DNA of 64,000 nt, from contig JAUSII010000122.1 of the NCBI GenBank assembly GCA_030648035.1, forward strand, positions 24,537 through 88,536, read 5' to 3'. Below are positions 1-64,000 of the stretch, one piece after another. The notes beneath the pieces are model-generated. The model saw only the letters and a program-made list of their open reading frames with translations, searched no databases and was not told where the DNA came from. The DNA comes from Deltaproteobacteria bacterium. Its GTDB lineage: Bacteria; UBA10199; SPLOWO2-01-44-7. Each line of letters starts with the position of its first letter. Positions within the stretch are counted from its first letter, which is position 1. The translations under genes were made by a program, and so were the position numbers.

Positions 1-204
1 TGGTTCAAAGAGGCACTCCCCAAACAGGGTTGGACCATCAGCGGCGAGGAGCAGGCGACGCCCGAGCTGGGCCAGATCTATTTTGGCAACGACCAATACA
101 GCGGCGCCGTCACCTTCGCCAAAGACAAACAGAGCGGTTTGACCATGATCACCCTCTCCGCCATGACCGCCGAAGAGGCCCAGAAAATTGGGCAGGCCCA
201 GTAA
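1..204 (+). CDS. 3' end of a hypothetical protein (frame 1 is open from the window edge; ...TAEEAQKIGQAQ*)
   Basis: Frame-1 translation is open from nt 1 to TAA at 202-204 with bacterial-like codon usage. The listed 30..242 ORF is in a different frame and looks like a GC-rich shadow. Confidence 0.4.
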   Translation, partial: WFKEALPKQGWTISGEEQATPELGQIYFGNDQYSGAVTFAKDKQSGLTMITLSAMTAEEAQKIGQAQ

Positions 205-567
205 TAACAGCCATCACATTAACCCCGAAGGGGCCCCTTTGAGGCAAAGTGAAGGATCTCGTGAAAATACACAAAAAATTGGGATTCTTCGCTTCACTCA
301 GAATGACACGCCGAAATTTTCATGGATTTTGAGAGGCGCCGCAAAATAAATCTTGACAGCAATTGCATTCATGTACTAGTTCATGAATACACATGAAAAC
401 AGAACCTTTCAAAAATTCTATAAACGCCTTCAGAACCGCTAGATCCGCTGCGCCCTACTCACTTTCTCGTTTTGCCCTAGAAATACAATGGTGGGCTTAA
501 AGCCCATTTCAACCCTGTCTTGATAAATATTTTTTGCCTTTTTTAACCATTTACAACAGGAGGAATT

Positions 568-918
568 ATGTCTCAATACGATTATACATGTTCAAAAAAA
601 ATACACACTTATGGCCCGCCCTGTTTCATGGGTGACAACAATGAACCACAATGCACGTACAAAACAACGGAATGTACAATATTCAAAGTTTTGCCTAGCG
701 ATACGATATTCGATAAATTTTTTTCGATGCACTGTTCTTCATTTTCACTTTTCATTGAAAATGCTCGAACCGCAATCAAAGGAGTTCTTACGGAACATAA
801 AAAATCAACCCTGGCCAATACAGGAGTTGAACGACCCTGTTCTGAAATAAGTCTTTTTGACGGCTGTGGAAGCCGTGATGAAGCACCCATTTGCAAAAAA
901 TGCAGTGGCTCCTTTTAA
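568..918 (+). CDS. small Cys-rich hypothetical protein (116 aa)
   Basis: AGGAGG RBS sits 6 nt upstream of the ATG. The protein has 10 Cys and no recognisable family. Confidence 0.45.
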   Translation: MSQYDYTCSKKIHTYGPPCFMGDNNEPQCTYKTTECTIFKVLPSDTIFDKFFSMHCSSFSLFIENARTAIKGVLTEHKKSTLANTGVERPCSEISLFDGCGSRDEAPICKKCSGSF

Positions 919-991
919 CCAATGGGGGTTGTTTGGTCAAAAGTGGAGAATAGAAAATAGAAAATGGAGGAACCCCGCCTTGCGGCGGGGT

Positions 992-1082
992 TGGTGCCCG
1001 GGGCCGGACTTGAACCGGCAAGGACTGTATTAGAGTCCGAGGGATTTTAAATCCCTTGAGGTTACCATTTCTCCACCCGGGC
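992..1082 (-). tRNA. tRNA-Leu(UAA), CCA encoded
   Basis: Manual cloverleaf: 7-bp acceptor GCCCGGG/CCCGGGC, discriminator A, anticodon stem AGGGA/UCCCU with loop UUUAAAA, long variable arm, CCA encoded. Confidence 0.85.
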
Positions 1083-1725
1083 ATTTTAAATTCTCAAGAC
1101 ACTGTAATGCCTTTAAACGTTTGCGGCCCAATGTTATGCAATTATTTTTATAACATGCAGATAAAACATTAGTTACTGCAGACTTGTTGCTAAATTTTAG
1201 AATATATCCGGTACTGGAATGATATTTTTCAAAATGGATCGTTCCTTTGGCTGCAAGAATCATTTGTGCTCTTTTTTGCAACCAAGTTAAAAAAGTTTTT
1301 GAGCCCGAATTAACCTTACAATACCACATTACTCGTCCTTTGGGCCTCACCCAATTTCTAATGCACCCATCTCCATCCAATACTCCTCTAAAAAAATGGG
1401 TGAATTGTTTTCTTGGGACATTCAAAGCGCCGAGTGTTTTACTTTTATTCGGAGTTAACCCTTGAATTTTCAGAAAATTGTAAAAGGATTTGGAACTGAT
1501 GACAACTCGATGACAAAGTTGTTTATTACCATTCCATTTCCTGCAGACATTACCACTCAACTTCATTTCCACTTTTATCAATTCTAAAAAATCTTTTTCC
1601 TTGGAACTGATATCCACATGCCTTCCATCCGAACTCAAACATCCATCACTTGTAATTAATCCGACTAAATACCAAAGATTCTCCGGAGAAAGGTTTTCCC
1701 AAAAAAATGTCCTTTTTGCTCCCAT
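1030..1725 (-). CDS. LAGLIDADG-family homing endonuclease, double-motif type
   Basis: Two LAGLIDADG-like motifs (LVGLITSDGCLSSDG and FFRGVLDGDGCI). Start taken at the Met just after tRNA-Cys. The 3' 53 nt of the ORF overlap the 5' half of tRNA-Leu. The region is AT-rich relative to its flanks. Confidence 0.75.
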   Translation of the reverse strand: MGAKRTFFWENLSPENLWYLVGLITSDGCLSSDGRHVDISSKEKDFLELIKVEMKLSGNVCRKWNGNKQLCHRVVISSKSFYNFLKIQGLTPNKSKTLGALNVPRKQFTHFFRGVLDGDGCIRNWVRPKGRVMWYCKVNSGSKTFLTWLQKRAQMILAAKGTIHFEKYHSSTGYILKFSNKSAVTNVLSACYKNNCITLGRKRLKALQCLENLKCPGGEMVTSRDLKSLGL

Positions 1726-1727
1726 TG

Positions 1728-1800
1728 AGGCGCGGGGCGGAGTCGAACCGCCGCATGACAGTTTTGCAAACTGCTCCCTTAACCACTTGGGTACCGCGCC
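1728..1800 (-). tRNA. tRNA-Cys(GCA)
   Basis: Manual fold: acceptor GGCGCGG/CCGCGCC, discriminator U, 3-bp D-stem (typical for Cys), anticodon loop UUGCAAA, T-loop UUCGACU. CCA is not encoded. Confidence 0.85.
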
Positions 1801-1930
1801 AAAATTTGTGCAACAAATTTCACGACTTGTTATTCGCAATACGGTTCACACGTCTTAAACAACCCCATCCATGCCGTCAACAAACAAAAAAGGTTTCGCG
1901 AATTACTCCCAACACTGATAGGGTCCGCGC

Positions 1931-2245
1931 ATGAGAAAACTTCTTTTTATACTGGTTTTGATGTCCTTTACCTCTCTTTGCATGGCAGAAGATAATGTGG
2001 AGATCGCCCCACAAACCGGAAGTGGTGGCGGCGGCCAAAAAGCCGTTCGCGGCACTCCCCAGGTAAAGAGCGGAAAACAGATGATGGTGCGGGGTCGGCA
2101 GTGCGTCACCTATTGTCCGGGCGGCGTTCCCACCTGCGCAAAAGAAGAATTGCGTTGCAAAAACCCTCTTCCGGAACAATTTCCGGAGTCGGCAGCAGAC
2201 CGCTTTCCCAATTTGGATGCCACAGATCGGGCGATGCAAAATTAA
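1931..2245 (+). CDS. small secreted Cys-containing hypothetical protein
   Basis: N-terminal signal peptide MRKLLFILVLMSFTSLCMA followed by a Gly-rich linker. Confidence 0.5.
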   Translation: MRKLLFILVLMSFTSLCMAEDNVEIAPQTGSGGGGQKAVRGTPQVKSGKQMMVRGRQCVTYCPGGVPTCAKEELRCKNPLPEQFPESAADRFPNLDATDRAMQN

Positions 2246-2296
2246 TTTACTCTCTTTGCCCTTGCCGACGAAGAACGCCCCTGCTAAGCAGGGCCA

Positions 2297-2965
2297 ATGC
2301 ATCGCCCCTTTTTTTCCATCCCCTGTTTTGCAATATTGTTGTTTGTCTCCCACACCCTTTTTGCCTCTGACACCACCGCTCCCTGGGAACCGCTCAAAAT
2401 AATTGTCATCAAAGCCGATCTTGCTCCAAATAAAAAAGAAAAAGGCCCGCTGGTAAAACAGGCTCTGAAACTCGCAGGGGAATGCGTGGCACAATATCCG
2501 CATGAGGCCGGATGTTATTATTATCGCGGTCAGGCCATCGGCCTCCACACAGAGTCGCTTCTCTTTGGCTGGCAAAAGGAGGTCCGCTTGATGATCGCCG
2601 ACTGGCAAAAGGCCCTCTCACTCGATCCCAAATTTGATCACGGGGGACCTGACCGCATGTTGGGCGAACTTTTCACATCCCTTCCAAAATATTTCGGCAC
2701 CAAAGAAGTGAGACAGGATATTCCCAAAGCGGCATCCCATCTCAAGACATCCATCCAAATCGCCCCCGACTACCCGACCCAGCAACTCGACATGGCGGAG
2801 CTTCTTGTGGACCAAAAAAAATGGGAAGAGGCCAATCTCTATTTGAAAAAAGCAGAACTTCTTTTTCCACAATGTCAAAACGATCCCTATTATCCCGGCT
2901 GGCAGGCGACATTTAAAACTTTAAACAAACAAATCTTGAAAGGAGATTCCCATGGCAAGCGTTAA
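2297..2965 (+). CDS. secreted hypothetical protein (helical, TPR-like)
   Basis: Signal peptide present; no catalytic motifs. Overlaps the ssb start by 14 nt. Confidence 0.5.
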
Positions 2966-3413
2966 CAAAGTAATTCTGATCGGCAACCTTGGCGCCGATC
3001 CGGAAAAGAAAGTGACCGGCGGTGGACTGACCATGTGCAATCTGCGCATCGCCACCACCGACAAGTGGACCGACAAGCAGGGACAAAAGCAGGAAAAAAC
3101 GGAATGGCACCGCGTGGTGGTGTTCGGACCGCAAGCCGACAATTGCGTGAAGTATCTCGCCAAAGGGCGTCAGGCTTATATCGAGGGGAGAATTCAGACC
3201 CGCTCGTGGGACGACCAGCAGGGTGTGAAGAAATATATGACCGAGATTGTTGCAGATCGCGTGCAATTTCTGGGTGGCAGTCCCGGCCAGGGCACCGGCA
3301 CCAGCACCGGCGGCTACAAGAAACCGACCGAAGAGGCCGAACCGTTTCCCGCTGAATTTGGCGGCGGCGCAGACAACCAGGCCAGTGGCGGCGATGACGA
3401 CGTGCCGTTTTAG
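2952..3413 (+). CDS. ssb: single-stranded DNA-binding protein
   Basis: OB-fold N-terminus ([12 protein letters not shown]...WHRVVVFG), Gly-rich tail and the acidic C-terminal tip DDDVPF. Confidence 0.95.
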
Positions 3414-4414
3414 TGTTGTTTGGAGGCGGTGTTGAAGCGGATGCCGACGGAGAAGAGAACCGAAAAATCGACAGAGGGGCCGTCGGCCAGAATATCTTCC
3501 GAGAATCCGACCTGCCAGAAAAAGGGTTTGGCAAATCGGCCAAAACAGTTGTCACCGCGAACACCGATAACGAAATCCATCGGAATTCCATCCCACGTTT
3601 GCAAACCTGTCCCCTTCAGGCGCGGCGTTCCGCCGGTGAGTTGCACAATCGCGGCGGTATGTTCTGAAAAACTATATTCACCCGCCAGGGTATAATCAAA
3701 AAACGGCGTCTCCATCAGATTCAGAAATGCGTTATTGCCGCCGTCGACGAGATAATTGGTGTTGAGATATCCGTGCAGGCGCCGATACGATTTCTCCATC
3801 GCCACGCCAAAACCAAAACCGGCATTCCCCGACCCCAGCCCCCCTTCGGAATCACCGCTCGGAATTTTAAATCCAAACCGCCACGACAATCCCGGCACAA
3901 GTTCCCCTTCATGCAATAATTGATGTTTTGAAAACAGGGTGATGTCACCCAGATTTATTTTTTGGGAACCGGCATTATAGAGCAGACCTCCCCCGCGCGT
4001 GACGCGATAATTATAAACGTCATCGGCCACCTGATCTCTGCCGCCGTTGGGGAATCCGAAAAAATCGTGATAATTCTGGATAAAAGAGTCGAGAAAACCG
4101 CCGTCAAAATGAAGCAGAGGCACTTCGATCCCCACTTCCATATTCGGCAAAACGCCGTAGGTCGCCACCCAGCCGAGGCGCCAGAGTTCCATGTCGAGAT
4201 TTTCTCCAAAGGCGGGGGTCGATTCTTTTTCAAAAATATTGGAATAGGCCGAATCGACGCGCAATTCCAAAACTCCTTTGGGCAACACCTCCGCACGCGC
4301 GGGCAAAAGTGTGATGGTCTGCAGATAAACCGGATTCTGTGTGCGCAACGTGAGCGGACCTTGAGGTGTATAGAAATTGGCGTGGGCCACGGCGGGCAGA
4401 AGCAGTATTGTCAT
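3410..4414 (-). CDS. outer-membrane beta-barrel-like hypothetical protein (DUF3187-like)
   Basis: Signal peptide [12 protein letters not shown], with alternating amphipathic strands rich in G/Y/F. The start codon lies inside the GTCATTGCGAG repeat. Confidence 0.55.
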
Positions 4415-4480
4415 TGCGAGGCCCCAAAGGGGCCGTGGCAATCCCGCTGTTCCACTGGATTGCTTCGTCGCTGACGCTCC
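4410..4480. repeat. GTCATTGCGAGG...CCTCGCAATGAC nested-palindrome element, copy 1 of 5
   Basis: Terminal inverted repeats GTCATTGCGAG with internal GGCAATCCCG/CGGGATTGC palindromes. Confidence 0.8.
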
Positions 4481-4493
4481 TCGCAATGACACT

Positions 4494-5426
4494 TTAAGAT
4501 GCATGGTGTGTGAGAAATCGTTCTGCATCTATTGCGGCGGCGCAACCGGTGCCGGCGGCGGTCACAGCCTGACGATAAATGGAATCTTGCACATCGCCGC
4601 AGGCAAACACGCCGGGGATATCGGTGGCCATGGAGGGTTGCTTCTTTGTGACAATGTAACCTTTGGCATCAAGCTCCAGCTGGCCCTTGAAAAGTGCGGT
4701 GTTCGGTTTGTGGCCGATGGCAATGAACAACCCATCGCAAGCCAGATCGCTTTTTTGGCCGGTCTTCAGATTTTTCAATTTTACACCGGTCACCTTGCCT
4801 TGGGCGAGATCCATCACCTCTTCTATCGCGCTGTCCAAAACGAATTTGATTTTGGGATCATCCATGGCCCGCTTCTGCATGATTTTGGAGGCTCTAAAGG
4901 TGTCGCGCCGGTGAATAATAGTGACCTTGCTTGCAAATTTGGCCAGAAACGTGGCCTCTTCCATGGCGGTGTCGCCACCACCGACCACCACCACATGCTG
5001 ATTCTTGAAAAAGAAAGCGTCACAGGTAGCACAGGCCGAAACCCCTTTGCCCCAGAGTTTTTTCTCCGACTCCAGCCCCAACCACATGGCCGAAGCGCCG
5101 GTAGAAATAATCAGAGTTTCGCCCTCATACACCTGATCGCCCACCCAGATTTTAAAAGGTCTCTTGGAAAGATCGACTTTTGTCACATCACCTTGCAACA
5201 CTTCGGTGCCAAAACGAACCGCCTGCTCTTTCATCAGCACCATCAACTCCGGCCCCAGAATCCCCTTGGGAAAGCCGGGATAATTTTCGACATCAGAAGT
5301 AATCGTAAGCTGACCGCCGGGCTGTGTCCCCTCGATCAAAAGCGGTTGCAAATTCGCGCGCGCCGCATAGACCGCCGCCGTACAACCGGCACAACCCGAA
5401 CCCAAGATTATTACTTTATGAGACAT
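4494..5426 (-). CDS. trxB: thioredoxin-disulfide reductase
   Basis: FAD-binding GSGCAGCTAA, redox-active CATCD and NADPH-binding GGGDTA motifs; 310 aa. Confidence 0.95.
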   Translation of the reverse strand: MSHKVIILGSGCAGCTAAVYAARANLQPLLIEGTQPGGQLTITSDVENYPGFPKGILGPELMVLMKEQAVRFGTEVLQGDVTKVDLSKRPFKIWVGDQVYEGETLIISTGASAMWLGLESEKKLWGKGVSACATCDAFFFKNQHVVVVGGGDTAMEEATFLAKFASKVTIIHRRDTFRASKIMQKRAMDDPKIKFVLDSAIEEVMDLAQGKVTGVKLKNLKTGQKSDLACDGLFIAIGHKPNTALFKGQLELDAKGYIVTKKQPSMATDIPGVFACGDVQDSIYRQAVTAAGTGCAAAIDAERFLTHHAS

Positions 5427-5518
5427 AACGGTTGCGGAAAGTAGCCGCTACCTTTTGCAACGTCAAGAAGGGAATCTGTCATCTCGACTTTTACAAAAAA
5501 ATTGTTTAGAAAAACTTT

Positions 5519-6259
5519 ATGTCCTCTGTTCTCATTGCCGAGAAACTGACCCGTTGCTTCAACAATCTCTGTGCGGTCGATCATATCGATTTTGCGGTGC
5601 AGAAGGGGCATTGCTTCGGTTTTTTGGGACCCAACGGCGCCGGAAAAACGACGACGATCAAAATGATTTATGGCGCACTCACTCCCACATCGGGGAGCAT
5701 CACCCTTTTTGGCCTCCCCACAATGAAAAACTGGCGCGAGGTCAAAAAAAGATTGGGCGTCGTCACGCAAAAAGACATTCTGGAAGAGACGGTCTCCTGT
5801 TGGGACAATCTTCGAATGCAGGGGCGCCATTACGGGTTTGATGAAAAATTTATTCGAGAGCGCGGTGAATATCTTCTGAATCTTTTACAACTCTCCTCCC
5901 GCGCCAACGACCCGGTCTATCAATTTTCCGGCGGCATGAAGCGACGATTGAGCATCGCCAAAGGGTTGCTCAACGAGCCGGAACTTCTGCTTCTGGACGA
6001 ACCGACCACCGGCCTCGACCCGCAGGCGAGATTGCTGATGTGGAAAACATTGGAAGACATAAAATCGAAGGGAACCTCCATCCTGCTCACCACCCATTAC
6101 ATGCACGAAGCCGAAACGCTCTGCGACGATCTGGTCATCATCGACCACGGCAAAATCATCGCGCGCGGGGCGCCAAAATTGCTGATTGAAAAACAGGGGC
6201 GCAAAAATCTGGAAGAAGTTTTTCTGGAACTGACGGGAAGGGATTTGCGAAATGAATAA
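5519..6259 (+). CDS. ABC transporter ATP-binding protein (ABC-2 exporter type)
   Basis: Walker A GPNGAGKTT, signature LSGGMKRRL, Walker B LLLDEPTTGLD. Confidence 0.9.
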   Translation: MSSVLIAEKLTRCFNNLCAVDHIDFAVQKGHCFGFLGPNGAGKTTTIKMIYGALTPTSGSITLFGLPTMKNWREVKKRLGVVTQKDILEETVSCWDNLRMQGRHYGFDEKFIRERGEYLLNLLQLSSRANDPVYQFSGGMKRRLSIAKGLLNEPELLLLDEPTTGLDPQARLLMWKTLEDIKSKGTSILLTTHYMHEAETLCDDLVIIDHGKIIARGAPKLLIEKQGRKNLEEVFLELTGRDLRNE

Positions 6260-7034
6260 AAGAATCTGGTGGAAGGGAGTGTTGAGCGTCTGGTGGCGGA
6301 ATGCGCTGATGTATTCCAAAACCTGGAAACTGAACCTTCTCCCCAATTTTTTCGAGCCGGTTTTTTTTCTGATCGGTTTGGGATTGGGCGTCGGCTTCTA
6401 CATCCAGCAAATCAATGGCGTGCCATATCCTGTTTTTCTCGCACCCGGTCTGATCGCCATCGCCGCAATGAACGGTGCCAGCTTTGAATCAACCTACAAC
6501 GTCTATGTGCGGATGAATTACAATCGCACCTACGACGGCATCCTGGCGACACCGGTCAACGAAAACGAAATTGTGCTGGGAGAAATGTTCTGGTCAATCA
6601 CACGGGCCTGGATTTATGGCGGCGCATTTTATCTGATCACCTGCATGTTCGGATTGATTCCCTCGTGGTGGTCGGTCGGTGTTTTGGGAGTGCTGGTGCT
6701 GACCGGTTATCTTTTTGCCGGTATCGGCATGACCTTTTCGTTTGTCATCCCCGCGATCGATCTTTTCAGCGTCTACTTCACACTCTTTCTCACGCCATTG
6801 TATATTTTCAGCGACACTTTTTTTCCCCTGCAAGAAAGATTGGGAAGCCAATGGATGTGGATTGCAGAGCTCAATCCCCTCTTCCATTGTGTCCGCCTCA
6901 CAAGGGCCTTCACCATGGGGGAGTTTTCGTCGATACTGATTTGGGATCTGATTTATATCATTGCAGTCGGCGGCCTCTTCCATACACTGGCCCTGCGACA
7001 ATTTAAAAAGCGGATTCATCAACCGGCACGATGA
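6252..7034 (+). CDS. ABC-2 family transporter permease
   Basis: Six predicted TM segments; overlaps the ATPase gene by 8 nt, suggesting translational coupling. Confidence 0.85.
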   Translation: MNKRIWWKGVLSVWWRNALMYSKTWKLNLLPNFFEPVFFLIGLGLGVGFYIQQINGVPYPVFLAPGLIAIAAMNGASFESTYNVYVRMNYNRTYDGILATPVNENEIVLGEMFWSITRAWIYGGAFYLITCMFGLIPSWWSVGVLGVLVLTGYLFAGIGMTFSFVIPAIDLFSVYFTLFLTPLYIFSDTFFPLQERLGSQWMWIAELNPLFHCVRLTRAFTMGEFSSILIWDLIYIIAVGGLFHTLALRQFKKRIHQPAR

Positions 7035-8275
7035 CAAATTCAAAAACAGCTCTTGTATTATCGGGTGGGGGCGCACGCGGCGCTTATGAAGCTGGAGTGC
7101 TTTATCATCTTCGCGAGAAGGTCGCCCCCGATCGGCACGGCTTTGCCATTCACTGCGGCACCAGCGCCGGCAGTCTCAACAGCTGTTTTCTGGCCGCTAC
7201 CGCGCACGACCCCACGACGCAGGGAAAAAAATTGCGCCTGCTGTGGGAGAATCTTCGATCCTCCGATGTCTATCGCGGCGATTTTGGCGCCCTGACCCAA
7301 CTTCTCGCCCGTTCAGCCGCCTACACCACCACCCATCTTTTCGGGCTGTCGGGCCTGATAAAAAAATGGGCCGGAGATGTCAAACCATTCCAGGGCATTC
7401 TGGATACCAGCCCCTTCATCCCCTTTCTCAAAAAAGCGGTCCCCTTTTCGCAGATTCGCACCAACATCAAAAAAGGACTCCTCGATGCCATTGCCATCGC
7501 CACCACCAACCTCGGCAACGGAAAGCTGGAGCTCTTCATCGACAAACAAGACTCGGTCGCCTACACCGGCGCCTATCGCATCAAGATCGAACCGATCGAC
7601 TGGGTGCACGCCATGGCCTCCGCCGCGGTGCCCATCATCTTCCCTCCCATTCGCATCGGCCGATATTTTTATGTCGATGGAAGCATCCGCCAGAATACAC
7701 CGATGAGCCCCGCGGTCCAGTTGGGGGCCGACAAAATCATGATTATCGGCGTAAAATATAAACCCAATCTCGAAAACTCGGGGAGTTTTCCGGCGAATGA
7801 AGAGAGCCCCTACCCCAGCTTCACACATATGGCGGGCAAACTGCTCGATGCCCTTTTTCTGGATCACATCGACTATGATCTGGAACAGATGACCCGCATC
7901 AATCGCGTGATCGAATGGAGCGAACAGTTGTATGGGCCCACTTATCTGGAAGACATAAACACCATGTTGCGAAATAAAAAAATCAAAGGCGACATTGCCA
8001 ACCGGGGATTGAAAAAAATAGAGGCCTTCTCGTTTTTTCCGAGCGAAGATATCGGCAAAATTGCCTGTGAGCGGCTGATGAAGTTGAGCCGCAATAAGGC
8101 AAAACTCTCGCAGGTGGAGCGTTTCCTCCTCAAATTTATGGAGGTCGATCCCAAGGCCGACATGGATCTGTTGAGCTATCTTCTATTTGAAAAAGAATAT
8201 ATCGGCTCCCTGATCGACATCGGTATCAAGGATTGCAAGGCGAGAGAGAAAGAGTTGGCCCGGTTCCTGACATAG
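7031..8275 (+). CDS. patatin-like phospholipase
   Basis: Oxyanion-hole GGGARG, nucleophile GTSAG (GxSxG) and the DGS/DGG catalytic Asp motif. Confidence 0.85.
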   Translation: MTNSKTALVLSGGGARGAYEAGVLYHLREKVAPDRHGFAIHCGTSAGSLNSCFLAATAHDPTTQGKKLRLLWENLRSSDVYRGDFGALTQLLARSAAYTTTHLFGLSGLIKKWAGDVKPFQGILDTSPFIPFLKKAVPFSQIRTNIKKGLLDAIAIATTNLGNGKLELFIDKQDSVAYTGAYRIKIEPIDWVHAMASAAVPIIFPPIRIGRYFYVDGSIRQNTPMSPAVQLGADKIMIIGVKYKPNLENSGSFPANEESPYPSFTHMAGKLLDALFLDHIDYDLEQMTRINRVIEWSEQLYGPTYLEDINTMLRNKKIKGDIANRGLKKIEAFSFFPSEDIGKIACERLMKLSRNKAKLSQVERFLLKFMEVDPKADMDLLSYLLFEKEYIGSLIDIGIKDCKAREKELARFLT

Positions 8276-8409
8276 CCCCCATGTTTTAAATCCAAAACAG
8301 CTTGTCTCAAAACAGGACAATAAAAAGTTTCCTGCAAAAATCACGCGGGTCTGGGGTGGCATGTCCTTTGCATTGGTCCTGCACAAACAACCAAGAAAGG
8401 AACCATTTT

Positions 8410-9438
8410 ATGTCTCAAACCATTTCCGCAAGCCAACTCTACAACACGGCAGGAAAGATCTACGGCCAGAGAGCCCAAGCACCTCTGGCGAAAATTTTAA
8501 CCGAATACGGTTTTGGAGAAACCGTGGATGTTTTTCAGGAGAATCCGGGGGATGGAGCCGTCTCCATTCCATACGAAATATTTCAGGACAAGACTCCCAT
8601 TCGGGGGGTTCTCCGTTTTGCATCAGACGGTTCCATTTATGACGGTCTCCAAAAATTAAATACAAGACTGGGAACCGGTGTCGGATCTTTGCTCGTGGCC
8701 TCTGCATTTGGTGAAGCGGAACTTGGAAGAAAACCGGCCGGCCTTGATACGCAACTTTTAAAAAGTGCCTTGAATCTGTATGCGTGTCTCGGTTCTAATG
8801 CTGATTCCCAATCAACCTGTTTGGGCAAAACGGATGGCAAGTTGGCCTCTCTAAAACGCACCCGCACAGAAAAACCGAAAAAACTGGAGGTCCAAAACGG
8901 ACAAAAGGCAAATGAGAATAATAATATAAGAGACGCATTCAACCAAAAAACGGAAACCCTTTTGAACTTTGCAAATCAGGTGAAAGACATTTCCATTCGC
9001 GACCATACCCCCTGGATCATCCCGTGGGGCAAGAACAAGGACAAGGTCACCGAAATATTGGCGGAAGAACTCCCGATGATTTCTGCAACACGCTCGGACA
9101 CTCTCGAAGGTTCGAGAGATCGTATCACACGGACAATGCAAATGATCAACCGCTTGATGGAAATTTCTGAAGGAAAAGAGTCCTGCGAAGACATTTCCGG
9201 TTGTAGCGTTGAGAAGGGTTCGGAGCCCTCTTGCAGTGCCGATTATGACGGCTACCCCCCGGTCACCTATTCCTATCAGGGGATGACACTCCGTTCCACC
9301 TCGGGCGGTTGCTCCAAAAAACAGGAGCCGATAAAACATGACAATCCCTGTGCCGGCGGCATGTGCCGAAATGAATCTCCAAGTGCCAATAACAAGCCAG
9401 ATCCAAGGGACAGACAGCACTTCGGAAAATGGTGGTGA
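8410..9438 (+). CDS. hypothetical protein (342 aa)
   Basis: Internal start with AAGGAA RBS; no recognisable motifs. Confidence 0.45.
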   Translation: MSQTISASQLYNTAGKIYGQRAQAPLAKILTEYGFGETVDVFQENPGDGAVSIPYEIFQDKTPIRGVLRFASDGSIYDGLQKLNTRLGTGVGSLLVASAFGEAELGRKPAGLDTQLLKSALNLYACLGSNADSQSTCLGKTDGKLASLKRTRTEKPKKLEVQNGQKANENNNIRDAFNQKTETLLNFANQVKDISIRDHTPWIIPWGKNKDKVTEILAEELPMISATRSDTLEGSRDRITRTMQMINRLMEISEGKESCEDISGCSVEKGSEPSCSADYDGYPPVTYSYQGMTLRSTSGGCSKKQEPIKHDNPCAGGMCRNESPSANNKPDPRDRQHFGKWW

Positions 9439-9452
9439 CCGAAGATCACTGA

Positions 9453-10980
<1,528 letters not shown>

Positions 10981-11092
10981 TGTCCATTTTTTTACGAATG
11001 ACGAGAATCCCCTCCCGTTTTCTTTTTAAAAATCAATCTCCCCTCTTTGGCACGCGTTTCGCATTCAGCAAACCCAACAAGGGGGTTTAACC

Positions 11093-12358
11093 ATGACACA
11101 TCTTATTTTCATGCGGGACAAAGAGGCTGTTCTCAAACGGCCGATCGAGGGCAACCGAATCACCATCGGGCGCGACACCACCTGCGACATCCAGTTCACC
11201 GAGCCCGAAATTTCCAGACTCCATTGCATTCTTGAAAGACAAAACGGTTTCTACCGGCTGACCGACCAGAGCCGCAACGGAACCTTCGTCAACCAGAAGC
11301 GCTCCAGCGAAGTCTCGCTTCGTCCGGGCGACACCATCGGCATCGGGCCGTGGTCGCTCGAAATTATTTCCGACCCGACTCCCGCGACGGAGGAGACCTT
11401 CGTCCATGAAAAACAGAAAAAGGGGATATCGCTCTGTTCCATGCTGGGGGTTTCCAAGGCGATGCGAAATGCGTTTCAACTCATTCGCAAGGCGGCGGCG
11501 AGCCATGCCACCGTCTGTCTGGTCGGAGAATCTGGAACCGGCAAAGAATTGGCGGCCCGCTCCATTCACGATCTGGGAGAGCGCCGCGACAAACCGTTTG
11601 TCGCCGTCAATTGCGGCGCCATCCCGCAAAATTTGATTGAGAGTTTGCTCTTTGGACATGAGCGGGGCTCTTTCACCGGCGCGACCGATCGACACAGCGG
11701 TGTTTTTGAAGAGGCGAATGGCGGAACACTTTTTCTGGACGAGATTGGAGAGATGCCGGTCGATTTGCAGACGCGTCTCTTGAGAGTTTTGGAGACGCAA
11801 ACCTTGAGACGCGTGGGAGGCAAGAGCGATATCAAGGTGAATGTCCGGCTGATCGCCGCCACCAATCGCAATCTGGACGAGATGGTTGCCGACGGAAGTT
11901 TTCGGCGCGATTTGTTTTATCGTCTCTATATTTTTCCGATCACACTCGCTCCCTTGCGCGAACGACGAGACGATATCCAACTCCTCGCAAAACATTTTTT
12001 GCAGATGCTTTCACCAACGGGGGAACAATGTTCCCTTTCGAATGAGGCCATCACCAAAATGGAAAGCCACGACTGGCGCGGCAATGTGCGCGAACTCAAA
12101 AATGTGATCCAGCGCGCCATACTCCTTTCAAAAAATAAAAACATTTCCGCGAAAGAGATTGAATGTTCCCCGCCAATACAAACCGCCGTTGAAATGGGAG
12201 AGTTGAATCTGGAGGATCAGGAAAAATGGTCGATCATCGATGCGTTGAAAAAAACGAGGGGGAACCAAGCCAAAGCCGCCCGCCATCTGGGGATTGCCCG
12301 CACCACGCTCGCGTCCAAACTAAGACGCCACAAACTGGATACGAAGAATTGGCGCTAG
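11093..12358 (+). CDS. sigma-54-dependent transcriptional activator with N-terminal FHA domain
   Basis: FHA domain ([13 protein letters not shown]...SRLHC...NGTFVN), AAA+ sigma54 module ([14 protein letters not shown]-like), C-terminal Fis-type HTH. Confidence 0.9.
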
Positions 12359-12431
12359 TGTCATTGCGAGGAGCGAAGCGACGTGGCAATCCCGATGATT
12401 ACCGGGATTGCGCAGCAATGCTCGCAATGAC
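12359..12431. repeat. GTCATTGCGAG nested-palindrome element, copy 2
   Basis: Same terminal inverted repeats and internal GGCAATCCCG/CGGGATTGC palindrome. Confidence 0.8.
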
Positions 12432-12432
12432 A

Positions 12433-12864
12433 TCACTTGTGCGCATTGATATAAACTTCCCGCGCCCTGTCGAAGGCGAGCTGTTGAATTTGCTGGGGGG
12501 CCACTTCAAACAGATCAAAAACCTGATCGATCGGAAAAGTCAAGAGCGTCACCTCGGTGATGGGCCCGCCTTGCTGGGCGCGGTTGGAACGACGACCCGC
12601 CAGCGCATTTTCAAAATCTTCCCAGACATGAAAAATTTTCATCAAGACCTGGTCGTTGCGGTTGGCAAGAAAATTTCGAAGGTTGTAGCTCTTTTCCAGA
12701 TAAACAATATCTGCATTGGAGGGTTGCCATTGAATCCGCCCCTCGTCATCGACCTTGTTGGGAATCCCCAACTCGGTCATCCAGGGCAAGTCATCCCCCA
12801 CTTTCAGATCGAAATCGAGAAGGGTTGCCGTTTTCTGCTTTTCAATGGGTGTCTCAATCGCCAT
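12433..12864 (-). CDS. hypothetical protein (143 aa)
   Basis: ORF with no family-level motifs. Confidence 0.45.
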   Translation of the reverse strand: MAIETPIEKQKTATLLDFDLKVGDDLPWMTELGIPNKVDDEGRIQWQPSNADIVYLEKSYNLRNFLANRNDQVLMKIFHVWEDFENALAGRRSNRAQQGGPITEVTLLTFPIDQVFDLFEVAPQQIQQLAFDRAREVYINAHK

Positions 12865-12920
12865 AAAATAGACCTCTCTCTCCTTATTATTATCGGCAGG
12901 CGGGAGGGCAAAAGTTGCGC

Positions 12921-14813
12921 CTAGCTGCCCATTAACTTTAAGAACTCTTTTTCGCTTAAAATTCGTATGGTTACACCTGATTGTTGAAGCTTTTCTACCT
13001 TCTTTAATTTCGACCCCGCCCCGCCTCCATCCCCCACCACCAGAAAGTCGAGTTGCGAAGAGACCCCACTCGCGGCGGTTCCCCCCTTCGATTCCACCAG
13101 CTCTGTCGCTTTGGAGCGCTCCATCGACACCATCGACCCGGTGAAAAGGAACGATTTTCCGGCCATTGGCCCCGTCATTTTTCTGGCCGAGGGTTTTTCG
13201 AGTGTGACGAATTTTAAAAGGCGTTCGATCTGCGGTTTCTTCTCTTTTAACCCCTCCACGACCATCGTCGCAATTTTTTCCGCCAGAGTGTGAATTTCCG
13301 ACAACTCCTCTATTGAAACTTTGAAGAGGGCATCGAGTGTATGATATTTTTCCGCCAGAATTTTGGAGACATGTTTTCCGAGTTCTGAAATTCCAAAAGA
13401 TCGCAAAAAAACTTCGAGCGGCAGTTTTTTTCTCGACTCAATATTGGCGATGAGTTTGGCGGCGAGCTTCTCCCCCATTCTTTCCAGAGCGATAAGGTCT
13501 TCTGTTTTCAATTTATAAAAATCGGCCGGCTCCTGCACCAAGCCCTCTTCATAGAGTTGCTCAAGATGTTTTCTGCCGAAGCCGTCGATGCCGACCACCT
13601 TCACAAAATGATTCAGCTCCCCCACTTTGCTCACCGAACATTTTTGCGGATTGGTGCAATAGAGAAAATCGTCTTTCAGTTCGACCGGAGCGCCGCACGA
13701 GGGACATTTTCTGGGAGCATGCAGACTTTTTCCACCGCCGTGAATCACCTTTTCGATATTGGGGATCACCCCGCCACGCCGGACCATCAAGACTTTGCAC
13801 GGGATCGTGATCAGAAGTTTTTTGGCGAGACCAAAATTATGCAGACTCACGCGCGTGACGGTTGCGCCCGAGAGAATCACCGGATCAACCAACCCCACCG
13901 GCGTAATCGTCCCCGTGCGCGAGACGCTCCACAAAACATCTTTGAGTGTCGTCTCTCCGGAGTCACCCTGAAATTTGTAGGCGATGGCAAAACGGGGATG
14001 ATGCGCGGTGACTCCCAGCTCGTCTTGCTCCGATATTTTATTTACACGAAAGACAACGCCATCGGTTTCATAATCTTTAAGCAGGCGATCTTTAAAAAAA
14101 GTTTCGTAGGCCTCCTGCATCTTCGCTTTTGGAACAAGCTCTCCTTCTGCCACTTTAAATTTATTTTTCTCCAGCAGTCGGCGCTTCTCCACTTCTGTTT
14201 TGCAACCGGCATGGAGAAGATCATACGCGAAAAAAGAGAGCCGATAGCCTCCGGTTTTTTCGGGGTCCTTCTGTTTGATCGCGCCCGCCGCAAGATTGCG
14301 CGGGTTGGCAAAAGTCTCGCTGAATTTTTTGAAAACGGAGAGCGGCATATAGACCTCGCCGCGCACCTCCACATTTTTCAAACCTGTTTTTTGCGGAATC
14401 GAAGAAATAAATTTGACATTGGGCGTGATGACCTCTCCCTCTGTTCCCGAACCGCGCGTCAATGCAACCGACATCGCACCATCCGAACCATAGAGCAGAG
14501 CCACCGCACAGCCGTCAATCTTGGGCATCGCCACCACATCGTCATCAAACTTGTCGGCCCAGCGCAAAAGATCTTCCTCGTTGTAACATTTGTCGAGCGA
14601 GAGCATCGGCGTCTGATGCGGCATTGTCTTGGCGGCGACAGGAACATCGGACCCGATCTCTTCCAGCGCCGGAGAATCGGGCTTGAGCTTTCTTAAACTT
14701 TCAACGAGACGATCAAACTCTTCATCCGAAATGACGGGCTTGTGCGCCACAAAATAGAGCCGGTTATGCTTTCGCACCTCTTTTTCAAGTTGGGGAATCG
14801 ATATTTTTTTCAT
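12921..14813 (-). CDS. ligA: NAD-dependent DNA ligase
   Basis: Adenylation motif KIDG, Zn-finger CPSCG...C, HhH repeats and a C-terminal BRCT domain; 630 aa. Confidence 0.95.
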   Translation of the reverse strand: MKKISIPQLEKEVRKHNRLYFVAHKPVISDEEFDRLVESLRKLKPDSPALEEIGSDVPVAAKTMPHQTPMLSLDKCYNEEDLLRWADKFDDDVVAMPKIDGCAVALLYGSDGAMSVALTRGSGTEGEVITPNVKFISSIPQKTGLKNVEVRGEVYMPLSVFKKFSETFANPRNLAAGAIKQKDPEKTGGYRLSFFAYDLLHAGCKTEVEKRRLLEKNKFKVAEGELVPKAKMQEAYETFFKDRLLKDYETDGVVFRVNKISEQDELGVTAHHPRFAIAYKFQGDSGETTLKDVLWSVSRTGTITPVGLVDPVILSGATVTRVSLHNFGLAKKLLITIPCKVLMVRRGGVIPNIEKVIHGGGKSLHAPRKCPSCGAPVELKDDFLYCTNPQKCSVSKVGELNHFVKVVGIDGFGRKHLEQLYEEGLVQEPADFYKLKTEDLIALERMGEKLAAKLIANIESRKKLPLEVFLRSFGISELGKHVSKILAEKYHTLDALFKVSIEELSEIHTLAEKIATMVVEGLKEKKPQIERLLKFVTLEKPSARKMTGPMAGKSFLFTGSMVSMERSKATELVESKGGTAASGVSSQLDFLVVGDGGGAGSKLKKVEKLQQSGVTIRILSEKEFLKLMGS

Positions 14814-14821
14814 ATTAATTT

Positions 14822-14893
14822 GTCATTGCGAGGCCCGAAGGGCCGTGGCAATCCCGTAGACGCCGGGATTGCTTCGCTTTGCTCGCAATGACA
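14822..14893. repeat. GTCATTGCGAG nested-palindrome element, copy 3
   Basis: Same architecture; sits between ligA and the phosphatase gene. Confidence 0.8.
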
Positions 14894-14906
14894 ATACGGT
14901 AATTTA

Positions 14907-15533
14907 TCACGATAAAATTTTATCCGCTTCCGAAAAATAGTTGAGCGCCACCAGACGATCACCCCACTCTGTGCCGAAACGATAGATGCTTAAAGAACCG
15001 TTATCACAACCGAGCGCCTGAAGATGATCGAGCGGCATGTCGAGATAGTGGAGCAGAATCATCTTGATGACATCGGCGTGCGAAACAACAACCACCCTCT
15101 GACCCTTGTGCGTCGCGCGCATTCGCTCAACCGCATCCACCGCACGCTTCTGCGCCGTCTTCACCGACTCACCACCGGGAATTTGCACGCCGGAGGCATT
15201 GGAATGATAATCGCTAAAAATTTTGCCATGCTGCTTTCGAACTTCCTCAAAAGTGAGCCCAACCCAGTCTCCGTAGTGGACCTCCGCAACCCCGGGCTCT
15301 TCGATAACGGAGAGGCCCTTTCGATCCGCGACCAAAATCTGTGCCGTCTCTTTGGCGCGCAACATGGGGCTCGAATAAACGGCATCGATCTCCATTTTGC
15401 AAAGCCAGTTTTTGAGATCCCCCGCCTGTTTTTTGCCAACATCGTTCAACGCGATCGGATTGTGGCCCATCACACGACGAATGACGTTCCAATCGGTCTG
15501 ACCATGGCGAACAAGAAGAAGATCGAGTGACAT
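14907..15533 (-). CDS. histidine phosphatase family protein (phosphoglycerate-mutase-like)
   Basis: Catalytic RHG motif LLLVRHGQTDWN. The longer ORF would run through tRNA-His, so the internal Met was used as start. Confidence 0.8.
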   Translation of the reverse strand: MSLDLLLVRHGQTDWNVIRRVMGHNPIALNDVGKKQAGDLKNWLCKMEIDAVYSSPMLRAKETAQILVADRKGLSVIEEPGVAEVHYGDWVGLTFEEVRKQHGKIFSDYHSNASGVQIPGGESVKTAQKRAVDAVERMRATHKGQRVVVVSHADVIKMILLHYLDMPLDHLQALGCDNGSLSIYRFGTEWGDRLVALNYFSEADKILS

Positions 15534-15665
15534 AGGGATATTTTTATCGGCAAAAGCGCCAAAAAAGTAAAGAGTTGAAACTTGCCACCATTTTGGTAAA
15601 GGAGGTCGGCTTGAAAATCCCCCGCTCATGCTGAGCTTGTCGAAGCATCGAAGGGTGTAACTAAT

Positions 15666-15741
15666 GGTGGCTATAGTGTAAGGGTTAGCACAAGAGATTG
15701 TGGATCTCTTTGTACGGGTTCGAATCCCGTTAGCCACCCCA
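15666..15741 (+). tRNA. tRNA-His(GUG) with encoded G-1 and CCA
   Basis: Extra 5' G, acceptor GUGGCUA/UAGCCAC, discriminator C, anticodon loop UUGUGGA, T-loop UUCGAAU. Confidence 0.9.
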
Positions 15742-15776
15742 AAAGTGAAAAGTCAAGACTTGGACTTCACCCCTTT
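15742..15776 (+). repeat. 35-bp element AAAAGTGAAAAGTCAAGACTTGGACTTCACCCCTT (left IR of the tRNA-His cassette)
   Basis: Imperfect inverted copy at 18675-18706; related copies at 23608, 56866 and 58978. Confidence 0.7.
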
Positions 15777-16379
15777 ATGTGTGACTCCGATCTAATAAAA
15801 ATAGTTGTGACATCGTCGCTCACACTTTTTGCGACACTTTTTGTTGCATACTGTTCTCAACAATGGACTCTCAATGGTCAGAAGGAGCTAAAAGATAAAG
15901 AGGCGAGACAGCTCGCGTTTAGCGAGTTAATGGGTCTCAAGCTCATACGTCAACAGTTGTTCCTGAGTCGTTTTGAAGCTGTCGCCTATTCTGACTATCA
16001 CGAACAAAGATGGCAACTTCAAGGCGCCCAAAAGGATTCTCTGGATTTTTCAGAAGCAACCCGATGGCAACACAAGGCAGAAGATTTTGTCCAAGACATC
16101 TCAAGTAACACTGAAAAGCTCTTCAACGTTCTCGGCAGAATAACCATTCTCTTTCCAGCAACTCCAGAGATAGATCAATTGATTGAGAAACTCTATAGAT
16201 TTAAGACCCCAAAATTTAATGTAGAGGCAAAATCGATACAGGATTTGAAAAATCTAGAAGGCTGGAAGCTGGCTGTGACACTAGACCTGCAAAAGATAGT
16301 GGAGACCGAATACGGAAAGCCATTTGATGATTTGGTGACATACCTAAAACCCCAACTTCTTCAAAAGAACTGTAGATGA
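15777..16379 (+). CDS. hypothetical protein, N-terminal TM anchor (cassette gene 1)
   Basis: ORF begins immediately after the IR in low-GC DNA. Confidence 0.5.
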   Translation: MCDSDLIKIVVTSSLTLFATLFVAYCSQQWTLNGQKELKDKEARQLAFSELMGLKLIRQQLFLSRFEAVAYSDYHEQRWQLQGAQKDSLDFSEATRWQHKAEDFVQDISSNTEKLFNVLGRITILFPATPEIDQLIEKLYRFKTPKFNVEAKSIQDLKNLEGWKLAVTLDLQKIVETEYGKPFDDLVTYLKPQLLQKNCR

Positions 16380-16558
16380 GCGTTTTCGTAAAAAAACCAC
16401 CTCTAATGATAGAGTTCCAACTTATAACCCTCTTGATTATTCACAAAAGCAAGGCGGAACTTGTCAGTTCTCTACTGATTGCGGTATAGGGCAGAAATGC
16501 CTTAAGGAAAGTGGGCAGATATATGGTACATGCATATGAGGCCAACCATGAACGTGCG

Positions 16559-17926
16559 ATGTTTATCGTTAAGTTGACGATTCTTGTTTTCCTCATTATT
16601 CAATGCGTGCTTGCGTTTGGATGTGCTGGCAAACAGGTAGATTTAGTAACCGCTAAGTATACCAGCAATGACTATCCTCTTGAATATGACATAGGATTGG
16701 GAACGCTAATTTTAGAGAGGCAAAAGATTTTGAGTGGGGATAAAATTGATTCCAAAAGAAACCAGAAAAATTTAGCAGTACTTCAAGAAATAACCCAACG
16801 TCTTGCAAAGGTAAGTCATTATCCACAATTTCCGTATGAAGTTCATTTAGTTGATGCTGATGTTAATAATGCGTTCTGCGCTCCGTGCGGAAAAATTATA
16901 GTTTATGAAGGTCTATGGAATCCTTCGACTGGGTTAGTAGAACAAGGGAATAAGGCCCAACTCGCCGCTGTTTTGGCCCATGAAATTGCACATGCAAATG
17001 CACGACACGGCACAGAAGGTTTGACGCGTCATGATTGGATAAACGTATGGGTTTCTGGTTTGACAGGTGGCATTGCTGGAGCAACTGCTGGTACAAGTTA
17101 CGCAAGCTGGGGGCAATTACTCAACAGTGCTATTTCCGTTACTGGCGAAGCAATAATTCCAACTTATTCACGAAAAGATGAGCTTGAGGCGGATCAAATT
17201 GGCCTGATGTATATGGCACGGGCTGGTTATGACCCAAATGAAGCAGTTAAGTTGTGGGAAAAAGCAACAAGTGCAATGCATAATGATAAAAAAAGTGTTT
17301 TTGCTACGCATCCCACAGATGGCACACGTGCTTCAAAGCTCAAAGAACAAATGCCGTCAGCAATGTTGTACTACAATGATTCCAAAAAAGGAACGACGCC
17401 CGCAACCTATAAACTATTGGCCAACATCAATCCTGATATATACGATGTAAAACATGACTCCTGCAGTTTTAGATATAAGCAAATTGCATTGGTCGATAAC
17501 AAAAGCTACATTGCCACTCTCATGGATCATCTAAAGAGAAAAAAGAGTCAAACAAACGATCCTATTATGAAAAAAGAATTGCAAAATAGAATCGCCAATC
17601 TACAGAAGCACGGCCGCATAACTTTCTACCAAATCAATCCCAATTCCATTGGCGATGGGAAAAATGAATTTTATCAATATCCCGCTGATGACATTGAAAA
17701 TCCAATGTATGTTGAGATTCAGCCATCTGGAGAGGTGTTCTTATCGAGCGCCGCGGTGAGACCTCGCCATGTATGTAGAGGAATGCTGCCTAAACAATTT
17801 AATAGTCAGACAGAAAAGTTTCTTTGCACTTGGGACATTGACGGCAGAACTCCTATAAAATCCTTAAAGAGGTGTGAATTCTCTGTGCTTAGACGAGCAG
17901 CAATTGATAACAATGCAAAAAAATAA
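16559..17926 (+). CDS. M48-family Zn metallopeptidase (BepA/YcaL-like) lipoprotein with C-terminal extension
   Basis: HEIAH zinc site and downstream EADQIG motif; lipobox LAFGC. Start uncertain (16511 or 16559). Confidence 0.7.
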   Translation: MFIVKLTILVFLIIQCVLAFGCAGKQVDLVTAKYTSNDYPLEYDIGLGTLILERQKILSGDKIDSKRNQKNLAVLQEITQRLAKVSHYPQFPYEVHLVDADVNNAFCAPCGKIIVYEGLWNPSTGLVEQGNKAQLAAVLAHEIAHANARHGTEGLTRHDWINVWVSGLTGGIAGATAGTSYASWGQLLNSAISVTGEAIIPTYSRKDELEADQIGLMYMARAGYDPNEAVKLWEKATSAMHNDKKSVFATHPTDGTRASKLKEQMPSAMLYYNDSKKGTTPATYKLLANINPDIYDVKHDSCSFRYKQIALVDNKSYIATLMDHLKRKKSQTNDPIMKKELQNRIANLQKHGRITFYQINPNSIGDGKNEFYQYPADDIENPMYVEIQPSGEVFLSSAAVRPRHVCRGMLPKQFNSQTEKFLCTWDIDGRTPIKSLKRCEFSVLRRAAIDNNAKK

Positions 17927-18096
17927 AGAAAAAAGAGATCCACGGAGAAAGATAGGCCATCATTAAAACGACCATTTCACTACACCTTTCGTCCAAAATC
18001 CGTCGCTCATTTTTATAAAACCCCGTCACCACTCAATATAATCCATTTCACGGTTGGCATGCGGATTGCTTAGTCAACAGGCGGGAGGAAATTATT

Positions 18097-18603
18097 ATGA
18101 CAGATATTATTCCTGTGGAGCGTATTGAACAGACGATTCTTCTTGTTAGGGGACAGAAGGTCATTATGGATGTGGATTTGGCCATTCTCTACGGAGTTTC
18201 TACCAAACGACTTAATGAGCAGGTCAAACGCAATTTGGAACGTTTTCCCCACGATTTTATGTTTCAATTGAATTCGAGAGAAATGGATGAACTGGTCGCA
18301 AAATGCGACCGGTTCAAAAACCTGAAACATTCTACTGTATTGGCACATGTTTTTACCGAACATGGAGCGCTCATGTTGGCAAATCTCTTAAAAAGTCCGA
18401 TAGCGGTTCAAGCCAGCATTCATGTCGTTAGAACTTTCATTAAGCTACGAGAAATATTAGCCACCCACAAAGATCTTGCCCGCAAATTGGCCCAATTAGA
18501 AAAAACATATAATCATCAATTCAAGATGGTTTTTGAAGCGATTCGTCAATTAATGGAAACACCAACACCAAAGCCCAAGAATCCGATCGGATTTAGAAAG
18601 TGA
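18097..18603 (+). CDS. ORF6N-domain protein (phage antirepressor-like)
   Basis: N-terminal ...VRGQKVIMDVDLAILYGVSTKRLNEQVKRNLERFPHDFMFQL matches the ORF6N signature. Confidence 0.7.
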   Translation: MTDIIPVERIEQTILLVRGQKVIMDVDLAILYGVSTKRLNEQVKRNLERFPHDFMFQLNSREMDELVAKCDRFKNLKHSTVLAHVFTEHGALMLANLLKSPIAVQASIHVVRTFIKLREILATHKDLARKLAQLEKTYNHQFKMVFEAIRQLMETPTPKPKNPIGFRK

Positions 18604-18674
18604 ATCGCTATCTCTTCCGGGACAAGACCGGTTCTTGACAAGCCTGATTCGCTTATTTAGATTTCAGATGAAAG

Positions 18675-18706
18675 AAAAAGGGGTCAAGTTGGACTTTTCA
18701 CTTTTG
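18675..18706 (-). repeat. right IR of the tRNA-His cassette (inverted copy of the 35-bp element)
   Basis: Its reverse complement CAAAAGTGAAAAGTCCAACTTGACCCCTTTT matches 15742-15776. Confidence 0.65.
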
Positions 18707-18772
18707 AAATTCATCAGCTATGGACAGGAAAAAATTTAAAATTATTTTACGATGATGCCGGTTTTGTCCCCC

Positions 18773-18818
18773 TAAGGGATGCCCCCAGTCAAAAATCAGC
18801 AATGCCCTGATGGTCTCT
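18773..18818 (+). promoter_or_regulatory. regulon motif copy P8, degenerate (GCCCCCAGTCAAAAATC...TGCCCTGATGGT)
   Basis: Same orientation and spacing as the other copies; about 70 bp upstream of csbD-like 18887. Confidence 0.55.
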
Positions 18819-18886
18819 CGCTCGGTTTGTGTTATTTTTTAAAAATAAGTTCGTGCAAACCATTCAGTATTAACCAGGGAGGCATT

Positions 18887-19051
18887 ATGGCAGGAGAATT
18901 CGATAAAGCCAAAGGGCGCATTAAAAAAGCGGTCGGGGAGTTGATAGGGAATGACAAGTTGAAGCGCGAAGGTTCGATCGACAAGTTGTCGGGCAACATA
19001 AAATCAGGAGTGGATAAGGTCAAAAAAGTTTTGGAAGGAAAGAAAGTCTAA
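18887..19051 (+). CDS. CsbD-family general stress protein (54 aa)
   Basis: KAKGRIKKAVGELIGNDKLKREG...VDKVKKVL is a CsbD-like bipartite helical repeat. GGGAGG RBS present. Confidence 0.75.
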   Translation: MAGEFDKAKGRIKKAVGELIGNDKLKREGSIDKLSGNIKSGVDKVKKVLEGKKV

Positions 19052-19081
19052 TCAAGAGAATTGGTTTTTGTGTCGGCATGC

Positions 19082-19654
19082 TTAATGTTTACAGGTTATG
19101 TCTGGCTTGAAAACGTTTCCGCTCATGTGGATTTTGGTATGCAGGTCTTTGCCGTTTTTTGCCAAGAAATTAGCGAGGCCTTCTTCAAGATTGAGAAATG
19201 TTTTTTTTGCTTTTACCACCTTGCCGTCAAATAGCACTACGTCAACATCAACATCGATCTGGGTCGTCTGCACCCAACCTTTTGCCTGAATATTGGCCAT
19301 TCCCTCTATGGCAGTATACCCGCATATGAGGCTGATTTTCGGATTGAGCTCTGCCGCTGGAACACGGCTGATCTGAATTTTCTGAAAATCAAAGCGCAAT
19401 GGCAACAGCTGAAAAGTCCCTTTTGCCTCAAGAGGAGCACTTTTAGAGGAACCCTCAATGATGAACGAGATTTTTGCGAAGCCTGTGAGTTCTGTCTCCA
19501 CTTTTGTCAAATGAACGGAATAGGGGAAAAGAAAAAAATTCCCTCCCCACTTGATAAAAAAATTCCGAAATAAAAAAATAGAAAACAGGAGCAGACTGAC
19601 AACAGAAAAAACAGCAATGTAGGTTTTCATTTTCATTTTCATTTTCATTTTCAA
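19082..19654 (-). CDS. membrane-anchored hypothetical protein (possible LEA_2/WHy-like)
   Basis: N-terminal TM anchor. The 5' end is built from an (AAAATG)5 hexamer repeat encoding (MK)5. Confidence 0.5.
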   Translation of the reverse strand: MKMKMKMKMKTYIAVFSVVSLLLFSIFLFRNFFIKWGGNFFLFPYSVHLTKVETELTGFAKISFIIEGSSKSAPLEAKGTFQLLPLRFDFQKIQISRVPAAELNPKISLICGYTAIEGMANIQAKGWVQTTQIDVDVDVVLFDGKVVKAKKTFLNLEEGLANFLAKNGKDLHTKIHMSGNVFKPDITCKH

Positions 19655-19706
19655 ATTTTAAAGCTTCCAAAATCAAAGCCCACGTTAACCCCTTTGCCCG
19701 ATCCTG

Positions 19707-21551
19707 TTAAGGCCAAAGAACACTGACCCCTTTGGCTCTCAGGGCATCGATTTGGGAGGAGGGAATTTGGGGGTTACCTTCAAGACCTACAAGATCATCA
19801 CCGTGATCCAATCCACTATTGCTAATAAGAGGATTGATATCTGAAATTTGATTTTCAGTCAGGAGAAGTATGTGTAAATTAATAAGCGACGAGAGGGGAT
19901 TTAAATCTGATATTTGGTTCCCATTAAGAACAAGCGAATACATATTAGTAAGCGCTGAAAGAGGTGCCAAGTCTGATATCAGGTTTTCATGAAGGGTGAC
20001 TCCGGACAAATTAACGAGTGATGCGAGAGGAGACAGGTCTGATATTTGATTATTGTGAAGCACTAGCCCGCCCAAATGTGTGAGCGGCGAAAGAGGGCTG
20101 AGATCTGCAATCTGGTTGTGATCCATATCAATGTTGATCAAATGAATAAGCGATGAAAGGGGGGATATGTCCTGTATCAGATTGTAAGAAAGATAAAGCT
20201 CGGTAAAACTGGCACTGGTAAGCGACGCAAGTGGGCTTAAATCCGATATTTGATTTCTCATAAGACTAAGCCGACGCAAATGAACCAGTGGCAGAAATGA
20301 AAGTGGGGACAAATCTGATATTTGGTTTTCATCAAGGCTCAATTCATAGAGAAGATTAGCAAAACATTCCAAGCCTGACAAATCCTGGATGTGTTTCCCA
20401 TGTAAGCCAATCCACAAGCCTGCGCTTGTTCTGTTTAATGTATCTTGCAATGTGAGATCATCAGTCGGGCCTTTTTCTAAACCTTGTCTTATTGCATTCA
20501 AAAGATTGGAATCTGCAAATGCATCGGTGATAATACCATCTCCATCCGGATCACAGTGTGTTCTGATATTTTGAGGAACAGTACAAACAAACCCCTCGTC
20601 TATTGAGACATTACAGTTATCATCAATATCATTACAATCCTCAACAGCCCCCGGATTTATGTTACCGGCATTATCGTTGCAATCTCCCTCTACGTCGGTC
20701 CAGCCCGACGGATACTTCGAACTCGACAGGCTTGAGCAAACTTCAATGGAATCATTTAAACTTCCATAACCATCATTGTCTACGTCGTGATAAAGGCTCT
20801 TGAAATTGGTGCATTCCGGAGGACCTGCATCTTGATGCCCAGCGTCTGAATGCAAAACCGTTGCGCCAGCATCACGCGCCCCACCGTCCAAATGATCTTT
20901 CCCGCCATGCCATCCATCGACATCCATCTCATTATCGTTTTGACCATTCTGGGAAGGATATCCACAACCAAAAACAGCCATTGCTGAGGCCATTGCAACA
21001 TCACGCACACTCACTCCATTTTGATTCTCTGCCGTATACTTTCCTTTTGGTATCGTCCCTTCACCAAATTTGTAGAAATAGACGCCCGTAACACGGTGAA
21101 TATAATCTCTAAAACCTTCGTCCGATTTCCATCCAATGGATTGCGCAAACCATCCACTTTTTTGTGTTTTGGAATTTGTTATAGCTGGCTCTAAACTGTA
21201 AACATCATTTTTTGAGAATGATGCCAAAGCTCTGTGTTGATTATGGTCTACGGAGGACTTATTTTCCGGAGAACAAACACCTTTAATTGACCAGCCCATA
21301 TTATTAACCTTTCTCTTTCGCCACTCCGTGTAACCCCATACAGTAAGGGTTATCGTCGGTATAGCAAAAAAAGTTGCGTAAAGAGGACCATTAAAGTAGA
21401 GGGGTCCAACTTGGCCCCTTTTTCCGGTGCTTTTCACTCTCGTATCGGTGGCACTCACCGCTATTTTTCTGTATTCGCTATCTTGCTTATTTGGTAGTCT
21501 CCGTCTGATGTTTTTTATTTTCTCCAGGTTGTCTCTTCTTTTTTTGCTCAT
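19707..21551 (-). CDS. leucine-rich-repeat protein (internalin-like LRRs), signal-anchored
   Basis: At least 8 tandem 22-aa LRRs (LxxLxLxxNQISDLSPL) and an Asp-rich middle region. Confidence 0.8.
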   Translation of the reverse strand: MSKKRRDNLEKIKNIRRRLPNKQDSEYRKIAVSATDTRVKSTGKRGQVGPLYFNGPLYATFFAIPTITLTVWGYTEWRKRKVNNMGWSIKGVCSPENKSSVDHNQHRALASFSKNDVYSLEPAITNSKTQKSGWFAQSIGWKSDEGFRDYIHRVTGVYFYKFGEGTIPKGKYTAENQNGVSVRDVAMASAMAVFGCGYPSQNGQNDNEMDVDGWHGGKDHLDGGARDAGATVLHSDAGHQDAGPPECTNFKSLYHDVDNDGYGSLNDSIEVCSSLSSSKYPSGWTDVEGDCNDNAGNINPGAVEDCNDIDDNCNVSIDEGFVCTVPQNIRTHCDPDGDGIITDAFADSNLLNAIRQGLEKGPTDDLTLQDTLNRTSAGLWIGLHGKHIQDLSGLECFANLLYELSLDENQISDLSPLSFLPLVHLRRLSLMRNQISDLSPLASLTSASFTELYLSYNLIQDISPLSSLIHLINIDMDHNQIADLSPLSPLTHLGGLVLHNNQISDLSPLASLVNLSGVTLHENLISDLAPLSALTNMYSLVLNGNQISDLNPLSSLINLHILLLTENQISDINPLISNSGLDHGDDLVGLEGNPQIPSSQIDALRAKGVSVLWP

Positions 21552-23604
21552 CAGCCCGTTTCTTTTTTCGCCCGCCTCTTTAGCCCAAACGGATATGAGT
21601 CATTATTATGACGACACACAGAAACAGATGCAAAAGTCGGCCGAGGTCATCAACAAAATGGCGCAACAGCAGCAGCAAATGATGCAGAAATTGATGAACA
21701 CACCTCAAATGAAAAAAATGTCACAGAAAATGATGAAAGAGGGGGAAAAATATCATAACAATATGTTGGATGAATGGGATGTCGTGGTGCGTATGAACCT
21801 GCGATATTATCTGGAGCGCCACGACAGCGTCCAGTCAGATGGAAAAACGACACGCACCGACAGCCATGTTCTGTTGGAGGCCCAGCGTGACTTTAACGGA
21901 AAATTAATCAAGGCCTACACCCTCAACAAAAAGCATCCCGAAAAATATGAGTATGAGATAAATGGGCTCACCAGCGAAAAAGCCGATGTGAAAAAAGTGG
22001 CGTATGATTTGGCGATGCGCACTTCACCCAATGGGGGCCAGTCTCATTGTCACGGTGAAGCATGGAGCCAAGATCCCGGCTCAATTAGCGCAAAGCCTCT
22101 TGCAACAACAGAAAGCGCGGACAAAAGATATCACATCCATCTGGACGCCGGCATCACCATGGAAAGCCAAGACTGTTTTGCCTATCCGGTCCCTTATTTT
22201 AAAGCGGATCTTCTCCTCTCTAAAGACGATTTAGATGCCTTGATAAAAAAAGGATATTGGGAAAAAACATTTGATCAAAAATATCTTGCCGATGTGAACG
22301 CTGTGATCGGCGGTGCAGGTTGGCCCGGCGCGCCGCTTTACAGTCTGGTTTTGCTCGATCCGCAAAAATCCGGAAATTATCGGGACACACAGGTTCATAT
22401 CGAAATATTATTATCGCCGCGCATCAAGGGCCCGCATTTTGCCGCTTTCCCCAAGCAGACCCTCCACTTGCTCGATAATTATGTGACTCTCAAGGCGGAG
22501 TCGGTGCCGGGTTGGCAGGTGAGCGATATTAAACCAAAGGAAGGTTGGGCGGTCGCTTCAAAATATGTGAGAAAAGTTCCGGGGGCCAGCTCTTCCGGTT
22601 CCACTCTTCAATTAGCGCCATTAGCGCCGGGCAAAATTCATTTCGAAGTTGACTGGACAAGCCCCACCGGAAAAAAGGGAAAGAGTGATCCATTTGAATT
22701 TACGGTCGTGCAGCTCGAATTCAAAAAAGAGGGAAATTGCAACGGCTTTGATGATGTGGAATCGGATCCGGTGCCGACAGCCTCCATTTGCGTGGGTAAA
22801 GACAAAAATGTTTTACTGGAGGCCCTGCCAAGGGGTGTGCAAGTCGAGACCCGATTAGAAGCCGCTGATAGAAACGCCTTTCAGATAACGCCGCAAACGG
22901 TTCCCGGTTTTTCAGCTGAGCCGCAAAAAATCACGCTTCAGGGAATCAGCCCCAAACAAGATTCTACACTGACGGCCAAAATCAAAATCGGTGACGATGA
23001 TGAAGAATATCAGGTGGCTGCACAAATTATCACCGACACCCTCAAAATGCGTGATATCAAAGTGCTCCCATTTTTTCTCGATTCCGACCCACTGTCTTTG
23101 GTGCCACCCAGAATCAACGATATGTTCAATCAGGCTAAAACAGATTTGAAGCAGGCTTGTGTGACGCTCGATGTTCTACCAACCGAAACCCTCAAACCAA
23201 AAGAGGTTCCCAGTTATTTAGGCGGCGCCTCGATCCGTTATGATTTGGAAAACTGGAAACCTCTGGTCGATTATTCCCGCAAACTGGCAAATCACAAAGA
23301 TCAGGAGCTGACTGTTTTTATTGTCCCTCTCATTGTGACGCAAAAAGTGGATGCAAAAGGAAATATGACTCAAGACATAAATCCATTGGGTTTTCAAAAT
23401 GCCGACTATGTTTTTGTTTCGGAAGCGAGTTTTCCCCAACATATTCACGTTCTGGGGCACGAAATCGGCCACTATATTTTTAAAGATATGTATGTCTCAC
23501 TGGAGGGGTCAACCCACACCGATTTTTCCGATATGCTGATGTATCATACCAGCTCTAAAAAGTGTGAAATCCACCATGAGGAATGGCGCAATATTTCCCG
23601 TTAA
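21508..23604 (+). CDS. secreted hypothetical protein with C-terminal HExxH motif (putative Zn-metalloprotease)
   Basis: Signal peptide ...SPASLA|QTD; HVLGHEIGHYIF near the C-terminus. Start uncertain; divergent overlap with the LRR gene. Confidence 0.55.
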   Translation: MFFIFSRLSLLFLLISPFLFSPASLAQTDMSHYYDDTQKQMQKSAEVINKMAQQQQQMMQKLMNTPQMKKMSQKMMKEGEKYHNNMLDEWDVVVRMNLRYYLERHDSVQSDGKTTRTDSHVLLEAQRDFNGKLIKAYTLNKKHPEKYEYEINGLTSEKADVKKVAYDLAMRTSPNGGQSHCHGEAWSQDPGSISAKPLATTESADKRYHIHLDAGITMESQDCFAYPVPYFKADLLLSKDDLDALIKKGYWEKTFDQKYLADVNAVIGGAGWPGAPLYSLVLLDPQKSGNYRDTQVHIEILLSPRIKGPHFAAFPKQTLHLLDNYVTLKAESVPGWQVSDIKPKEGWAVASKYVRKVPGASSSGSTLQLAPLAPGKIHFEVDWTSPTGKKGKSDPFEFTVVQLEFKKEGNCNGFDDVESDPVPTASICVGKDKNVLLEALPRGVQVETRLEAADRNAFQITPQTVPGFSAEPQKITLQGISPKQDSTLTAKIKIGDDDEEYQVAAQIITDTLKMRDIKVLPFFLDSDPLSLVPPRINDMFNQAKTDLKQACVTLDVLPTETLKPKEVPSYLGGASIRYDLENWKPLVDYSRKLANHKDQELTVFIVPLIVTQKVDAKGNMTQDINPLGFQNADYVFVSEASFPQHIHVLGHEIGHYIFKDMYVSLEGSTHTDFSDMLMYHTSSKKCEIHHEEWRNISR

Positions 23605-23607
23605 GAT

Positions 23608-23632
23608 CAGGGGCCAAGTCTTGACTTTTCTT
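23608..23632 (-). repeat. solitary copy of the 35-bp element (CCAAGTCTTGACTTTTC)
   Basis: Exact reverse complement of GAAAAGTCAAGACTTGG from 15749-15765. Confidence 0.6.
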
Positions 23633-24080
23633 ATGGAAGGCGCGACATCATTTTCTGGCCAATCCGGATTATTTTTTCGTCACTGCAGGGTATCAGCATA
23701 CAGCTGACATTCACGCAAACGGGACCTTTAATCAAAAATAGAGACCCTTTGTCAGGCACAAGAAAGGAACCCTTGCCAAGACTGGGAACCATTTTGAAGT
23801 CTTGATAAGGACTCGGCTTACAAGATTCTGCGGGATCAAACAAAATGGTCAAAGCCCCTTTTTTATCGACAGTGCCAAGGGTGTATTCACAACCAATGGT
23901 CTGTATTTCCCATTGGCCGCCAAAATCGGCTACAGCATCTTGTTTCGTATACGGCAGTCCTCCGGAAGCGGTTCTGTATGGAGCGCAAGAATTACTCTCC
24001 GCCCCCCGAGCTTCCTGGAATTGTGAATACATCACACAGCAGACGATGAACAATAACGATACAACAATTTTTTGAACCAT
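23631..24080 (-). CDS. secreted hypothetical protein (149 aa)
   Basis: Signal peptide and 7 Cys. Confidence 0.5.
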   Translation of the reverse strand: MVQKIVVSLLFIVCCVMYSQFQEARGAESNSCAPYRTASGGLPYTKQDAVADFGGQWEIQTIGCEYTLGTVDKKGALTILFDPAESCKPSPYQDFKMVPSLGKGSFLVPDKGSLFLIKGPVCVNVSCMLIPCSDEKIIRIGQKMMSRLP

Positions 24081-24105
24081 GGGACACCTCCTTGGTATTG
24101 GTGAA

Positions 24106-25443
24106 TCACATTTTAAATTTCTTTTTCAAAGCATCCAGATCCTCCTGCCTTGCGCGCACACAGAGACAGGTGCCTTTGTCATCGTAGGATTCAGAGATCA
24201 CGCGCATCCGATTGCGAATCTCTCCGATCACTCCGGGGGTGGTGTACGGGATGAAGAGTTCGCTCTCAATCATGTCTGTTTCAAAAAAACCGATGATGGC
24301 ATCTCTTAAATACCGGATATTCTCTTTGTCAAAAGTCGAAATAAAAAATGCTTTTGGAAATTCTTTTTTTAACTGCAAAATTTCCGGCTCTTTCAGCAGA
24401 TCGCATTTGTTGAGCACCAACCAACTTGGGTTTTCGCCGGCACCGACTTCGCTTAAAACATTTTGCGTCACTTTCAGTTGACTGCGAAACGTCGGATCAG
24501 AGGCATCCACCAGATAGAGCAACAACGACGCATTCAATGCCTCATCCAAAGTTGATTTAAAGGAGGCGATAAGATCGTGGGGCAATTTTTTGATGAACCC
24601 GACGGTATCCGACAAAAGTATTCTGGGATGCGTCTCGGGATAGAGGGGCCTGATCGTGGTGTCGAGAGTTGCAAAAAGTTTGTCGGCCACCAGAACGTCG
24701 ATGCCGGTCATGACTTTCATCAGCGAAGATTTGCCGGCGTTGGTGTAACCGACAAGCGCCACCGCATTTTCCCGGTCTCGCCTTGCCCGCCGCACCTCAT
24801 GTTCATTGGCAATAGAGGCGAGTTCACTTTTTAATTCTTTGATGCGGTCCCGAATCTTGCGGCGATCCAGCTCCAGTTTGGTCTCACCGGCACCGACGCC
24901 ACCACCGCCAACCTGTTTGTCGTTGCCGGTTTCGCGAAGTCGCGGCGCCAGATAAGTGAGCCTTGCAATCTCCACCTGCAGACGGGCCGATCGCGTGCGC
25001 GCATGACGGCCGAAAATTTCGATGATCACACCGGTGCGATCGAGCACCGTCACACCGGTCGCACTTTCCATGTTGCGGAGTTGCGAAGGCGACAGCTCAC
25101 AATCGACCACGACAAGGTCGGCCTTCTCCTTGGGCAATTCAGTGTCGCCACCCTCTTCTTCTTCATCCACTGTTTTTGTTTTTGAAAATTGCAAGGCGGC
25201 TTTATGAATTTTTCGTTTCACAAGAGATTGAACAACACCGGTGCCCCCCGTCCACTGGGCCAGAATTTCCAGTTTGCCCTCCCCAAGAAAGAGGGGCGTT
25301 TTCAAAGAAGATTTTTTTTGGGAAACCTCGCCCACGACTTGGTGACCCAGAGTTTTGACCAGACGGCCAAGCTCTTTCATCGAAGCTTTGTGTTCTTCTG
25401 AAGTCGTTTTGGGAAGTTGAATTCCAACCAGAATAGTTTTCAT
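24106..25443 (-). CDS. hflX: GTPase HflX
   Basis: HflX N-domain plus G-domain (G1 GYTNAGKSS, DTVGF, NKCD). Confidence 0.9.
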   Translation of the reverse strand: MKTILVGIQLPKTTSEEHKASMKELGRLVKTLGHQVVGEVSQKKSSLKTPLFLGEGKLEILAQWTGGTGVVQSLVKRKIHKAALQFSKTKTVDEEEEGGDTELPKEKADLVVVDCELSPSQLRNMESATGVTVLDRTGVIIEIFGRHARTRSARLQVEIARLTYLAPRLRETGNDKQVGGGGVGAGETKLELDRRKIRDRIKELKSELASIANEHEVRRARRDRENAVALVGYTNAGKSSLMKVMTGIDVLVADKLFATLDTTIRPLYPETHPRILLSDTVGFIKKLPHDLIASFKSTLDEALNASLLLYLVDASDPTFRSQLKVTQNVLSEVGAGENPSWLVLNKCDLLKEPEILQLKKEFPKAFFISTFDKENIRYLRDAIIGFFETDMIESELFIPYTTPGVIGEIRNRMRVISESYDDKGTCLCVRARQEDLDALKKKFKM

Positions 25444-26435
25444 AATTTGAATCGCACTTTCAGTTCTGCCAAGGTTAACCGCTCTTCTTTCTGCAGTCGA
25501 CGAATTTCTTCAATCTGCAGAATCGCCTCTGGTGCATACAAATGATAACCCCCCTGGGAAAGTCTGTTTTCACGCAACAATCCTTCTTTGGTCCAATGAC
25601 GAATCGTGGCCGTGGTTTCACCGGTGGCCATGGCCAAGGCTCCGATTTTGAGAAGTTTATCCAGCGCGGGACTGGCAGGTGGCGCTTCTCCCTCCAACAT
25701 CTGTAACATCTCATCCAATGATCGAATGATGGCTGTGTAAATCACATGATAATATTTTTCTGCGCCTCGCCCCAACTGTGCACTCTCAATGCTTTTGATA
25801 TACTCCAACCGGTCTTCTTTGCGAATAAGCGCTGGTGGCAATTTCGTTTGCATCAGCAATAGATCCATCAGCAATCGCCCCGCACGGCCATTACCATCCA
25901 CAAACGGATGAATGCTTACAAAATTGAGATGGGCATCGGCGGCAATGGTGGCAGGATGCAGAGTGAGATTGCCATGCAACCATTGCATCAACTCCTGCAT
26001 AAGCGCAGAAATTTTCAACGGATTCGGCATGACAACGGTTGACCCCGAAATACGCACCGGAACTCTGCGATAGACACCGGCATTGTTATCATCAATGCCG
26101 TGGAGAATGATCGCGTGAATATCGAGCAGGGTTTTTTCGGCAATCTCATTGCGGGAGTGATCACAGAGCGTTGCAATAAAATCAAAAGCGCGGGCATGGT
26201 TGACCGCCTCGAGCTGTTCCACCAGCGTCTTGCCCGCAACAGTCAGGCCCTTCTCCACCACCAACGCAGTTTCCTGGCGCGTGAGAGTGTTACCCTCGAT
26301 GGCGTTAGAGGTGTAGGTCAGCTCAATTCGAAACCAAGCTTCGATATTCTTGAAAAATTCGGGTGTAAATGGCCGATGGTCGTCCAGTGCCTTGCACTTC
26401 TGGTCTATTATAAGGAGAAGGTCTTTCAAGACCAT
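25440..26435 (-). CDS. Fic family protein with C-terminal MerR-like HTH
   Basis: Fic motif HPFVDGNGRAGR; N-terminal inhibitory-type SNAIEGN ([ST]xxxE[GN]). The 4-nt overlap with hflX suggests an operon. Confidence 0.85.
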   Translation of the reverse strand: MVLKDLLLIIDQKCKALDDHRPFTPEFFKNIEAWFRIELTYTSNAIEGNTLTRQETALVVEKGLTVAGKTLVEQLEAVNHARAFDFIATLCDHSRNEIAEKTLLDIHAIILHGIDDNNAGVYRRVPVRISGSTVVMPNPLKISALMQELMQWLHGNLTLHPATIAADAHLNFVSIHPFVDGNGRAGRLLMDLLLMQTKLPPALIRKEDRLEYIKSIESAQLGRGAEKYYHVIYTAIIRSLDEMLQMLEGEAPPASPALDKLLKIGALAMATGETTATIRHWTKEGLLRENRLSQGGYHLYAPEAILQIEEIRRLQKEERLTLAELKVRFKL

Positions 26436-26650
26436 AGAGTATAACGTTACACTTTATGGTTTGTCAACCGTGCAGAAGGAAGCGGCTACCTTCTGCAACG
26501 AGATCGGCGCCAAATGGATTGAGGTGCTTATAATGACATTTCCATGGCACTTCGTTGCAGAAGGTAGCCGCTTCCTTCTGCAGTCAGTCAAAGAAATAGG
26601 CCGACATCTCTTGACACACAGCACTGAAATCGACTAAGTGCTCACAACTT

Positions 26651-28066
26651 ATGAAAAATTTTACCGAACTGGATTTAAACCCTGCATTGAAGCGCGCCAT
26701 TGCGGATCTGAAGTATGAAATACCGACGCCCATTCAGGCCCAGGCCTTGCCAATTTTGCTGGGCAAGCCGACCGACTTTATCGGATTGGCCGCCACGGGC
26801 ACGGGCAAGACAGCCGCATTTTCGATTCCCCTGCTCGAACGCATCGATCCTTCCCTGCGCAAACTTCAGGGTCTGGTGCTCTGCCCCACTCGCGAGTTGG
26901 CGATGCAGGTCTCCGGTCAGATCACTCTTATGGGCAAGCACCTGGGCATTCGGGCCCTTCCCATTTATGGTGGCTCTGAATATGGCAACCAGATCAGCGG
27001 CCTTAAAGCCGGTATCAGCGTGGTGGTTGGCACTCCGGGGCGACTGGTCGATCATATCAACCGGGGCACACTGAAGCTCGGCGATCTCAAAGCCCTTATT
27101 CTGGATGAGGCCGACGAAATGATTTCGATGGGTTTTAAAGACGATCTCGAAGCCATCTTGAAAGCCGCGCCTCACAAAGAAAATAATATCTGGCTTTTTT
27201 CTGCAACGATGAGCCGGGACGTGCGGAGAGTCGCCGATACTTATCTGAAAAATCCGGTGACAGTGCAGGTGAACAAAAAAGAGATGCTCTCAAACACCGT
27301 CGAGCAGATTTATTATTCCACCAACGAATCCAACAAACCGGAAGTGCTCTGCAAGCTGATCGATATTGCCGAAGATTTTTACGGCCTCGTTTTTTGCCAG
27401 ACCAAATCGCTGGTTATCGATCTCACCAGCTTCCTCAACGAGCGCGGTTACAAGGTCGATTGTCTGCACGGCGACAAAGATCAAAAATCGCGCGAGCGCA
27501 CCATGCAATCATATCGTGATCGCCGCGTGAGCATTTTGATTTGCACCGACGTGGCTTCGCGCGGGCTGGATGTGAAAGATGTCACCCACGTCATCAACTA
27601 TTCCCTGCCCCGCGAACTCGACAGCTATGTCCACCGCATCGGCCGCACCGCCCGCAGTGGCAAGCCCGGTTTTGCCATGAGCCTTGTAGCCCCCATGAAT
27701 CGTCATCTCATTCCACGCATTGAAAAGATGACCAACAGCCGCATGCGCGAGGGAAAGATACCTTCCGGCAAAGACATTTTCAAAAAGAAAATCAAAAAAA
27801 TTCTCTCCGAATTTAACAACCAGAAAACTTTCACCCGCGCCATGGAAATGATGGAAGACACCTGGAAAACGGAAACGGAACACATGACCAAAGAAGAGAT
27901 CATCGGCCGATTTCTGGTGATGGGATTTCCGGCCATGTTTGAAGGTGCCAAAGAAGCCCCTCCCCAGCAACGCACTCCCCCTCGCCGTGATTTTAAACAT
28001 GACACCCGCCCAAGCCACAAACATGCTTCAGGCGGCGGTCATCGTCACCACAAACGCAGAGGCTGA
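26651..28066 (+). CDS. DEAD-box ATP-dependent RNA helicase
   Basis: Q-motif, AxTGTGKT, DEAD, SAT and HRIGRTAR motifs, with a basic C-terminal tail. Confidence 0.9.
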   Translation: MKNFTELDLNPALKRAIADLKYEIPTPIQAQALPILLGKPTDFIGLAATGTGKTAAFSIPLLERIDPSLRKLQGLVLCPTRELAMQVSGQITLMGKHLGIRALPIYGGSEYGNQISGLKAGISVVVGTPGRLVDHINRGTLKLGDLKALILDEADEMISMGFKDDLEAILKAAPHKENNIWLFSATMSRDVRRVADTYLKNPVTVQVNKKEMLSNTVEQIYYSTNESNKPEVLCKLIDIAEDFYGLVFCQTKSLVIDLTSFLNERGYKVDCLHGDKDQKSRERTMQSYRDRRVSILICTDVASRGLDVKDVTHVINYSLPRELDSYVHRIGRTARSGKPGFAMSLVAPMNRHLIPRIEKMTNSRMREGKIPSGKDIFKKKIKKILSEFNNQKTFTRAMEMMEDTWKTETEHMTKEEIIGRFLVMGFPAMFEGAKEAPPQQRTPPRRDFKHDTRPSHKHASGGGHRHHKRRG

Positions 28067-28161
28067 AAAACCAAAGCGGGATTCAATTTCACATTGAAAG
28101 CACTCACAAGTCCCTTTTAATTGACGCCCAAATAAATAACTGTTAGGGACGGGAATCTCTT

Positions 28162-31100
28162 ATGGCATATGATTTTAAAAATGATGTTCGCCCGAAACCA
28201 TTTTCAAACGGGCTTTTAAGGTCATATCAAACAGGTGCCGAAAGCCATCCCAACCAAAACCATGATGTCTTGCAAACAGCCGCAAGCGGATATCAACACA
28301 AAACACCTGCTCTTTGGGAACGTATATTATTATCCCAGCCGGGGCTGGTGCTTGGATTCGCACTGTTTGCAGTTCTGACCGGATGCACGAGCGACACATC
28401 ACCCGGAAGTCCGGCATCACCCTCACCCACAACAACGCCCACACCGCAACCGGTAGATGCCGGAGTTTCAGAGGAGCCTTGCACGCCGAGCCAGGAATTT
28501 TGCGACGGACAAGACAACGATTGCGATGGTGAAACCGACGAGGATTATGCGGAGCGAACCCAAACCTGCGGCAAGGGAGCCTGTGCCAATACACAACCAG
28601 TTTGCGCCAACGGAAAAGCCCAACCCTGCTATGCGTTTGACGAAAATAGTTCTCCAGAAATTTGCGATGCCATTGACAATGACTGCGACGGTTACACCGA
28701 TGAACAATTTGATCTGGGGACAAAAATGGTGGGTGAAGGAGAATGCCGCCGACGAGTTGATAATTGCCGGGATGGACAAACCAATAATCCCGACCCGCTT
28801 CAGGGGGCTATATCGGAATCATGCGACCGACTTGACAATGATTGCGACGGCGCAACGGATGAAGAGCTTGGAGAAACCTCCTGCGGTTTGGGTGAATGTG
28901 AACATTCCATTTCAAATTGTCTGCATGGCGCCCTTCAATATTGCGACCCTCTTCAACACCGGCAGGAAGAGCGTTGCGACGGACTCGACAATGATTGCGA
29001 CGGTTCCACAGACGAAGAATTGTATCGCCCCTATTATAGCGGCAGACCAGGGACCATGGGGATCGGGGCCTGTCATTCTGGCATGGCCGTCTGTATCAAC
29101 GGACTGATGGATAATAATTTTCTTGTTGAAAATACAGCTCGGCCGGAAGTTTGCAACGGCGCAGATGACGATTGCAACGGACGTGTGGACGATGTGAATA
29201 TTCCCGAAATTTGCAACAGCTTGGATGATGATTGCGATGGCGATACGGATGAAAATATCCGCAATTGTCTCCGCGGTGAAATCTGCAATCCACAACCGGA
29301 AATTTGTAACGGCCGTGATGATGACTGCGATGACTTTGTTGACGAAAATCTGACCGAAAATTTTTATCCCGAATCCGACTTTCCCCTCACAGCGGGCATC
29401 GGCCCCTGTCTTGCGGGATTGAGAATGTGCATCGGAGAGAGATGGATGCCGGTTTCCTCTCCGATTACCCCCCATGCAGAAATGTGCGACGGCATCGACA
29501 ACGATTGCAATGGAGAGGTCGACAACGATCTGGGAATTTTTCCATGTGGGTTGGGAGATTGCCGACATATGATTGCCGTTTGTGAAAACAGCACACTTCA
29601 ATTTTGCACTCCCGATGAAGCTGTTCTGGGAGCGGCAGAGGAGACCTGTGATAACTCCGACAACGACTGCGATGGAACCATCGATGAAAATATTTTTCGG
29701 GAAGGCCGCTATCCGGGGCCAGAGGAAAGCCGGGATGTGGGACTTTGCCGTCCGGCCTTGGAATCCTGTATTTTTGAAGAGTGGCGTGAGGTGTCGTCCC
29801 CCATTGTGCCTGCTCTGGAATCTTGTGATTTGCAGGACAACGATTGCGATGGTTTGGCGGATGAGACAGCCGATCTCGGAACAACCACCTGCGGCTTGGG
29901 GCCGTGTGAAAACACCGTCGATAATTGTATCGGCGGAGCTTTACAGGTTTGCGCACCTCTCGATGTCGCCTTTCCCGAAGCCTGCGATACACTCGACAAC
30001 GATTGCGATGGAGCCAGCGATGAAACAGCCGATCTCGGAACAACCACCTGCGGCTTGGGGGCTTGCGAACACACGGCGGACAATTGCTTCAAAGGGGCGC
30101 TTCAGTTGTGCAATCCCATGGAAGGGGCTTCGCTGGAAGCATGCAACTCTATCGATGATGATTGCGACGCGGGCACAGATGAAGTCGAAGATCTGGGGAG
30201 ATCCACTTGCGGTGTGACCCCTTGTGAAAATACCGTCGACAACTGTGTCAACGGAGTCATCAATGCCTGCGATCCTTTTTTGGGGTCATCGGGAGAAACA
30301 TGCGACAACATTGACAACGACTGTGACAGCGAAACCGATGAAACAGCCGACTTGGGGCAAACCAGTTGCGGATTTGGGGCCTGCCAAAATACCGAGGACA
30401 ATTGTGTCGATAACCAGCCGCACGGCTGTACTCCGCTGAATAACAGCTCTCTGGAAATTTGCGCTGATGGAGTCGACAACAACTGCAACGGCCAGACCGA
30501 TGAGCTCTCTGTTGCCCCATCCCCCACGCACCCTTTGGCAGCAGGCCCCTATCCGGCCACACGCATCTATTTTTCATGGTCTCCGCTGGTGGCGGTTAAT
30601 CCACCGAGTTATGAACTCTGCTGGACTACCGGCGGTATCGCCGCGATTGATACTACAAATGAATGTCCGAACCGGACGGTGGTTTCCGGAAAGTCTTTTC
30701 ATGTTCTGGAAAATGTCACTCCCAACGCAACCCATATCTGGAAAGTAAGGGCTTTGTGCAAAGCCTCCGGTGTCGAGACAGCCCCTTACAGCGTGCCGCG
30801 AGCTTTCAGCGTCGATGACTCACTCATCGCCTGGTATAAATTCAACGCCAATGGCAACGGAATCGAAACCGATTATAGCGGTCATCTCTACAACGGCAAT
30901 TGGGTCGGCACAAACTTGGCCACACCACCACGGTTGGGCAACGGAAGTTTTTGCAACAGCATGGCGATGGGGCATGTGCTGACGGGGGCACTCTGTCTTG
31001 ATGGCGGCGATGACTATCTGGCTGTTCCCGCCCGAACCGATTTCAATCTGACTTATGAAGTTTCCGCCATGGCGTATCTCCATCCCAATGTGGCCACAAC

Positions 31101-31572
31101 CGGTGGCTCACTGGGCCGTCACATTGTTCTGGCCAAGGGGGGACAACTGGCTACCAATAACGATTCTTCTGATTATTCCATGGCGATTGATCCGCGTTCC
31201 AATCAGAATTTCAAGATGGTTTTTGGAACGCGGGGCGAAGAATGTTCCGTCACCAACAATTCTGTCGGATCGGGTGCGCCCCATTTTATCGCGGGCAGTT
31301 ACGATAACCAAACCATCAGTTGCTATCTTGACGGAGCGGCCGGCAACCCTTTCTCATTTATATTCAGCACCGACATTCCCAACAACACCCCCAGCGTGCG
31401 TATCGGAGCCGATACTTCAGCGGCCTCCACCTCCACTTATTTCAAGGGAGCATTGGACGATGTGATTCTTCGAAACGTTGTTTCTACCGAAGCGGCCATG
31501 GAACTCAACTTCTGCGCCATCAAGGGACTGACATTACAGCAGGGCGAAACCATGCCGACTTTGTGCCAGTAA
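28162..31572 (+). CDS. giant lipoprotein with >15 MopE-like Cys-rich 'CDGxDNDCDGxTDE' repeats, FN3-like region and C-terminal LamG/ConA-like domain
   Basis: Lipobox LTGC. Repeated Cx(2)CDGxDNDCDGxTDE units include two near-identical ~135-bp tandem copies at ~29850-30110. C-terminus is LamG_3-like. Confidence 0.8.
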   Translation: MAYDFKNDVRPKPFSNGLLRSYQTGAESHPNQNHDVLQTAASGYQHKTPALWERILLSQPGLVLGFALFAVLTGCTSDTSPGSPASPSPTTTPTPQPVDAGVSEEPCTPSQEFCDGQDNDCDGETDEDYAERTQTCGKGACANTQPVCANGKAQPCYAFDENSSPEICDAIDNDCDGYTDEQFDLGTKMVGEGECRRRVDNCRDGQTNNPDPLQGAISESCDRLDNDCDGATDEELGETSCGLGECEHSISNCLHGALQYCDPLQHRQEERCDGLDNDCDGSTDEELYRPYYSGRPGTMGIGACHSGMAVCINGLMDNNFLVENTARPEVCNGADDDCNGRVDDVNIPEICNSLDDDCDGDTDENIRNCLRGEICNPQPEICNGRDDDCDDFVDENLTENFYPESDFPLTAGIGPCLAGLRMCIGERWMPVSSPITPHAEMCDGIDNDCNGEVDNDLGIFPCGLGDCRHMIAVCENSTLQFCTPDEAVLGAAEETCDNSDNDCDGTIDENIFREGRYPGPEESRDVGLCRPALESCIFEEWREVSSPIVPALESCDLQDNDCDGLADETADLGTTTCGLGPCENTVDNCIGGALQVCAPLDVAFPEACDTLDNDCDGASDETADLGTTTCGLGACEHTADNCFKGALQLCNPMEGASLEACNSIDDDCDAGTDEVEDLGRSTCGVTPCENTVDNCVNGVINACDPFLGSSGETCDNIDNDCDSETDETADLGQTSCGFGACQNTEDNCVDNQPHGCTPLNNSSLEICADGVDNNCNGQTDELSVAPSPTHPLAAGPYPATRIYFSWSPLVAVNPPSYELCWTTGGIAAIDTTNECPNRTVVSGKSFHVLENVTPNATHIWKVRALCKASGVETAPYSVPRAFSVDDSLIAWYKFNANGNGIETDYSGHLYNGNWVGTNLATPPRLGNGSFCNSMAMGHVLTGALCLDGGDDYLAVPARTDFNLTYEVSAMAYLHPNVATTGGSLGRHIVLAKGGQLATNNDSSDYSMAIDPRSNQNFKMVFGTRGEECSVTNNSVGSGAPHFIAGSYDNQTISCYLDGAAGNPFSFIFSTDIPNNTPSVRIGADTSAASTSTYFKGALDDVILRNVVSTEAAMELNFCAIKGLTLQQGETMPTLCQ

Positions 31573-31573
31573 A

Positions 31574-32428
31574 TTAATTATTTCCGCCCAGAATAATCGG
31601 GAGCCCATCTTTGCCACTGCCAATCACGACCACTTTGCTGTTTTGGCTGTCGGCCAGTTTCGAAGTGGCTTCGATCCCCTTCCAACGCAAAAACAAATCG
31701 GTCAAACCGCTGGTGACGATGCGCTGAAAGTCGGCGATCCCTTGCGCTTCAACCCGTTTGCGATCGGCCTCTTGTGCCTCTTTGTTCAGCACAAACTTCA
31801 TCTGCTCTGATTGTTGTTCCGCTTCCAGTTTCTTTTCAATCGCTGTTGCCAGAATCGGCGGGAGTGTGGCGCTTCTTAACAAAACTTTTTCAACGGTGAC
31901 ACCCCGCTCCAACAACAGGGGTTGCAAATGTTCAAACATTTCGTTGGCGACCATCTCCCGTTCGGAAGTGTAAAGAGCCTTTGCTTCATAACCAGCGGTG
32001 ACACCCCGCACGATGGAACGAAGCTGGGGAATCACCACGACCCGAACATAATCGGGGCCGATGGTTCTGTAAACCTGGGCCGCTTTTTCAGGATTCAGGC
32101 TGGCCAACAGCGAAATATCCAGATGGACGTTCAACCCCTCTTTGGAAGGAACGTTGGCCTCTTCTTTCACCTCTTCCGTCCGAATCGACATTTTATGAAT
32201 TCTGACCAGTGGGTTGACAATATGAATACCGGCGGCCAACGGCTGATCTGAAACCTTTCCGAAAAAATCTTTCAACCCGACATGGCCGGCGGGGATAACG
32301 GTGATCATCTGCGGCAAAACAAAAATCCCCAAAATCACTGCAACGATCAAAATAATTTTTCCTTTTCCACCCGGGAAAAGATTTTTGAGATACCTTTGCA
32401 GATCAGCGATTTCGTTATTGCCATTCAT
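31574..32428 (-). CDS. SPFH/band-7 (prohibitin/stomatin-like) membrane protein
   Basis: N-terminal TM followed by an SPFH domain. AGGGGGG RBS before the chosen start. Confidence 0.8.
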   Translation of the reverse strand: MNGNNEIADLQRYLKNLFPGGKGKIILIVAVILGIFVLPQMITVIPAGHVGLKDFFGKVSDQPLAAGIHIVNPLVRIHKMSIRTEEVKEEANVPSKEGLNVHLDISLLASLNPEKAAQVYRTIGPDYVRVVVIPQLRSIVRGVTAGYEAKALYTSEREMVANEMFEHLQPLLLERGVTVEKVLLRSATLPPILATAIEKKLEAEQQSEQMKFVLNKEAQEADRKRVEAQGIADFQRIVTSGLTDLFLRWKGIEATSKLADSQNSKVVVIGSGKDGLPIILGGNN

Positions 32429-32542
32429 CTGGAACCCCCCTTTGCGTTTGTTTGGAACAAAACGGGGTGACGTTGGCACAAGCCGAAACAAAAGGCGACA
32501 TGGAAAATCGTGAGAAAAAAAGTATCTTTATCCGGATAAAAA

Positions 32543-32992
32543 TTGCAGAGTAGGGAAATGCAAACACTCAAGAAAAAGATATTCATCGTCGATGACCACC
32601 CGATCGTCAGGGGTGGTCTTGCCCAACTCATCAATCAGGAAGAGGATATGATGTCTGTCGGTGAAGCGGGAAATGCCACAGAAGCGATTCAGGGGATTGA
32701 AAAATTAAAACCCGATCTGGTGCTCATGGATATCTCTCTGGAAGGCTCCAACGGAATAGAACTGACCAAAGGCATTCTGGCGGAACACCCCGAAATATGC
32801 GTGTTGATCATTTCGATGTATGACGAATCTCTCTATCTGGAGTCTGCCTTGCGGGCCGGGGCAAAAGGTTATCTGACAAAGCAACTGGCGTCAGATCATG
32901 TAGTCGTCGCCATTCGCACGGTTCTGAAAGGCGATATTTACATCAGCGATAAGTGGAAAGACAAGCTCACTGACAGCAAAAAACCCCTCTAG
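32543..32992 (+). CDS. receiver-domain-only response regulator (NarL/FixJ-type REC without HTH)
   Basis: Aligns to the REC domain of the full-length LuxR regulator at 42394-43068 (IFIVDDHPIVRGGLAQLINQE...), but stops after the REC. The stop codon lies inside motif P1. Confidence 0.8.
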   Translation: MQSREMQTLKKKIFIVDDHPIVRGGLAQLINQEEDMMSVGEAGNATEAIQGIEKLKPDLVLMDISLEGSNGIELTKGILAEHPEICVLIISMYDESLYLESALRAGAKGYLTKQLASDHVVVAIRTVLKGDIYISDKWKDKLTDSKKPL

Positions 32993-33035
32993 GGTAATCC
33001 CCCAGTCAAAAACCGTGTCTCCCCCGATTGTTCAC
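32990..33035 (+). promoter_or_regulatory. regulon motif copy P1 (TAGGGTAATCCCCCAGTCAAAAACCGTGTCTCCCCCGATTGTTCACCC)
   Basis: 70 bp upstream of 33106, in sense orientation. Confidence 0.7.
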
Positions 33036-33105
33036 CCACCCCCACCCCTGTAAGCTCGTCGTATAGATCAGAGTAGCGATCAAAAAAATAAAGGGGGGTA
33101 AATTT

Positions 33106-34923
33106 ATGAGAGTCCGCAAAAAGTTATTCACGAAGTTGCTCACGAAGTTGTTGGTGTCTTTGTCTCTGTCTCTGGCCACTCTGGTAACAGGTTGTGGCGG
33201 GAGTGATGGCGGAGGAGGGGTAGCAGGAACAACCACCGCCCTGGCCAACGTCGTTGTCCCCACTGTAAGTTCCACAAACCCTGCTGATGGTGATGTCGGT
33301 GTATTCATCAACAGAAAGGTGACTGCGGTATTCAGTGAGGATATGGACCCTGCAACCATCGACGACACAGTCTTTGTTTTAAACCAGGGAAGCGTGCCTG
33401 TTTCAGGTGTTGTAACCGCATCGGGTAACGCGGCCACCTTCACGCCCACAGGCAACTTGGGGATAAGCACCGTCTATACGGCAACGATCACGACCGGAGC
33501 CACCAGCTTGGCAGGTAATGGATTGGCCGCCAGTGAAGTATGGAGTTTTACGACAGGGACGACGGCAGATTCCACCGCCCCAACGGTGAGTTCCACAAAC
33601 CCGGTCAACGCGGCCACAGGTGTGGCCATCAACAGTACAGTCGCCGCATCCTTTAGCGAAGAGATGGATCCCCTGACGCTCACGACCTCCACTTTTCAAG
33701 TTTCAGGTCCTGACTCCGTTCTTGTCGCGGGGACGGTCAGCTATGCTTTGGTAGGCAACGTCGCAACCTTTACTCCCACAAGCAGTCTTGCAGTCAACAC
33801 CCTATTTACAGCAACAATCTCTACCGGTGCCAAAGACCTCGCGGGCAATGCGTTGGATTCCAGTAATGTATGGAGCTTTACAACAGGTGCAGTGGCGGAC
33901 AGTGTCGCCCCCACCGTCAGTTCCACCAACCCTGCTGATGCCGATGTGAGTGTGGCTCTTAACAAGACAATCTCCGCCACCTTCAGTGAGTCGATGAACG
34001 CCGCAACAATCACCACGGCAAACTACACATTGGCAGGGCCCGGCGCGGTTCCCGTCACAGGAACAGTCGACTATGTTTTGGCAACCAACATTGTAACCTT
34101 TACTCCCGCAAGCAATCTCGCACCGAGCACCTTATTTACAGCAACGATCAGCACCGGTGCCAAGGATCTCGCGGGGAATGCATTGGCTTCCAATAAAGTG
34201 TGGACCTTTACATCAGGGACAGAAGCGGCTCAGACTGTCGCTCAAACAGTAGTCCCCCTTGGATCGTCTTCCACCTTCGCGATTCTGGCTTCTGCGGCAA
34301 TCACCAGTATCCCGACTTCATCCGTTATCGGAGATATCGGTCTGACCCCGGATGCCGGATCCAATCTCACCGGGTTAACATGTTCAGAAATAACAGGCAC
34401 AGTCTACGTCACCAGTGCGGGTGGCAGTACTCTCGCCTGTCAGACCATCAGCGCGAGCATTCTCGATACCGCCAAAACCGATGCGGCCACTGCGTTCACC
34501 AATGCCAGGGACGCTGTTCGCGGAACACCTGCATCCATATCGGGCAATCTGAATGGTCTCACGCTGTATCCCGGGCTGTATGAATCGGGCACCTCGCTTG
34601 AGATATCCGCTGGCGGCATCCTTTATCTGGATGCTCAAGGCGATGCGGATGCCATCTTCGTCATCCGGAGTGAAACCTCCATCACCACACTGTCCACAAG
34701 CCAGATCGTCTTGACCAAAGGCGCAAAGGCCAACAACGTCTACTGGACAGCGGGAAGTGCGGTGACTCTGGGAGCCAACTCGATCATGAAGGGAACTTTC
34801 ATCGCGGGTACTGCGCTCACACTGCAGACCGGTGCAAACCTGGAAGGAAGAGCGTTGAACCAGGGTGCATCCGCCGCGGCGATTTCACTCGACGCCAGCA
34901 CTATTACCGTGCCTTCACCGTAG
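33106..34923 (+). CDS. secreted protein: 4 bacterial Ig-like (SbsA/Big_5-type) repeats + C-terminal DUF3494 ice-binding-like domain
   Basis: Lipobox/signal VTGCGG. Repeats APTVSSTNP...FTPxxNLAxxTLFTATIxTGAKDLAGNAL. C-terminal FAILASAAIT...GNLNGLTLYPGLYESG...NVYWTAGSAVTLGANS matches the DUF3494/IBP fold signature. Confidence 0.85.
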   Translation: MRVRKKLFTKLLTKLLVSLSLSLATLVTGCGGSDGGGGVAGTTTALANVVVPTVSSTNPADGDVGVFINRKVTAVFSEDMDPATIDDTVFVLNQGSVPVSGVVTASGNAATFTPTGNLGISTVYTATITTGATSLAGNGLAASEVWSFTTGTTADSTAPTVSSTNPVNAATGVAINSTVAASFSEEMDPLTLTTSTFQVSGPDSVLVAGTVSYALVGNVATFTPTSSLAVNTLFTATISTGAKDLAGNALDSSNVWSFTTGAVADSVAPTVSSTNPADADVSVALNKTISATFSESMNAATITTANYTLAGPGAVPVTGTVDYVLATNIVTFTPASNLAPSTLFTATISTGAKDLAGNALASNKVWTFTSGTEAAQTVAQTVVPLGSSSTFAILASAAITSIPTSSVIGDIGLTPDAGSNLTGLTCSEITGTVYVTSAGGSTLACQTISASILDTAKTDAATAFTNARDAVRGTPASISGNLNGLTLYPGLYESGTSLEISAGGILYLDAQGDADAIFVIRSETSITTLSTSQIVLTKGAKANNVYWTAGSAVTLGANSIMKGTFIAGTALTLQTGANLEGRALNQGASAAAISLDASTITVPSP

Positions 34924-34952
34924 GTACCCAGTGAACGCATAAGTTTTATGAA

Positions 34953-34989
34953 AACCCCCTGCACCGAAAGGTGCAGGGGGTTTTTATTT
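34953..34989 (+). terminator. rho-independent terminator (CCCCCTGCACC-GAAA-GGTGCAGGGGG + T-run)
   Basis: 11-bp GC-rich stem, GAAA loop, then TTTTTATTT. Confidence 0.85.
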
Positions 34990-35007
34990 GTGTCTTCGCG
35001 TCATCTT

Positions 35008-35044
35008 ACTCCCCCCCCTTTGAAAAAGGGGGGTTAGGGGGGGA
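35008..35044. repeat. G/C-tract palindrome (C8TTTGAAAAAG6-type), copy R1
   Basis: CCCCCCCCTTTGAAAAAGGGGGG; related to the copies at 35236, 35679 and 37472. Confidence 0.7.
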
Positions 35045-35053
35045 TTTAATCTC

Positions 35054-35305
35054 ATGCTCGAATACGATGCCAATTTGAAAAAATACTCACGACTACTTAG
35101 AAACAAAATGACAGATAGTGAGCGCAAGCTGTGGTCTCGGCTTCGCAAAAAACAGATTTTAACCGTGTTGCGTTTTGACAATTTAAAGGTGTTGCAAGAG
35201 ATGGATGGAGTCATGAGAACGGTTGGCGGGAGAAAATCCCCCCTGCCCCCCCTTTTTCAAAGGGGGGGAATAAAATGCACACACACTACCGGTCTCTTTT
35301 TATAA
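35054..35305 (+). pseudogene. truncated DUF559 (Vsr-like endonuclease domain) gene fragment
   Basis: N-terminus LLRNKMTDSERKLWSRLRKKQ matches the DUF559 N-terminus. The frame then runs into the G/C-tract palindrome (translated PLPPLFQRGG) with no catalytic half. Confidence 0.5.
35236..35290. repeat. G/C-tract palindrome CCCCCCCTTTTTCAAAGGGGGGG + AATGCACACAC tail, copy R2
   Basis: Shares the palindrome and the AATGCACAC(A/G)C tail with R3 and R4. Confidence 0.7.
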
Positions 35306-35567
35306 TCTGAATTTTGCATTCTTCTGCAATTTGAAGCAGACAATCCCAGATTGCTTTGTTGGGTCCTATTACAGTTAGTTGGTTGTCTTGTCTCCCGGCA
35401 ATCACTGGCACTACTTCATCTCCAAAGGAGGAGCCCAGCGAGGTAACTCCTCTAAAATCAAGCTCAACAGGATATTCCAGCGTCAGATTCAACTCTTCGA
35501 TTGTTTGTTTGCCAAACCCTCTTCCTGTAAGAATCGTTCCATATTTGCTCATATCCAATATGTTCAT
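35286..35567 (-). CDS. DUF4325/STAS-like small protein (putative partner-switching component)
   Basis: 93 aa with GRGFGKQTIEEL...LDFRGVTSLGSSFGDEV, resembling the DUF4325 STAS-like family that usually sits next to HATPase proteins. Confidence 0.45.
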   Translation of the reverse strand: MNILDMSKYGTILTGRGFGKQTIEELNLTLEYPVELDFRGVTSLGSSFGDEVVPVIAGRQDNQLTVIGPNKAIWDCLLQIAEECKIQIIKRDR

Positions 35568-35678
35568 AATTCTGAAATCCTCTTTTTACAAAACTTTACA
35601 ATATATTTTATAAGTTAATGTATTTCATGTGTTTTTAAGACTGAATGTCAGGATGACTCCGTAGGGCACATTTTTGAA

Positions 35679-35725
35679 TTCCCCCCCTTTTTCAAAGGGG
35701 GGAGTAAAAAGTAAAATGCACACTC
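35679..35725. repeat. G/C-tract palindrome copy R3, flanked by a 40-bp direct repeat (35627-35672 / 35738-35783)
   Basis: CCCCCCCTTTTTCAAAGGGGGGAGTAAAAAGTAAAATGCACAC; the flanking direct repeat is TTTTTAAGA..GTCAGGATGACTCCGT.GGG.A. Confidence 0.7.
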
Positions 35726-35740
35726 ATTACTCATGCCCGG

Positions 35741-37417
35741 TTAAGGAATGTTTTTAAGAATGCAAGTCAGGATGACTCCGTGGGGTATGTTGGGTTCCAC
35801 TTGAAAAGAGGCGCCTATGATGTGGGCACGGTTTTTCATGATCTTCAAGCCGATGCCTTTTGCATTTTGAGGATCCCCTACAAATCCTGTCCCTGCATCT
35901 TTGATGGTGAGGACAATGTTGCCGTTATTTCGAATGAAGCTGACATCGATCTCTTTGGCCTTCCCATGTTTGATCGCATTGACAATCCCCTCCTGCGCGA
36001 TTTTATAAATATGCGTGGCGACATCATTCTTGCTGATGAGAATGGGCTCGGGACAATAAAACCGGCACGAAACACCCGAAAGAGTCTGGTTGGCAGTCAA
36101 CTCTTCCAGCATATACATCAGGGAATTTCCTTCCAGCTCCCCCGGATAGAGGCCCCTCGCGGTATCCCGCGCCTGACTGGCGGCCCCATTGAGCAGGTCT
36201 GAAACTTTTTTCAAATCCGCCACGTCCAGATGTTTTCCCCTTTCCTTCTTTTGGGTGAGACTTTTCATCACCATCATGATCCCCGCCAGATCCTGGCAAA
36301 GACCGTCGTGAAGTTGTGCCCCAAAACATCTCTGCTCCGTATGGGTAATCTCCAATATTTCTTTGTTACTTTTAAGCAGTTCGGCGGTTCTTTCCTGAAC
36401 GCGCATTTCCATCTCTTCAAAAATAATCTGCAACCGCTCTTCCGCTTCTTTTCTCACAATAAATTGGCCCACCTGACCGCCAATGGTATCAAAGGTCTGC
36501 AACAACTCCTTATCAAAGCTTTTGCTCTCGATGCTGAAAAACTCCATGACCCCCAACATCTTTTTGCCCAGGCAAATCGGGAAAGCGACAGCACTCTTGA
36601 GACCCGCTTTCATCGCATGAGGAATACGTGAAAAATGGGGCGACTGGGCAAGATCGATGATCCAGCGCGGCTTTCCGCTCTCCCAGACTTCACATGGCAA
36701 TTCAACACCCTGCAAAAGTAGCGGCTTCTGATTGATTGCGAAAAACTCGGGGGCTTTTACCGAAGGGGAAAACCACGTCTGGTCGCAACGAATCTGGTGG
36801 GAGTCCGTATCCAGCATCCAGAAATTGCCGACGGCCCAACCCAGATTCTCTCCGATCGACTGGAGCACTTTTGGAAGGGCCTTTGCTGTGCCGGGAGCAA
36901 CGGCCAAAATCTGGCTGATCAGAAATTCGGTTTCGCGTTTGGCACTGGACTGACTCAATTGCTCCAACATGTTGGTGATTGTTTCGAGCTGATTTTCAAG
37001 CTCCCTTTTCTGCCGGTAAATCTCAATAAAAATATTCGCCTTGCTCCGGACCATGTGGGAGTCGAGCGGCTTGAGGAGAAAATCGACCGCGCCACTTTCA
37101 TAACCCTTGAACAAGAAGCCCTGGTCCTGGTCGGTCGCGGTGACAAAGATAATCGGAATGCTCCTGGTTTTTTTCGCCCCTCGCATGAGTTCAGCCAGTT
37201 CAAAGCCACTCATGCCGGGCATTTGCACATCAATGAGCGCCAGGGCAAATTCATCGCGCATCATAAACTCCAACGCCTCGGTTCCAGATTTGGCTTTGAA
37301 AATGGCGAGATCATCGCGCTTGAGCAATCCTTCCAGGGCAAGCAGATTGTCTTGCAGATCATCAACGAGGAGGATCTTGATCTGATTGGCATTTTTTTTC
37401 TTGTTTGGGTTCATCAT
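35741..37417 (-). CDS. hybrid REC-GAF-histidine kinase (HisKA_3/NarX-type HK)
   Basis: N-terminal receiver (ILLVDDLQDN...ALIDVQMPGMSG), GAF domain, an HisKA_3-type phospho-accepting His region, and HATPase (GIGLKIM). Confidence 0.85.
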   Translation of the reverse strand: MMNPNKKKNANQIKILLVDDLQDNLLALEGLLKRDDLAIFKAKSGTEALEFMMRDEFALALIDVQMPGMSGFELAELMRGAKKTRSIPIIFVTATDQDQGFLFKGYESGAVDFLLKPLDSHMVRSKANIFIEIYRQKRELENQLETITNMLEQLSQSSAKRETEFLISQILAVAPGTAKALPKVLQSIGENLGWAVGNFWMLDTDSHQIRCDQTWFSPSVKAPEFFAINQKPLLLQGVELPCEVWESGKPRWIIDLAQSPHFSRIPHAMKAGLKSAVAFPICLGKKMLGVMEFFSIESKSFDKELLQTFDTIGGQVGQFIVRKEAEERLQIIFEEMEMRVQERTAELLKSNKEILEITHTEQRCFGAQLHDGLCQDLAGIMMVMKSLTQKKERGKHLDVADLKKVSDLLNGAASQARDTARGLYPGELEGNSLMYMLEELTANQTLSGVSCRFYCPEPILISKNDVATHIYKIAQEGIVNAIKHGKAKEIDVSFIRNNGNIVLTIKDAGTGFVGDPQNAKGIGLKIMKNRAHIIGASFQVEPNIPHGVILTCILKNIP

Positions 37418-37471
37418 TATTATTTATGGATCATCGTGGAATCGAGTCGGTAAAAATGGTGGCCCTGTGAA

Positions 37472-37522
37472 ATCCCCCCTTACCCCCCTTTTTCAAAGGG
37501 GGGAGTGAAATGCACACGCATT
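37472..37522. repeat. G/C-tract palindrome copy R4
   Basis: CCCCCCTTTTTCAAAGGGGGGAGTGAAATGCACACGC. Confidence 0.7.
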
Positions 37523-37542
37523 CTTGCCCGCTTCTATTCAGC

Positions 37543-38403
37543 TCATTTCTTTTGAAAAATACGGTCCTTTTTTACAAAAGGATCAAAATATTTTGCATAT
37601 TGTGAAAACTGAATCGTCTCCTTGGCGCCCACACCCAAAAAACCTTTCCGGCAAAGCGACTCGTGAAAAAGTCCAAAGGCCCTGTCTTGCAGTTCGCGAT
37701 CAAAATAGATAAGCACATTCCGGCACGAGATCAACTGTGTTTCCATAAACACCGCATCGGTCACGAGACTATGATCTGCGAAGGTGATTTTTTTCTTCAA
37801 AATACTTTTGAATTTCGCCAGATTATCCGTTGCCGTGTAGTAGTCCGAAAGCGACCGCTTTCCACCCGACTTCTGGTAGTTCTCGGCGAAGCTCTGGATC
37901 ATTTTCAATTTAAAAACACCCTTTTCAGCTTTTTCAAGACTTCTGGGGTTGATATCAGTTGCATACAGGGTTGTGCGCGAAAGCAACCCCTCTTCCTGCA
38001 GCAGAATCGCAAGCGAATAGACCTCTTCTCCCGTACTGCATCCGGCGACCCAGACTTTGAGGGAAGGATAGGTTTTGAGCAATGGAAATACTTTTTGCCT
38101 CAACGCCAGAAAATAAGTGGGGTCGCGAAACATCTCGCTCACAGGAATCGTGAGAGATTCAATCAGATCATGGAAAAAATCAGAATCTTGGAGGATTTTT
38201 TTTTGAAGTATCGGGAGGGTGCCGCACCCCATCCGCTCCATCGCATGCACCATCGTTCGTTTCATCGAAGCGGGCGAATAATGCCGAAAATCGTAGTCGT
38301 ATTTAAGATTGATCGCCTCAAGCATGAGCTTCAGTTCGATCTCAAATTGCGGGTTCAGAATCCGTTCCATAAGCCTTAATTGCGCCCCAAGCTTGGCGTC
38401 CAA
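37543..38403 (-). CDS. CheR-type protein-glutamate O-methyltransferase
   Basis: CheR N-terminal helical domain plus SAM-binding core VWVAGCSTGEEVYSLAILL. The 3' end overlaps the start of the giant HK by 28 nt. Confidence 0.85.
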   Translation of the reverse strand: MDAKLGAQLRLMERILNPQFEIELKLMLEAINLKYDYDFRHYSPASMKRTMVHAMERMGCGTLPILQKKILQDSDFFHDLIESLTIPVSEMFRDPTYFLALRQKVFPLLKTYPSLKVWVAGCSTGEEVYSLAILLQEEGLLSRTTLYATDINPRSLEKAEKGVFKLKMIQSFAENYQKSGGKRSLSDYYTATDNLAKFKSILKKKITFADHSLVTDAVFMETQLISCRNVLIYFDRELQDRAFGLFHESLCRKGFLGVGAKETIQFSQYAKYFDPFVKKDRIFQKK

Positions 38404-41400
38404 ACCCGGATGACCGAGAAGAGCTGATGAAGATCGATGGGCTTGGAAAGATAATCATTCGCGCCGGCCTCCATGCAAAGCACCTGATCGTTCTTCGTGG
38501 CTTTGGCTGTCACAGCGATGATGGGAAGTTTTGAAAACCGTTTTTGTTTTCTGATCTCGCGCGTCGCCTGATAGCCATCCATCTCGGGCATCATGATATC
38601 CATGAGGACAAGATCTATGAGAGGATGATCTTTCAGTTTTGCGAGAGCCTCTTTTCCGTTTCTTGCAACCTCGATGTTGGCCCCTTTTTGCTCCAGAGCC
38701 GCGGTCAGCGCAAAGATGTTTCTGACATCGTCATCGACAACGAGAATCATTCTTCCTTTGAAGACATCTTCCCGACTCCGCAAGGTTTTCAGCAATTGCC
38801 GGTTTTCGGGTGAGAGTTTGGACTCCACGCGGTGAAGAAAAAGGCCGACTTCATCGAGCAGTCTCTCCGGAGACCTGGCTCCTTTGATAATGATCGAGCG
38901 GGAATATTTTCGAAGCGTGTCTTCTTCGTCCCGGGAGAGTGAGCGCCCGGTATAAATGATGACGGGGGGAAAGGAGGCCAGCTCTTTTTGTTCCGTCATT
39001 TTCTTCAATAGCTCTTCGCCCGACATATCCGGGAGTTTCAGATCAATCACCATGCAATCATAGACGGTTTTTTTGAGAGCATCGAGTGCCTCTTCCGCCA
39101 GGGCCACAGCCGTGATCTCGATATCGGGATTGGCAATGAGTTTGACCATGCTTTCTCTTTGAAGTTTGTTGTCCTCGACAATCAGAACGCGCTTTAACTT
39201 CTGGGAGAGATTGAATTCAATCTTGGCCAAAGCGGCCTTGAGTGCTTCGCGCTTGGCGGGTTTCAGCGTGTATCCGATGGCCCCCATCTGCATGGCCTTT
39301 TCTGTGTAATCATGCGCCGACGCAATATGGACCGGAATGTGCCGGGTCTTCGGATCTTCTTTGAGCTGGTCGAGCACCGTCAATCCCGAATGATCGGGAA
39401 GCATCATATCGAGCAGAATTGCATCTGGAATAAGACTTTGAGCAAACCCAAGCCCCTCTTCAGCATCTTGCGCGACCACGCACTTGTAGTTCAGCTCATG
39501 GGCCAGATCAAAAAGAATCTGGGCAGACTGCGATTCATCTTCGATCACCAACAACACGCGTCCGGGCTTTGCCCCGCGAGATTTGAGAGTGCCCCGATCA
39601 TCTGCAAAAGGCAGAGGCTGGATTCGCTCTACGCGTGGTTTGACCTGCACTGCGACGGGTAATGACGATGAATAGGCCTTTGGAGATGCCGACACAACGT
39701 GGGACTCGTCATAGGTCTCGGGCAGGAGAAGTGTGAAGCGGCTCCCTTCACCGGGCACACTCTCGACTGCAACAGTGCCACCGAGAAGTCTCGCAAGATC
39801 TCGTGTGATGGAAAGTCCAAGACCTGTGCCACCATATTTTCGATTGGTCGTCCCATCGGCTTGACGAAACGCCTCAAAAATCACTTCTTGTTGGGCTTTT
39901 GGAACCCCGATACCGGTGTCGATCACCGCGAGCGAGAGCTTCCCTTCCGCGCTCCGGGACACATGCAGTATGACCTGTCCTTTTTCCGTGAACTTGAATG
40001 CATTGGAAAGCAGATTCTTCAGAATTTGTTCCAGTCGTTGACGATCTGTGAGCATCGTCTCTGGCACACCCGGATCGATCTTGATTTGAAATTGGAGTTT
40101 CTTTTCGCGGGCCACGGGATCAAAAGTTTTTTCAAGAGTATTAAAAACACTGGGGAGAAACACGTTCTCGGGCCTGATCTCCAGTTTTCCGGCCTCCACT
40201 TTCGAGAGATCGAGAATATCGTTGATGAGATTCAGCAGGTCATTGCCTGCAGACGAGATGGAATGTGCATACTGGACTTGCTCCACGGTCAGGTTTCCAC
40301 CTGCATTGTCCGCGAGAAGCTTCGCCAGAATCAGCGAGCTGTTGAGCGGGGTCCGAAGCTCGTGGGACATATTCGCGAGAAATTCTGACTTATACTGGCT
40401 GGCTCTTTGCACTTCGTCGGACCTCTCTTCAAGCAGTGTCTGCGCTTTGTTGAGGGCCTCATTGTTTTCGTTTAAAATGTCGCGCTGTTGTTCAAGCTTT
40501 TCGTTGGTCTGCTCCAACTCCGATTGCTGATTTTTGAGTTTCGTCTGGGACTCCTGCAATGCGCGCGATTGGTCCTCAAGTTCATCATTGGTCGCTTTCA
40601 ACTCTGCTTGCTGGGTTTGCAGTTCTTCGGTCAAATCCTGCGATCTTTCGAGAAGCTCCTGCTGTTTCTTGCGGCTGATGGAGGTGTTGATCGCAATCCC
40701 GATATTCTCGGACACATGCTCCAGAAATGTTTTTTGATGTTCGGAAAAGGATGCAAAAGAAGCCAGCTCGATCACACCATTGACCTCTCCCTCATAAAAA
40801 ACAGGGGCCAGAAGCAGAGAACTCGGGGTGGAGTCGCCTAAGTCCGAACGGATTTTTCCAAAGTAACGCGAGGGCACTTTTTCGAGAAGGATGGGTCGCT
40901 TTTCCAACGCGGCCTGACCGACCAGCCCCTCTCCAATGGCAATCGTCTTCTCTTTGTCATCCAATTTGGAATAGGCATAACCGCTCACGCGCTTGAGCAT
41001 TTTTTCTTCGGTAACGTAGTAAAAAGCGCCCATCTGGGCATTCAAAAATGGCGCAAGATGACTCAAAACGCTTTGCCCCAGGCGTGAAACATCCTGCTCG
41101 CCGCGCATTTTGTCAGAGAGAGTGATCTGGCCTTCACGAAGAAATTCAAGTTCGCGTGCCTTTTCCCGGAGTGAGGCTTCGGCGTGCTTTCTTTCCGTGA
41201 TATCGCGCTCGGTGGTGGCAATGCCGGTCAGTTTTCCTTTGTCATCTGTGAGTTTGGTATTGATCAGCCAAACATCGATGATCCTGCCGTCTTTATGCTT
41301 TCGCTTGGTCTCAAGATTGGGCAATAATTCTCCGCGTTTCAGCGAGGCAAAAAATCCACGGGCTTCTTCCTGATATTCCGTCGGAACAGTATCAACGATA

Positions 41401-42347
41401 TTTTTGCGCAGTGCTTCCGCTTCTGAATAGCCATACATGGTTTCAGCACCCCGGTTCCATGCCAGGATGTTTCCTTCCAGATCCTGAAAGGTGATGGCAT
41501 CATTCGAATCTTGAATAACCGTCGCCATACGACGAAACTTTTCCAGTGCTCCCATGCGCTCGGAAATATCGCGTTCGGTGGTGGCGATGCCGGTCAGCTT
41601 TCCCTTATCATCCGTGAGTTTGGTGTTGGTCAGCCACACATCGACGATCCGGCCATCTTTGGTTTTTCGTTTTGTTTCCAGATTGGGCACCAGCTCGCCG
41701 CGTTTCAACGAGGCCAAAAATTCACGCGCTTCAGCCTGATATTCGGTGGGCACGGTATCGACGATATTCATGCGCAATGCTTCTGCCTGCGAATAACCAT
41801 AAATTTGTTCAGCGCCATGGTTCCATGCCAGGATGTTGCCTTCCAGATCCTGAAAGGTGATGGCATCATTTGAATCTTGAATAACCGTCGCCATGCGACG
41901 AAACTTTTCCAGTGCGCCCATGCGCTCGGAAATATCGCGTTCGGTGGTGGCGATGCCGGTCAGCTTTCCCTTGTCATCCGTGAGTTTGGTGTTGGTCAGC
42001 CAGACATCAACGATTCTGCCATCTTTGGTTTTTCGTTTTGTCTCCAAGTTGGGCACCAACTCGCCGCGTTTCAGCGAGGCAAGAAATTCACGCGCTTCAG
42101 CCTGATATTCTGTGGGCACGGTATCGACGATATTCATGCGCAAGGCTTCTGCTTCTGAATAGCCATACATGGTTTCAGCACCCTGGTTCCATGCCAAGAT
42201 GTTACCTTCCAAATCCTGAAAGGTGATGGCATCATTCGAATCTTGAATAACAGTCGCCATACGGCGAAATCTTTCCAACGACCCCAATTGCTTGGCAACC
42301 GCTTTGGGGCGTTTCACTTTGCCGTGCTGTTTTAATTTTGGGGCCAT
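38376..42347 (-). CDS. multi-sensor hybrid histidine kinase: 3 tandem PAS, GAF, coiled coil, HisKA-HATPase, 3 receiver domains (1323 aa)
   Basis: Three ~122-aa PAS units (two almost identical), GAF, Q/E-rich coiled coil, H-box MSHELRTPLN, G-box GTGLGLSI, then three D-containing REC domains. Confidence 0.9.
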   Translation of the reverse strand: MAPKLKQHGKVKRPKAVAKQLGSLERFRRMATVIQDSNDAITFQDLEGNILAWNQGAETMYGYSEAEALRMNIVDTVPTEYQAEAREFLASLKRGELVPNLETKRKTKDGRIVDVWLTNTKLTDDKGKLTGIATTERDISERMGALEKFRRMATVIQDSNDAITFQDLEGNILAWNHGAEQIYGYSQAEALRMNIVDTVPTEYQAEAREFLASLKRGELVPNLETKRKTKDGRIVDVWLTNTKLTDDKGKLTGIATTERDISERMGALEKFRRMATVIQDSNDAITFQDLEGNILAWNRGAETMYGYSEAEALRKNIVDTVPTEYQEEARGFFASLKRGELLPNLETKRKHKDGRIIDVWLINTKLTDDKGKLTGIATTERDITERKHAEASLREKARELEFLREGQITLSDKMRGEQDVSRLGQSVLSHLAPFLNAQMGAFYYVTEEKMLKRVSGYAYSKLDDKEKTIAIGEGLVGQAALEKRPILLEKVPSRYFGKIRSDLGDSTPSSLLLAPVFYEGEVNGVIELASFASFSEHQKTFLEHVSENIGIAINTSISRKKQQELLERSQDLTEELQTQQAELKATNDELEDQSRALQESQTKLKNQQSELEQTNEKLEQQRDILNENNEALNKAQTLLEERSDEVQRASQYKSEFLANMSHELRTPLNSSLILAKLLADNAGGNLTVEQVQYAHSISSAGNDLLNLINDILDLSKVEAGKLEIRPENVFLPSVFNTLEKTFDPVAREKKLQFQIKIDPGVPETMLTDRQRLEQILKNLLSNAFKFTEKGQVILHVSRSAEGKLSLAVIDTGIGVPKAQQEVIFEAFRQADGTTNRKYGGTGLGLSITRDLARLLGGTVAVESVPGEGSRFTLLLPETYDESHVVSASPKAYSSSLPVAVQVKPRVERIQPLPFADDRGTLKSRGAKPGRVLLVIEDESQSAQILFDLAHELNYKCVVAQDAEEGLGFAQSLIPDAILLDMMLPDHSGLTVLDQLKEDPKTRHIPVHIASAHDYTEKAMQMGAIGYTLKPAKREALKAALAKIEFNLSQKLKRVLIVEDNKLQRESMVKLIANPDIEITAVALAEEALDALKKTVYDCMVIDLKLPDMSGEELLKKMTEQKELASFPPVIIYTGRSLSRDEEDTLRKYSRSIIIKGARSPERLLDEVGLFLHRVESKLSPENRQLLKTLRSREDVFKGRMILVVDDDVRNIFALTAALEQKGANIEVARNGKEALAKLKDHPLIDLVLMDIMMPEMDGYQATREIRKQKRFSKLPIIAVTAKATKNDQVLCMEAGANDYLSKPIDLHQLFSVIRVWTPSLGRN

Positions 42348-42393
42348 TTTTTATTCCTCGGAAAGTACGCGTGGGAATCTACTTTGTGGAAAT

Positions 42394-43068
42394 CTACTTT
42401 TCAGCGAGACACCATTTAACAGCATATTGGATGAGCTCATGAGAATTTTTCAGGTCCAGCTTGTTTTTAATATTGGCGTAATGCGATTCGATCGTCTTCA
42501 CACTCACAAAAAGTGACTCGGCAATGCGGTTGGTGGCATACCCCTGACCAATGAGTCTCAAGACCTCCAATTCGCGATCGCTTAACTTGCCCGTAGTGGC
42601 CCCGATCAGAGATTTGCCCCCTCCACTGAACTGGTGCATCAGGGTCTCTTTCATACGATCGCTCACATAAATATCACCACTGACCACTTTGCGAATAGCC
42701 GTTGTCACATAATCGGTGGCGGACTGTTTCATGAGATAACCTTTGGCCCCTGCCTTTAAAACACGTTCCACATGAAGAGACTCATCATACATTGAAAGAA
42801 TCAGGACGAGCGTTTTGGGATAATTGGCAACAAGATTTTTGGTGAGTTCGATACCGCTGGTTCCCTGCAGGGAGATATCCACGATCGCCACGTCGGGTTT
42901 GATCTTCGCAATGCTCTTCAGGGCTTCATCAGAAGTTCCGGCCTCTCCAACAGAGATCATATCGCTCTCCTGATTGATGAGCTGGGCCAGGCCCTGTCTG
43001 ACAATCGGATGATCATCAACGATAAAAACCTTCGTTTTTTCCACTTTATTTTTCAACGCGGTATTCAT
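42394..43068 (-). CDS. LuxR/NarL-family response regulator (REC + HTH)
   Basis: REC domain (VFIVDDHPIVRQGL...AIVDISL) plus LuxR-type HTH (LSDRELEVLRLIGQGYATNRIAESLFVSVKTIESH). Confidence 0.9.
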   Translation of the reverse strand: MNTALKNKVEKTKVFIVDDHPIVRQGLAQLINQESDMISVGEAGTSDEALKSIAKIKPDVAIVDISLQGTSGIELTKNLVANYPKTLVLILSMYDESLHVERVLKAGAKGYLMKQSATDYVTTAIRKVVSGDIYVSDRMKETLMHQFSGGGKSLIGATTGKLSDRELEVLRLIGQGYATNRIAESLFVSVKTIESHYANIKNKLDLKNSHELIQYAVKWCLAEK

Positions 43069-43218
43069 CTTCTTGTGTTATGCGCCTTTCATCGGAACAA
43101 TGACAAGTCTTCACTTCAGTCTACACCCTGATGGACTGACCTGTAACCCTTTTATTTTCTTATTTCCATGAGGGAAAACCGTATTTTCAAATGGGGGAAT
43201 CCCCCAGAGTTTGGGCAT

Positions 43219-43292
43219 TGTCATTGCGAGCGCAGCGAAGCAATCCCGTTGATCATCGGGATTGCCACGGCCCCTTCGGGGCCTCGCAATGA
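43219..43292. repeat. GTCATTGCGAG nested-palindrome element, copy 4 (with adjacent half-motif GGAATCCCCCAG at 43193-43215)
   Basis: Full element with terminal inverted repeats. Its 3' flank CTTTGTCAACAAACTCTTAAG + P2 is duplicated at 46770-46858. Confidence 0.8.
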
Positions 43293-43313
43293 CACTTTGT
43301 CAACAAACTCTTA

Positions 43314-43360
43314 AGAAAATCCCCCAGTCAAAAATCGTGGTTCCCCCGATTGTAACCCCT
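43314..43360 (+). promoter_or_regulatory. regulon motif copy P2 (AAAATCCCCCAGTCAAAAATCGTGGTTCCCCCGATTGTAACCCC)
   Basis: About 90 bp upstream of 43451. Confidence 0.7.
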
Positions 43361-43450
43361 CGCCAAAGGCACGTGTGGTGAGGGCTTGACTAAAACACAA
43401 GAAATGGAATACGAACTTTTAAATATTGGGCGGAAGAGAAGAAGGGGAAA

Positions 43451-46400
43451 ATGAGTATGACCGACGGAATATGTTTTAGACCGAATCAAAGCCATTCTGA
43501 AGCAGAAGATGCCAATATGTCCTGTGCGTCTTTTGAATCTTTCAGCTCATCGACCGTTCAGACAGAAGGGGCAGATTCTGGAGGACGAGAACGTTTTTTA
43601 GCGGGCAGAGATTATCTAAGAGATTTGGAAGGGCGTTCTGTTCTGCCAGATGGCTACAAGGGCAAATCCAATGGTATTCCTTTAGGGATATTCGCTGTTG
43701 CCGGCGTTACTGGAACAACAGTGGGACTTATTGCAACGCCTGCAGTTGGACTTGCCGTGGGAGGAGCTATTTTATTGTCCGGATGTTCGGATACAGACAA
43801 CCCAAAGGGAAAAACAGATTCTTCGGCAGAACCGGTATGTAATAAAAATTCTGATTGCAATCCCCCTGTCACAGTTTGTAAAGAGGGAACCTGCCAACCT
43901 CCTAAACCCTGCAATGATGATGAAGATTGCGAGGGAGAAAATGTAAATACTCAATGCGATGATGCTTTGGGAGTATGCAGAGAAAATACCACTTCAATTG
44001 AAATTTGTGACGGCTTAGATAACAACGAGGATGGTAAAATTGATATCGATCCTCAGACAGGTGAAAAAATTTCGAAACCCTGCGGTGGCCGGAGTGTTGG
44101 AATATGCCGTCCAGGGGCACAACACTGCGACGCCGAAAAGAACTCTGCTCAAGAACATTGGAGCGATTGTACAGGAGTTGTTCCGAAAAAGAATGAGCAG
44201 TGTAATGGATTAGATGATGACTGTGATGGCTTAACGGATGAAGACCTGCCCGAATGCGGCCTTCATGTTCCCGTTTTAAATCCGATTGGTGACAAAATTA
44301 TTGATGAGGGACAGCGGTTGAGGTTTGTTTTGTCAGCAGTGGATGCGGATGATAATCCGTTAACCTATTTTGCATCTCACCTTCCGGAGGGAGCTAGATT
44401 TGATCCGGTCGACCGCGTTTTTGATTGGACCCCCAGTTTTGAACAGGCGGATGTCTATTCAGACATTCACTTTGGAGTGAGTGATGGGATAACTACGACT
44501 GGTGAAGATATTACGATCACCGTTCAAAATGTGAATCGTCGGTGTGTCATGTCTCCAATTCCAGATCAGACGGTGGATGAAAATGAATCTTTGGTTGTGA
44601 CCGTAAATGCATCCGACCCGGATGTGGATGACACGTTGATTTTTAGCGGAGATAACTTACCAGCAGGTGCGACAGTAAACTCGAGCACCGGAAAATTAAA
44701 CTGGAGACCCACCCTTACGCAAGCCGGAGCATACCGAGACATCGGGATCACGGCGACAGATGGGGATATGAGCTGTAACCAGCATTTTGATGTTGCGGTT
44801 ATCAATGCCAACCGACCGCCGGTAATGGACGCCATCTCCAATCAGACCATCAATGAAAATCAATTACTCACCGTTACCCCACGGGCCTCCGATCCAGATG
44901 GTCAAACCTTAAATTTCAGTGGCAATAATTTGCCTCGTGGTGCGGTAGTCAATCCAACTACAGGAGTGTTGACTTGGACACCCGGCTTCGATCAGGCCGG
45001 CTCATATCCAAACGTGGGGATCACCGCGAGTGATGGGAGTTTAAGCGTTACACAAAGATTTAGTATAACCGTTAATAATGGAAACAGGCCGCCAGTAATG
45101 GAAGCCATCCCCAATCGGACTATCAATGAGAATCAATTACTTACCATCACCCCACGGGCCTCTGATCCAGACGGTCAAACTTTAAATTTCAGTGGCAATA
45201 ATTTACCCCGCGGTGCGGCAGTTAATTCAACTACAGGGGTGTTGACTTGGACCCCCGGCTTCGATCAAGCGGGCACATACCCAAACGTGGGGATCACCGC
45301 GAGTGATGAAAATTTAAGCGTCACACAAAGATTTAGTATCACCGTTAATAACGTAAACAGTCCTCCAATTTTAAATTCAATCGGCAATAGAACTGTCAAT
45401 GAAGGAGGATTGTTGACGTTTACCGTTTTTGCATCCGATCCAGATGGAGATGCGCTGACCTATTCCGCCTCCAATCTGCCGACGGGATCGAGTTTTAATG
45501 TTTCAACGAGAGTTTTCAGTTGGACACCAAATTGCAGGCAAGCGGGTGCATATCCGGTAAGTTTTTCTGTGACAGATCGTGGGACACCCAATTTATCAGA
45601 TAGTGAAAATGTTATGGTCACAGTTAACGAAGCCTGTTCCAATGTTGCGTGGACTAGAACATATAATGGATCGTTTAATGGTAGGGATATCGGCCATGGC
45701 ATCGCCGTGGATAATAATGGGAATGTGTATGTGACGGGTTCTGAGGAGGCTACTGAACTAAATTATAATATTTGGGTCAGGAAGTATGATGCCAATGGCA
45801 ACACTTTATGGACAAGGACCTATAATGGCTCTGCTAATAGTACTGATGAAGGCCGAGGCATCGCCGTAGATAATAATGGAAATGTGTATGTGACTGGGTC
45901 TGAAATTGTTGCCGGGCAACGTAGTAATGTTTGGGTTAGAAAATATGATACCAATGGCAATGCTTTATGGACCGAAACCTATAATAATCCTGCTAACAGT
46001 TCGGATGAAGGTCACGGCATCGCTGTAGATAATAATGGGAATGTGTATGTAGCGGGAGATGAGAATGTTGCTGTACAATATGCTAATATCTGGGTCAGAA
46101 AATATGATGCCAATGGCAATGCCTTATGGACCAAGACCTATAATAATCCTGCTAATGGTCCTGATATGGGCCAAGGCATTGCCGTAGACAATGTTGGAAA
46201 TGTGTATGTGACGGGTTTTGAGGATGCTGATGAGGAATCTTTTAATATCTGGATCAGGAAGTATGATGCCAATGGCAATACTTTATGGACAAGGACCCAT
46301 AATGCCAATTGGGGAGATTTCGGCAACGGTATTGCCGTAGACGGAAATGGAAATGTGTATGTGACGGGTTCTGAGACTGTTGTTGCGGGAAATGATAATA

Positions 46401-46714
46401 TATGGATCAGGAAATATGATACCAATGGCAATACTTTATGGACGGAAACCCATAATGGATCTGCTAATAATCTGGATAGTGGCAATGGCATTACCATAGA
46501 TAGAAATGGAAATGTGTATGTGACGGGTTTTGAAGCTGTTGCTGGAGGAGGTGGAAATGTCTGGGTCAGAAAATATGATACCGATGGTAACACTCTATGG
46601 ACGGAGACCCATAATGGTGGTGTCGGCCAAGGTATCGCCGTAGATATTAATGGGAATGTGTATGTGACGGGGCAGGAGAACGGAGATATCTGGGTCAGAA
46701 AGTATGTGCCGTAG
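43451..46714 (+). CDS. giant surface protein: Cys-rich MopE-like N-region, >=5 cadherin-like/He_PIG Ig repeats, C-terminal 8-bladed SBBP beta-propeller
   Basis: TM/lipobox around LLSGCSD. ~92-aa repeats PPVMxAIxNxTINENQLL...FSITVNN include two near-identical tandem copies. Eight NIWVRKYDxNGNxLWTxTYNG...GIAVDNNGNVYVTG units match the SBBP repeat. Confidence 0.8.
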   Translation: MSMTDGICFRPNQSHSEAEDANMSCASFESFSSSTVQTEGADSGGRERFLAGRDYLRDLEGRSVLPDGYKGKSNGIPLGIFAVAGVTGTTVGLIATPAVGLAVGGAILLSGCSDTDNPKGKTDSSAEPVCNKNSDCNPPVTVCKEGTCQPPKPCNDDEDCEGENVNTQCDDALGVCRENTTSIEICDGLDNNEDGKIDIDPQTGEKISKPCGGRSVGICRPGAQHCDAEKNSAQEHWSDCTGVVPKKNEQCNGLDDDCDGLTDEDLPECGLHVPVLNPIGDKIIDEGQRLRFVLSAVDADDNPLTYFASHLPEGARFDPVDRVFDWTPSFEQADVYSDIHFGVSDGITTTGEDITITVQNVNRRCVMSPIPDQTVDENESLVVTVNASDPDVDDTLIFSGDNLPAGATVNSSTGKLNWRPTLTQAGAYRDIGITATDGDMSCNQHFDVAVINANRPPVMDAISNQTINENQLLTVTPRASDPDGQTLNFSGNNLPRGAVVNPTTGVLTWTPGFDQAGSYPNVGITASDGSLSVTQRFSITVNNGNRPPVMEAIPNRTINENQLLTITPRASDPDGQTLNFSGNNLPRGAAVNSTTGVLTWTPGFDQAGTYPNVGITASDENLSVTQRFSITVNNVNSPPILNSIGNRTVNEGGLLTFTVFASDPDGDALTYSASNLPTGSSFNVSTRVFSWTPNCRQAGAYPVSFSVTDRGTPNLSDSENVMVTVNEACSNVAWTRTYNGSFNGRDIGHGIAVDNNGNVYVTGSEEATELNYNIWVRKYDANGNTLWTRTYNGSANSTDEGRGIAVDNNGNVYVTGSEIVAGQRSNVWVRKYDTNGNALWTETYNNPANSSDEGHGIAVDNNGNVYVAGDENVAVQYANIWVRKYDANGNALWTKTYNNPANGPDMGQGIAVDNVGNVYVTGFEDADEESFNIWIRKYDANGNTLWTRTHNANWGDFGNGIAVDGNGNVYVTGSETVVAGNDNIWIRKYDTNGNTLWTETHNGSANNLDSGNGITIDRNGNVYVTGFEAVAGGGGNVWVRKYDTDGNTLWTETHNGGVGQGIAVDINGNVYVTGQENGDIWVRKYVP

Positions 46715-46724
46715 AAAAAACCAT

Positions 46725-46782
46725 CCCGGGATTGCCCCCTTCGACAAGCTCAGGGTGAGCGGTGTTGAAGGGCCTCGCAATG
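46725..46782. repeat. GTCATTGCGAG element, partial copy 5 (right half only)
   Basis: CCCGGGATTGC...GGGCCTCGCAATGAC with the left terminus absent; followed by the same spacer + P3 as at copy 4. Confidence 0.7.
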
Positions 46783-46805
46783 ACACTTTGTCAACAAATC
46801 GCTTA

Positions 46806-46850
46806 GGAAAATCCCCCAGTCAAAAATCGTGGTTCCCCCGATTGTGCCAG
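46806..46850 (+). promoter_or_regulatory. regulon motif copy P3
   Basis: AAAATCCCCCAGTCAAAAATCGTGGTTCCCCCGATTGTGCC, 27 bp upstream of the 46877 ATG. Confidence 0.7.
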
Positions 46851-46876
46851 CCCTCCATACTTTGTAAGTTTGTTGC

Positions 46877-47383
46877 ATGATGAAACTAAAAAAAATGATT
46901 GGACTTGGATTGGCCTCGTTGATCTGCATCACCAGTTTATCTGCGCTGGCCAGAGGCAAAGGTTACACTTCCTACGGACCTGAAGAGATGCGTTTCGGCG
47001 CCGGACTTTATCTGGGCGAGCCGACCGGGTTCACCTTTAAAGGATATGTGACCGAAAAACTGGCCATTGATGGTATCGCCGGATGGGGTTTGAACCATAA
47101 GGTCTTTACCATGATTGGAGATGTCACCTACGATTTTCTCGATATTCCGATCGACTCCACTGTTGTGAAACTTCCCTTATACGCCGGTATTGGCACGAAG
47201 CTGGAATTCAAGGTCGGGCCCAACGACGACACCACGGTGGGCCTTCGGGCACCTATCGGTATCGCTGTGCAATGGCTCCACCATCCCTTCGAGGTCTTTG
47301 CCGAAATTGCCCCGGGAATGAAAGTCTCCCCCTCCGCAGGTTTTGACATTATGGGCGGCGTCGGCGTGCGATTCTACTTCTAA
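46877..47383 (+). CDS. small 8-strand-type outer-membrane beta-barrel protein (OmpW/OmpX-like), C-terminal F
   Basis: Signal peptide, alternating aromatic beta-strands, terminal ...GVGVRFYF. Confidence 0.8.
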   Translation: MMKLKKMIGLGLASLICITSLSALARGKGYTSYGPEEMRFGAGLYLGEPTGFTFKGYVTEKLAIDGIAGWGLNHKVFTMIGDVTYDFLDIPIDSTVVKLPLYAGIGTKLEFKVGPNDDTTVGLRAPIGIAVQWLHHPFEVFAEIAPGMKVSPSAGFDIMGGVGVRFYF

Positions 47384-47430
47384 GGTAATCCCCCAGTCAA
47401 AAATCCGGCATCCCCCGATTGTCATCCCAT
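47381..47430 (+). promoter_or_regulatory. regulon motif copy P4
   Basis: TAAGGTAATCCCCCAGTCAAAAATCCGGCATCCCCCGATTGTCATCCC; starts at the stop codon of the OMP gene. Confidence 0.7.
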
Positions 47431-47521
47431 TTCACCTCTTATATATTTCATCCACGATATATCGTGAAGTTATTTTGGGAAGTTAAACAGGAGTCGATCT
47501 ACCAACAAAGGAGAAGCCATT

Positions 47522-47809
47522 ATGTCCAACAACGACGGTACCATGAATCAGCACGCTTCAGATTTTCGCAAGAAGGCATCCACTCTGGGTCGTGATGTTG
47601 AAGACCTCGGTTCCATCACCAAAGAGTTGGCTGGTGCTGCAGTTGACAAGTTGCAGGAGAATGCGGGCGAGTATTATGATCAGGGAATGAAAAAGGCCAA
47701 GCTTTTTGAAAGAGGTCTTGAGAAAAAGATCAGCTCAAATCCGCTGATGTCTCTTCTGATCGCCGCAGGTGTCGGCCTGGTCGCAGGGGCCCTTTTTAAT
47801 CGCCGATAA
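47522..47809 (+). CDS. ElaB/YqjD/DUF883-family stress-induced membrane-anchored protein
   Basis: Helical N-region plus a C-terminal anchor NPLMSLLIAAGVGLVAGALFNRR, typical of DUF883. Confidence 0.7.
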   Translation: MSNNDGTMNQHASDFRKKASTLGRDVEDLGSITKELAGAAVDKLQENAGEYYDQGMKKAKLFERGLEKKISSNPLMSLLIAAGVGLVAGALFNRR

Positions 47810-47810
47810 A

Positions 47811-48233
47811 ATGCGCCAACTTTTATCAAATATGAGTCTGGGAATCCTGGCCGTCGCTGTGGCGGCCGGGATTCTTTTGATTTCTGTTTTCTTTCTGATG
47901 TATGGGGCCGCAACTGGCCTGGGAACAGTCTTTGTGGACAAGCCCTGGTTGGGTTGGGTCATCACAGGCGGGGTCTTTCTTTCAGGCCCGATTCTGTTTT
48001 TCACAATTCATTTTTCAAAACCAAAAAAGAAGCCGGCAGATTTTTCAAAAACAAGCGAGGCCCTTCTGCAACAAATTCTGGATGCCACAAGAAAGCATCC
48101 TTTGCAATCCACCGGTGCCGCGGCGGCCGCAGGCTTCATGGTTGGTGGAAAAGAGCCCTCCGAGATCACGCATGCCTTGAAAGAAGCCCTGATCCCGATT
48201 CTGGTGGAATACATCCAATCCAGACAAAAATAA
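47811..48233 (+). CDS. YqjE-like small inner-membrane protein (2 TM)
   Basis: Starts 1 nt after the ElaB-like stop; two hydrophobic helices. Order mirrors E. coli yqjD-yqjE. Confidence 0.45.
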   Translation: MRQLLSNMSLGILAVAVAAGILLISVFFLMYGAATGLGTVFVDKPWLGWVITGGVFLSGPILFFTIHFSKPKKKPADFSKTSEALLQQILDATRKHPLQSTGAAAAAGFMVGGKEPSEITHALKEALIPILVEYIQSRQK

Positions 48234-48235
48234 GG

Positions 48236-48285
48236 CTAAGGAAATCCCCCAGTCAAAAACCGTGTCTCCCCCGATTGTTCATCCC
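48236..48285 (+). promoter_or_regulatory. regulon motif copy P5
   Basis: GGAAATCCCCCAGTCAAAAACCGTGTCTCCCCCGATTGTTCATCCC, near-identical to P1. Confidence 0.7.
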
Positions 48286-48350
48286 TGCCTTCTTCTGTAG
48301 CCTCCGCGTCAGTCAGAAGTAAACAAACCAGGATTCACAAGGAGGAAAGT

Positions 48351-49913
48351 ATGATGAGAAATTATAAGATGTTGTTCACGGCTTTATTTCTGGCCGCTTT
48401 CATAGCTGGATGCGGAGGTGGTAACGGGGAAGAGGTGGCAGAAACACCCGCCGCCACTACTACTACCACCACGACCACCAGCACGACGACAGACGCCACC
48501 GATACAACGGCGGGCATCACCGGCACGGCGACAGGCACCACCAGTGCAGCGGTCGACACCACTGCACCCACGGTGAGTTCCACAGACCCCGTCAATGCGG
48601 CCACAGATGTGGCGATTGACAAAAAAATCTCTGCAACCTTCGACGAAGAGATGGATTCCCTGACAGTCACAACCACAAATTTTCTGGTCACAGGACCCGG
48701 AACAACTTCCGTCTCCGGAACTCTCGCTTTGGTGGGCAACATCGCAACCTTTACTCCTGGAAGCAATCTCGCGGCCAACACCTTATTTACGGTAACGGTC
48801 ACCACCGGTGCCAAGGATATTGCAGGCAATGCATTGGCCAGTGATAACGTATCGACCTTTACCACCGGTGCAACGGCAGACTTGACCGCCCCCACCGTGA
48901 GTTCCACCAATCCTGCCAACGCTGATGGGAGCGTGGCCATTAACAAAAAAGTCACCGCCACCTTTAGTGAGTCGATGGATTCTGCAACAATCATCACGGC
49001 AAACTATACAGTGACGGGACCTGGAGCAACCCCCGTCGCAGGAACTCTGGCGTTGGTTGGCAACGTTGCAACATTTACCTCTGACAGCAATTTCGCACCC
49101 AGCACACTGTTTACAGCAACGATCACCACCGGGGCCAAAGACGCCGCTGGCAATGCGTTGGCCTCCGATAAAGTGTGGACCTTTACAACAGGAACAGAGG
49201 CGGCTCAAAGCGTCGCTCAAGCAACAGTGCCCCTTGGATCATCCTCAAATTTTGCAATTCTGGCTTCTGCCGCAATCACCAACGTCGCGACTTCCGTGAT
49301 TAATGGAGATGTCGGTTTGACTCCGGATGCCGGATCCAACATCAGCGGGTTCAGCGCTCCAGACACATGCCCGGAAGTGACAGGCAAGATATACGCCGTG
49401 GATGCAACAGGTCCTGCGTGCATTATACCTGCGCAACAAAATCCGACGCTTCTTTCGGATGCCAAAACCGATGCTGGAATTGCATTCACCAATGCCAGAA
49501 ACGCTGTTCGCGGAACGCCTGCATCCATCTCGGGCAATCTGAATGGGCTGACACTGTATCCCGGCTTATATGAATCCGGAACTTCGCTTGAAATATCTGC
49601 AGGTGGCTTTCTTTATCTGGATGCTCAAGGCGATGCGAATGCCGTCTTCGTTATTCGGAGTGAAACCTCTATCACCACGCTGTCCACCAGTGAAGTTGTT
49701 TTGACCAAGGGCGCAAAAGCGGCCAACGTCTACTGGATAGCGGGGAGTTCGGTAACTCTTGGAGCGAACTCGATCATGAAGGGAACCTTTGTAGCAGGAA
49801 CATCCATTGCGCTACAGACCGGTGCAAACCTGGAAGGAAGAGCATTGAATCAGGGTGCGTCGGCTGAAGCGGTTACACTGGATTCCAGCACCATCACCGT
49901 GCCTTCTCTGTAA
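48351..49913 (+). CDS. secreted paralog: Thr-rich linker + 2-3 Ig-like repeats + DUF3494 ice-binding-like domain
   Basis: Lipobox FIAGCGG and poly-Thr linker. Its Ig repeats and C-terminal DUF3494 region are closely similar to 33106-34923 and almost co-linear over the last 250 aa. Confidence 0.85.
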   Translation: MMRNYKMLFTALFLAAFIAGCGGGNGEEVAETPAATTTTTTTTSTTTDATDTTAGITGTATGTTSAAVDTTAPTVSSTDPVNAATDVAIDKKISATFDEEMDSLTVTTTNFLVTGPGTTSVSGTLALVGNIATFTPGSNLAANTLFTVTVTTGAKDIAGNALASDNVSTFTTGATADLTAPTVSSTNPANADGSVAINKKVTATFSESMDSATIITANYTVTGPGATPVAGTLALVGNVATFTSDSNFAPSTLFTATITTGAKDAAGNALASDKVWTFTTGTEAAQSVAQATVPLGSSSNFAILASAAITNVATSVINGDVGLTPDAGSNISGFSAPDTCPEVTGKIYAVDATGPACIIPAQQNPTLLSDAKTDAGIAFTNARNAVRGTPASISGNLNGLTLYPGLYESGTSLEISAGGFLYLDAQGDANAVFVIRSETSITTLSTSEVVLTKGAKAANVYWIAGSSVTLGANSIMKGTFVAGTSIALQTGANLEGRALNQGASAEAVTLDSSTITVPSL

Positions 49914-49938
49914 GGTGCCTTGATGAAGGAAAGTTTGA

Positions 49939-49976
49939 AAGCCCCCTGTGCCGAAAGGTGCAGGGGGTTTTTATTT
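49939..49976 (+). terminator. rho-independent terminator (same hairpin as at 34953)
   Basis: GCCCCCTGTGCC-GAAA-GGTGCAGGGGG followed by TTTTTATTT. Confidence 0.85.
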
Positions 49977-49977
49977 C

Positions 49978-50030
49978 TGTAGGGTAATCCCCCAGTCAAA
50001 AATCAGGCCTCCCCCGATTGTCCTTATTTC
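49978..50030 (+). promoter_or_regulatory. regulon motif copy P6
   Basis: TAGGGTAATCCCCCAGTCAAAAATCAGGCCTCCCCCGATTGTCCTTATTTCACCCCT. Confidence 0.7.
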
Positions 50031-50101
50031 ACCCCTCGAATAGCTTCTCTGCATCAGTAAAACTAAGGAGATGCTGTTTATCTTCACGGGGGGCTTAATT
50101 C

Positions 50102-51154
50102 ATGTCTGACACATCAAGATCTTTGGCGATAGCAGGTGTAGCTTGCGGAGCAGGTGCCGCGATAGGGGCGGGAGCTGGGAGTATTGTCCCGTTAGCGGGA
50201 ACCGCTTCGGGGGCCGCTTTGGGCTGTGCCATAGCTGTTGCGGCCGTTATTTCCAGTGGATGCGAAGGGCGCCCGTGGACGGGCAGTGAATCCGACACCG
50301 ATGTTAATCCCGAAGGTGTTAATCCCGAAAATAATATCTCCGGTACCGTGGACACATCCGATGTATACGCTGCAGGTGATAGAGTTATTCATGCAGGTGC
50401 AGGGAGAGATGGTTATGTTGTTAGTGGCGGTGGTGTTGTCTACGTAGGTGCAGAGGGAGATTTTTATGATGCGGGCAATAGCGTTGCGGATGCCTCTATG
50501 CCGGGATTCGACGCGGGTGATGGTGTTATCGATGCGGGTGATGGCGTCGTCGCCGATGCGGGCGATGGTGTTATTGACGCTGGCGATGGTGACGTTGATG
50601 CAGGGGATCGTTTCGTCGATGCAGGTGTGCGGTATGATGGGGGTTCTGGTGCTGTTGATGCGGGCGTAGTTGATGCAGATGCCGGTACAGTGTTGACATG
50701 TAACGATCTGCAAATTTTGTTGGATGAATCTTCCTGCGTTACAGATCCACAAACGGCTTCCATTTTCAGCAGTGAACTGCCCCGCAGTATTAAAGTGATT
50801 GGATTTACATACGGGGATTCGGATGTTGTTGGCTGTCCCTCCCGCAGTGTCATGTTACACGCGGCTAATCAGTCTCTCTTTATTACTCTTATGGCAGATA
50901 GGGGTTCCATACCGAGACTTCAAACGGATCCCGACGCCACTTTAAGTCCTTTCGCCGAAGATTTTATAAATACAATTAATGGTGAACACACTCTTATTCC
51001 GGCGGACGGTTTTGTCGAGGGGGCCATCGGCGTATGGTGCGATCCAAATCCCGACAACCAATCCTTTATTTTTGACTCGGCGATAGACAGTTTAAATTTG
51101 ATTTACAACGTACCGGGATACTCCTGCAACTATCAGGTGAGTAGCCCGTGGTAG
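50102..51154 (+). CDS. hypothetical protein: Gly/Ala-rich N-terminal hydrophobic region, (DAGDGV)n repeats, Cys-containing C-domain
   Basis: AGVACGAGAAIGAGAGS...; DAGDGVIDAGDGVVADAGDGVIDAGDGDVDAGDR repeats. Confidence 0.5.
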   Translation: MSDTSRSLAIAGVACGAGAAIGAGAGSIVPLAGTASGAALGCAIAVAAVISSGCEGRPWTGSESDTDVNPEGVNPENNISGTVDTSDVYAAGDRVIHAGAGRDGYVVSGGGVVYVGAEGDFYDAGNSVADASMPGFDAGDGVIDAGDGVVADAGDGVIDAGDGDVDAGDRFVDAGVRYDGGSGAVDAGVVDADAGTVLTCNDLQILLDESSCVTDPQTASIFSSELPRSIKVIGFTYGDSDVVGCPSRSVMLHAANQSLFITLMADRGSIPRLQTDPDATLSPFAEDFINTINGEHTLIPADGFVEGAIGVWCDPNPDNQSFIFDSAIDSLNLIYNVPGYSCNYQVSSPW

Positions 51155-51177
51155 TTAAATCCGTGAGAGGAAAAATT

Positions 51178-53352
51178 ATGAATAAAAAAATAGTCAGCAC
51201 CGTGTTGTCCCTCTTCGTAACAGTCCTCACAAGTTTTTTTTCGGGGACAGCCGGGGCACAGACCTGTACCGCGGTGAACGGAGTCTGTACCGTGACACAG
51301 GCGAGCGGCACCGGAAACGAAAGCCTCGAGGCCTGCATCAACACGGCGACCTGTTCAAAGATCATCTTCGGTGTTCCGGAAGTGACCATTGACAAGACGA
51401 TCCCTTTTGGTCGCAGTAATATATTGATCGATGGTGAGGGCATCACGACACTGAACGGCAATCTGCCGATGTTCTTCGAAATCACAAAGTCCAATATTGT
51501 TATTCAGCGCCTTGCCGTCGAAAATGCTGGGGGCATCGCGTTCAGATTGGTCGGCAGTTCCAACACCGTTTCCAATTGTTCCTTTGCGGGCGGCGACTAC
51601 GGTATCGGTGTCTATTCGGGAATAAAAAATCTGCTTTCGATGAATACGTTTTCTGGCGTAGGCAGTGCCGCCATCGCTCTTTTTAATGGAGGGAATGCAA
51701 ACCTCGCTTCTCCAGTGTTGTCTGATGCCTCTCTTGTGAGTGCAGACAAATGGGAGCTTAAAGGGAGAGTCTCTTCGAGAGTGGTGCGGGTGGAGTTGTA
51801 TGAAGCCGATGCGGGGAACGTGCCTCAAGGGATGTCCTATCTGTTTACAATAAGCAATGATCCGGCGAGTGGCATCCGGTCCGACGGCACCTTCGTGGTT
51901 CCGATGGACATCTCGCGATATCATCCGGCCAAGCGCTATGTTGCGTTATCTTTTGACGCGGACAACAATACCTCCGCCTTCTCGAATGTTTTTATCCCGA
52001 CCTCCGACAGCATCGATTTTTTCGGTCCCGATTTTTCCGCCTGCAGTCGCGCTCTGTGGTTTATGAATACGCTTGCGAGCGTGTGGGGTGGCGATTTTGA
52101 CGGTGACAACCTGTCCAATGGTTTTGAAGACAGAAATAAAAATTGTGTGCCTGATTCCGGTGAGACCGATCCCTCTCTTGTGGATACCGATGGCGACGGG
52201 GTTCCGGATGGCGAGGACAATTGCAGTAGTGTTCCCAATCCTCTTCAGGAAGATTTAAATAACAACGGGCGCGGAGATGTATGCGATGGCGATATGGACG
52301 GCGATCGCATACCCGATGCTCAAGACAATTGCCTCACCATTCCCAACGTCGATCAGATGGATACCGATGCGGATGGTCTGGGTGACGCCTGTGATGCCGA
52401 TATCGATGGCGATGGATATAATAATTCGCGCGACAACTGTATTTATATCTCCAATGCGGATCAGAAAGATTTGGATGGTAATGGCGTTGGCGATGTCTGC
52501 GAGAAAGATGATGACCGGGATGGTGTAACAAATTCGAATGACAACTGTCCTTTTGTGCCGAATCCGCTTCAGTCGGACAATGACGGCGATGGTGTCGGGG
52601 ATGTGTGCGATTTTGATATTGATGGAGAAGTAATTTTGAACCCTTCTGACAACTGTCCGCTGGCTCCAAACGCGACTCAAACCGATTCCAATGGCAACAC
52701 GGTTGGTGATGTTTGTGAATTGGATCTCGATGGCGATGGTATCTCTGATTTGAGAGATAATTGCGTGGCCATTCCAAATCCGAATCAAAACGATCTCGAT
52801 TTGGACGGTGTGGGTGATGTCTGTGACATCGATGTGGATGGAGACAAGGTCGACAACAGTGTCGATAATTGTCCCCTGCTCGCCAATGTCGATCAGCTTG
52901 ATACCGACCTCGATGGGAAAGGTGACGTCTGCGATTCGGACGTCGACAATGATGGCGTTCTGAACAATGCAGACAATTGCCCGATCATTGCCAATGCAAA
53001 CCAGAAGGATTCGGTTGGAGACGGTGTTGGAGATGTCTGCGACACAGGTGGCGATAGTGACGGAGATGGCATAGCCGATTTTCAGGACAATTGCCCGTTC
53101 GTTGCCAATGCAGATCAGGCCGATACCGATCATGACGGTGTCGGTGATGCCTGTTTTCAAACGGTCACACTAAAACTAAATGTCGATCAGAATATCGATC
53201 AGCCTCCCCCCACACCGGACCAATACAACATCGGCGGTGGGTCAGGTTGTAGTTTGATCCCCCAAAATACTTTTGATGCAAGTTCCATCGCGGCCCTGGC
53301 TCTGTTGCTGGCGAGCCTTCTTATATTGAGGAGAGAAAAATGCAAAAAATAA
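51178..53352 (+). CDS. secreted right-handed beta-helix-like protein with ~14 thrombospondin type-3 Ca-binding repeats and MYXO-CTERM-like tail
   Basis: Signal peptide ...GTAGA|QT. Repeated DxDxDGxxDxxDNCPxxxNxxQxD units. Ends GGGSGCSLIP...AALALLLASLLILRREKCKK. Confidence 0.8.
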   Translation: MNKKIVSTVLSLFVTVLTSFFSGTAGAQTCTAVNGVCTVTQASGTGNESLEACINTATCSKIIFGVPEVTIDKTIPFGRSNILIDGEGITTLNGNLPMFFEITKSNIVIQRLAVENAGGIAFRLVGSSNTVSNCSFAGGDYGIGVYSGIKNLLSMNTFSGVGSAAIALFNGGNANLASPVLSDASLVSADKWELKGRVSSRVVRVELYEADAGNVPQGMSYLFTISNDPASGIRSDGTFVVPMDISRYHPAKRYVALSFDADNNTSAFSNVFIPTSDSIDFFGPDFSACSRALWFMNTLASVWGGDFDGDNLSNGFEDRNKNCVPDSGETDPSLVDTDGDGVPDGEDNCSSVPNPLQEDLNNNGRGDVCDGDMDGDRIPDAQDNCLTIPNVDQMDTDADGLGDACDADIDGDGYNNSRDNCIYISNADQKDLDGNGVGDVCEKDDDRDGVTNSNDNCPFVPNPLQSDNDGDGVGDVCDFDIDGEVILNPSDNCPLAPNATQTDSNGNTVGDVCELDLDGDGISDLRDNCVAIPNPNQNDLDLDGVGDVCDIDVDGDKVDNSVDNCPLLANVDQLDTDLDGKGDVCDSDVDNDGVLNNADNCPIIANANQKDSVGDGVGDVCDTGGDSDGDGIADFQDNCPFVANADQADTDHDGVGDACFQTVTLKLNVDQNIDQPPPTPDQYNIGGGSGCSLIPQNTFDASSIAALALLLASLLILRREKCKK

Positions 53353-54650
53353 AACGCGTCGCAGTCTTATTCATAACCGTCTTTGTCTGTGTCGCCTCCT
53401 CCGAGGTGCGGGCGTTGAACATACAGTCGTCTCATCCAAACCCGGGGCAGACCGGAACCTTCAATGTCTTCGGCTCCAGAACCGAGCCCGCCCGGGGTTT
53501 TGGTTTTAGCGCGACAACACAATATGAAAAAGATCCCCTTGAGTTTCGCAATTTCACCACAGGCGCACAGGTGCGATACATTATGGACTGGATGGAAACC
53601 ACCGACGTATTGGCCGAGTATGGTTTTACAAATTGGGCGACGGTGGGGGTCGATATTCCGTTCAGTTTTGTTCGCTATGCCCTTCCCACAAACATGAATA
53701 TCCGTGAGAGTCATACCTCTCTTGGCGACATCACGGCCTACGGAAAATTCGCCATTTTACATCCGGACAAATACCCCATCGGGTTTTCGATCATGCCCTT
53801 TGTTGCTGCGCCCACGGGTTCTACCACCCATTTTACCGGAGATCATGGCACAGGCTGGGGTGCGAAACTTCTTGCCGACAAGGAATTTGACGGCGGATAT
53901 TTCGGCGTCAATCTGGGTTACAAGGCCCGCACAAGAAGCGATACCGTTCAGGCTGTGGGGAGCACACAAAGTCTCACGGTAGACGACGAGTTTGTATACG
54001 GAGTGGGCGGTGGGATGGATATTGTAAAAAAGAAATTGAGAGTTTTTACGGAATTGATCGGGTCTACTGCGGCGGCAGATTTTGCAAAGCATTCACAGAC
54101 GAGCCCGATGGAAGTGAACGGAGGGTTTGAGATCGGTGCCATGAAGAACGCCATGAAGGTCACCCTGGGCGCCGGCAGTGGGTTGAATGGCGGCTACAGC
54201 GCACCGAGATTTAGAGTTTTTGGAGGCCTGACATATCACTGGCAAATAAAACCGGCCGCAAAAAGGATCGAACTGGCAAAAGCCGAACCGGCACAAGAAG
54301 AAGTGATTGATACGATCATTCTGGATGGAATCCATTTTTCCTACGACAAATATACAATCCTTCCGGATTCCAAACACATCCTGGATGAAAACTTTTTGAA
54401 GCTTCAAAAATATCCAAAAGAACACTTTCGTGTGATTGGCCACACCGATAGTCGTGGGAGCCATCAATACAATCAAGTGCTCTCGGAAAATCGGGCGAAG
54501 TCGGTCGTGGATTACTTTATTAAAAAAGGAATCGCGCCGAATCGTCTGCAGTGGGAAGGACGCGGCAAGAGAGAGCCCGTTGCGCCCAATAATTCAGAAA
54601 GTAATATGTGGCTCAACAGACGGGCCGTTGAAGTGCAAGTGTTGAGATAA
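53340..54650 (+). CDS. OmpA-domain outer-membrane protein (N-terminal barrel-like domain + C-terminal OmpA_C)
   Basis: Signal peptide; C-terminus ...VIGHTDSRGSHQYNQVLSENRAKSVVDYF...NRRAVEVQV. Confidence 0.8.
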   Translation: MQKIKRVAVLFITVFVCVASSEVRALNIQSSHPNPGQTGTFNVFGSRTEPARGFGFSATTQYEKDPLEFRNFTTGAQVRYIMDWMETTDVLAEYGFTNWATVGVDIPFSFVRYALPTNMNIRESHTSLGDITAYGKFAILHPDKYPIGFSIMPFVAAPTGSTTHFTGDHGTGWGAKLLADKEFDGGYFGVNLGYKARTRSDTVQAVGSTQSLTVDDEFVYGVGGGMDIVKKKLRVFTELIGSTAAADFAKHSQTSPMEVNGGFEIGAMKNAMKVTLGAGSGLNGGYSAPRFRVFGGLTYHWQIKPAAKRIELAKAEPAQEEVIDTIILDGIHFSYDKYTILPDSKHILDENFLKLQKYPKEHFRVIGHTDSRGSHQYNQVLSENRAKSVVDYFIKKGIAPNRLQWEGRGKREPVAPNNSESNMWLNRRAVEVQVLR

Positions 54651-54674
54651 AAAAAAAGAAAAGGAAAAAAATAT

Positions 54675-55778
54675 ATGAGCACAGAAATATTTGGACTTGA
54701 TACTCCGTCATTAGCAGGTTCTCTCGAGTTGCTTGGTATTGATTCCGAGAAGTGGCGTGTCAGGAAATCAGGCGTGAAAGATTCCCCGGCGATGCTGGAA
54801 AGGGACGTTTACTTTAGCGGCGGGAAACCTTTTTCTTGGTCGTGTTCCGACCCGGGTGAGCCTGCCGAAGTGGCGGCGTTGCGCGATAATTATATCCATC
54901 TTTGGAGTCGGGATGCGGTTTACTATCTGGCGGCATTTAATCCGTTGCTTGGCGAACTCAATGATGTCGAAAAGTCTGACAAGTTTTTCACTGAAGCTCA
55001 AAAATATCGTGGCCGCGTTGCCGATTTTTTTAAAGGCCGTTACCAAAAAATGCACAGTTCGGCATCCTATGACAAAAAATATGCCACTCCACTGGAAGAT
55101 GGCGTTGGGGTTCTGCTGGAGGGCTTTGCACTCGGTGGGGAGGCATCAAAAGAAAGTGATGTGACCCGCTCGATCGAAATTTTTGTGAAGAGGCGTCCCG
55201 GACAGAGATCCTTCGCGCGACTCCTCGAAGCCAATAAAAACTACTGGAAGGCAACACGGGCTAATCCCGATAAAGCTCCAACAATTCTTGCGAAGGCCTT
55301 TGAGAATCTGGGTATCAGTGCAGAGGATGCAAACACTTGCGTGGGGTTGAACATGCTGGAGGCGATTGCCGCAAGATCAGATCAGATATGTGCGTCCGGT
55401 GAATATAATACCTCTTTTGATATTGCCATGATCCATATGTTCAAAGAATTGGATGATCGTCAGGATGTGCTTTTGAAATGGTTGGTGCCGCATATGTTTG
55501 CATTGCAGAAGGAAACGTATCAGCCAACCGCCGCACCAGAGGTTGTTGCCTTCGTTCCCAAAGAATCCAAACCACCCAAAGCACGCAGAGTTATCAAAGT
55601 TATCAAACAAGAGTTTGAAGCAAAGCCGGCAGAGGAGCCGCCGGTTATTTCATCACCTGTGTATGAGGCGCCACCTCCACCTCCGCCTCCACCGTCACCT
55701 CCACTCGCGTTTCAAAAACCGGAACAAAAATGGAAACGGCCGAAGGCTTATGGCGGTGAAGAAGTTGAAGTTAAATAA
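54675..55778 (+). CDS. hypothetical protein with Pro-rich C-terminus (PPPPPPPPSPP)
   Basis: ORF with RBS; no conserved motif. Confidence 0.5.
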   Translation: MSTEIFGLDTPSLAGSLELLGIDSEKWRVRKSGVKDSPAMLERDVYFSGGKPFSWSCSDPGEPAEVAALRDNYIHLWSRDAVYYLAAFNPLLGELNDVEKSDKFFTEAQKYRGRVADFFKGRYQKMHSSASYDKKYATPLEDGVGVLLEGFALGGEASKESDVTRSIEIFVKRRPGQRSFARLLEANKNYWKATRANPDKAPTILAKAFENLGISAEDANTCVGLNMLEAIAARSDQICASGEYNTSFDIAMIHMFKELDDRQDVLLKWLVPHMFALQKETYQPTAAPEVVAFVPKESKPPKARRVIKVIKQEFEAKPAEEPPVISSPVYEAPPPPPPPPSPPLAFQKPEQKWKRPKAYGGEEVEVK

Positions 55779-55806
55779 CATAAACAAATAACACAAGGAG
55801 ACGAAT

Positions 55807-56724
55807 ATGATAAGCGGCGGAAACGAAGAGGGCATTAAACGAGCAGCGGTACAAGTCTGGTGCAGTGGATTTCTTGCGGATTACAACAGCGACAAAGATG
55901 AGACGGGTTGTCCGGCGTCTGTTGAGAGAGAACTCACATGGGCCTACACACAAATCAAAGACCCTCTGCAACGGGACAAACTCGATGCATTTCTCAAAAT
56001 CTGGATAGGACAGCCGATGGAAAATTGCGGAAGTGAATCGGGCGCGGAGGAGAGCGGCTACAATGACACGACAGCTCCTGCCGCCACCAAATGTATGGAT
56101 GAATACAGATTGGGCACGCGGAGGAGAATTCAACTCAAAAATTTAAGTTTGCCAGGGATGCCCACCAAAGTGAAAGCCTTTGGGGAGAATGGATATGTAC
56201 CGTGGGCGGTGAAGATGGTGCAGATGGGATATATTCCGAAAGAGCCATGTCCTCTTGTGGAGCTTGCCGATAATCGGGTGAAGCGCGCCATGGCCCGACT
56301 GGGAGCGGCCGCCAGCATGAAGTTCAATGGACCACACATCCCCGCAGTTATTTACGGGCTTCAGGTAGAGGCGCCACAACTTTTCTGGCAGTCTAGTGAT
56401 GCCGGATGGGCGGCGGGGGGTCGTTTGATGGCAGGAGGTATAAGTCGATTGCAGGATCACGCCGAAAATGACCAGACAACCGGGTTTGTCAAAGCCGGAG
56501 TGGGTCCTGAATATGCAATTTTCAGGGACGACAATGTGAGCATCAGCACAGCCCTTGCAAGCGTCATGACCTTCAATGGGAGTGAAGACCTGGGAGGCGG
56601 TGGAGAATTGGGTTTGCGAGTCGACACCAATAAGCGGGCGGGCGTAGGCTTGGACTTCATCCTCGAATATATACAGGGAGAGTTGCTTCCCATGGGTGGC
56701 GCCTATCTTTATTGGGGGTTTTAA
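55807..56724 (+). CDS. hypothetical protein ending ...GGAYLYWGF (possible outer-membrane-targeting C-terminus)
   Basis: ORF with GGAG RBS; terminal aromatic-F. The last 75 bp are duplicated at 58998-59072. Confidence 0.5.
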   Translation: MISGGNEEGIKRAAVQVWCSGFLADYNSDKDETGCPASVERELTWAYTQIKDPLQRDKLDAFLKIWIGQPMENCGSESGAEESGYNDTTAPAATKCMDEYRLGTRRRIQLKNLSLPGMPTKVKAFGENGYVPWAVKMVQMGYIPKEPCPLVELADNRVKRAMARLGAAASMKFNGPHIPAVIYGLQVEAPQLFWQSSDAGWAAGGRLMAGGISRLQDHAENDQTTGFVKAGVGPEYAIFRDDNVSISTALASVMTFNGSEDLGGGGELGLRVDTNKRAGVGLDFILEYIQGELLPMGGAYLYWGF

Positions 56725-56744
56725 CATAAGAAAAAGGGGGCATT

Positions 56745-56852
56745 ATGAATCTAAAATCAGAAGAAGGAAAAATAGGGTATGTTCTTGCATGGCTTATCGG
56801 TATTCCTATTCCGATATTGATTATCGTCTTCCTCTTGCGCGGATGTAGTTAA
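56745..56852 (+). CDS. possible 35-aa small hydrophobic membrane peptide (MNLKSEEGKIGYVLAWLIGIPIPILIIVFLLRGCS)
   Basis: GGGGG RBS 7 nt upstream and a single TM. Below the ORF-track length cut-off, so speculative. Confidence 0.3.
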   Translation: MNLKSEEGKIGYVLAWLIGIPIPILIIVFLLRGCS

Positions 56853-56865
56853 TTTTTTTTAGAGT

Positions 56866-56893
56866 CTTCAAAAGTGAAAAATCAAGACTTGAG
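56866..56893 (+). repeat. 35-bp element copy D (AAAAGTGAAAAATCAAGACTTGAGC), left boundary of the second cassette
   Basis: Same family as the copy at 15742; inverted partner at 58978-59006. Confidence 0.6.
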
Positions 56894-57084
56894 CAAATTA
56901 ATTATTTTATGGGGATGCGGGATAGTGGTTTTACCGGGTTCATCTGTATGGGCTTGCCCGTTATGTTATTCGGATACAGGCAAACAAGTGCGCGCGGGAA
57001 TCTTTAATGGCGATTTTTTATTTAACCTTGCCATGACGCTTTTTCCCTTTATCGTTTTCACGTTCATAGGCTTGGTGCTTTATT

Positions 57085-57579
57085 ATGATGAATCTAAAAA
57101 CAAAAAATAATTTTAAACCTTTAATCACGGCTGGTACGATCTTAGGCTTGGGGATGGGTGGTTTTGTCGATGGCATTCTTTTTCATCAGATTCTTCAGCT
57201 TCATAGCATGCTTTCCAATCGTCTTTTTCCAGATACGCTGATTAATGTTGAGATCAACATGTTTTGGGATGGGCTTTTTCATGCCTTTACTTGGATCATG
57301 ACATTGATCGGACTTGCTTTGCTCTGGAAAGCAGTCAGACGTGTTGACGTGCCTAAATCAACAAAAATTCTCGTCGGTTCCATGCTTTTTGGATGGGGCC
57401 TGTTCAATTTAGTCGAAGGCATTATTGATCATCAGCTTCTCCAAGTGCACCATGTGGTGCAACGGGCCGCTCAGCCCGCGCAACTGTATTGGGATTTATT
57501 ATTCTTGGCCGCAGGCATTGTGCTGATCGTACTAGGGCGTGTGTTAATTCAATCTGGCAGAAAAGCGGCGCCTCTGTAG
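57085..57579 (+). CDS. DUF2243-family integral membrane protein
   Basis: GGFVDGILFHQILQLH motif and 4 TM helices. Confidence 0.65.
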   Translation: MMNLKTKNNFKPLITAGTILGLGMGGFVDGILFHQILQLHSMLSNRLFPDTLINVEINMFWDGLFHAFTWIMTLIGLALLWKAVRRVDVPKSTKILVGSMLFGWGLFNLVEGIIDHQLLQVHHVVQRAAQPAQLYWDLLFLAAGIVLIVLGRVLIQSGRKAAPL

Positions 57580-57597
57580 CCTTCTAAAGGGGTCATC

Positions 57598-58962
57598 ATG
57601 TCTATTTGGTTTCGAATCCGTTGGTTGCTTGTTGTATTGCTCGCCGTAGCGCTTGTTGGTTTTGCGCTGACGGTGAAAAGTGCCAATGAAGATTTTCCTG
57701 CGCTGACAAAACGCCTGCAAGCGGAGAAACCGAAGTTCGCCAAGCGCCAACAGACTTTGCTCACAGAGCGCTACGATCTTACTGACCGGCCAGCTAAGGA
57801 AATGGTCATGTCGCGCGGTAAACCGGTGCAAGAGGGAGTGCGCGTTAAGTTGCCCGAGGGGATGACGTGGGAGAAACTAGCCGCGTTGTCACCGGAACTA
57901 ATCAAAGAAAAACAACTCTGGCCGGCTGGCTTTCTTCCGTTGCCGCATCCCCACCACGAAGTGGGCGGAATGATCTTTCCTAAATTTCTCATCGAAGTAA
58001 CGAAGCAACAAACCGATCGGGATCTGACTCGTTTCGATCTCGACTTCGATTTGCCGGATTATTTATTGCCCGAGTTTCCGGCACCGATCTATCTGACGAC
58101 GCGGCTCGATCTGGGTGACGTCTCGCAAGGGAAATTGGTGACGCTCAACAACTTCAATGAATTATTCAAAGACATCCTCAATCCTAAGCAACTCGAAGGC
58201 CTGCGGTTGCTGGTCACGCCGTTTCCCCAGCAACAGTTCAATGCCACAGAAGATCGTCGCAGTTTGAAAGCCCATCAGGGTGTTGCTTGTTTCGATTGTC
58301 ACGCCAATGGCCATACGAACGCCTCTACCCACACAGTCGGAGATATTCGGCCAAACGAACTTCGTCATCGGATTGATACGCCATCACTACGGGGTGTGAA
58401 CATTCAACGCTTGTTTGGTTCGCAACGGGCACTCAAGTCGGTGGAGGACTTCACCGAGTTCGAACAACGAGGTGCCTATTTCGATGGCATCCCGGCCGAT
58501 GCAACGCGCAAAGGGACCAATGTCCTTGAACGCGGCAGTCAGGTGCATTTTATGGCAGAGTTTCAGGCTTTGCTCGATTTTCCGCCTGCGCCGAAGCTCA
58601 ACGTCTTGGGCAAACTCAATCCCAGCAAAGCCAGCGTGATCGAGTTGCGCGGCCAGGACATTTTTTTTGGAAAGGGTCAGTGCGCGGCCTGTCACACTCC
58701 GCCGTACTACACCGACAATTTGATGCACAACTTGCAGGTGGAGCGATTCTTCCCGGAGGTCACGATGAATGGTCGTAAGGCTTCGGTCGACGGCCCGATC
58801 AAGACTTTCCCATTGCGTGGCATCAAAGATTCGCCGCCATATTTGCACGACGACCGTTTGCTGACGCTGGAGGATACGGTGGAGTTTTTCAACCTCATTC
58901 TAGAATTAAAATTGAGTGTTCAAGAGAAGAAAGATTTGCTCGTCTTTCTCTGGGCACTTTAG
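57598..58962 (+). CDS. di-haem cytochrome c peroxidase/MauG-like protein
   Basis: Signal-anchor N-terminus and two CxxCH haem sites (CFDCH, CAACH) about 140 aa apart. Confidence 0.55.
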   Translation: MSIWFRIRWLLVVLLAVALVGFALTVKSANEDFPALTKRLQAEKPKFAKRQQTLLTERYDLTDRPAKEMVMSRGKPVQEGVRVKLPEGMTWEKLAALSPELIKEKQLWPAGFLPLPHPHHEVGGMIFPKFLIEVTKQQTDRDLTRFDLDFDLPDYLLPEFPAPIYLTTRLDLGDVSQGKLVTLNNFNELFKDILNPKQLEGLRLLVTPFPQQQFNATEDRRSLKAHQGVACFDCHANGHTNASTHTVGDIRPNELRHRIDTPSLRGVNIQRLFGSQRALKSVEDFTEFEQRGAYFDGIPADATRKGTNVLERGSQVHFMAEFQALLDFPPAPKLNVLGKLNPSKASVIELRGQDIFFGKGQCAACHTPPYYTDNLMHNLQVERFFPEVTMNGRKASVDGPIKTFPLRGIKDSPPYLHDDRLLTLEDTVEFFNLILELKLSVQEKKDLLVFLWAL

Positions 58963-58977
58963 TGCATTAGTGAAAAT

Positions 58978-59006
58978 TAAAAAGAAAAGGGGTCAAGTTG
59001 GACTTC
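58978..59006 (-). repeat. 35-bp element copy E (inverted), right boundary of the second cassette, fused to a 75-bp duplicate of 56650-56724
   Basis: AAAAGGGGTCAAGTTGGACTTCATCC; the downstream 58998-59072 is 74/75 identical to the 3' end of gene 55807-56724. Confidence 0.65.
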
Positions 59007-59093
59007 ATCCTCGAATATATACAGGGAGAGATGCTTCCCATGGGTGGCGCCTATCTTTATTGGGGGTTTTAAAACATTTTGTTCACCTGCTCT

Positions 59094-59477
59094 TTATTTT
59101 TTCTTACCTTCCAGAAGTGCTTTTATTTTAGAGAGAAGAGAATAAATTTCGTAGGGCTTGGTAATATACTCATCTGCCCCGCATTCTTTTCCCCAGGTTT
59201 TGTCGCTCTCCTGTGTTTTTGCGGTCAATAGAATCACCGGGATCGATTTTGTTTTGGGATCATTTTTCAAGTCGTGGCAAACTTGGTAGCCATTCATTTT
59301 GGGCATGATGACATCGAGCAAAATAAGATCGGGTTTTTCCTGCATGGCCCTTTCTATTCCTTTTGGGCCGTTATAAGCGACCAGAACGGAATATCCGGAG
59401 GCTTTCAATCGGATGCCCAATTCTTCCGACAGATCTTTTTCATCATCAACCAATAATATTGTTTTTTTCTGATTCAT
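59094..59477 (-). CDS. single-domain CheY-like response regulator
   Basis: ILLVDDEKD...LILLDVIMPKMNG...LLTAK; 127 aa. Its start overlaps the HK stop by 32 nt. Confidence 0.8.
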   Translation of the reverse strand: MNQKKTILLVDDEKDLSEELGIRLKASGYSVLVAYNGPKGIERAMQEKPDLILLDVIMPKMNGYQVCHDLKNDPKTKSIPVILLTAKTQESDKTWGKECGADEYITKPYEIYSLLSKIKALLEGKKK

Positions 59478-60660
59478 TTTTTCTCCTTTTCCCCGCAATG
59501 GGGAGTGTAAAACGAAATGTAACACCTGTTTTTTCAGGACTCTCCACCCATATTTTCCCCCGGTGGCGTTCAATAATTTCTTTGCAGATGGCCAACCCCA
59601 ATCCTGTTCCTTTGTAGGGCCCCGTCCGTTTTTCCCGATCGAGCTGGATAAATTTTTTGAACAGGTCATCCATTTTTTGACGGGGAATGCCGGGACCGTC
59701 ATTGGCAATGCTGATTTCAATGAATTGGGGAGAGCCACTCTCCGGCTTGGCGATAGTTGTTGCAACCACGATTTCTTTTTTGGCATAGAGAATGGCGTTG
59801 CTGAACAGGTTTGTCAAAGCCTGCGCCACCATATCCGAATCAGCTTCAACGGTAGGCAGGTCTTTTTTGTGTTTTTCTTTTATTTTGAGGTTCCTTCCCC
59901 TTTTCCCGCCCTGATAGCTTTGAACGATTTCATGAATAAGCGGGGTAAGATGAATCTCCTTTTGCTGAATTTTTGTCCTTCCTGATTCCAGACGGGAGAG
60001 ATCGAGCAAATTTTCAATCAGTTTGGACAATCGTCTGACATTTCTCTGCCCCCGGTCCAAAGCCTCGGCCTGTGCTTCAGAAATGGGGCCCAGGATTCCC
60101 GATTTAAGATTGTCTATTCCAAGTGCAATCACCGTGAGCGGCGTGCGCAGTTCATGGGAAACCATGCTCAAGAATTCATCTTTCATCTTTTCGAGCTTTT
60201 TTCGCTCGGTGATATCTTCAATGGCCAGGAGGATTGTCTTCTTCTTGTCCGTTTTTCTGTAAATGCGTCTGGCGTTCAAAAGCATTGTTTTCAACCCAAT
60301 GGTTTTGAAGTTGTGCTCCACTTCGTAATCCTCAAAAGTGGTATGCTTGGGAAGAATTTCTTCCAGGAGCTGTCGCAGTTTGGGGATATTCCACTGCCGG
60401 TTGCCCAGATGATAAAGAAACTTTCCCTCGGTCTCATGTGGCTTGACTTTAAAAGTCTTATAGAAGGAGCGATTGGCGGAGATGATCTTCAGGTTGGTAT
60501 TGAGCACGATCAAGGGTTCCCGCACCGTCTCCACAATATTTTCGGCATATTCACGGGCGGCCCTGATAATTTCCTGAACTTTTTTTTGCTTGGTTATTTC
60601 CCGTTTGGTCGACTTTGCTGAATGACTCATAAGGTGATTCTCCCATATAGAAATTCTCAC
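59446..60660 (-). CDS. PAS-domain sensor histidine kinase
   Basis: PAS domain, H-box MVSHELRTPL, N-box and G-box GTGLGLAICK. Confidence 0.85.
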   Translation of the reverse strand: MRISIWENHLMSHSAKSTKREITKQKKVQEIIRAAREYAENIVETVREPLIVLNTNLKIISANRSFYKTFKVKPHETEGKFLYHLGNRQWNIPKLRQLLEEILPKHTTFEDYEVEHNFKTIGLKTMLLNARRIYRKTDKKKTILLAIEDITERKKLEKMKDEFLSMVSHELRTPLTVIALGIDNLKSGILGPISEAQAEALDRGQRNVRRLSKLIENLLDLSRLESGRTKIQQKEIHLTPLIHEIVQSYQGGKRGRNLKIKEKHKKDLPTVEADSDMVAQALTNLFSNAILYAKKEIVVATTIAKPESGSPQFIEISIANDGPGIPRQKMDDLFKKFIQLDREKRTGPYKGTGLGLAICKEIIERHRGKIWVESPEKTGVTFRFTLPIAGKRRKNESEKNNIIG

Positions 60661-60678
60661 ACATTAGCGTTGAATACT

Positions 60679-60725
60679 ATAGGGGAATCCCCCATTCAAA
60701 ATTCATGCCTTCCCTGATTGTTCTC
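60679..60725 (+). promoter_or_regulatory. regulon motif copy P7, degenerate (GGAATCCCCCATTCAAAATTCATGCCTTCCCTGATTGT)
   Basis: 85 bp upstream of csbD-like 60810. Confidence 0.55.
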
Positions 60726-60809
60726 TCCCCCGCCCCATCGTAAACTTTACTTAATCAATAACTGAAAAATCGAAGGGAGCAACCCTTCGAACCACAACGG
60801 GAGGATCAT

Positions 60810-61037
60810 ATGAATTGGGAACAGATAGAAGGGAACTGGAAACAGTTTAAAGGTGATGTAAGAGAAAAGTGGGGCAAGCTGACAAATGATGAGCTGGATG
60901 TCATCGCAGGCAGAAAAGACAGACTCGCCGGAAAACTTCAGGAAAAATACGGCATTGCAAAGGAAGAAGTGGAAAAGCAACTTCATGATTTTTTAAAATC
61001 TTCCCAGGAAATGAAAAAGAAGGGGGCAAACGTATGA
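60810..61037 (+). CDS. CsbD-family general stress protein (75 aa)
   Basis: KQFKGDVREKWGKLTNDELDVIAGRKDRLAGKLQEKYG matches the CsbD signature. Confidence 0.8.
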   Translation: MNWEQIEGNWKQFKGDVREKWGKLTNDELDVIAGRKDRLAGKLQEKYGIAKEEVEKQLHDFLKSSQEMKKKGANV

Positions 61038-61483
61038 ACAAGCGCTCCATTATTTCAAAAACGATCTTGCTCGCCAGTTTTGCCGTTTTTTTTCTCGGCA
61101 GTGCTGCGGCAAGGGCGTCCGAAACGCAATGCAAAATGAATTTCACGATGAAAAGCTGGTCGGTCTTTTATAAATCGGGCAAAGGCCAGGGGAACATTAC
61201 CTGCGATAACGGTCAGAAGGCCAAAGTGCGTCTGCGGGCACACGGTGGGGGCCTGACTTTTGGAAAAGACAAGATTCTGGATGGTCACGGAACCTTTTCC
61301 AAAACTGCGGATATCAAAGATTTGTTTGGATCTTATGCGACAGCTGAAACCCATGGCGGCGCTGGAGACTCTGGAGCCTCCCAGGCTATGACAAAAGGAG
61401 ATGTATCTCTTGCCTTAACAGGTTCTGGAAAAGGTGTTAGTGTGGGTATCGATTTTGGAAGTTTCAAAATCTCAAAGATTTAA
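61034..61483 (+). CDS. secreted hypothetical protein (149 aa)
   Basis: Signal peptide; ATGA overlap with csbD-like, suggesting an operon. Confidence 0.5.
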   Translation: MNKRSIISKTILLASFAVFFLGSAAARASETQCKMNFTMKSWSVFYKSGKGQGNITCDNGQKAKVRLRAHGGGLTFGKDKILDGHGTFSKTADIKDLFGSYATAETHGGAGDSGASQAMTKGDVSLALTGSGKGVSVGIDFGSFKISKI

Positions 61484-61527
61484 ATATCATGGTGATATTT
61501 AAGTATAACCAAAGGGAGGGATATTTT

Positions 61528-62148
61528 ATGTTAAGCAAAAAAATTAGTTGTCTATTTTTAGCCACCCTGTTTTGTCTGGGTGTGAGCGGCAAAGTCAATG
61601 CCGACGAAGTTCCGCAAGCGCAGAACCCGGATGCCTGCCACGGCGGCTTTCAGGGAACCACGCCTTGCAGTCGCTGGTATGAACTGACCGAGCTGTCAAA
61701 TCCGGACGCCTGGCAATATGCCGAGAGAAACCGGGAATCCAAGTTCCGCTGGTATGGCGTGCAAAAGCAGGCCAAAGCAATCGTCTATAAAAAAATTATT
61801 TATCGCGGCATCAAGTTTGATTTCGACAAATCAAACATCAAGGCCGAATCGCTTCCGATTCTGGAAAAAGACGTCGATAACCTGAAAAAGGAATCGCAAA
61901 TGAACAAAACAATTCGTATTGTCGGTCATACCGATTCGAAGGGCAGCGATGAATATAATCAAAAACTCTCTGAAAGACGCGCCAATGCGGTCAGAGAATA
62001 TTTCATCAGCCAGGGAATCAATGGCGATCGCCTCGTTGCCGAAGGCAAAGGGGAATCGGAACCGGTGGCTCCAAACACTGTTGACGGCAAAGATAATCCC
62101 GAGGGGAGAGCCGAGAACAGACGCATCGAACTTCTGATTCCGCAGTAA
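61528..62148 (+). CDS. OmpA-family lipoprotein/peptidoglycan-associated protein
   Basis: Signal peptide and OmpA_C domain (IVGHTDSKGSDEYNQKLSERRANAVREYF...NRRIEL). Confidence 0.8.
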   Translation: MLSKKISCLFLATLFCLGVSGKVNADEVPQAQNPDACHGGFQGTTPCSRWYELTELSNPDAWQYAERNRESKFRWYGVQKQAKAIVYKKIIYRGIKFDFDKSNIKAESLPILEKDVDNLKKESQMNKTIRIVGHTDSKGSDEYNQKLSERRANAVREYFISQGINGDRLVAEGKGESEPVAPNTVDGKDNPEGRAENRRIELLIPQ

Positions 62149-62175
62149 ACAAAGGAATCAAAGTGACTTAAAAAA

Positions 62176-62206
62176 AGAGGGGGCCGAAAAGGCCCTCTTT
62201 TTTTTT
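62176..62206 (+). terminator. rho-independent terminator GAGGGGGCC-GAAAA-GGCCCTC + T9
   Basis: Perfect hairpin followed by TTTTTTTTT. Confidence 0.85.
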
Positions 62207-62244
62207 GGTTGTTTATAAGTTTCAAAAAGGGCAAAGATTTTTTT

Positions 62245-63384
62245 ATGCATTTCACAAAACCGATATTACTCTATGACGGCGCGTGCGGGATGTGTCGCGG
62301 GGGTGTGGGTTGGTTGCAGAAAAAAGTCCCCTCTGGTGCGGTCGATTTTCTCTCGACTGCAGAGGAGCAAGTTTCTACCCGTTTTCCCGATCTCACGACA
62401 GGCAACAATTCCAGGCAGATGTATTTTATAAATCCCGACGGCCAGATATTCGGCGGCGCCAGAGCCATTGCGCAGATGCTTCTCTTGAGCCCCACATTTA
62501 AAGTCTTCGGATTATTTCTCGACTTTCCGCTGGTGCGTCCCTTTGCCGCCGTCGGTTATCGCATTCTCGCTTTTGTGCGACAGAGAAAATCCAGGTCTTG
62601 CAACCTCCATTCTCTTTTTCTGCTTTGTTTTATTTTTCTTTTCAGCTCTCCCCTTTTTGCACAGGAAGATTCCGTCACCGTGGCAGAGGAACAGCACAAG
62701 GTTGCTCCCGTCTCCTTCCAACTCGAATCCGATATTTTTTCGCGCTATGTCTGGTATGGGCTGGCCTCCAGCGACGGTCCGGTCTGGCAACCCTCCGCCA
62801 GTCTCTCTGGCTACAACTTTAACTTTACGGCGTGGGGAAATTTTGTTCTGGATAACGAACCGAACCAGGGAACCTTCAACGAAGTTGATCTCATTCTGGG
62901 ATATCAAAACCATTTTCAAAAATGGGGTTACGCGCTTTCCGTCGAAGGTGATTTATTTCCCAATGGCACTCCCAAATCGCTCGACTTCAGCACAGCCACA
63001 CTCAAAACCAATATTCGTGTGACTCACCCGGCGGGTCCAGTGCTTCTCTTCGCCGATTTTGTCGGATTGTTCGTCTCGGTGGCGGGAGGTTTTTATGGTG
63101 ATGTTGGTGTGGAGTGGCAACCGAAACTCGTCAAAAATCTCTCTTTGGACACCTATCTTCTCTTCGGCGGGGGAGATGAAAAATTCAACCGGACTCATCT
63201 GGCAGACGAAGGGACGCGTCCAAACCTGATTGAATATGCCCTCTCACTCCCCTGGACCCCCAATGAAAAATGGACCTTCACCCCCACCTTTCATCTGACC
63301 CATCTTTTGCTGGAGCCAGTACAAGCGGCAAGACCAAGACAGACACAAGTTTGGGGCGGACTCAAAACAATCTACATTTTTTGA
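62245..63384 (+). CDS. DCC1-like thiol-disulfide oxidoreductase (DUF393) fused in-frame to a ~250-aa domain preceded by a signal-peptide-like segment
   Basis: N-terminus ILLYDGACGMCRGGV matches the DUF393 CxxC motif. An internal hydrophobic LFLLCFIFLFSSPLFAQED has no in-frame ATG/GTG. The C-terminal part is Trp/Tyr-rich and beta-like. Confidence 0.55.
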   Translation: MHFTKPILLYDGACGMCRGGVGWLQKKVPSGAVDFLSTAEEQVSTRFPDLTTGNNSRQMYFINPDGQIFGGARAIAQMLLLSPTFKVFGLFLDFPLVRPFAAVGYRILAFVRQRKSRSCNLHSLFLLCFIFLFSSPLFAQEDSVTVAEEQHKVAPVSFQLESDIFSRYVWYGLASSDGPVWQPSASLSGYNFNFTAWGNFVLDNEPNQGTFNEVDLILGYQNHFQKWGYALSVEGDLFPNGTPKSLDFSTATLKTNIRVTHPAGPVLLFADFVGLFVSVAGGFYGDVGVEWQPKLVKNLSLDTYLLFGGGDEKFNRTHLADEGTRPNLIEYALSLPWTPNEKWTFTPTFHLTHLLLEPVQAARPRQTQVWGGLKTIYIF

Positions 63385-63401
63385 CAGAGCCGTGTAGAAT
63401 A

Positions 63402-64000
63402 AATCGATGTACAAAACATTTTTAATAATGCTCCCCCTTGGACTGGGAGTTTTTTTGAGCCCGGAAATATGGATGCCGGGACTTCTTCTGGCCGCCTCAA
63501 AAGAAAAGGCGGGGTGGAAAGCCTGGTTTTTCTGTCTGGGGGGTGCGGGGGGCATTGGTCTGCTGATCACGATCGGATTTTTTTTAAATGCGACAACGCC
63601 GGAAGGACCTTCATGGACCCGATTTTTCATCCGCGCCGGCTTGGGAACGCTCCTTTTCTTTGCAGGAATACACATCCTCTTTAAGGGAGAAAAAGGCCCT
63701 TCCAAAAAAAATCTCTCCCATCTTGCAGAAAAAGCCGGATTAAAAACAGCGGTCCTGTTGGGTTTTGCGGTCACCGGACTTAATTTGAAAGTGGCTTCCC
63801 TGACAATCGCGGCAGGACATCAACTCTCTCTTTTTTCAAATGCAATGACACCCCGTCTTGAAGGCTTGCTCCTCTTTCTTGGGTTGAGCCTCCTGCCGGT
63901 GACCCTTCCGGCCATCGTGGAAACAGTGAAACCGGGGTTGGTGCGCACCCTTATAGAACCGTGCAACCGTTTCATGGCGCTTTATGGTCGGTGGATTGTG
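63402..64000 (+). CDS. integral membrane protein, 5' partial (open to window end)
   Basis: Open frame from the ATG at 63402 with no stop to the window edge; several TM helices. Not in the ORF track because it lacks a stop. Confidence 0.45.

Follow-up and report, generated by a model that had tools for sequence, protein, structure and literature searches.

A 45-bp intergenic motif is most likely the docking site of a two-component response regulator for stress and cell-surface operons in an uncultured "Deltaproteobacteria" lineage

Motif copies and downstream genes

The window (the whole stretch of DNA analyzed here, 64,000 nucleotides) carries nine copies of a 45-bp motif, all of them intergenic; roughly 7.5% of the window is non-coding. 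The eight + strand copies of the initial annotation were all recovered with the relaxed core CCCCCAKTCAAAANNCNNNNNTNCCCYGATNGT, which has 0 matches in dinucleotide shuffles (0 expected by chance), and they score 47-72 bits with a 45-bp weight matrix. Over a stretch of 36 bp, six of the copies are almost identical. With 0-1 mismatch, the literal string AATCCCCCAGTCAAAAATC-N5-TCCCCCGATTGT begins at 32996, 43318, 46810, 47387, 48243 and 49986, a few bases downstream of the positions given earlier, which mark the TA(A/G)GG start; the extension to ATTTCACC, described earlier for six copies, is present in just two (47381 and 49978). The presumed half-copy at 43193 proves to be a full, though degenerate, copy facing the other way (43163-43207, minus strand; 24.4 bits by the same matrix, maximum 3.1 in 20 shuffles), and it is aimed at the response regulator (RR) gene at 42394-43068. 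Thus, not every copy lies on the + strand, but each of the nine does point the same way as the next gene; the eight are confined to the + strand because their target genes sit there. The distance from the GATTGT end to the start codon is 31-99 bp, in keeping with the 27-110 bp first estimated. The putative composite promoters formed by the motif and the sequence downstream of it are as follows (parts in the order palindrome, proximal half-site, -35-like and -10-like elements).

18772-18846, +, copy 1 (degenerate), 46.9 bits, upstream of the CsbD gene 18887-19051: 18773-18787; 18803-18811; 18811-18816; TATTTT 18833-18838 (one base early)
32989-33063, +, copy 2, 71.9 bits: TAGGGTAATCCCCCA 32990-33004; TCCCCCGAT 33020-33028; TTGTTC 33028-33033; TAAGCT 33051-33056
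43133-43207, -, ninth copy, a variant upstream of the RR operon, 24.4 bits: TGGGGGATTCCCCCA 43192-43206; TTCCCTCAT 43168-43176; TGGAAA in the stead of TTGTyC; TA at the -10 position (43140-43145)
43311-43385, +, copy 3, 62.2 bits, upstream of the 1087-aa He_PIG/SBBP protein gene: 43312-43326; 43342-43350; TTGTAA 43350-43355; no recognizable -10, with GTGTGG at the expected place
46803-46877, +, copy 4, 65.9 bits: 46804-46818; 46834-46842; TTGTGC 46842-46847; TAAGTT 46865-46870
47380-47454, +, copy 5, 64.2 bits: 47381-47395; 47411-47419; TTGTCA 47419-47424; TATATT 47442-47447
48236-48310, +, copy 6, 71.4 bits: 48237-48251; 48267-48275; TTGTTC 48275-48280; TAGCCT 48298-48303
49979-50053, +, copy 7, 68.6 bits: 49980-49994; 50010-50018; TTGTCC 50018-50023; TAGCTT 50041-50046
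60679-60753, +, copy 8 (slightly degenerate), 60.5 bits, upstream of the CsbD gene 60810-61037: TAGGGGAATCCCCCA 60680-60694; TTCCCTGAT 60710-60718; TTGTTC 60718-60723; TAAACT 60741-60746

The predicted target genes of the + strand copies, assigned by Pfam where marked, are these.

18887-19051, +, CsbD-like protein (Pfam)
33106-34923, +, Big_5 + ice-binding-like (DUF3494) protein (Pfam)
43451-46714, +, 1087-aa He_PIG/SBBP beta-propeller surface protein (Pfam)
46877-47383, +, 168-aa protein with a signal peptide
47522-48233, +, operon of a DUF883/ElaB-like gene (47522-47809) and a holin-X/YqjE-like membrane protein gene (47769-48233) (Pfam)
48351-49913, +, second Big_5 + ice-binding-like protein (Pfam)
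50102-56724, +, probable operon, its extent predicted from tight same-strand spacing
60810-62148, +, operon of predicted extent: CsbD-like gene (60810-61037), 149-aa protein, OmpA-domain protein

Most of the earlier functional assignments agree with Pfam (two CsbD proteins, two Big_5 + Ice_binding proteins, the 1087-aa He_PIG/SBBP protein, and a DUF883_C protein with its holin-X-like partner). The "small outer-membrane barrel" is a 168-aa signal-peptide protein whose match to OprF is sub-threshold only. The operon at 50102-56724 encodes a 350-aa protein, a thrombospondin-type-3-repeat protein, an OmpA-domain protein and two further proteins; neither the 350-aa protein nor the last two have a Pfam match. 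CsbD, DUF883/ElaB-like, DUF1328 and ice-binding-like proteins recur downstream of the motif across loci. The putative regulon combines small general-stress-type proteins (CsbD, DUF883/ElaB-like, DUF1328) with envelope and surface proteins (ice-binding-like, OmpA-domain, beta-propeller).

Architecture of the motif

The motif was analyzed in 67 unique instances, drawn from the window as well as from metagenomes and genome assemblies (about 25 metagenome-assembled genomes). Its three parts are a 7-1-7 inverted repeat TAGGGnA-A-TCCCCyA (motif positions 2-16), an A-tract, and a third half-site TCCCCyGAT that lies 22 bp downstream of the inverted repeat and abuts a -35-like TTGTyC. It is not simply a pair of direct half-sites ~23 bp apart, as first described, nor does its half-site match the NarL-type heptamer TACYYMT, whose arrangement is 7-2-7 rather than one with a 1-bp center. 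Palindrome pairs 2/16, 5/13 and 8/10 are complementary in 65-66 of the 67 instances and pair 6/12 in 62; columns upstream of position 2 carry <0.2 bit.

A -10-like TAnnnT lies exactly 17 bp past the -35 (motif position 63) in 44 of the 67 instances and within one base of that position in 51, whereas any other offset from 46 to 85 has it in only 0-5; the -10 region lay outside the matrix that retrieved the instances, and so this signal is independent. A generic sigma-70 scan independently picks TTGTCA-17-TATATT (10/12) in copy 5. Since the -35-like TTGTyC is followed by TAnnnT 17 bp later, GATTGT should be at the -35 and not near the predicted transcription start. The best explanation is a composite promoter of roughly 75 bp, of which the 45-bp motif forms the upstream half. 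The RR-operon variants retain the palindrome and TCCCCy and have lost TTGTyC/GATTGT, which suggests that the proximal half-site is part of the regulator site. Promoters that depend on an activator typically have a weak -35 or none.

The response regulator and its linkage to the motif

A cluster of signaling genes lies in the same part of the window.

32543-32992, +, receiver-only paralog of the RR, without HTH (64% identical over 133 aa)
35741-37417, -, REC-GAF-HisKA_3-HATPase kinase (domain content)
37543-38403, -, CheR-type methyltransferase of the signaling operon, conserved
38376-42347, -, hybrid histidine kinase (3 PAS, GAF, HisKA, HATPase, 3 REC), same operon as the RR
42394-43068, -, NarL/FixJ-family RR (REC + GerE HTH; Pfam), proposed binder of the motif

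The RR matches Response_reg (1.5e-25) and GerE (7.2e-17), and its PDB neighbors are VraR, DevR, DesR and NarL (DevR has E 1e-28, behind VraR); no NCBIfam equivalog reaches its cut-off. HisKA_3 kinases are the type that pairs with NarL-family regulators, and the kinase at 35741-37417 is likely the direct phosphodonor of the RR. Such kinases adjoin RR orthologs in loci L007, L009, L013 and L014, and the hybrid kinase-RR operon is conserved in L007, L009 and L011.

In about 25 different assemblies, all from uncultured organisms, the motif is followed by the same protein families. RR orthologs (63-89% identical) are sited inside or beside motif-bearing loci: all six RR-ortholog neighborhoods fetched by protein contain at least two strong copies, and eight loci retrieved by DNA pattern alone contain an RR ortholog (L001, L005, L015, L016, L021, L024, L026 and L037). 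The RR or kinase-RR operon has a copy ahead of it in at least nine loci (the window, L001, L007, L009, L012, L014, L021, L024 and L026); the kinase-RR pair of L013 has no such copy upstream. The ninth-copy variant (..TCCCCyCATAGrAA) also precedes the RR gene in L007, L009 and L021. The recognition helix VSVKTIESHYANIKNKL is nearly invariant among the orthologs, which parallels the invariance of the motif, and L007 and L022 each have two divergent full copies that have one palindrome in common. REC and GerE-type HTH domains, a HisKA_3 kinase, an inverted-repeat site and co-occurrence of RR and site are together what a NarL/FixJ two-component regulon should have. Two parts of the earlier interpretation are supported: the copies would be transcriptional control signals common to one stress/envelope regulon, and the LuxR-family gene at 42394-43068 encodes the best candidate binder.

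Proposed mechanism

The 45-bp signal is most likely the docking site by which the neighboring RR would switch on nine stress and cell-surface operons, its own included. The phosphorylated RR would bind as a dimer to the inverted repeat TAGGGnA-A-TCCCCyA, centered near -66, and recruit a second dimer cooperatively to the proximal site near -44, which has one good half (TCCCCyGAT), lies two helical turns (22 bp) downstream and abuts the weak -35; both centers presuppose a start 7 bp past the -10. The bound regulators and the intervening A-tract would then recruit RNA polymerase with a primary-type sigma factor, and transcription should begin ~7 bp past the TAnnnT, itself 17 bp beyond the -35. 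Input to the RR would probably come from the HisKA_3 kinase and from the hybrid kinase and CheR of its own operon. Autoregulation is implied because the ninth, minus-strand copy faces the RR operon, and the RR probably activates that operon through this variant. In our judgment the stronger case is for an RR-activated, autoregulated, general-stress-like regulon with a tandem-box layout like that of Mycobacterium tuberculosis DevR/DosR, a reading that we consider probable.

Alternative explanations

The alternative that survives best, although we regard it as unlikely, is that a dedicated alternative sigma or another transcription factor encoded elsewhere recognizes the motif, or just its proximal part (A-tract + TCCCCCGATTGT), and that the RR operon is only one target among others. 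Regulator sites are seldom near-invariant over 45 bp, and because the palindrome alone leaves the A-tract and GATTGT block unexplained, part of the motif could be read by another protein (dedicated sigma or second factor). Conservation of the proximal block, at a fixed spacing to the -10, is very strong, and both the RR-motif linkage and the copy ahead of the RR operon would be equally expected if that operon were the target of another regulator. Gene content also overlaps with the sigma-S, sigma-B and EcfG general stress regulons. The ElaB/YqjD-type DUF883 proteins of Escherichia coli are sigma-S dependent. In Salmonella, both the CsbD-like YjbJ and the DUF1328 protein YtjA are under sigma-S control (PMC5437024), and Bacillus subtilis csbD is a member of the sigma-B response as cited in PMC7660261.

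However, no sigma-factor gene lies near the regulator in six annotated RR neighborhoods, which leaves room for a distant one. ECF promoters have an AAC-type -35 and a CGT-type -10, and the sigma gene is commonly close by and autoregulated, whereas the -10 here is TAnnnT, typical of primary-type and closely related sigma factors; an ECF-type or stress sigma promoter is disfavored on these two grounds. A distal palindrome usable by two divergent promoters is a feature of dimeric regulators, the loss of GATTGT with retention of TCCCCy in the RR-operon variants argues the same way, and so does the joint conservation of recognition helix and motif. Rather than a sigma-specific pair, the shared signal is a palindrome of regulator type with an ordinary-looking -35/-10 downstream. 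Of the two candidates originally offered, an alternative sigma factor or a response regulator, the sequence evidence favors the latter.

That the same regulator occupies the motif chiefly as a repressor or roadblock relieved by stress seems quite improbable. NarL-family regulators can repress and the proximal half-site touches the -35, but the main palindrome lies well upstream of it, the -35 is weak (TTGTyC) or, in the RR-operon variant, absent, and the architecture matches the activating DevR layout.

The motif acts as DNA, not RNA. A structured cis-acting RNA element of the 5′ untranslated region, such as one with C-rich tracts that pair with the ribosome-binding site, would suit the constant sense orientation ahead of a gene and the complementarity of TCCCCC tracts to GGAGG/GGGGG ribosome-binding sites, but it is very improbable: there is no Rfam family at gathering score and no motif overlap at E<=1 in 46700-50200, RNAalifold on the 67 instances gives no consensus structure (0.0 kcal/mol), and changes in the left half of the palindrome (A at position 4 in 20 sequences, non-G at 7 in 48) are uncompensated, the opposite C being unchanged. 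In addition, the motif should escape transcription because the conserved -10 sits downstream of it, and a terminator-like hairpin (49936-49973) lies immediately 5′ of copy 7; this candidate was rejected for lack of an Rfam match, structure and compensatory change. A mobile or REP-like repeat without regulatory role, to which the 36-bp near-identity and a further 26 bp of upstream flank common to copies 43311 and 46803 (beside a separate hairpin repeat) might point, can be dismissed with similar assurance, since the other flanks are unrelated (<0.2 bit upstream of position 2), orientation and gene distance are fixed, the same protein families follow in about 25 assemblies, and the -10 keeps its distance.

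Comparison with known regulatory systems

The predicted RR-activated promoter most resembles those of DevR. In M. tuberculosis, DevR requires a conserved primary box and an adjacent degenerate box in helical phase, at -63.5 and -42.5, and its boxes also serve divergent promoters (PMC3177182); the hspX box is centered near -43.5, beside a suboptimal -35 (PMC13486717). The predicted centers here are about -66 and -44 (22 bp apart, relative to predicted starts). Both systems pair a NarL-family regulator with GAF-containing HisKA_3 kinases. The predicted layout here would likewise set a palindromic primary box beside a degenerate secondary box with one good half, on the same helical face, and the proximal box beside a suboptimal -35. 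Both have a box common to divergent promoters, an autoregulated regulator (predicted here), and stress and persistence proteins in the regulon (putative here). On the other hand, the RR is not a DevR ortholog, DevR being one of several PDB neighbors, and the half-site, TAGGGnA, departs from the GGGACT-type Dev box; with no NCBIfam equivalog at cut-off, DevR orthology and a Dev-box sequence were ruled out. At 15 bp (7-1-7), the repeat is shorter than the 18-20 bp of the Dev box; the strong box is always the distal one and the weak box the proximal one, with a conserved A-tract between them; the signaling operon adds a hybrid kinase and CheR, and the regulon consists of CsbD, DUF883, DUF1328 and ice-binding-like proteins.

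E. coli NarL/NarP belong to the same regulator family and also use inverted C-rich half-sites of ~7 bp, but the site here is TCCCCyA in 7-1-7 rather than TACYYMT in 7-2-7, and its targets are unrelated to nitrate respiration. RcsB, a NarL-family regulator at the end of a hybrid-kinase phosphorelay, binds a ~14-bp TAAG/TAGG-type inverted repeat that, in envelope and stress genes, lies ahead of the -35 or directly against it. The likeness lies in the regulator family, the hybrid kinase and an inverted repeat near the -35 of such genes; however, RcsB is a weaker match to the RR than VraR or DevR, the box differs in sequence and width, and no RcsA-, RcsF- or RcsD-like components were seen here.

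Implications

These results yield a testable assignment of regulator, operator and regulon for a lineage known from metagenomes only, and for dozens of genes they predict where the regulator binds, where the -35 and -10 lie and where transcription starts. If this holds, CsbD, ElaB-like and DUF1328 "general stress" proteins, elsewhere under sigma-S, sigma-B or EcfG, would here be under two-component control, and the enigmatic DUF3494 ice-binding-like surface proteins would join a stress programme. More tentatively, one NarL-family RR, and not an alternative sigma, may be the master switch of a general-stress/dormancy-like programme in this uncultured "Deltaproteobacteria" clade, fed by a hybrid-kinase/CheR/HisKA_3 relay and acting through an unusually rigid promoter cassette of 75 bp, of which each genome probably has dozens of copies. 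That programme would couple ice-binding-like and other surface proteins to small stress proteins of the cytoplasm and membrane. The rigid cassette could mark the regulon in metagenome annotation and could serve as an inducible promoter part.

In two copies the palindrome supplies the stop codon of the gene before it, with the TAG of copy 2 ending the receiver-only gene 32543-32992 and the TAA of copy 5 ending gene 46877-47383. In copy 4, the ATG at 46877 lies exactly 7 bp past the -10 and coincides with the predicted transcription start, and its transcript is a candidate leaderless mRNA.

Motif copies in the window

All eight plus-strand copies reported in the initial annotation (here called copies 18772, 32989, 43311, 46803, 47380, 48236, 49979, and 60679) were recovered with a relaxed core that found none in shuffled sequence, and six window sites match the literal motif with 0–1 mismatch. 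A 45-bp weight matrix built from the eight window copies and six metagenomic copies scores these eight at 47–72 bits. The site previously called a half-copy is real, but by the weight matrix it is a ninth 45-bp copy, on the minus strand at 43163–43207 (24.4 bits; the best of 20 shuffles reaches 3.1), and it faces the gene for a LuxR/NarL-type response regulator (RR; 42394–43068, minus strand). Non-coding DNA is about 7.5% of the window, and all nine copies lie inside it, each facing the next gene. Pfam agrees with the earlier downstream gene assignments; the extension to ATTTCACC that had been ascribed to six copies is present in only two.

Promoter anatomy

The consensus is yTAGGGnAATCCCCyAgtcaAAAAyC-nnGnn-TcCCCyGATtGTyc, and its parts and the element beyond it are as follows.

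Motif positions 2–16: inverted repeat TAGGGnA-A-TCCCCyA (7-1-7), left half weaker, right half almost invariant
Motif positions 21–24: conserved A-tract
Motif positions 32–40: third half-site, TCCCCyGAT, the right half repeated 22 bp downstream
Motif positions 40–45: −35-like TTGTyC, after the third half-site, with T40 common to both
Motif positions 63–68: −10-like TAnnnT, 17 bp beyond the −35-like hexamer

The −10 is an independent signal, since its region lay outside the matrix that collected the instances (motif copies pooled from the window, metagenomes, and genome assemblies). Of 67 instances, 44 have TAnnnT starting at position 63, and 51 have it there or at most one base away; any other offset from 46 to 85 has 0–5 instances. 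Pyrimidines dominate the spacer that separates the two hexamers (71% C+T), and the start codon follows the −10 at a median distance of 51 nt. At copy 47380 a generic sigma-70 scan independently called TTGTCA-17-TATATT; at copy 46803 (window 46865–46880) the gene for a 168-aa signal-peptide protein has its ATG exactly 7 bp beyond the predicted −10, TAAGTT; and at copy 49979 a terminator-like hairpin stops 5 bp upstream. This makes the motif the upstream section of a promoter, from about −74 to −30; it is almost certainly a promoter-associated regulon signal. GATTGT belongs to the −35 region and not to that of the transcription start, with TAnnnT 17 bp farther on. Because of its ATG spacing, the mRNA from copy 46803 is a candidate leaderless transcript; the gene has no ribosome-binding site, and a lookup of its protein returned one short contig only.

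In copy 43311, which precedes the gene for a 1087-aa surface protein, the upstream motif is perfect, with GTGTGG (43373–43378) in place of TAnnnT; its core promoter may be different or defective. The left arm of the palindrome contains the stop codons of upstream genes (TAA at 47381–47383 and TAG at 32990–32992), where a gene end overlaps the next promoter. In loci L001 and L014 from other assemblies or metagenomes, several small-gene copies share CTCAyCGCATCnaTCnAAC after the −10; this sequence is absent from the window and could be the conserved 5′ leader for a family of paralogous small proteins.

Alternative readings

Taking GTCAAA as the −35 and GATTGT as the −10 gives a 15-bp spacer and leaves the well-positioned TAnnnT unexplained, and so is less parsimonious than the TTGTyC/TAnnnT promoter. 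An opposite-strand promoter reading from TTGACT (the reverse complement of AGTCAA) finds two chance −10 matches, and its would-be −10 columns are unconserved. If the copies were embedded in a mobile repeat, the similarity should extend beyond the motif; columns before position 2 carry <0.2 bit, and additional flank is common only to copies 43311 and 46803 (26 bp, part of a separate hairpin repeat). A structured RNA is also rejected: Rfam at its gathering score gave three tRNAs only, a search of window 46700–50200 at E ≤ 1 gave no match over the motif, RNAalifold predicted no structure from the 67 instances, and substitutions in the palindrome's left half have no compensating change on the right. 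A sigma-54 promoter is dismissed by inspection, since GG/GC-like bases occur in two copies only, within the variable N5 and at the wrong spacing.

The separate hairpin repeat (about 60–80 bp, bounded by GTCATTGCGAG ... CTCGCAATGAC) is intergenic and is present in the window as four copies and a half-copy; its arms have 9 matches versus 1.65 expected.

4410–4490: hairpin repeat
12360–12431: hairpin repeat
14822–14892: hairpin repeat
43220–43293: hairpin repeat
46774–46784: half-copy

One of these separates copy 43311 from the RR-promoter copy and looks like an insertion into a once-divergent promoter pair.

The response regulator and its link to the motif

RR has a receiver and a GerE helix-turn-helix (Pfam) and heads a minus-strand operon that continues with a hybrid PAS/GAF kinase, CheR, and a REC-GAF-HisKA_3 kinase. 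The RR-kinase-CheR operon recurs in L007, L009, and L011; farther orthologs (66–69% identical) adjoin simple HisKA_3 kinases. Its nearest solved relatives are VraR, DevR, DesR, and NarL, and it reaches no NCBIfam equivalog cut-off; it is a NarL/FixJ-family member and not an ortholog of DevR, NarL, or RcsB.

Two or more strong motif copies occur in every RR-ortholog neighborhood fetched, and L014 has eight above 26 bits. Conversely, loci found by DNA pattern only have an RR ortholog within a few kb in L001, L005, L015, L016, L021, L024, L026, and L037, which is far commoner than expected for one gene per genome. A copy lies upstream of RR or of the kinase-RR operon in the window and in L001, L007, L009, L012, L014, L021, L024, and L026; none lies upstream of RR in L013, and the L011 contig stops 241 bp upstream of RR. 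The RR-operon copies of the window, L007, L009, and L021 are one variant, which has CATrGrAA instead of GATTGTTC and retains the palindrome, the A-tract, and TCCCCy; because TCCCCy is kept where GATTGTTC is replaced, it is assigned to the regulator site and not to the −35. Orthologs with 63–89% overall identity share the recognition helix VSVKTIESHYANIKNKL almost without change, in parallel with the invariant motif, and six annotated RR neighborhoods contain no sigma-factor gene. The adjacent RR is thus probably the protein that binds the motif and activates from it.

In L007 (9871–9943) and L022 (7655–7727) two divergent full copies are built on one palindrome as a symmetric 73-bp unit, which is expected of a dimeric regulator serving both directions. 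The L007 minus-strand copy (44.9 bits, good −10) has no convincing ORF ahead and may be the promoter of a small-protein gene, an sRNA, or an antisense RNA. A receiver-only protein (32543–32992, plus strand), 64% identical to the RR receiver domain and without the HTH, may be a phosphate sink, a decoy, or a truncated paralog; the TAG stop codon of its gene forms the first three palindrome bases of copy 32989.

Proposed mechanism and known systems

If transcription starts 7 bp after the −10, the palindrome would be centered at about −66 and the proximal pseudo-site at about −44, a separation of two helical turns. At M. tuberculosis promoters under DevR/DosR, binding begins at a conserved primary box and extends cooperatively to a degenerate box beside it, with the two in helical phase at −63.5 and −42.5, and divergent promoters have boxes in common (PMC3177182); the activating box, centered near −43.5 by a suboptimal −35, touches sigma region 4 and alpha (PMC13486717). 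The tandem-site architecture predicted for the motif matches this one, which for DevR was established by experiment. By this likeness we propose that two RR dimers would bind cooperatively to the palindrome and the proximal site, that bound RR would recruit polymerase carrying a primary-type sigma factor, and that RR would positively autoregulate its own operon; binding by RR, the sign of its regulation, the transcription starts, and the signal it responds to are all inferred. The likeness to NarL heptamers that had been suggested fails in both half-site and spacing. The initial observation is confirmed and extended, and its interpretation, a promoter or operator for one alternative sigma factor or response regulator, is partly supported.

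Distribution

The core pattern taken from the initial annotation matched none of 185,579 species-representative genomes and matched five metagenome contigs. Redesigning the pattern on positions that do not vary among 43 instances brought 26 stretches from 19 assemblies; deltaproteobacterial-type labels number eleven, all uncultured. Together with the RR-ortholog loci these yield 77 instances that score over 20 bits; 67 unique ones score over 30 bits. Matches of 27–48 bits also occur in L017, L028, L029, L031, and L038 (labeled Nitrospiraceae, Sumerlaeota, Omnitrophota, Myxococcota, and Spirochaetota), which may reflect mis-binning, transfer, or chance, with about 0.55 chance matches expected per whole scan.

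Regulon content

Pfam families among 74 proteins downstream of motif copies (number of proteins)
CsbD: 8
Response_reg (own operons): 7
Ice_binding: 6
Big_5: 5
DUF1328: 4
DUF883_C: 4

Salmonella sigma-S controls the CsbD-like YjbJ and the DUF1328 protein YtjA (PMC5437024), and B. subtilis csbD falls within the sigma-B response, as cited in PMC7660261; the regulon is therefore general-stress-like, with lineage-specific surface proteins in addition. The literature yielded no description of the motif or regulon and no NarL-type control of CsbD, DUF883, or DUF1328; the Desulfovibrio response-regulator mapping (PMC3333781) concerns a different system. The system is a predicted two-component regulon with a tandem-site, activator-dependent promoter, notable for its rigid cassette and for placing general-stress-type genes under a response regulator. 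Near regulon genes in the window, two large proteins (19707–21551, minus strand; 28162–31572, plus strand) have putative metal-binding motifs of the MopE type, accompanied by leucine-rich repeats in one protein and by a laminin-G-like domain in the other; neither gene has a motif copy of its own. A copy in the complete assembly CP064976.1 stands at the head of a cluster of BON, Fe-superoxide dismutase, OmpA, and ferritin/rubrerythrin genes.

Follow-up and report, generated by a model that had tools for sequence, protein, structure and literature searches.

Organization of the locus

The window, a 64,000-nt stretch of DNA from an uncultured deltaproteobacterium, harbors six regulatory open reading frames in the interval analysed here (32543-43068), and Pfam searches bear out the coordinates and domains given for them in an earlier note. 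The interval also has non-regulatory content, namely an Ice_binding lipoprotein gene, a DUF559 fragment, REP-like palindromes and an inserted cassette. Four signalling genes (35741-43068, minus strand) are co-directional and closely spaced, and encode, from first to last, a response regulator, a hybrid kinase, a CheR-type methyltransferase and a second kinase.

The response regulator (42394-43068, minus strand) combines a receiver (Response_reg, 1.5e-25) with a GerE-type HTH (7.2e-17; both Pfam), and with its receiver pocket residues conserved in the alignment it belongs to the NarL/FixJ (LuxR-type) family. It reaches no NCBIfam equivalog cut-off and therefore has no named ortholog. Across orthologs of 64-86% identity the aligned HTH is almost invariant.

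The second gene (38376-42347, minus strand) encodes a soluble hybrid kinase with the Pfam architecture PASx3-GAF-coiled coil-HisKA-HATPase-RECx3, the PAS domains corresponding to a 366-bp tandem triplication at 41200-42277. The coiled coil between GAF and HisKA spans approximately 95 residues, is rich in glutamate and glutamine (33% E+Q, with 10 adjacent E/Q pairs) and is near-invariant among orthologs, apart from a 7-residue (one heptad) indel in locus L002. CheR (37543-38403, minus strand; Pfam CheR, 1.7e-37) probably starts at the ATG at 38370, 5 nt past the stop of the hybrid kinase, carries the motif AGCSTGEE and has B. subtilis CheR (5FTW, 1.3e-33) as its best PDB match. The last gene (35741-37417, minus strand; Pfam) specifies a REC-GAF-HisKA_3-HATPase kinase, in which HisKA_3 (24.7 bits, cut-off 24) with the H-box QLHDGLCQDL is followed by HATPase_c (29.5 bits), placing it in the HisKA_3 (NarX/DesK-type) class. 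It is likely the cognate kinase of the NarL-type receivers, as predicted from its domains.

The order response regulator, PAS-GAF hybrid kinase, CheR, REC-HisKA_3 kinase is found again in three related lineages, with regulators 86% (L002/L003), 79% (L004/L005) and 82% (L006) identical to that of the window. The first two lineages preserve it as such, with REC-HisKA_3 orthologs as the last gene in L002-L005, and a stand-alone CheR gene lies between both kinase genes throughout L002-L006. L006 is a variant, with an additional CheB-CheR-PAS-HisKA_3 gene after the regulator and a REC-HisKA-HATPase-REC protein rather than a REC-HisKA_3 kinase in the last position; in L091, a CheB-CheR-HisKA_3 fusion adjoins a regulator ortholog. 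As the order of the four genes recurs in related genomes, their clustering is not due to chance, and since regulator, hybrid kinase, CheR and REC-kinase keep this shared order, a multi-kinase relay, as previously suggested, is plausible.

The window ORFs of at least 200 aa plus the island ORFs yielded neither PP2C nor an RsbW-like kinase nor a sigma factor, and among the genes called in the related loci there is no sigma-factor gene. MCPsignal, CheW, CheA and CheB gave no match in the window ORFs tested; with CheR as the sole Che-family protein among these, the locus does not constitute a chemosensory (Che) pathway. No HPt domain was seen.

Downstream of the cluster lies an insertion zone (35012-35730; repeat search) with three C7-TTTTTCAAA-G7 palindromic elements, the DUF559 fragment (35054-35305, plus strand; the Pfam match covers only 30 residues), a 37-nt repeat of the 3' end of the kinase gene (35630-35666) and an orphan gene for a 93-aa DUF4325 (STAS-like) protein (35286-35567, minus strand; Pfam). 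Direct repeats of roughly 44-50 nt flank the latter gene, as in an inserted cassette, and none of the related loci examined contains it; it is a later insertion, outside the signalling system.

A composite promoter box and its regulon

Six copies of a 42-bp motif, all on the plus strand, are present in the window with at most two mismatches, against none expected, and are near-identical over 36-42 bp. The motif was initially taken for a direct repeat; it is real, but combines a palindrome with a third half-site. A 15-bp palindrome, TAGGGrA-A-TCCCCyA, forms the 5' part and is followed by an A-tract, and in the 3' part the third half-site, TCCCCCGAT, abuts a weak -35 element (TTGTnn). A TAnnnT -10 element is located 19 nt downstream of the half-site, at sigma-70 spacing from TTGTnn. 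In total, 39 copies across 11 loci adjoin orthologs of the response regulator (seven in L007, six in L091 and four in L092, with sites also in L002, L004, L006, L008, L009 and L011), as compared to no sites in shuffled controls, and yield the consensus TAGGGaAATCCCCcAgtCaAAAATCctGt.TCCCCCGATtGTtc-N17-tgTAnnnT.

In the window, copy P1 (32990-33056, plus strand) comprises the palindrome TAGGGTAATCCCCCA, the A-tract, the half-site TCCCCCGATTGT ending at 33031 and a -10-like element, TAAGCT, at 33051-33056. It precedes a non-regulatory lipoprotein gene with three Big_5 domains and an Ice_binding-like domain (33106-34923, plus strand; Pfam), which has a terminator hairpin at its 3' end (34948-34987). 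Contrary to the earlier description, P1 and this target are part of the interval, not its flank. Copy P2 (43312-43353, plus strand), divergent from the regulator cluster, precedes the gene for a 1087-aa He_PIG/SBBP surface protein (43451-46714, plus strand). The four further copies, all on the plus strand, lie before the gene for a 168-aa protein (46804-46845), a DUF883-like and holin-X-like pair (47381-47422), a second Big_5/Ice_binding gene (48237-48278) and a 350-aa gene that is followed by one for a TSP_3 protein (49980-50021). Degenerate copies, also on the plus strand, are found before a CsbD-like gene (18774-18814) and, with the perfect palindrome TAGGGGAATCCCCCA, before a CsbD gene (60810-61037; copy at 60680-60721). 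Divergent from the latter copy is a PAS-HisKA kinase and REC pair (59094-60660, minus strand), the stand-alone REC gene of which occupies 59094-59450. The near-identity of the six copies goes beyond what a binding site needs, and a promoter cassette that has spread recently could account for part of this conservation.

The regulon of the window hence contains two CsbD genes, one DUF883-like and one holin-X-like gene and two Ice_binding genes, and Ice_binding genes also follow the motif beside the module in L002 and L091. In relatives, CsbD, DUF883-like, BON, SOD, ferritin, OmpA and transaldolase genes are included. Counting CsbD, DUF883/ElaB, BON/OsmY, Dps/ferritin, SOD and transaldolase as hallmark stress genes, a common promoter element precedes such genes, and judged by gene content the regulon resembles that of a general stress response, in agreement with the character previously proposed for it.

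The motif accompanies this regulator family across many genomes, with copies beside the ortholog in every related locus that has enough flanking sequence, and therefore the NarL-type regulator is the best candidate for its binder, as the earlier note had supposed; this assignment is based on co-localisation. The regulator is also the only gene common to all related loci. Homologs of 47-57% identity are followed by a related palindrome, GGGGAATCCCC, approximately 270-fold above expectation, and it occurs within 250 nt downstream of the regulator in 13 of 64 distant loci against 0.05 expected. A stand-alone palindrome, TGGGGGAATCCCCCA, at 43192-43206, 125 nt upstream of the regulator start codon, is a possible autoregulatory site, and in L004 a full motif is positioned directly upstream of the regulator's own gene.

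A receiver-only paralog

The sixth regulatory gene (32558-32992, plus strand) encodes a 144-aa receiver-only NarL-family paralog (Pfam Response_reg, 1.6e-27) and starts at the ATG at 32558, in an ORF that opens at a TTG at 32543. As claimed earlier, the protein lacks an HTH, with no GerE domain detected by Pfam and no HTH remnant anywhere in the window, and its stop codon is part of P1: the TAG at 32990-32992 represents the first three bases of the conserved TAGGG. Without GerE it is not itself a NarL/FixJ response regulator; it is a single-domain receiver derived from that family, for which MctR and NarL are the best NCBIfam matches, below cut-off. The previous reading as a truncated copy of the regulator at 42394 with a near-identical receiver does not hold. 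The two receivers are 64% identical over 133 aa, as compared to 75-76% between the receiver-only protein and the full-length regulators P0017, P0022 and P0025, and it therefore comes from a different regulator lineage.

Aligned to the regulators, the protein keeps the acceptor residues DD, D, S and K as well as the alpha-1 surface, alpha-1 being almost identical to that of the DNA-binding regulator. A receiver-only ortholog, P0122, is 78% identical, with dN/dS of 0.14-0.20 at dS of approximately 0.75-1.0, and the gene has thus been maintained. In L010, a locus of 700 bp only, P0122 shows translational coupling to a HisKA_3-type kinase. In the window, the receiver-only gene has no kinase gene beside it, and the sequence upstream yielded no promoter-like site. 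Given the retained acceptor residues and alpha-1 surface together with purifying selection, a role as phosphate sink or decoy, as put forward in the earlier note, is plausible.

Proposed mechanism

Based on these analyses, we consider it probable that a general-stress-like regulon is controlled from this locus, through a two-component cascade and not an alternative sigma factor. The four-gene operon and the receiver-only paralog would most likely drive the stress-protein regulon through the 42-bp motif in the following manner. The soluble PAS/GAF hybrid kinase would sense an intracellular cue, with its basal activity set by CheR through Glu/Gln methylation in the E/Q-rich coiled coil, by analogy to RsbM acting on the S-helix of RsbK. 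This substrate of CheR is putative, as no strict MCP methylation consensus occurs in the coiled coil and a nearby CheB gene is missing. The hybrid kinase may then pass phosphate to the N-terminal receiver of the REC-GAF-HisKA_3 kinase and switch its activity, analogous to the step from CheA3 to CheS3, a route that is assumed since no HPt domain was seen. The HisKA_3 kinase would in turn phosphorylate the NarL-type regulator, a dimer of which presumably occupies TAGGGrA-A-TCCCCyA, centred near -62, with a further subunit on TCCCCCGAT beside the weak -35 element. From there, the bound subunits could recruit sigma-70-type RNA polymerase to the TAnnnT -10 element. The receiver-only paralog, with its acceptor pocket and the kinase-docking surface of alpha-1 retained, may damp or time the response, either as a drain on the phosphate of the HisKA_3 kinase or as a partner of the regulator in non-productive dimers.

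Alternatively, the motif may be the promoter or operator of another factor encoded elsewhere, for example an alternative or ECF sigma factor or a different transcription factor, with regulator and kinases being mere regulon members or neighbours. Such an arrangement is compatible with conservation across the full 36-42 bp, the A-tract separating the repeats included, and with the promoter-like orientation of all copies towards their genes, and copies upstream of kinase genes (L006 at 3736, L091 at 5158 and 7660, L004 at 9917) do make these kinases members of the regulon. However, no other DNA-binding gene or sigma-factor gene among the ORFs covered is shared between the loci, a separate -10 element is present at sigma-70 spacing, the 5' palindrome is typical of dimeric HTH regulators, and it shifts along with divergence of the regulator, to ATCGGGGAATCCCCGAT in homologs of approximately 50% identity; we therefore regard another factor as unlikely. 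Far less probable still is the partner-switching circuit that the earlier note envisaged between the DUF4325 protein and the HATPase domain of the neighbouring kinase. The protein does pass the Pfam cut-off, if barely (25.3 bits), its gene is located 173 nt downstream of the kinase on the same strand, and elsewhere genes of the family (members 70-86% identical) are always overlapped by an upstream GHKL-ATPase-like gene, their usual neighbour. Yet the window contains no such partner, members of the family turn up near toxin-antitoxin genes in unrelated contexts, no related module locus examined has the gene, and the flanking repeats and duplicated kinase 3' end are insertion-like. Among the components of a partner switch (STAS protein, anti-sigma kinase, PP2C and sigma factor), a weak, orphan DUF4325 is all that the ORFs tested provide.

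For the receiver-only protein, a less favoured but realistic option is that it serves as a positive relay or hub, passing phosphate on or contacting another partner, rather than as a sink. Single-domain receivers are integrating hubs in the general stress response of Caulobacter (PMC5964349), and several stand-alone REC genes are found beside extra kinases in L006 and L091, as well as in the window (59094-59450). However, the NarL-type sequence, with an alpha-1 so similar to that of the DNA-binding regulator, predicts competition for the same kinase, and neither an HPt protein nor a second acceptor is apparent. We find it rather improbable that the ORF is a functionless, decaying remnant of a deleted regulator. 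The motif's conserved TAG supplying its end, the rearranged neighbourhood and the missing kinase and predicted promoter would fit decay, but the low dN/dS, the intact catalytic residues and the shared end position of both orthologs, within 4-7 codons, argue against it.

Relation to known systems

The closest precedent, by analogy, is the RsbK/RsbM system of B. cereus, in which RsbM methylates the RsbK S-helix in the general stress response, and 127 RsbK-like kinases have been described in 10 phyla (PMC4574943). In both systems, a multi-sensor hybrid kinase combines GAF, a signalling coiled coil, HisKA and HATPase with one or more C-terminal receivers, its gene is directly followed by one for a CheR-type methyltransferase with no local CheB or MCP, and the output, here as predicted from gene content, is a general-stress regulon with CsbD-type genes. 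Domain order and CheR adjacency, conserved in L002-L006, thus identify an RsbK/RsbM-type module, in the sense of a likeness of architecture. Unlike RsbK, the hybrid kinase of this locus is soluble, has PAS in place of CHASE3-HAMP as inputs and carries three receivers, and its predicted partners are a REC-GAF-HisKA_3 kinase and a NarL-type regulator, not REC-PP2C RsbY feeding RsbV/RsbW/sigma-B; this output was found neither in the window ORFs tested nor in the related loci. If the proposed mechanism is correct, the RsbK/RsbM principle, CheR-type methylation adapting a histidine kinase and not a chemoreceptor, extends to a different output logic.

Control of a second kinase via its N-terminal receiver has a possible parallel in the Che3 pathway of Rhodospirillum centenum (CheA3 to the REC-kinase CheS3 to CheY3), where CheA3 phosphorylates the CheS3 receiver (PMC3868531). 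That pathway, too, contains CheR and is non-chemotactic, acting on a stress/dormancy programme, whereas here CheA, CheW, MCP and CheB are not encoded and the output is a DNA-binding regulator. In alphaproteobacterial stress signalling, single-domain receivers serve as sink (LovR) or hub (MrrA), and MrrA and SdrG pass phosphate on or control a partner by protein-protein contact (PMC5964349). The receiver-only paralog would putatively resemble these in modulating phosphate flow into a multi-kinase general stress response; they are CheY-like and act on the PhyR-NepR-EcfG partner switch, while the protein described here is NarL-type, a paralog of the output regulator itself from which the HTH has been lost. 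If its role is as proposed, it would be a naturally occurring example of a modulator recruited from the receiver domain of a transcription factor.

Most of what is understood about general stress responses comes from those under a sigma factor (RpoS, sigma-B and EcfG), and to our knowledge their organisation in the many uncultured Deltaproteobacteria-like lineages has been little described. We tentatively suggest, at somewhat less than even confidence, that the locus exemplifies a widespread, undescribed general stress response in these lineages, in which a NarL-family master regulator replaces the alternative sigma factor and acts through a palindrome-plus-half-site box, under a methylation-tuned kinase-to-kinase cascade and with an HTH-less paralog as decoy or phosphate sink; soil bacteria with regulator homologs of approximately 50% identity may have a related version. 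The 42-bp promoter box, the candidate master regulator with its almost invariant HTH and the core stress genes make the locus a concrete regulon to study.

GAF-containing HisKA_3 kinases paired with NarL-family regulators are likewise found in DosS/DosT-DosR (DevR) of Mycobacterium and with OsdR of Streptomyces (PMC5069765). There the regulator activates a stress/dormancy regulon, as predicted for the regulator here; the DosR regulon includes USPs and alpha-crystallin as opposed to CsbD, DUF883 and Ice_binding. Unlike DosS/DosT, the kinase has an N-terminal receiver and would be placed below a second, methylation-linked kinase. DosR sites are G/C-rich palindromic boxes just upstream of weak -35 elements, and the box here differs in being TAGGGGA-A-TCCCCTA plus a third half-site. 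In NarL 7-2-7 sites, a dimeric GerE-type HTH reads inverted C-rich heptamers of the TACCCCT type. The palindrome similarly appears to offer inverted C-rich heptamers to a dimeric GerE-type HTH, in this case in a 7-1-7 arrangement in which the half-sites have the opposite polarity and a further, direct half-site follows 22 bp downstream.

Organization of the signalling operon

Pfam recovers as ORFs all six signalling genes that the earlier note had placed here: a receiver-only protein (start at 32543 or 32558, end at 32992, + strand) and, on the - strand, a DUF4325 protein (35286-35567, 25.3 bits), a REC-GAF-HisKA_3-HATPase kinase (35741-37417), a CheR (37543-38403), a PASx3-GAF-HisKA-HATPase-RECx3 hybrid kinase (38376-42347) and a NarL-type response regulator (RR) with REC and GerE domains (42394-43068). 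Pfam also places a DUF559 fragment in the interval, along with a non-regulatory Big_5x3/Ice_binding lipoprotein (33106-34923) driven by the motif copy P1. The claim thus largely stands in gene content, and is corrected below in the level of identity, the type of motif and what flanks what. No NCBIfam equivalog was found at its cut-off, and PADLOC returned two weak matches only (E-values 1.2e-5 and 7e-4), taken as generic receiver-domain similarity; as both concern the receiver-only protein, no known defence family is indicated for the DUF4325, DUF559 or CheR genes.

The RR, hybrid kinase, CheR and REC-HisKA_3 kinase genes follow one another in a single direction with tight spacing (gaps of 46 nt, about 5 nt and 125 nt), and the same order, with a PAS-GAF hybrid kinase in second position, is repeated in the related loci L002/L003 and L004/L005, where the RR orthologs are 79-86% identical. 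Because this order recurs, the genes are, on comparative grounds, clustered by descent rather than by chance. In a variant locus, L006 (RR 82%), an additional CheB-CheR-PAS-HisKA_3 fusion follows the RR and a REC-HisKA-HATPase-REC protein takes the last position; a CheB-CheR-HisKA_3 fusion adjoins the RR ortholog in L091 too. RR orthologs at 64-69% identity (L007, L008, L009 and L092) form plain pairs with a HisKA_3 kinase. Elsewhere in the window, a PAS-HisKA-HATPase kinase with a stand-alone receiver directly behind it (59094-60660, - strand) are divergent from a degenerate motif copy (60680-60721) driving a CsbD gene, and may represent an extra input branch of the same network.

Architecture of the promoter motif

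Six copies of the 42-bp motif occur in the window at two or fewer mismatches (0 expected by chance), all on the + strand and each ahead of a + strand gene, while two degenerate copies precede the CsbD genes. The consensus of 39 pooled copies from 11 loci is TAGGGaAATCCCCcAgtCaAAAATCctGt.TCCCCCGATtGTtc-N17-tgTAnnnT, with a 5' part that reads TAGGGGA-A-TCCCCTA and is palindromic over 15 bp. Another half-site, the third, follows 22 bp downstream of the palindrome (TCCCCCGAT) and runs into a -35-like TTGTnn, with a -10-like TAnnnT 17 nt further on, i.e. at sigma-70 spacing. The motif is accordingly not just the direct repeat described previously, and its layout is, judged from these elements, that of an activator-dependent promoter. 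A sigma-54 reading was dropped as TGGCAC-N5-TTGC is absent, and so was an ECF-type reading, since the fixed GGAAC/CGTT pair is missing and the sigma-70-spaced TTGTnn-N17-TAnnnT is conserved instead. The stop codon of the receiver-only gene is indeed part of P1 (at 32990), its TAG being the first triplet of the palindrome. An exact motif scan of the GTDB species representatives, too strict for mapping the distribution of the regulon, gave one match, upstream of a transaldolase gene (L001).

A long GC-rich hairpin element is present upstream of P2 (43312-43353). The stretch CCTCGCAATGACACTTTGTCAACAAA is common to the upstream flanks of P2 and of the next copy, P3 (regions 43215-43295 and about 46740-46800), and some motif copies may therefore be carried by a larger repeated unit.

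Candidate reader of the motif and its targets

The NarL-type RR is the only regulator common to all motif-bearing loci, its HTH is almost invariant among orthologs, and no sigma-factor gene was detected among window ORFs of at least 200 aa. For these reasons the RR is the candidate reader of the motif, and the comparative evidence supports well the earlier choice of this LuxR-family regulator as the best candidate binder. Motif copies are found directly before or after the RR gene, with seven within 6 kb in L007, six in L091 and four in L092, as well as one 27 nt past the RR stop in L008 and one immediately upstream in L004; shuffled controls yielded zero copies. Homologs of the RR in other metagenomes (47-57% identity) are accompanied by ATCGGGGAATCCCCGAT ... 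GAAAAAGTGG..CTCCCGCTTGT in place of the delta-type box, so that the pairing of regulator and box seems to extend well beyond the lineage of the window. Of 64 such loci, 13 have the core GGGGAATCCCC no more than 250 nt past the RR (expected 0.05). Loci with the variant box just 3' of the RR gene include L013, L018, L027, L033 and L051. Autoregulation of the RR may operate through a solitary palindrome (43192-43206) in the window, 125 nt ahead of the start codon of the RR gene.

Motif targets in the window comprise two CsbD genes, a DUF883-like (ElaB/YqjD-type) and holin-X-like pair, two Big_5/Ice_binding lipoproteins, a He_PIG/SBBP giant surface protein, a small outer-membrane-like protein and a gene cluster including TSP_3 and OmpA proteins. 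In related loci, the motif precedes CsbD-BON-?-SOD-OmpA-ferritin (L009), CsbD ... DUF883-like ... holin_3_6 (L008), EF-hand and DUF883-like proteins (L007 and L092), GGDEF-REC and Ice_binding genes (L002) and kinase genes (L006 and L091). This target core corresponds to hallmark content of the RpoS, sigma-B and EcfG regulons, which supports a regulon of the general-stress type. The stress flavour suggested in the earlier note is hence borne out by CsbD, DUF883-like, BON, SOD, ferritin and OmpA proteins among the targets. Literature searches for Deltaproteobacteria yielded no general-stress regulator of the NarL type whose targets include CsbD or DUF883.

The receiver-only protein

The receiver-only protein had been considered a truncated paralog of the RR at 42394 with a near-identical REC domain. 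Its identity to the in-window RR is 64% over 133 aa, as compared to 75-76% to the full-length RRs P0017, P0022 and P0025, and it is thus, as far as identity can tell, descended from a second RR lineage and not a recent copy of 42394. The absence of an HTH holds, as a tblastn search of the whole window, the region behind the receiver gene included, revealed no HTH remnant. A second receiver-only protein, P0122 (L010, 141 aa), is 78% identical to that of the window; its gene, which terminates at a TGA of its own, overlaps the end of a gene for a HisKA_3-type kinase. Both proteins stop 4-7 codons past the same ...DKW..KL position, and the two genes share a short stretch beyond the coding homology, which suggests that the HTH was lost once, in their common ancestor. 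A stand-alone REC in L006 also ends just before a motif, yet is only 25% identical and was rejected as an ortholog.

Comparison of the two receiver-only genes yields a dN/dS of 0.14-0.20 at a dS of 0.75-1.0, and the DD, D, S and K acceptor residues as well as the alpha-1 helix (HPIVRxGLAQLINQE) are conserved. Based on these signs of selection the gene is maintained, and its product is predicted to be able to dock to the kinase of the RR. The simplest reading would be a phosphate-sink or dominant-negative role, the main alternative being a hub role.

The locus of P0022, the closest full-length relative, combines CheB-CheR-HisKA_3 and additional PAS kinases with three stand-alone receivers and with Ice_binding genes driven by the motif, and the window order of receiver, motif and Ice_binding gene is probably an old linkage. 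This block is inverted relative to the operon; no convincing inverted repeats explaining the inversion were found, only REP-like palindromes around the DUF4325/DUF559 cassette.

The methyltransferase and the hybrid kinase

The CheR protein is typical of SAM methyltransferases (best PDB match B. subtilis CheR, 5FTW, 1.3e-33), and no CheA, CheW, MCP or CheB was detected among the window ORFs tested. In the hybrid kinase, GAF and HisKA are separated by about 95 residues with 33% Glu+Gln that are nearly invariant among orthologs, with the L002 kinase differing by exactly one heptad; from this pattern the segment is a predicted signalling coiled coil, in which the strict MCP-type methylation consensus is absent. 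A B. cereus hybrid kinase, RsbK (CHASE3-HAMP-GAF-S-helix-HK-REC), is methylated on its S-helix by the CheR-type RsbM, which thereby holds the general stress response off, and 127 RsbK-like kinases are cited from 10 phyla (PMC4574943). By analogy, CheR would methylate the coiled coil of the hybrid kinase. A precedent for kinase-to-kinase control via an N-terminal receiver is provided by CheA3 acting on CheS3 (PMC3868531). The three PAS domains of the hybrid kinase are near-identical, forming a 366-bp tandem repeat (41200-42277, 2.9 copies, 87% match), and since the orthologous kinases (L002-L006) are about 240 aa shorter, they are most readily understood as a recent triplication.

The DUF4325 cassette and the overall system

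Partner switching through the DUF4325 protein was a further proposal. With its 93 aa the protein falls into a tight family (70-86% identity). Genes of this family elsewhere invariably overlap with a partner gene upstream, which encodes about 330 aa or more and bears GHKL-ATPase-like N and G boxes (ELVDNAMTH, DVGPGI); such pairs are found in unrelated surroundings close to toxin-antitoxin genes. The partner (L093:3-998 and L094:1-810) has these GHKL-ATPase-like motifs and no Pfam match. ATPase-like partner and STAS-like DUF4325 together constitute an uncharacterised two-gene module. In the window the partner is absent, and DUF4325 and the DUF559 fragment are bracketed by REP-like palindromes, C7-TTTTTCAAA-G7 (35012-35047, 35233-35289 and 35681-35730), two of three with a TAAAATGCACAC tail; direct copies of the tailed element flank DUF4325, and at 35630-35666 the last 37 nt of the kinase gene are present a second time. 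The arrangement looks like a cassette insertion at a repeat hotspot. DUF4325 is missing from every related module locus examined, and the window copy is, from its context, an inserted orphan. With the usual partner absent, and no PP2C, RsbW-type kinase or sigma factor among the ORFs tested, partner switching is not upheld.

Taken as sequence-based predictions, the data are best described by a system that couples an RsbK/RsbM-like input to a HisKA_3/NarL output of the DosR kind and controls a general-stress-type regulon; no description of such a combined system was found in the searchable literature. Of the previous interpretation, the link between RR and motif, the general-stress character and a relay of several kinases with a receiver-only protein as modulator are retained, and partner switching is not. 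Gene content, conservation and selection are what the sequences show, and every mechanistic step past these is inferred.

Other genes in the window

A LAGLIDADG-domain ORF (1030-1839), an FHA-sigma-54-activator-HTH_8 regulator (11093-12358) and a Fic-MerR fusion protein (25440-26435) appear unrelated to the signalling locus. Two large secreted proteins (28162-31572 and 19707-21551) carry MopE-type metal-binding motifs, accompanied in one by Laminin_G_3 and in the other by LRR repeats, and add to the many surface/adhesin-like genes of the window.

Follow-up and report, generated by a model that had tools for sequence, protein, structure and literature searches.

Two DUF3494 lipoproteins of adhesin-like build share a conserved promoter motif with envelope and general-stress genes

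Introduction

A close described counterpart of the proteins reported here is SfIBP_1 from Shewanella frigidimarina (Vance, Graham & Davies 2018, FEBS J; PDB 6bg8), in which an N-terminal lipoprotein signal is followed by a tandem Ig-like spacer and a C-terminal DUF3494 domain. SfIBP_1 comes from an Antarctic host, its ice activity has been measured, and the idea that it is an ice adhesin is cited in PMC9957290. FfIBP (Flavobacterium frigoris PS1; PDB 4nu2) and EfcIBP (PDB 6eio) have the IBP-1 fold, with the FfIBP-type capping head described in PMC10853241; both come from polar organisms, are secreted as free, single-domain proteins, and have measured thermal hysteresis. A broader frame is given by the fibrillar-adhesin-like proteins (Monzon et al. 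2021, PMC8286594), where Ice_binding (PF11999) is on the “adhesive” list and Big_5 (PF13205) is on the “stalk” list.

Here, we analyze a 64,000-nucleotide stretch of DNA (the window) from an uncultured organism known as a MAG, and describe two DUF3494 lipoproteins encoded in it together with the regulatory DNA around them. Elsewhere, general-stress genes are grouped in sigma-driven regulons: the RpoS-dependent genes of E. coli include elaB, yqjD-yqjE, yjbJ (CsbD), ytjA (DUF1328), and osmY (BON), and Alphaproteobacteria have EcfG regulons. To our knowledge, no DUF3494 lipoprotein belongs to a known general-stress regulon.

Results and Discussion

Two paralogous lipoproteins

The two proteins and their parts are as follows:

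33106-34923, + strand: IBP-like lipoprotein 1, 605 aa, GenBank MDO8528052.1 (from the ORF, Pfam, and paralogue alignment)
33106-33195, + strand: signal peptide and lipobox Cys30 of lipoprotein 1 (translation)
33253-34212, + strand: three Big_5 Ig-like domains of lipoprotein 1
34282-34908, + strand: DUF3494 beta-solenoid of lipoprotein 1
48351-49913, + strand: IBP-like lipoprotein 2, 520 aa, GenBank MDO8528062.1 (from the ORF, Pfam, and AF2 model)
48411-48413, + strand: lipobox Cys21 of lipoprotein 2 (translation)
48414-48554, + strand: Thr-rich disordered linker of lipoprotein 2
48555-49190, + strand: two Big_5 domains of lipoprotein 2
49257-49898, + strand: DUF3494 domain of lipoprotein 2

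A sequence-only reading of the window had proposed that these ORFs are paralogues combining a lipobox, Ig-like repeats, and DUF3494, and the proteins agree with that description, including the conserved peptide blocks it quoted. They are 72% identical over 457 aa. Pfam finds three Big_5 domains (E=1.3e-71) and Ice_binding at aa 393-601 (PF11999, E=4.3e-42) in the 605-aa protein, and two Big_5 domains (E=1.9e-44) and Ice_binding at aa 303-516 (E=6.1e-49) in the 520-aa protein. The PF11999 search suggested as a check thus returns 144.6 and 166.9 bits against a cut-off of 28.7. Judged from their sequences, the two genes are old paralogues; their third-codon-position identity is only 0.45-0.68. 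A tblastn search found no further DUF3494 genes in the window.

Direct reading of the translations gives the lipoboxes LVTG/C (Cys30) and FIAG/C (Cys21), and a lipobox is found in 62 of 93 full-length homologues. The earlier description called the proteins secreted; being lipoproteins, they probably stay anchored to the cell instead of being released. Assuming that lipoproteins are surface-exposed in this lineage, we infer that both lie on the outer surface. Surface adhesion, offered earlier as an alternative function, fits this lipobox-stalk-terminal-domain design. Both proteins also fall within the definition of the fibrillar-adhesin-like class (PMC8286594), carrying one or more adhesive and one or more stalk domains, the former distal to the anchor, although their stalks are short (2-3 domains) and the class is one of domain grammar only.

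Homology to SfIBP_1 is clear in the DUF3494 domain (phmmer E=2.9e-22; Foldseek TM 0.87). The stalks differ, with 2-3 Big_5 (SbsA-type) domains here and an “Ig domain, group 2” in the 6bg8 entry, and the solenoid is nearer to FfIBP and EfcIBP than to SfIBP_1 (36% vs 30% identity). A capping head with a Cys pair, of the FfIBP type, is present here but not in SfIBP_1, whose solenoid is reportedly capped by prolines and electrostatic contacts. Whereas ice activity was measured for SfIBP_1, the present proteins are known from sequence and a model.

A solenoid of the FfIBP type

The structure check proposed for the beta-solenoid supports it. In the AF2 model of the 520-aa protein (mean pLDDT 87.7), each of the 31 best PDB matches found by Foldseek is an experimentally studied DUF3494 ice-binding protein, and the top match is FfIBP (4nu2; TM 0.94, rmsd 1.4 A, 36% identity). 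The capping-head cysteines align with those of FfIBP and EfcIBP, and we place the solenoid in the FfIBP subgroup. Both paralogues keep a T-[S/A]-x-T ladder on the face equivalent to the FfIBP ice-binding face, similar to the T-[A/G/S]-x-T/N type ladder of FfIBP and EfcIBP. In protein 2, the rungs read A-A-I-T / T-S-L-E / T-S-I-T / S-S-V-T / T-S-I-A / E-A-V-T, assigned from the FfIBP alignment and the strand register of the AF2 model, and hence as a sequence register rather than from inspected coordinates. This ladder is less regular than those of FfIBP and EfcIBP, with Glu in one or two rungs, and the proteins here are lipid-anchored on Ig-like stalks rather than free.

These features invite the interpretation that both proteins genuinely bind ice, as adhesins of the SfIBP_1 type, in a regulon dedicated to cold or freezing. 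The structural matches, the aligned Cys pair, the ladder, and the shared design of lipobox, Ig-like stalk, and DUF3494 with SfIBP_1 (6bg8) all favor it, as does the PGAP name “ice-binding family protein” given to MDO8528062.1 (MDO8528052.1 is named “Ig-like domain-containing protein”). However, the NCBIfam ice-binding equivalog built on the FfIBP/EfcIBP group (NF045625) has a cut-off of 400 bits, and the two proteins score 120 and 126. Among 101 homologues from many habitats, 75-97% keep the ladder, which is therefore a family trait rather than a marker that singles out ice binders. More than 6,400 database proteins, from more than 20 phyla, share the architecture, with homologues in groundwater, fen, soil, and lake MAGs and in the isolates Hanamia caeni and Flavisolibacter ginsengisoli. 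On its own, the ladder would agree equally well with true ice binding, and either protein may or may not bind ice. Considering also the co-regulated genes described below, we regard a dedicated ice-adhesin and freezing response as doubtful, though worth serious consideration.

A conserved 46-nt motif precedes both genes

Each gene has its own promoter region and its own terminator:

32989-33056, + strand: gene 1 promoter region, with the motif at 32989-33034 (PWM 71.3 bits), a putative -35 TTGTTC at 33028-33033, a 17-nt spacer, and a putative -10 TAAGCT at 33051-33056
48236-48303, + strand: gene 2 promoter region, with the motif at 48236-48281 (PWM 70.5 bits), a putative -35 TTGTTC at 48275-48280, and a putative -10 TAGCCT at 48298-48303
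34948-34987, + strand: gene 1 intrinsic terminator, an 18-pair hairpin with a GAAA loop, then a T-run
49936-49973, + strand: gene 2 intrinsic terminator, the hairpin of gene 1 with two base changes that still pair as G-U wobbles (17 pairs), then a T-run, with the next motif copy directly behind

The motif, AATCCCCCAGTCAAAAA-N7-TCCCCCGATTGT, has six window copies at no more than three mismatches and none in shuffled sequence. Within it lie an imperfect palindrome, TAGGGTAATCCCCCA, and a pair of TCCCCC repeats with 22-bp spacing (copy 32989-33034). The near-identity of the two promoters noted earlier extends over 39 consecutive identical nucleotides, variable spacer included. A core PWM finds nine sites in the window and none in 492 kb of unrelated control loci. 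Besides the window, 15 related contigs carry the motif, and a count over 12 contigs gave 37 unique instances. It is a genuine regulatory element, not a repeat that arose by chance. The shared terminator hairpin was likewise correctly noted: two copies lie in the window where none is expected, and they agree at 33 of 35 positions. Given the low third-position identity of the paralogues, the near-identical promoter cores and terminators indicate selection on regulatory DNA.

A dispersed REP- or MITE-like repeat with no regulatory role, which would make co-regulation illusory, could also account for the many near-identical intergenic copies and for the palindromic half, which is marked as a weak opposite-strand hairpin. 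Yet all eight high-scoring window copies and the variant before the regulator gene (below) face the gene immediately downstream. From core end to start codon is 32-100 nt in seven of nine window copies, about 94 nt for the regulator's variant (hand count), and about 310 nt for the copy at 60679. Orthologous genes of different organisms keep the block upstream while its flanks diverge. Changes in the palindrome's left half are not matched by compensating ones in the right half, which means that no RNA hairpin is being maintained, and neither terminal repeats nor target duplications were seen at the copies. A dispersed repeat is thus a very improbable source of the block.

Motif-linked genes are of the envelope and general-stress type

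The further motif copies in the window and the genes behind them are as follows:

18772-19051, + strand: degenerate motif copy (18772-18817), then a CsbD-like gene (18887-19051)
43311-46714, + strand: motif copy (43311-43356), then a 1087-aa He_PIG / Big_9 / SBBP beta-propeller surface protein (43451-46714)
46803-47383, + strand: motif copy (46803-46848), then a 168-aa secreted protein ending ...RFYF
47380-48233, + strand: motif copy (47380-47425), then a DUF883/ElaB-YqjD-like tail-anchored protein (47522-47809) and a PF07332 (YqjE-like) membrane protein (47769-48233)
49979-54650, + strand: motif copy (49979-50024), then a 350-aa protein, a 734-aa thrombospondin-type-3 repeat/beta-helix protein, and a 436-aa OmpA-family protein
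60679-62148, + strand: degenerate motif copy (60679-60724), then a 149-aa protein and a 219-aa OmpA-family protein

The 168-aa protein has no Pfam match and looks like a small outer-membrane barrel. CsbD and ElaB had been described as neighbors of the lipoprotein genes. CsbD does stand behind a degenerate motif copy but lies 14 kb from gene 1, and the only match of the “ElaB” protein is to the DUF883 C-terminal model, with 24.4 bits where the cut-off is 27. The Pfam score of the PF07332 protein is also just below its cut-off; the order of these two genes recurs in the related contig L009.

Across the window and related contigs, the motif precedes DUF3494 lipoproteins of three subfamilies, orthologous and non-orthologous, in independent contigs. 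It also precedes genes for CsbD, DUF883/YqjE-like, DUF1328, BON, Fe-SOD, ferritin-like, and OmpA-like proteins, sensor kinases, and a NarL-type response regulator. In a motif-first metagenome scan, all returned contigs above 4 kb carry a Big_5 lipoprotein gene driven by the motif. When contigs were instead fetched by regulator orthologues, motif copies were present in 4/4, one before a Big_5+DUF3494 gene and one before a BON-SOD-OmpA-ferritin-like string.

The co-regulated genes are general-stress and envelope genes, not cold-shock genes. DEAD-box helicases can be cold-induced in some bacteria; the one in this window (26651-28066) is without the motif. Together with the family-wide ladder and the two proteins' scores far below the NF045625 cut-off, this leaves the cold or freezing response proposed earlier unsupported.

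A candidate NarL-type regulator

Between the two lipoprotein genes lies a string of signaling genes, and a related receiver gene precedes gene 1:

42394-43207, - strand: NarL/FixJ-type response regulator (REC + GerE HTH; 42394-43068), preceded by a variant motif (43162-43207; 29.9 bits)
35741-42347, - strand: sensor cassette in the regulator's gene string
38376-42347, - strand: hybrid PAS/GAF histidine kinase with three receiver domains
37543-38403, - strand: CheR methyltransferase
35741-37417, - strand: REC-GAF-HisKA_3 kinase
32543-32992, + strand: receiver-only truncated regulator paralogue, 149 aa, 64% identical over aa 10-142, without HTH

The TAG stop of the receiver-only gene falls within the first bases of gene 1's motif.

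Regulator orthologues, 64-72% identical, occur on five of seven related contigs longer than 2.5 kb; L001 and L002, which are fragments of 9-11 kb, have the motif and no regulator orthologue. This co-occurrence, with the motif upstream of DUF3494 genes in independent contigs, fits the earlier suggestion of control by one regulator. L088 and L089 repeat the kinase/CheR/kinase order behind the orthologue. A motif variant precedes the regulator gene, which is probably autoregulated, in the window, L007, L088, and L089. The protein resembles NarL/FixJ regulators paired with HisKA_3 kinases; its best NCBIfam matches are all NarL/FixJ-type, the best at 143 bits against an equivalog cut-off of 300. 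The C-rich heptamer-like units of the motif, inverted and direct, are reminiscent of NarL heptamers, although the predicted binding site differs from the NarL 7-2-7 arrangement. We infer that this regulator is the best candidate for the controlling factor.

Alternatively, the block might be the promoter of a dedicated ECF-like general-stress sigma factor, of which the NarL-type regulator is merely a regulon member. The very high information content over ~45 nt could accommodate another promoter register (-35 CAGTCA, 17 nt, -10 GATTGT), the regulator gene is itself behind a motif variant, and the CsbD, DUF883, DUF1328, and BON content resembles sigma-driven general-stress regulons elsewhere. 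Whereas RpoS and EcfG regulons depend on an alternative sigma factor, the genes nearby encode a NarL/FixJ-type regulator and a CheR/multi-kinase cassette, and Pfam finds no sigma-factor domain in the window ORFs examined; the gene calls of L088-L091 include none either. The imperfect palindrome and the 22-bp-spaced direct repeats suit a dimeric HTH protein, and the regulator's variant retains the palindrome and differs in the second half. Moreover, a conserved TAnnCT element stands at a fixed distance, 19 nt downstream, and in the same register the DUF883 promoter reads TTGTCA-17-TATATT, which the sigma-70 scan picks up (10/12 match). A sigma-factor origin of the motif is therefore unlikely.

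Probable surface lipoproteins in a stress-type regulon

Taken jointly, we favor, with reasonable but not high confidence, a reading of the two proteins as adhesin-like DUF3494 surface lipoproteins, encoded by monocistronic activator-dependent units in a stress and envelope regulon under a NarL-type regulator. Each protein would be exported and lipidated at its lipobox Cys to become an outer-surface lipoprotein of fibrillar-adhesin-like build. A disordered Gly/Thr-rich linker and a rigid stalk of three or two Big_5 domains would keep the C-terminal solenoid off the membrane, and the solenoid, with its flat T-[S/A]-x-T face, may serve to bind some ordered, hydroxyl-rich surface. This might be ice if the habitat freezes, but need not be; the ligand and the inducing signal are both putative. 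Each gene would be transcribed from a promoter of sigma-70 type that has TTGTTC as its weak -35 and TAnnCT as its -10, with the conserved element at about -73 to -36 and a strong intrinsic terminator closing the unit. The element would define a lineage-specific regulon of envelope and general-stress genes, bound by the regulator at 42394-43068, to which the adjacent hybrid kinase, CheR, and HisKA_3 kinase may feed the signal.

The protein type is common and already annotated, and its architecture is known from SfIBP_1 and the fibrillar-adhesin-like proteins. What is new is the link of DUF3494 lipoproteins to a stress-type regulon.

Two DUF3494 lipoproteins with an adhesin-like architecture

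The evidence speaks for two adhesin-like binding proteins, tethered to the cell surface, that would be members of a stress and envelope regulon specific to the lineage. Their genes lie on a 99.5-kb contig of a "Deltaproteobacteria bacterium" MAG. Both ORFs proposed by the sequence-only reading are present in the window, each in its own transcription unit:

33106-34923, plus strand: protein 1, 605 amino acids (GenBank MDO8528052.1, "Ig-like domain-containing protein")
48351-49913, plus strand: protein 2, 520 amino acids (GenBank MDO8528062.1, "ice-binding family protein")

Pfam and the translations bear out the architecture claimed for both, namely a lipobox, Ig-like repeats, and a C-terminal DUF3494 domain. 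Protein 1 has three Big_5 Ig-like stretches and a full-length PF11999 (Ice_binding/DUF3494) domain, and protein 2 has two such stretches and PF11999. The PF11999 scores are 144.6 and 166.9 bits against a gathering threshold of 28.7 (match 1-208 of 208), and all Big_5 and PF11999 scores in the two proteins lie far over the curated Pfam cut-offs. The whole window holds no further DUF3494 gene. Each N terminus carries a basic/hydrophobic signal and then a lipobox (LVTG/C, Cys30, in protein 1; FIAG/C, Cys21, in protein 2), after which comes a Gly- or Thr-rich stretch that is disordered in the structure model. Paralogy, also claimed earlier, is evident from 72% identity over 457 residues. Third-codon-position identity is 0.45-0.68 vs a solenoid amino-acid identity of 0.80-0.93, and the pair is old.

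The proteins fall among fibrillar-adhesin-like proteins, operationally defined by at least one listed adhesive domain plus at least one listed stalk domain (PMC8286594): PF11999 is on the adhesive list, PF13205 (Big_5) is on the stalk list (Monzon et al. 2021, PMC8286594), and both are present here. An anchor, a linker, an Ig-like stalk, and a distal DUF3494 domain make up the layout that was put forward for SfIBP_1 as an ice adhesin (PMC9957290). Both proteins share its lipoprotein signal, tandem bacterial Ig-like domains, and C-terminal DUF3494 domain, although their Ig-like domains belong to another Pfam family than those of SfIBP_1.

The fold is that of ice-binding proteins, whereas ice binding itself is unsupported

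We modeled protein 2 with AlphaFold2 on the basis of 101 homologues (mean pLDDT 87.7; >90 over the Ig-like and solenoid domains). The model has the IBP-1 fold, with discontinuous beta-solenoid strands braced by a long alpha-helix (residues 365-383). All 31 of its 31 best solved-structure matches in Foldseek are DUF3494 ice-binding proteins, led by FfIBP (PDB 4nu2; TM 0.94, rmsd 1.4 Å, 36% identity); the SfIBP_1 domain (PDB 6bg8) matches with a TM of 0.87. By sequence, the nearest solved relatives are EfcIBP (E=4e-32) and FfIBP. In the alignment, both cysteines of the FfIBP capping head, a feature described in PMC10853241, line up with cysteines here. The model was made of protein 2 alone, to whose DUF3494 domain that of protein 1 is ~75-78% identical. 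The sequence-only reading had proposed a DUF3494 beta-helix, to be refuted by the absence of either an HMM match or such a predicted solenoid; both were found, and the proposal therefore survives. An enzymatic role for the solenoid was considered and dropped, as the structural neighbors are all ice-binding proteins and neither Pfam nor NCBIfam gives a catalytic family match.

The face of protein 2 that matches the FfIBP ice-binding face reads A-A-I-T / T-S-L-E / T-S-I-T / S-S-V-T / T-S-I-A / E-A-V-T, and the ladder of protein 1 is slightly more regular. A T-[S/A]-x-T ladder is seen in 4-5 of 6 coils, as read from the FfIBP alignment and the strand register of the model, not from model coordinates. 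On this alignment, the face looks like an ice-binding ladder. Nevertheless, the ladder positions are Thr/Ser in 75-97% of the 101 Big_5+DUF3494 homologues. These span more than 20 phyla, with MAGs from groundwater, fen, palsa, lake, and soil and also isolates, Hanamia caeni and Flavisolibacter ginsengisoli among them. Because it is kept across so many habitats, the ladder has no discriminating power for ice binding. The scores against the NCBIfam equivalog NF045625 (IBP_CFB), 119.9 and 125.9 bits, are also far under the cut-off of 400. We therefore consider it rather unlikely that proteins 1 and 2 are true ice binders; ice binding is possible but unsupported.

Both are new representatives of a very large protein kind that is known, already annotated, ordinary, and common. 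The DUF3494 domain forms 10,973 clusters at 50% identity in a library of 1.84 billion proteins, which likewise speaks against taking the ladder as a sign of ice binding.

Near-identical promoters and a shared terminator

The block upstream of each IBP-like gene has the form CTAGGGnAATCCCCCAGTCAAAAA-N7-TCCCCCGATTGTTC. Near-identical promoters had been claimed, and the two copies are indeed identical over 39 consecutive nucleotides, including a spacer that varies in other copies. A TAnnCT element lies 19 nt 3' of GATTGT (TAAGCT for gene 1, TAGCCT for gene 2). We read this register as a putative -35 TTGTTC, a 17-nt spacer, and a -10, which would give 5' leaders of ~40 nt. The DUF883 promoter has the same register (TTGTCA-17-TATATT) and is called by a sigma-70 consensus scan. 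The IBP promoters are not called by that scan, their -35 matching 3 of 6 positions; such a weak -35 is as expected for activator-dependent promoters.

The common hairpin terminator was likewise confirmed: a hairpin of 17-18 pairs with a GAAA loop and a T-run stands 22-25 nt 3' of both stop codons, and the two differences between the gene copies keep pairing as G-U wobbles. Because the paralogues are old, the near-identity of these noncoding elements argues for selection or gene conversion, not recent duplication. The stem, CCCCCTGCACC/GGTGCAGGGGG, was found 3' of DUF3494 genes in the window and on related contigs (L001, L008, and L088):

Window 34951-34986
Window 49938-49973
L001:3199
L008:2391, minus strand
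L088:18674

It is kept almost base for base on four contigs, including behind subfamily-B genes that are 34-44% identical in protein, with variable loops and compensatory changes at two pairs. Covariation across these five sequences is weak (65 of 500 shuffles reach the observed level). No other gene in ~190 kb of related DNA is followed by this hairpin, and Rfam finds three tRNAs in the window and no other known RNA family. A sequence-conserved terminator behind different DUF3494 subfamilies could be an added post-transcriptional control point.

A conserved motif defines a predicted stress and envelope regulon

The upstream block belongs to a 46-nt motif that recurs across the window. There are six strict copies, vs none in shuffles, plus two degenerate ones, and a core position weight matrix finds nine sites, eight on the plus strand and one on the minus strand.

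Motif sites in the window and the genes behind them
Plus strand: CsbD gene
Plus strand: IBP-like protein 1 gene
Plus strand: gene of a 1087-aa He_PIG/SBBP surface protein
Plus strand: gene of a 168-aa barrel-like secreted protein
Plus strand: DUF883 + PF07332 gene pair
Plus strand: IBP-like protein 2 gene
Plus strand: string of 350-aa, thrombospondin-repeat, and OmpA genes
Plus strand: 149-aa/OmpA gene pair
Minus strand: NarL-type regulator gene

In three independent assemblies (L001-L003), the motif also stands upstream of the nearest homologues of the IBP-like genes. A scan of JGI metagenomes by motif alone returned eight stretches on seven contigs; each contig >4 kb has the motif in front of a Big_5 lipoprotein gene, and DUF883, DUF1328, PAP2, hydrolase, sensor-kinase, and regulator genes also lie behind it. 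In total, we count 37 unique motif instances. The core matrix finds none in 492 kb of unrelated loci encoding homologous proteins. A strict scan of 185,579 species-representative genomes gave no match: either the lineage is missing from those genomes or its variants of the motif evade so strict a pattern. A later protein scan found no relative more than 54% identical. LigA homologues are at most 70% identical, and all come from "Deltaproteobacteria bacterium" MAGs. On these comparisons, the motif is a conserved, predicted regulatory element. Its reading as an RNA hairpin was rejected because the variation in its left half is uncompensated.

DUF3494 lipoproteins of three subfamilies follow the motif, with solenoids 35-45% identical between subfamilies. 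Regulon membership is thus a trait of this protein type in the lineage, not of one gene. A further related contig (L009) keeps the gene order of window 47380-49913: motif, DUF883, PF07332 protein, motif, Big_5 lipoprotein. The DUF883 and PF07332 matches of the window pair are just under the Pfam cut-offs. In L002:219-5358, a single motif copy is followed by an OmpA-family gene set between DUF3494 lipoproteins of two different subfamilies; the OmpA-like product is 33% identical to its OmpA-family counterpart of window 53340-54650. This hints at a recurring DUF3494/OmpA-like partnership.

The companions of the two genes belong to general-stress families. CsbD, DUF883 with YqjE-like, DUF1328, BON, SOD, ferritin-like, and OmpA-like proteins are families of general stress responses elsewhere. 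Those found behind the motif include CsbD in the window, DUF1328, and, on the related contig L091, BON, SOD, and ferritin-like proteins. The earlier proposal of "a cold or freezing response, or surface adhesion" therefore holds in part: the adhesin-like design stands, whereas the cold response is unsupported, and these companions are not cold-shock genes. The window does encode a DEAD-box helicase, and it has no motif upstream. A Pfam name alone is insufficient ground for spreading the cold-response reading.

Two details concern motif placement. At the 168-aa secreted protein gene (window 46803-46880), a putative -10 TAAGTT (46865-46870) ends 6 nt before the ATG at 46877, which would mean a leaderless mRNA or a mis-assigned start codon. 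The motif's palindromic half can act in either direction, and at L088:9899(+)/9915(-) one palindrome is common to two overlapping divergent copies.

A NarL-type response regulator is the candidate controller

The sole DNA-binding response regulator near the IBP genes is of the NarL/FixJ type (REC + GerE HTH) and heads a minus-strand string:

42394-43068, minus strand: NarL/FixJ-type response regulator
35741-42347, minus strand: hybrid PAS/GAF kinase, CheR, and REC-GAF-HisKA_3 kinase (the last at 35741-37417)

Of the seven related contigs >2.5 kb compared for this, five carry regulator orthologues (64-72% identical). In a test independent of the motif, four contigs were fetched through regulator orthologues (86, 79, 69, and 67% identity), and all four carry motif copies, vs none in 492 kb of controls. 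The cassette of regulator, hybrid kinase, CheR, and HisKA_3 kinase is entire in L088, where motif-driven GGDEF and Big_5+DUF3494 genes come after it, and the same cassette occurs in L089. A motif variant with the palindrome kept and the second half changed precedes the regulator gene in the window, L007, L088, and L089, which suggests that the regulator may be autoregulated. We regard this protein as the candidate controller of the motif regulon. Upstream of the regulator there is a nearly perfect GGGGGAATCCCCC (window 43162-43207, minus strand), 104 nt from the plus-strand copy at 43311.

The regulon may instead be driven by an alternative sigma factor, as CsbD, DUF883, DUF1328, and BON proteins are typical members of RpoS-, SigB-, or EcfG-type regulons. 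No sigma-factor domain was found, however, in the genome fragments covered, namely the scanned ORFs of the window and the genes called on L088-L091.

L091 (GCA_016699445.1, CP064976.1) comes from a 2.75-Mb closed genome, and its regulator is 67% identical. A motif-driven string at 14221-18299 (minus strand) encodes 66-aa, BON-domain, 178-aa, Fe-SOD-like, OmpA-family, and ferritin/rubrerythrin-like proteins. This closed genome would be the best place to define the whole regulon.

Directly upstream of gene 1 lies a receiver-only gene (32543-32992, plus strand, 149 aa), a truncated regulator paralogue without HTH. Its product shares 64% identity with the regulator over residues 10-142 and 72-74% with full-length orthologues from elsewhere; the TAG stop of the gene falls within the motif. 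Sensitive tblastn found no HTH remnant around gene 1. The protein could be a phosphate sink or a rearrangement remnant.

Neighboring features of the window

Several other features of the window were recorded:

34990-35570: region just 3' of the gene 1 terminator, with a poly-C/poly-G hairpin (CCCCCCCCTTTGAAAAAGGGGGG, about 35013-35035), then a truncated DUF559 endonuclease-like ORF (35054-35305) and a DUF4325 STAS-like ORF (35286-35567, minus strand)
16000-22000: region of G+C 0.41-0.43 (~0.50 elsewhere), with an M48 peptidase, an ORF6N (antirepressor-like) gene, the motif-driven CsbD gene, and a 614-aa LRR protein that has a MopE-type metal-binding motif
28162-31572, plus strand: large secreted protein with MopE-type putative Cu-binding motifs and a Laminin_G_3 domain
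19707-21551, minus strand: large secreted protein, likewise with MopE-type putative Cu-binding motifs
11093-12358, plus strand: FHA-domain sigma-54 activator
25440-26435, minus strand: Fic-MerR fusion protein
995-1082, 1728-1800, and 15667-15738: three tRNA genes

The features at 34990-35570 resemble remnants of a different element, lying where the IBP unit gives way to the kinase cassette. The region at 16000-22000 may be an acquired island; L091 likewise has an ORF6N gene near its regulator. In an Arctic MAG survey, the MopE-type motif (pfam11617) was the commonest non-IBP domain upstream of ice-binding-protein genes (PMC9957290).

Implications for the DUF3494 family

We infer the regulon and its NarL-type control from comparative genomics of uncultured organisms. 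Proteins 1 and 2 probably form a stress-induced surface binding or protective module. More tentatively, and with appreciable doubt, this lineage could run a general-stress and envelope-remodeling response through a NarL-type regulator, not an alternative sigma factor, with CheR-modulated multi-kinase input and a ~46-nt promoter element. Surface-tethered DUF3494 lipoproteins, from three subfamilies or more, would then rank with its most consistent effectors. The literature searched holds no defined regulon for bacterial DUF3494 genes and no NarL-type system heading a general-stress-like regulon.

To our knowledge, no ice-binding fold is more widespread than DUF3494, yet the majority of its thousands of bacterial members are from ice-free habitats and have no known role, and next to nothing is known of the regulation of bacterial DUF3494 genes. 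Finding such genes in a well-defined, conserved regulon with recognizable stress and envelope proteins leads to the hypothesis that they encode stress-induced surface binding modules, for which the 46-nt element, the candidate regulator, and two expressible domains would be concrete test reagents. If true, the tentative reading of a NarL-run response would link an "ice-binding" fold with general stress (desiccation, osmotic or freezing stress, or stationary phase). It would further point to a widespread non-polar role of the fold in which stress induces protection of the cell surface or attachment through it.
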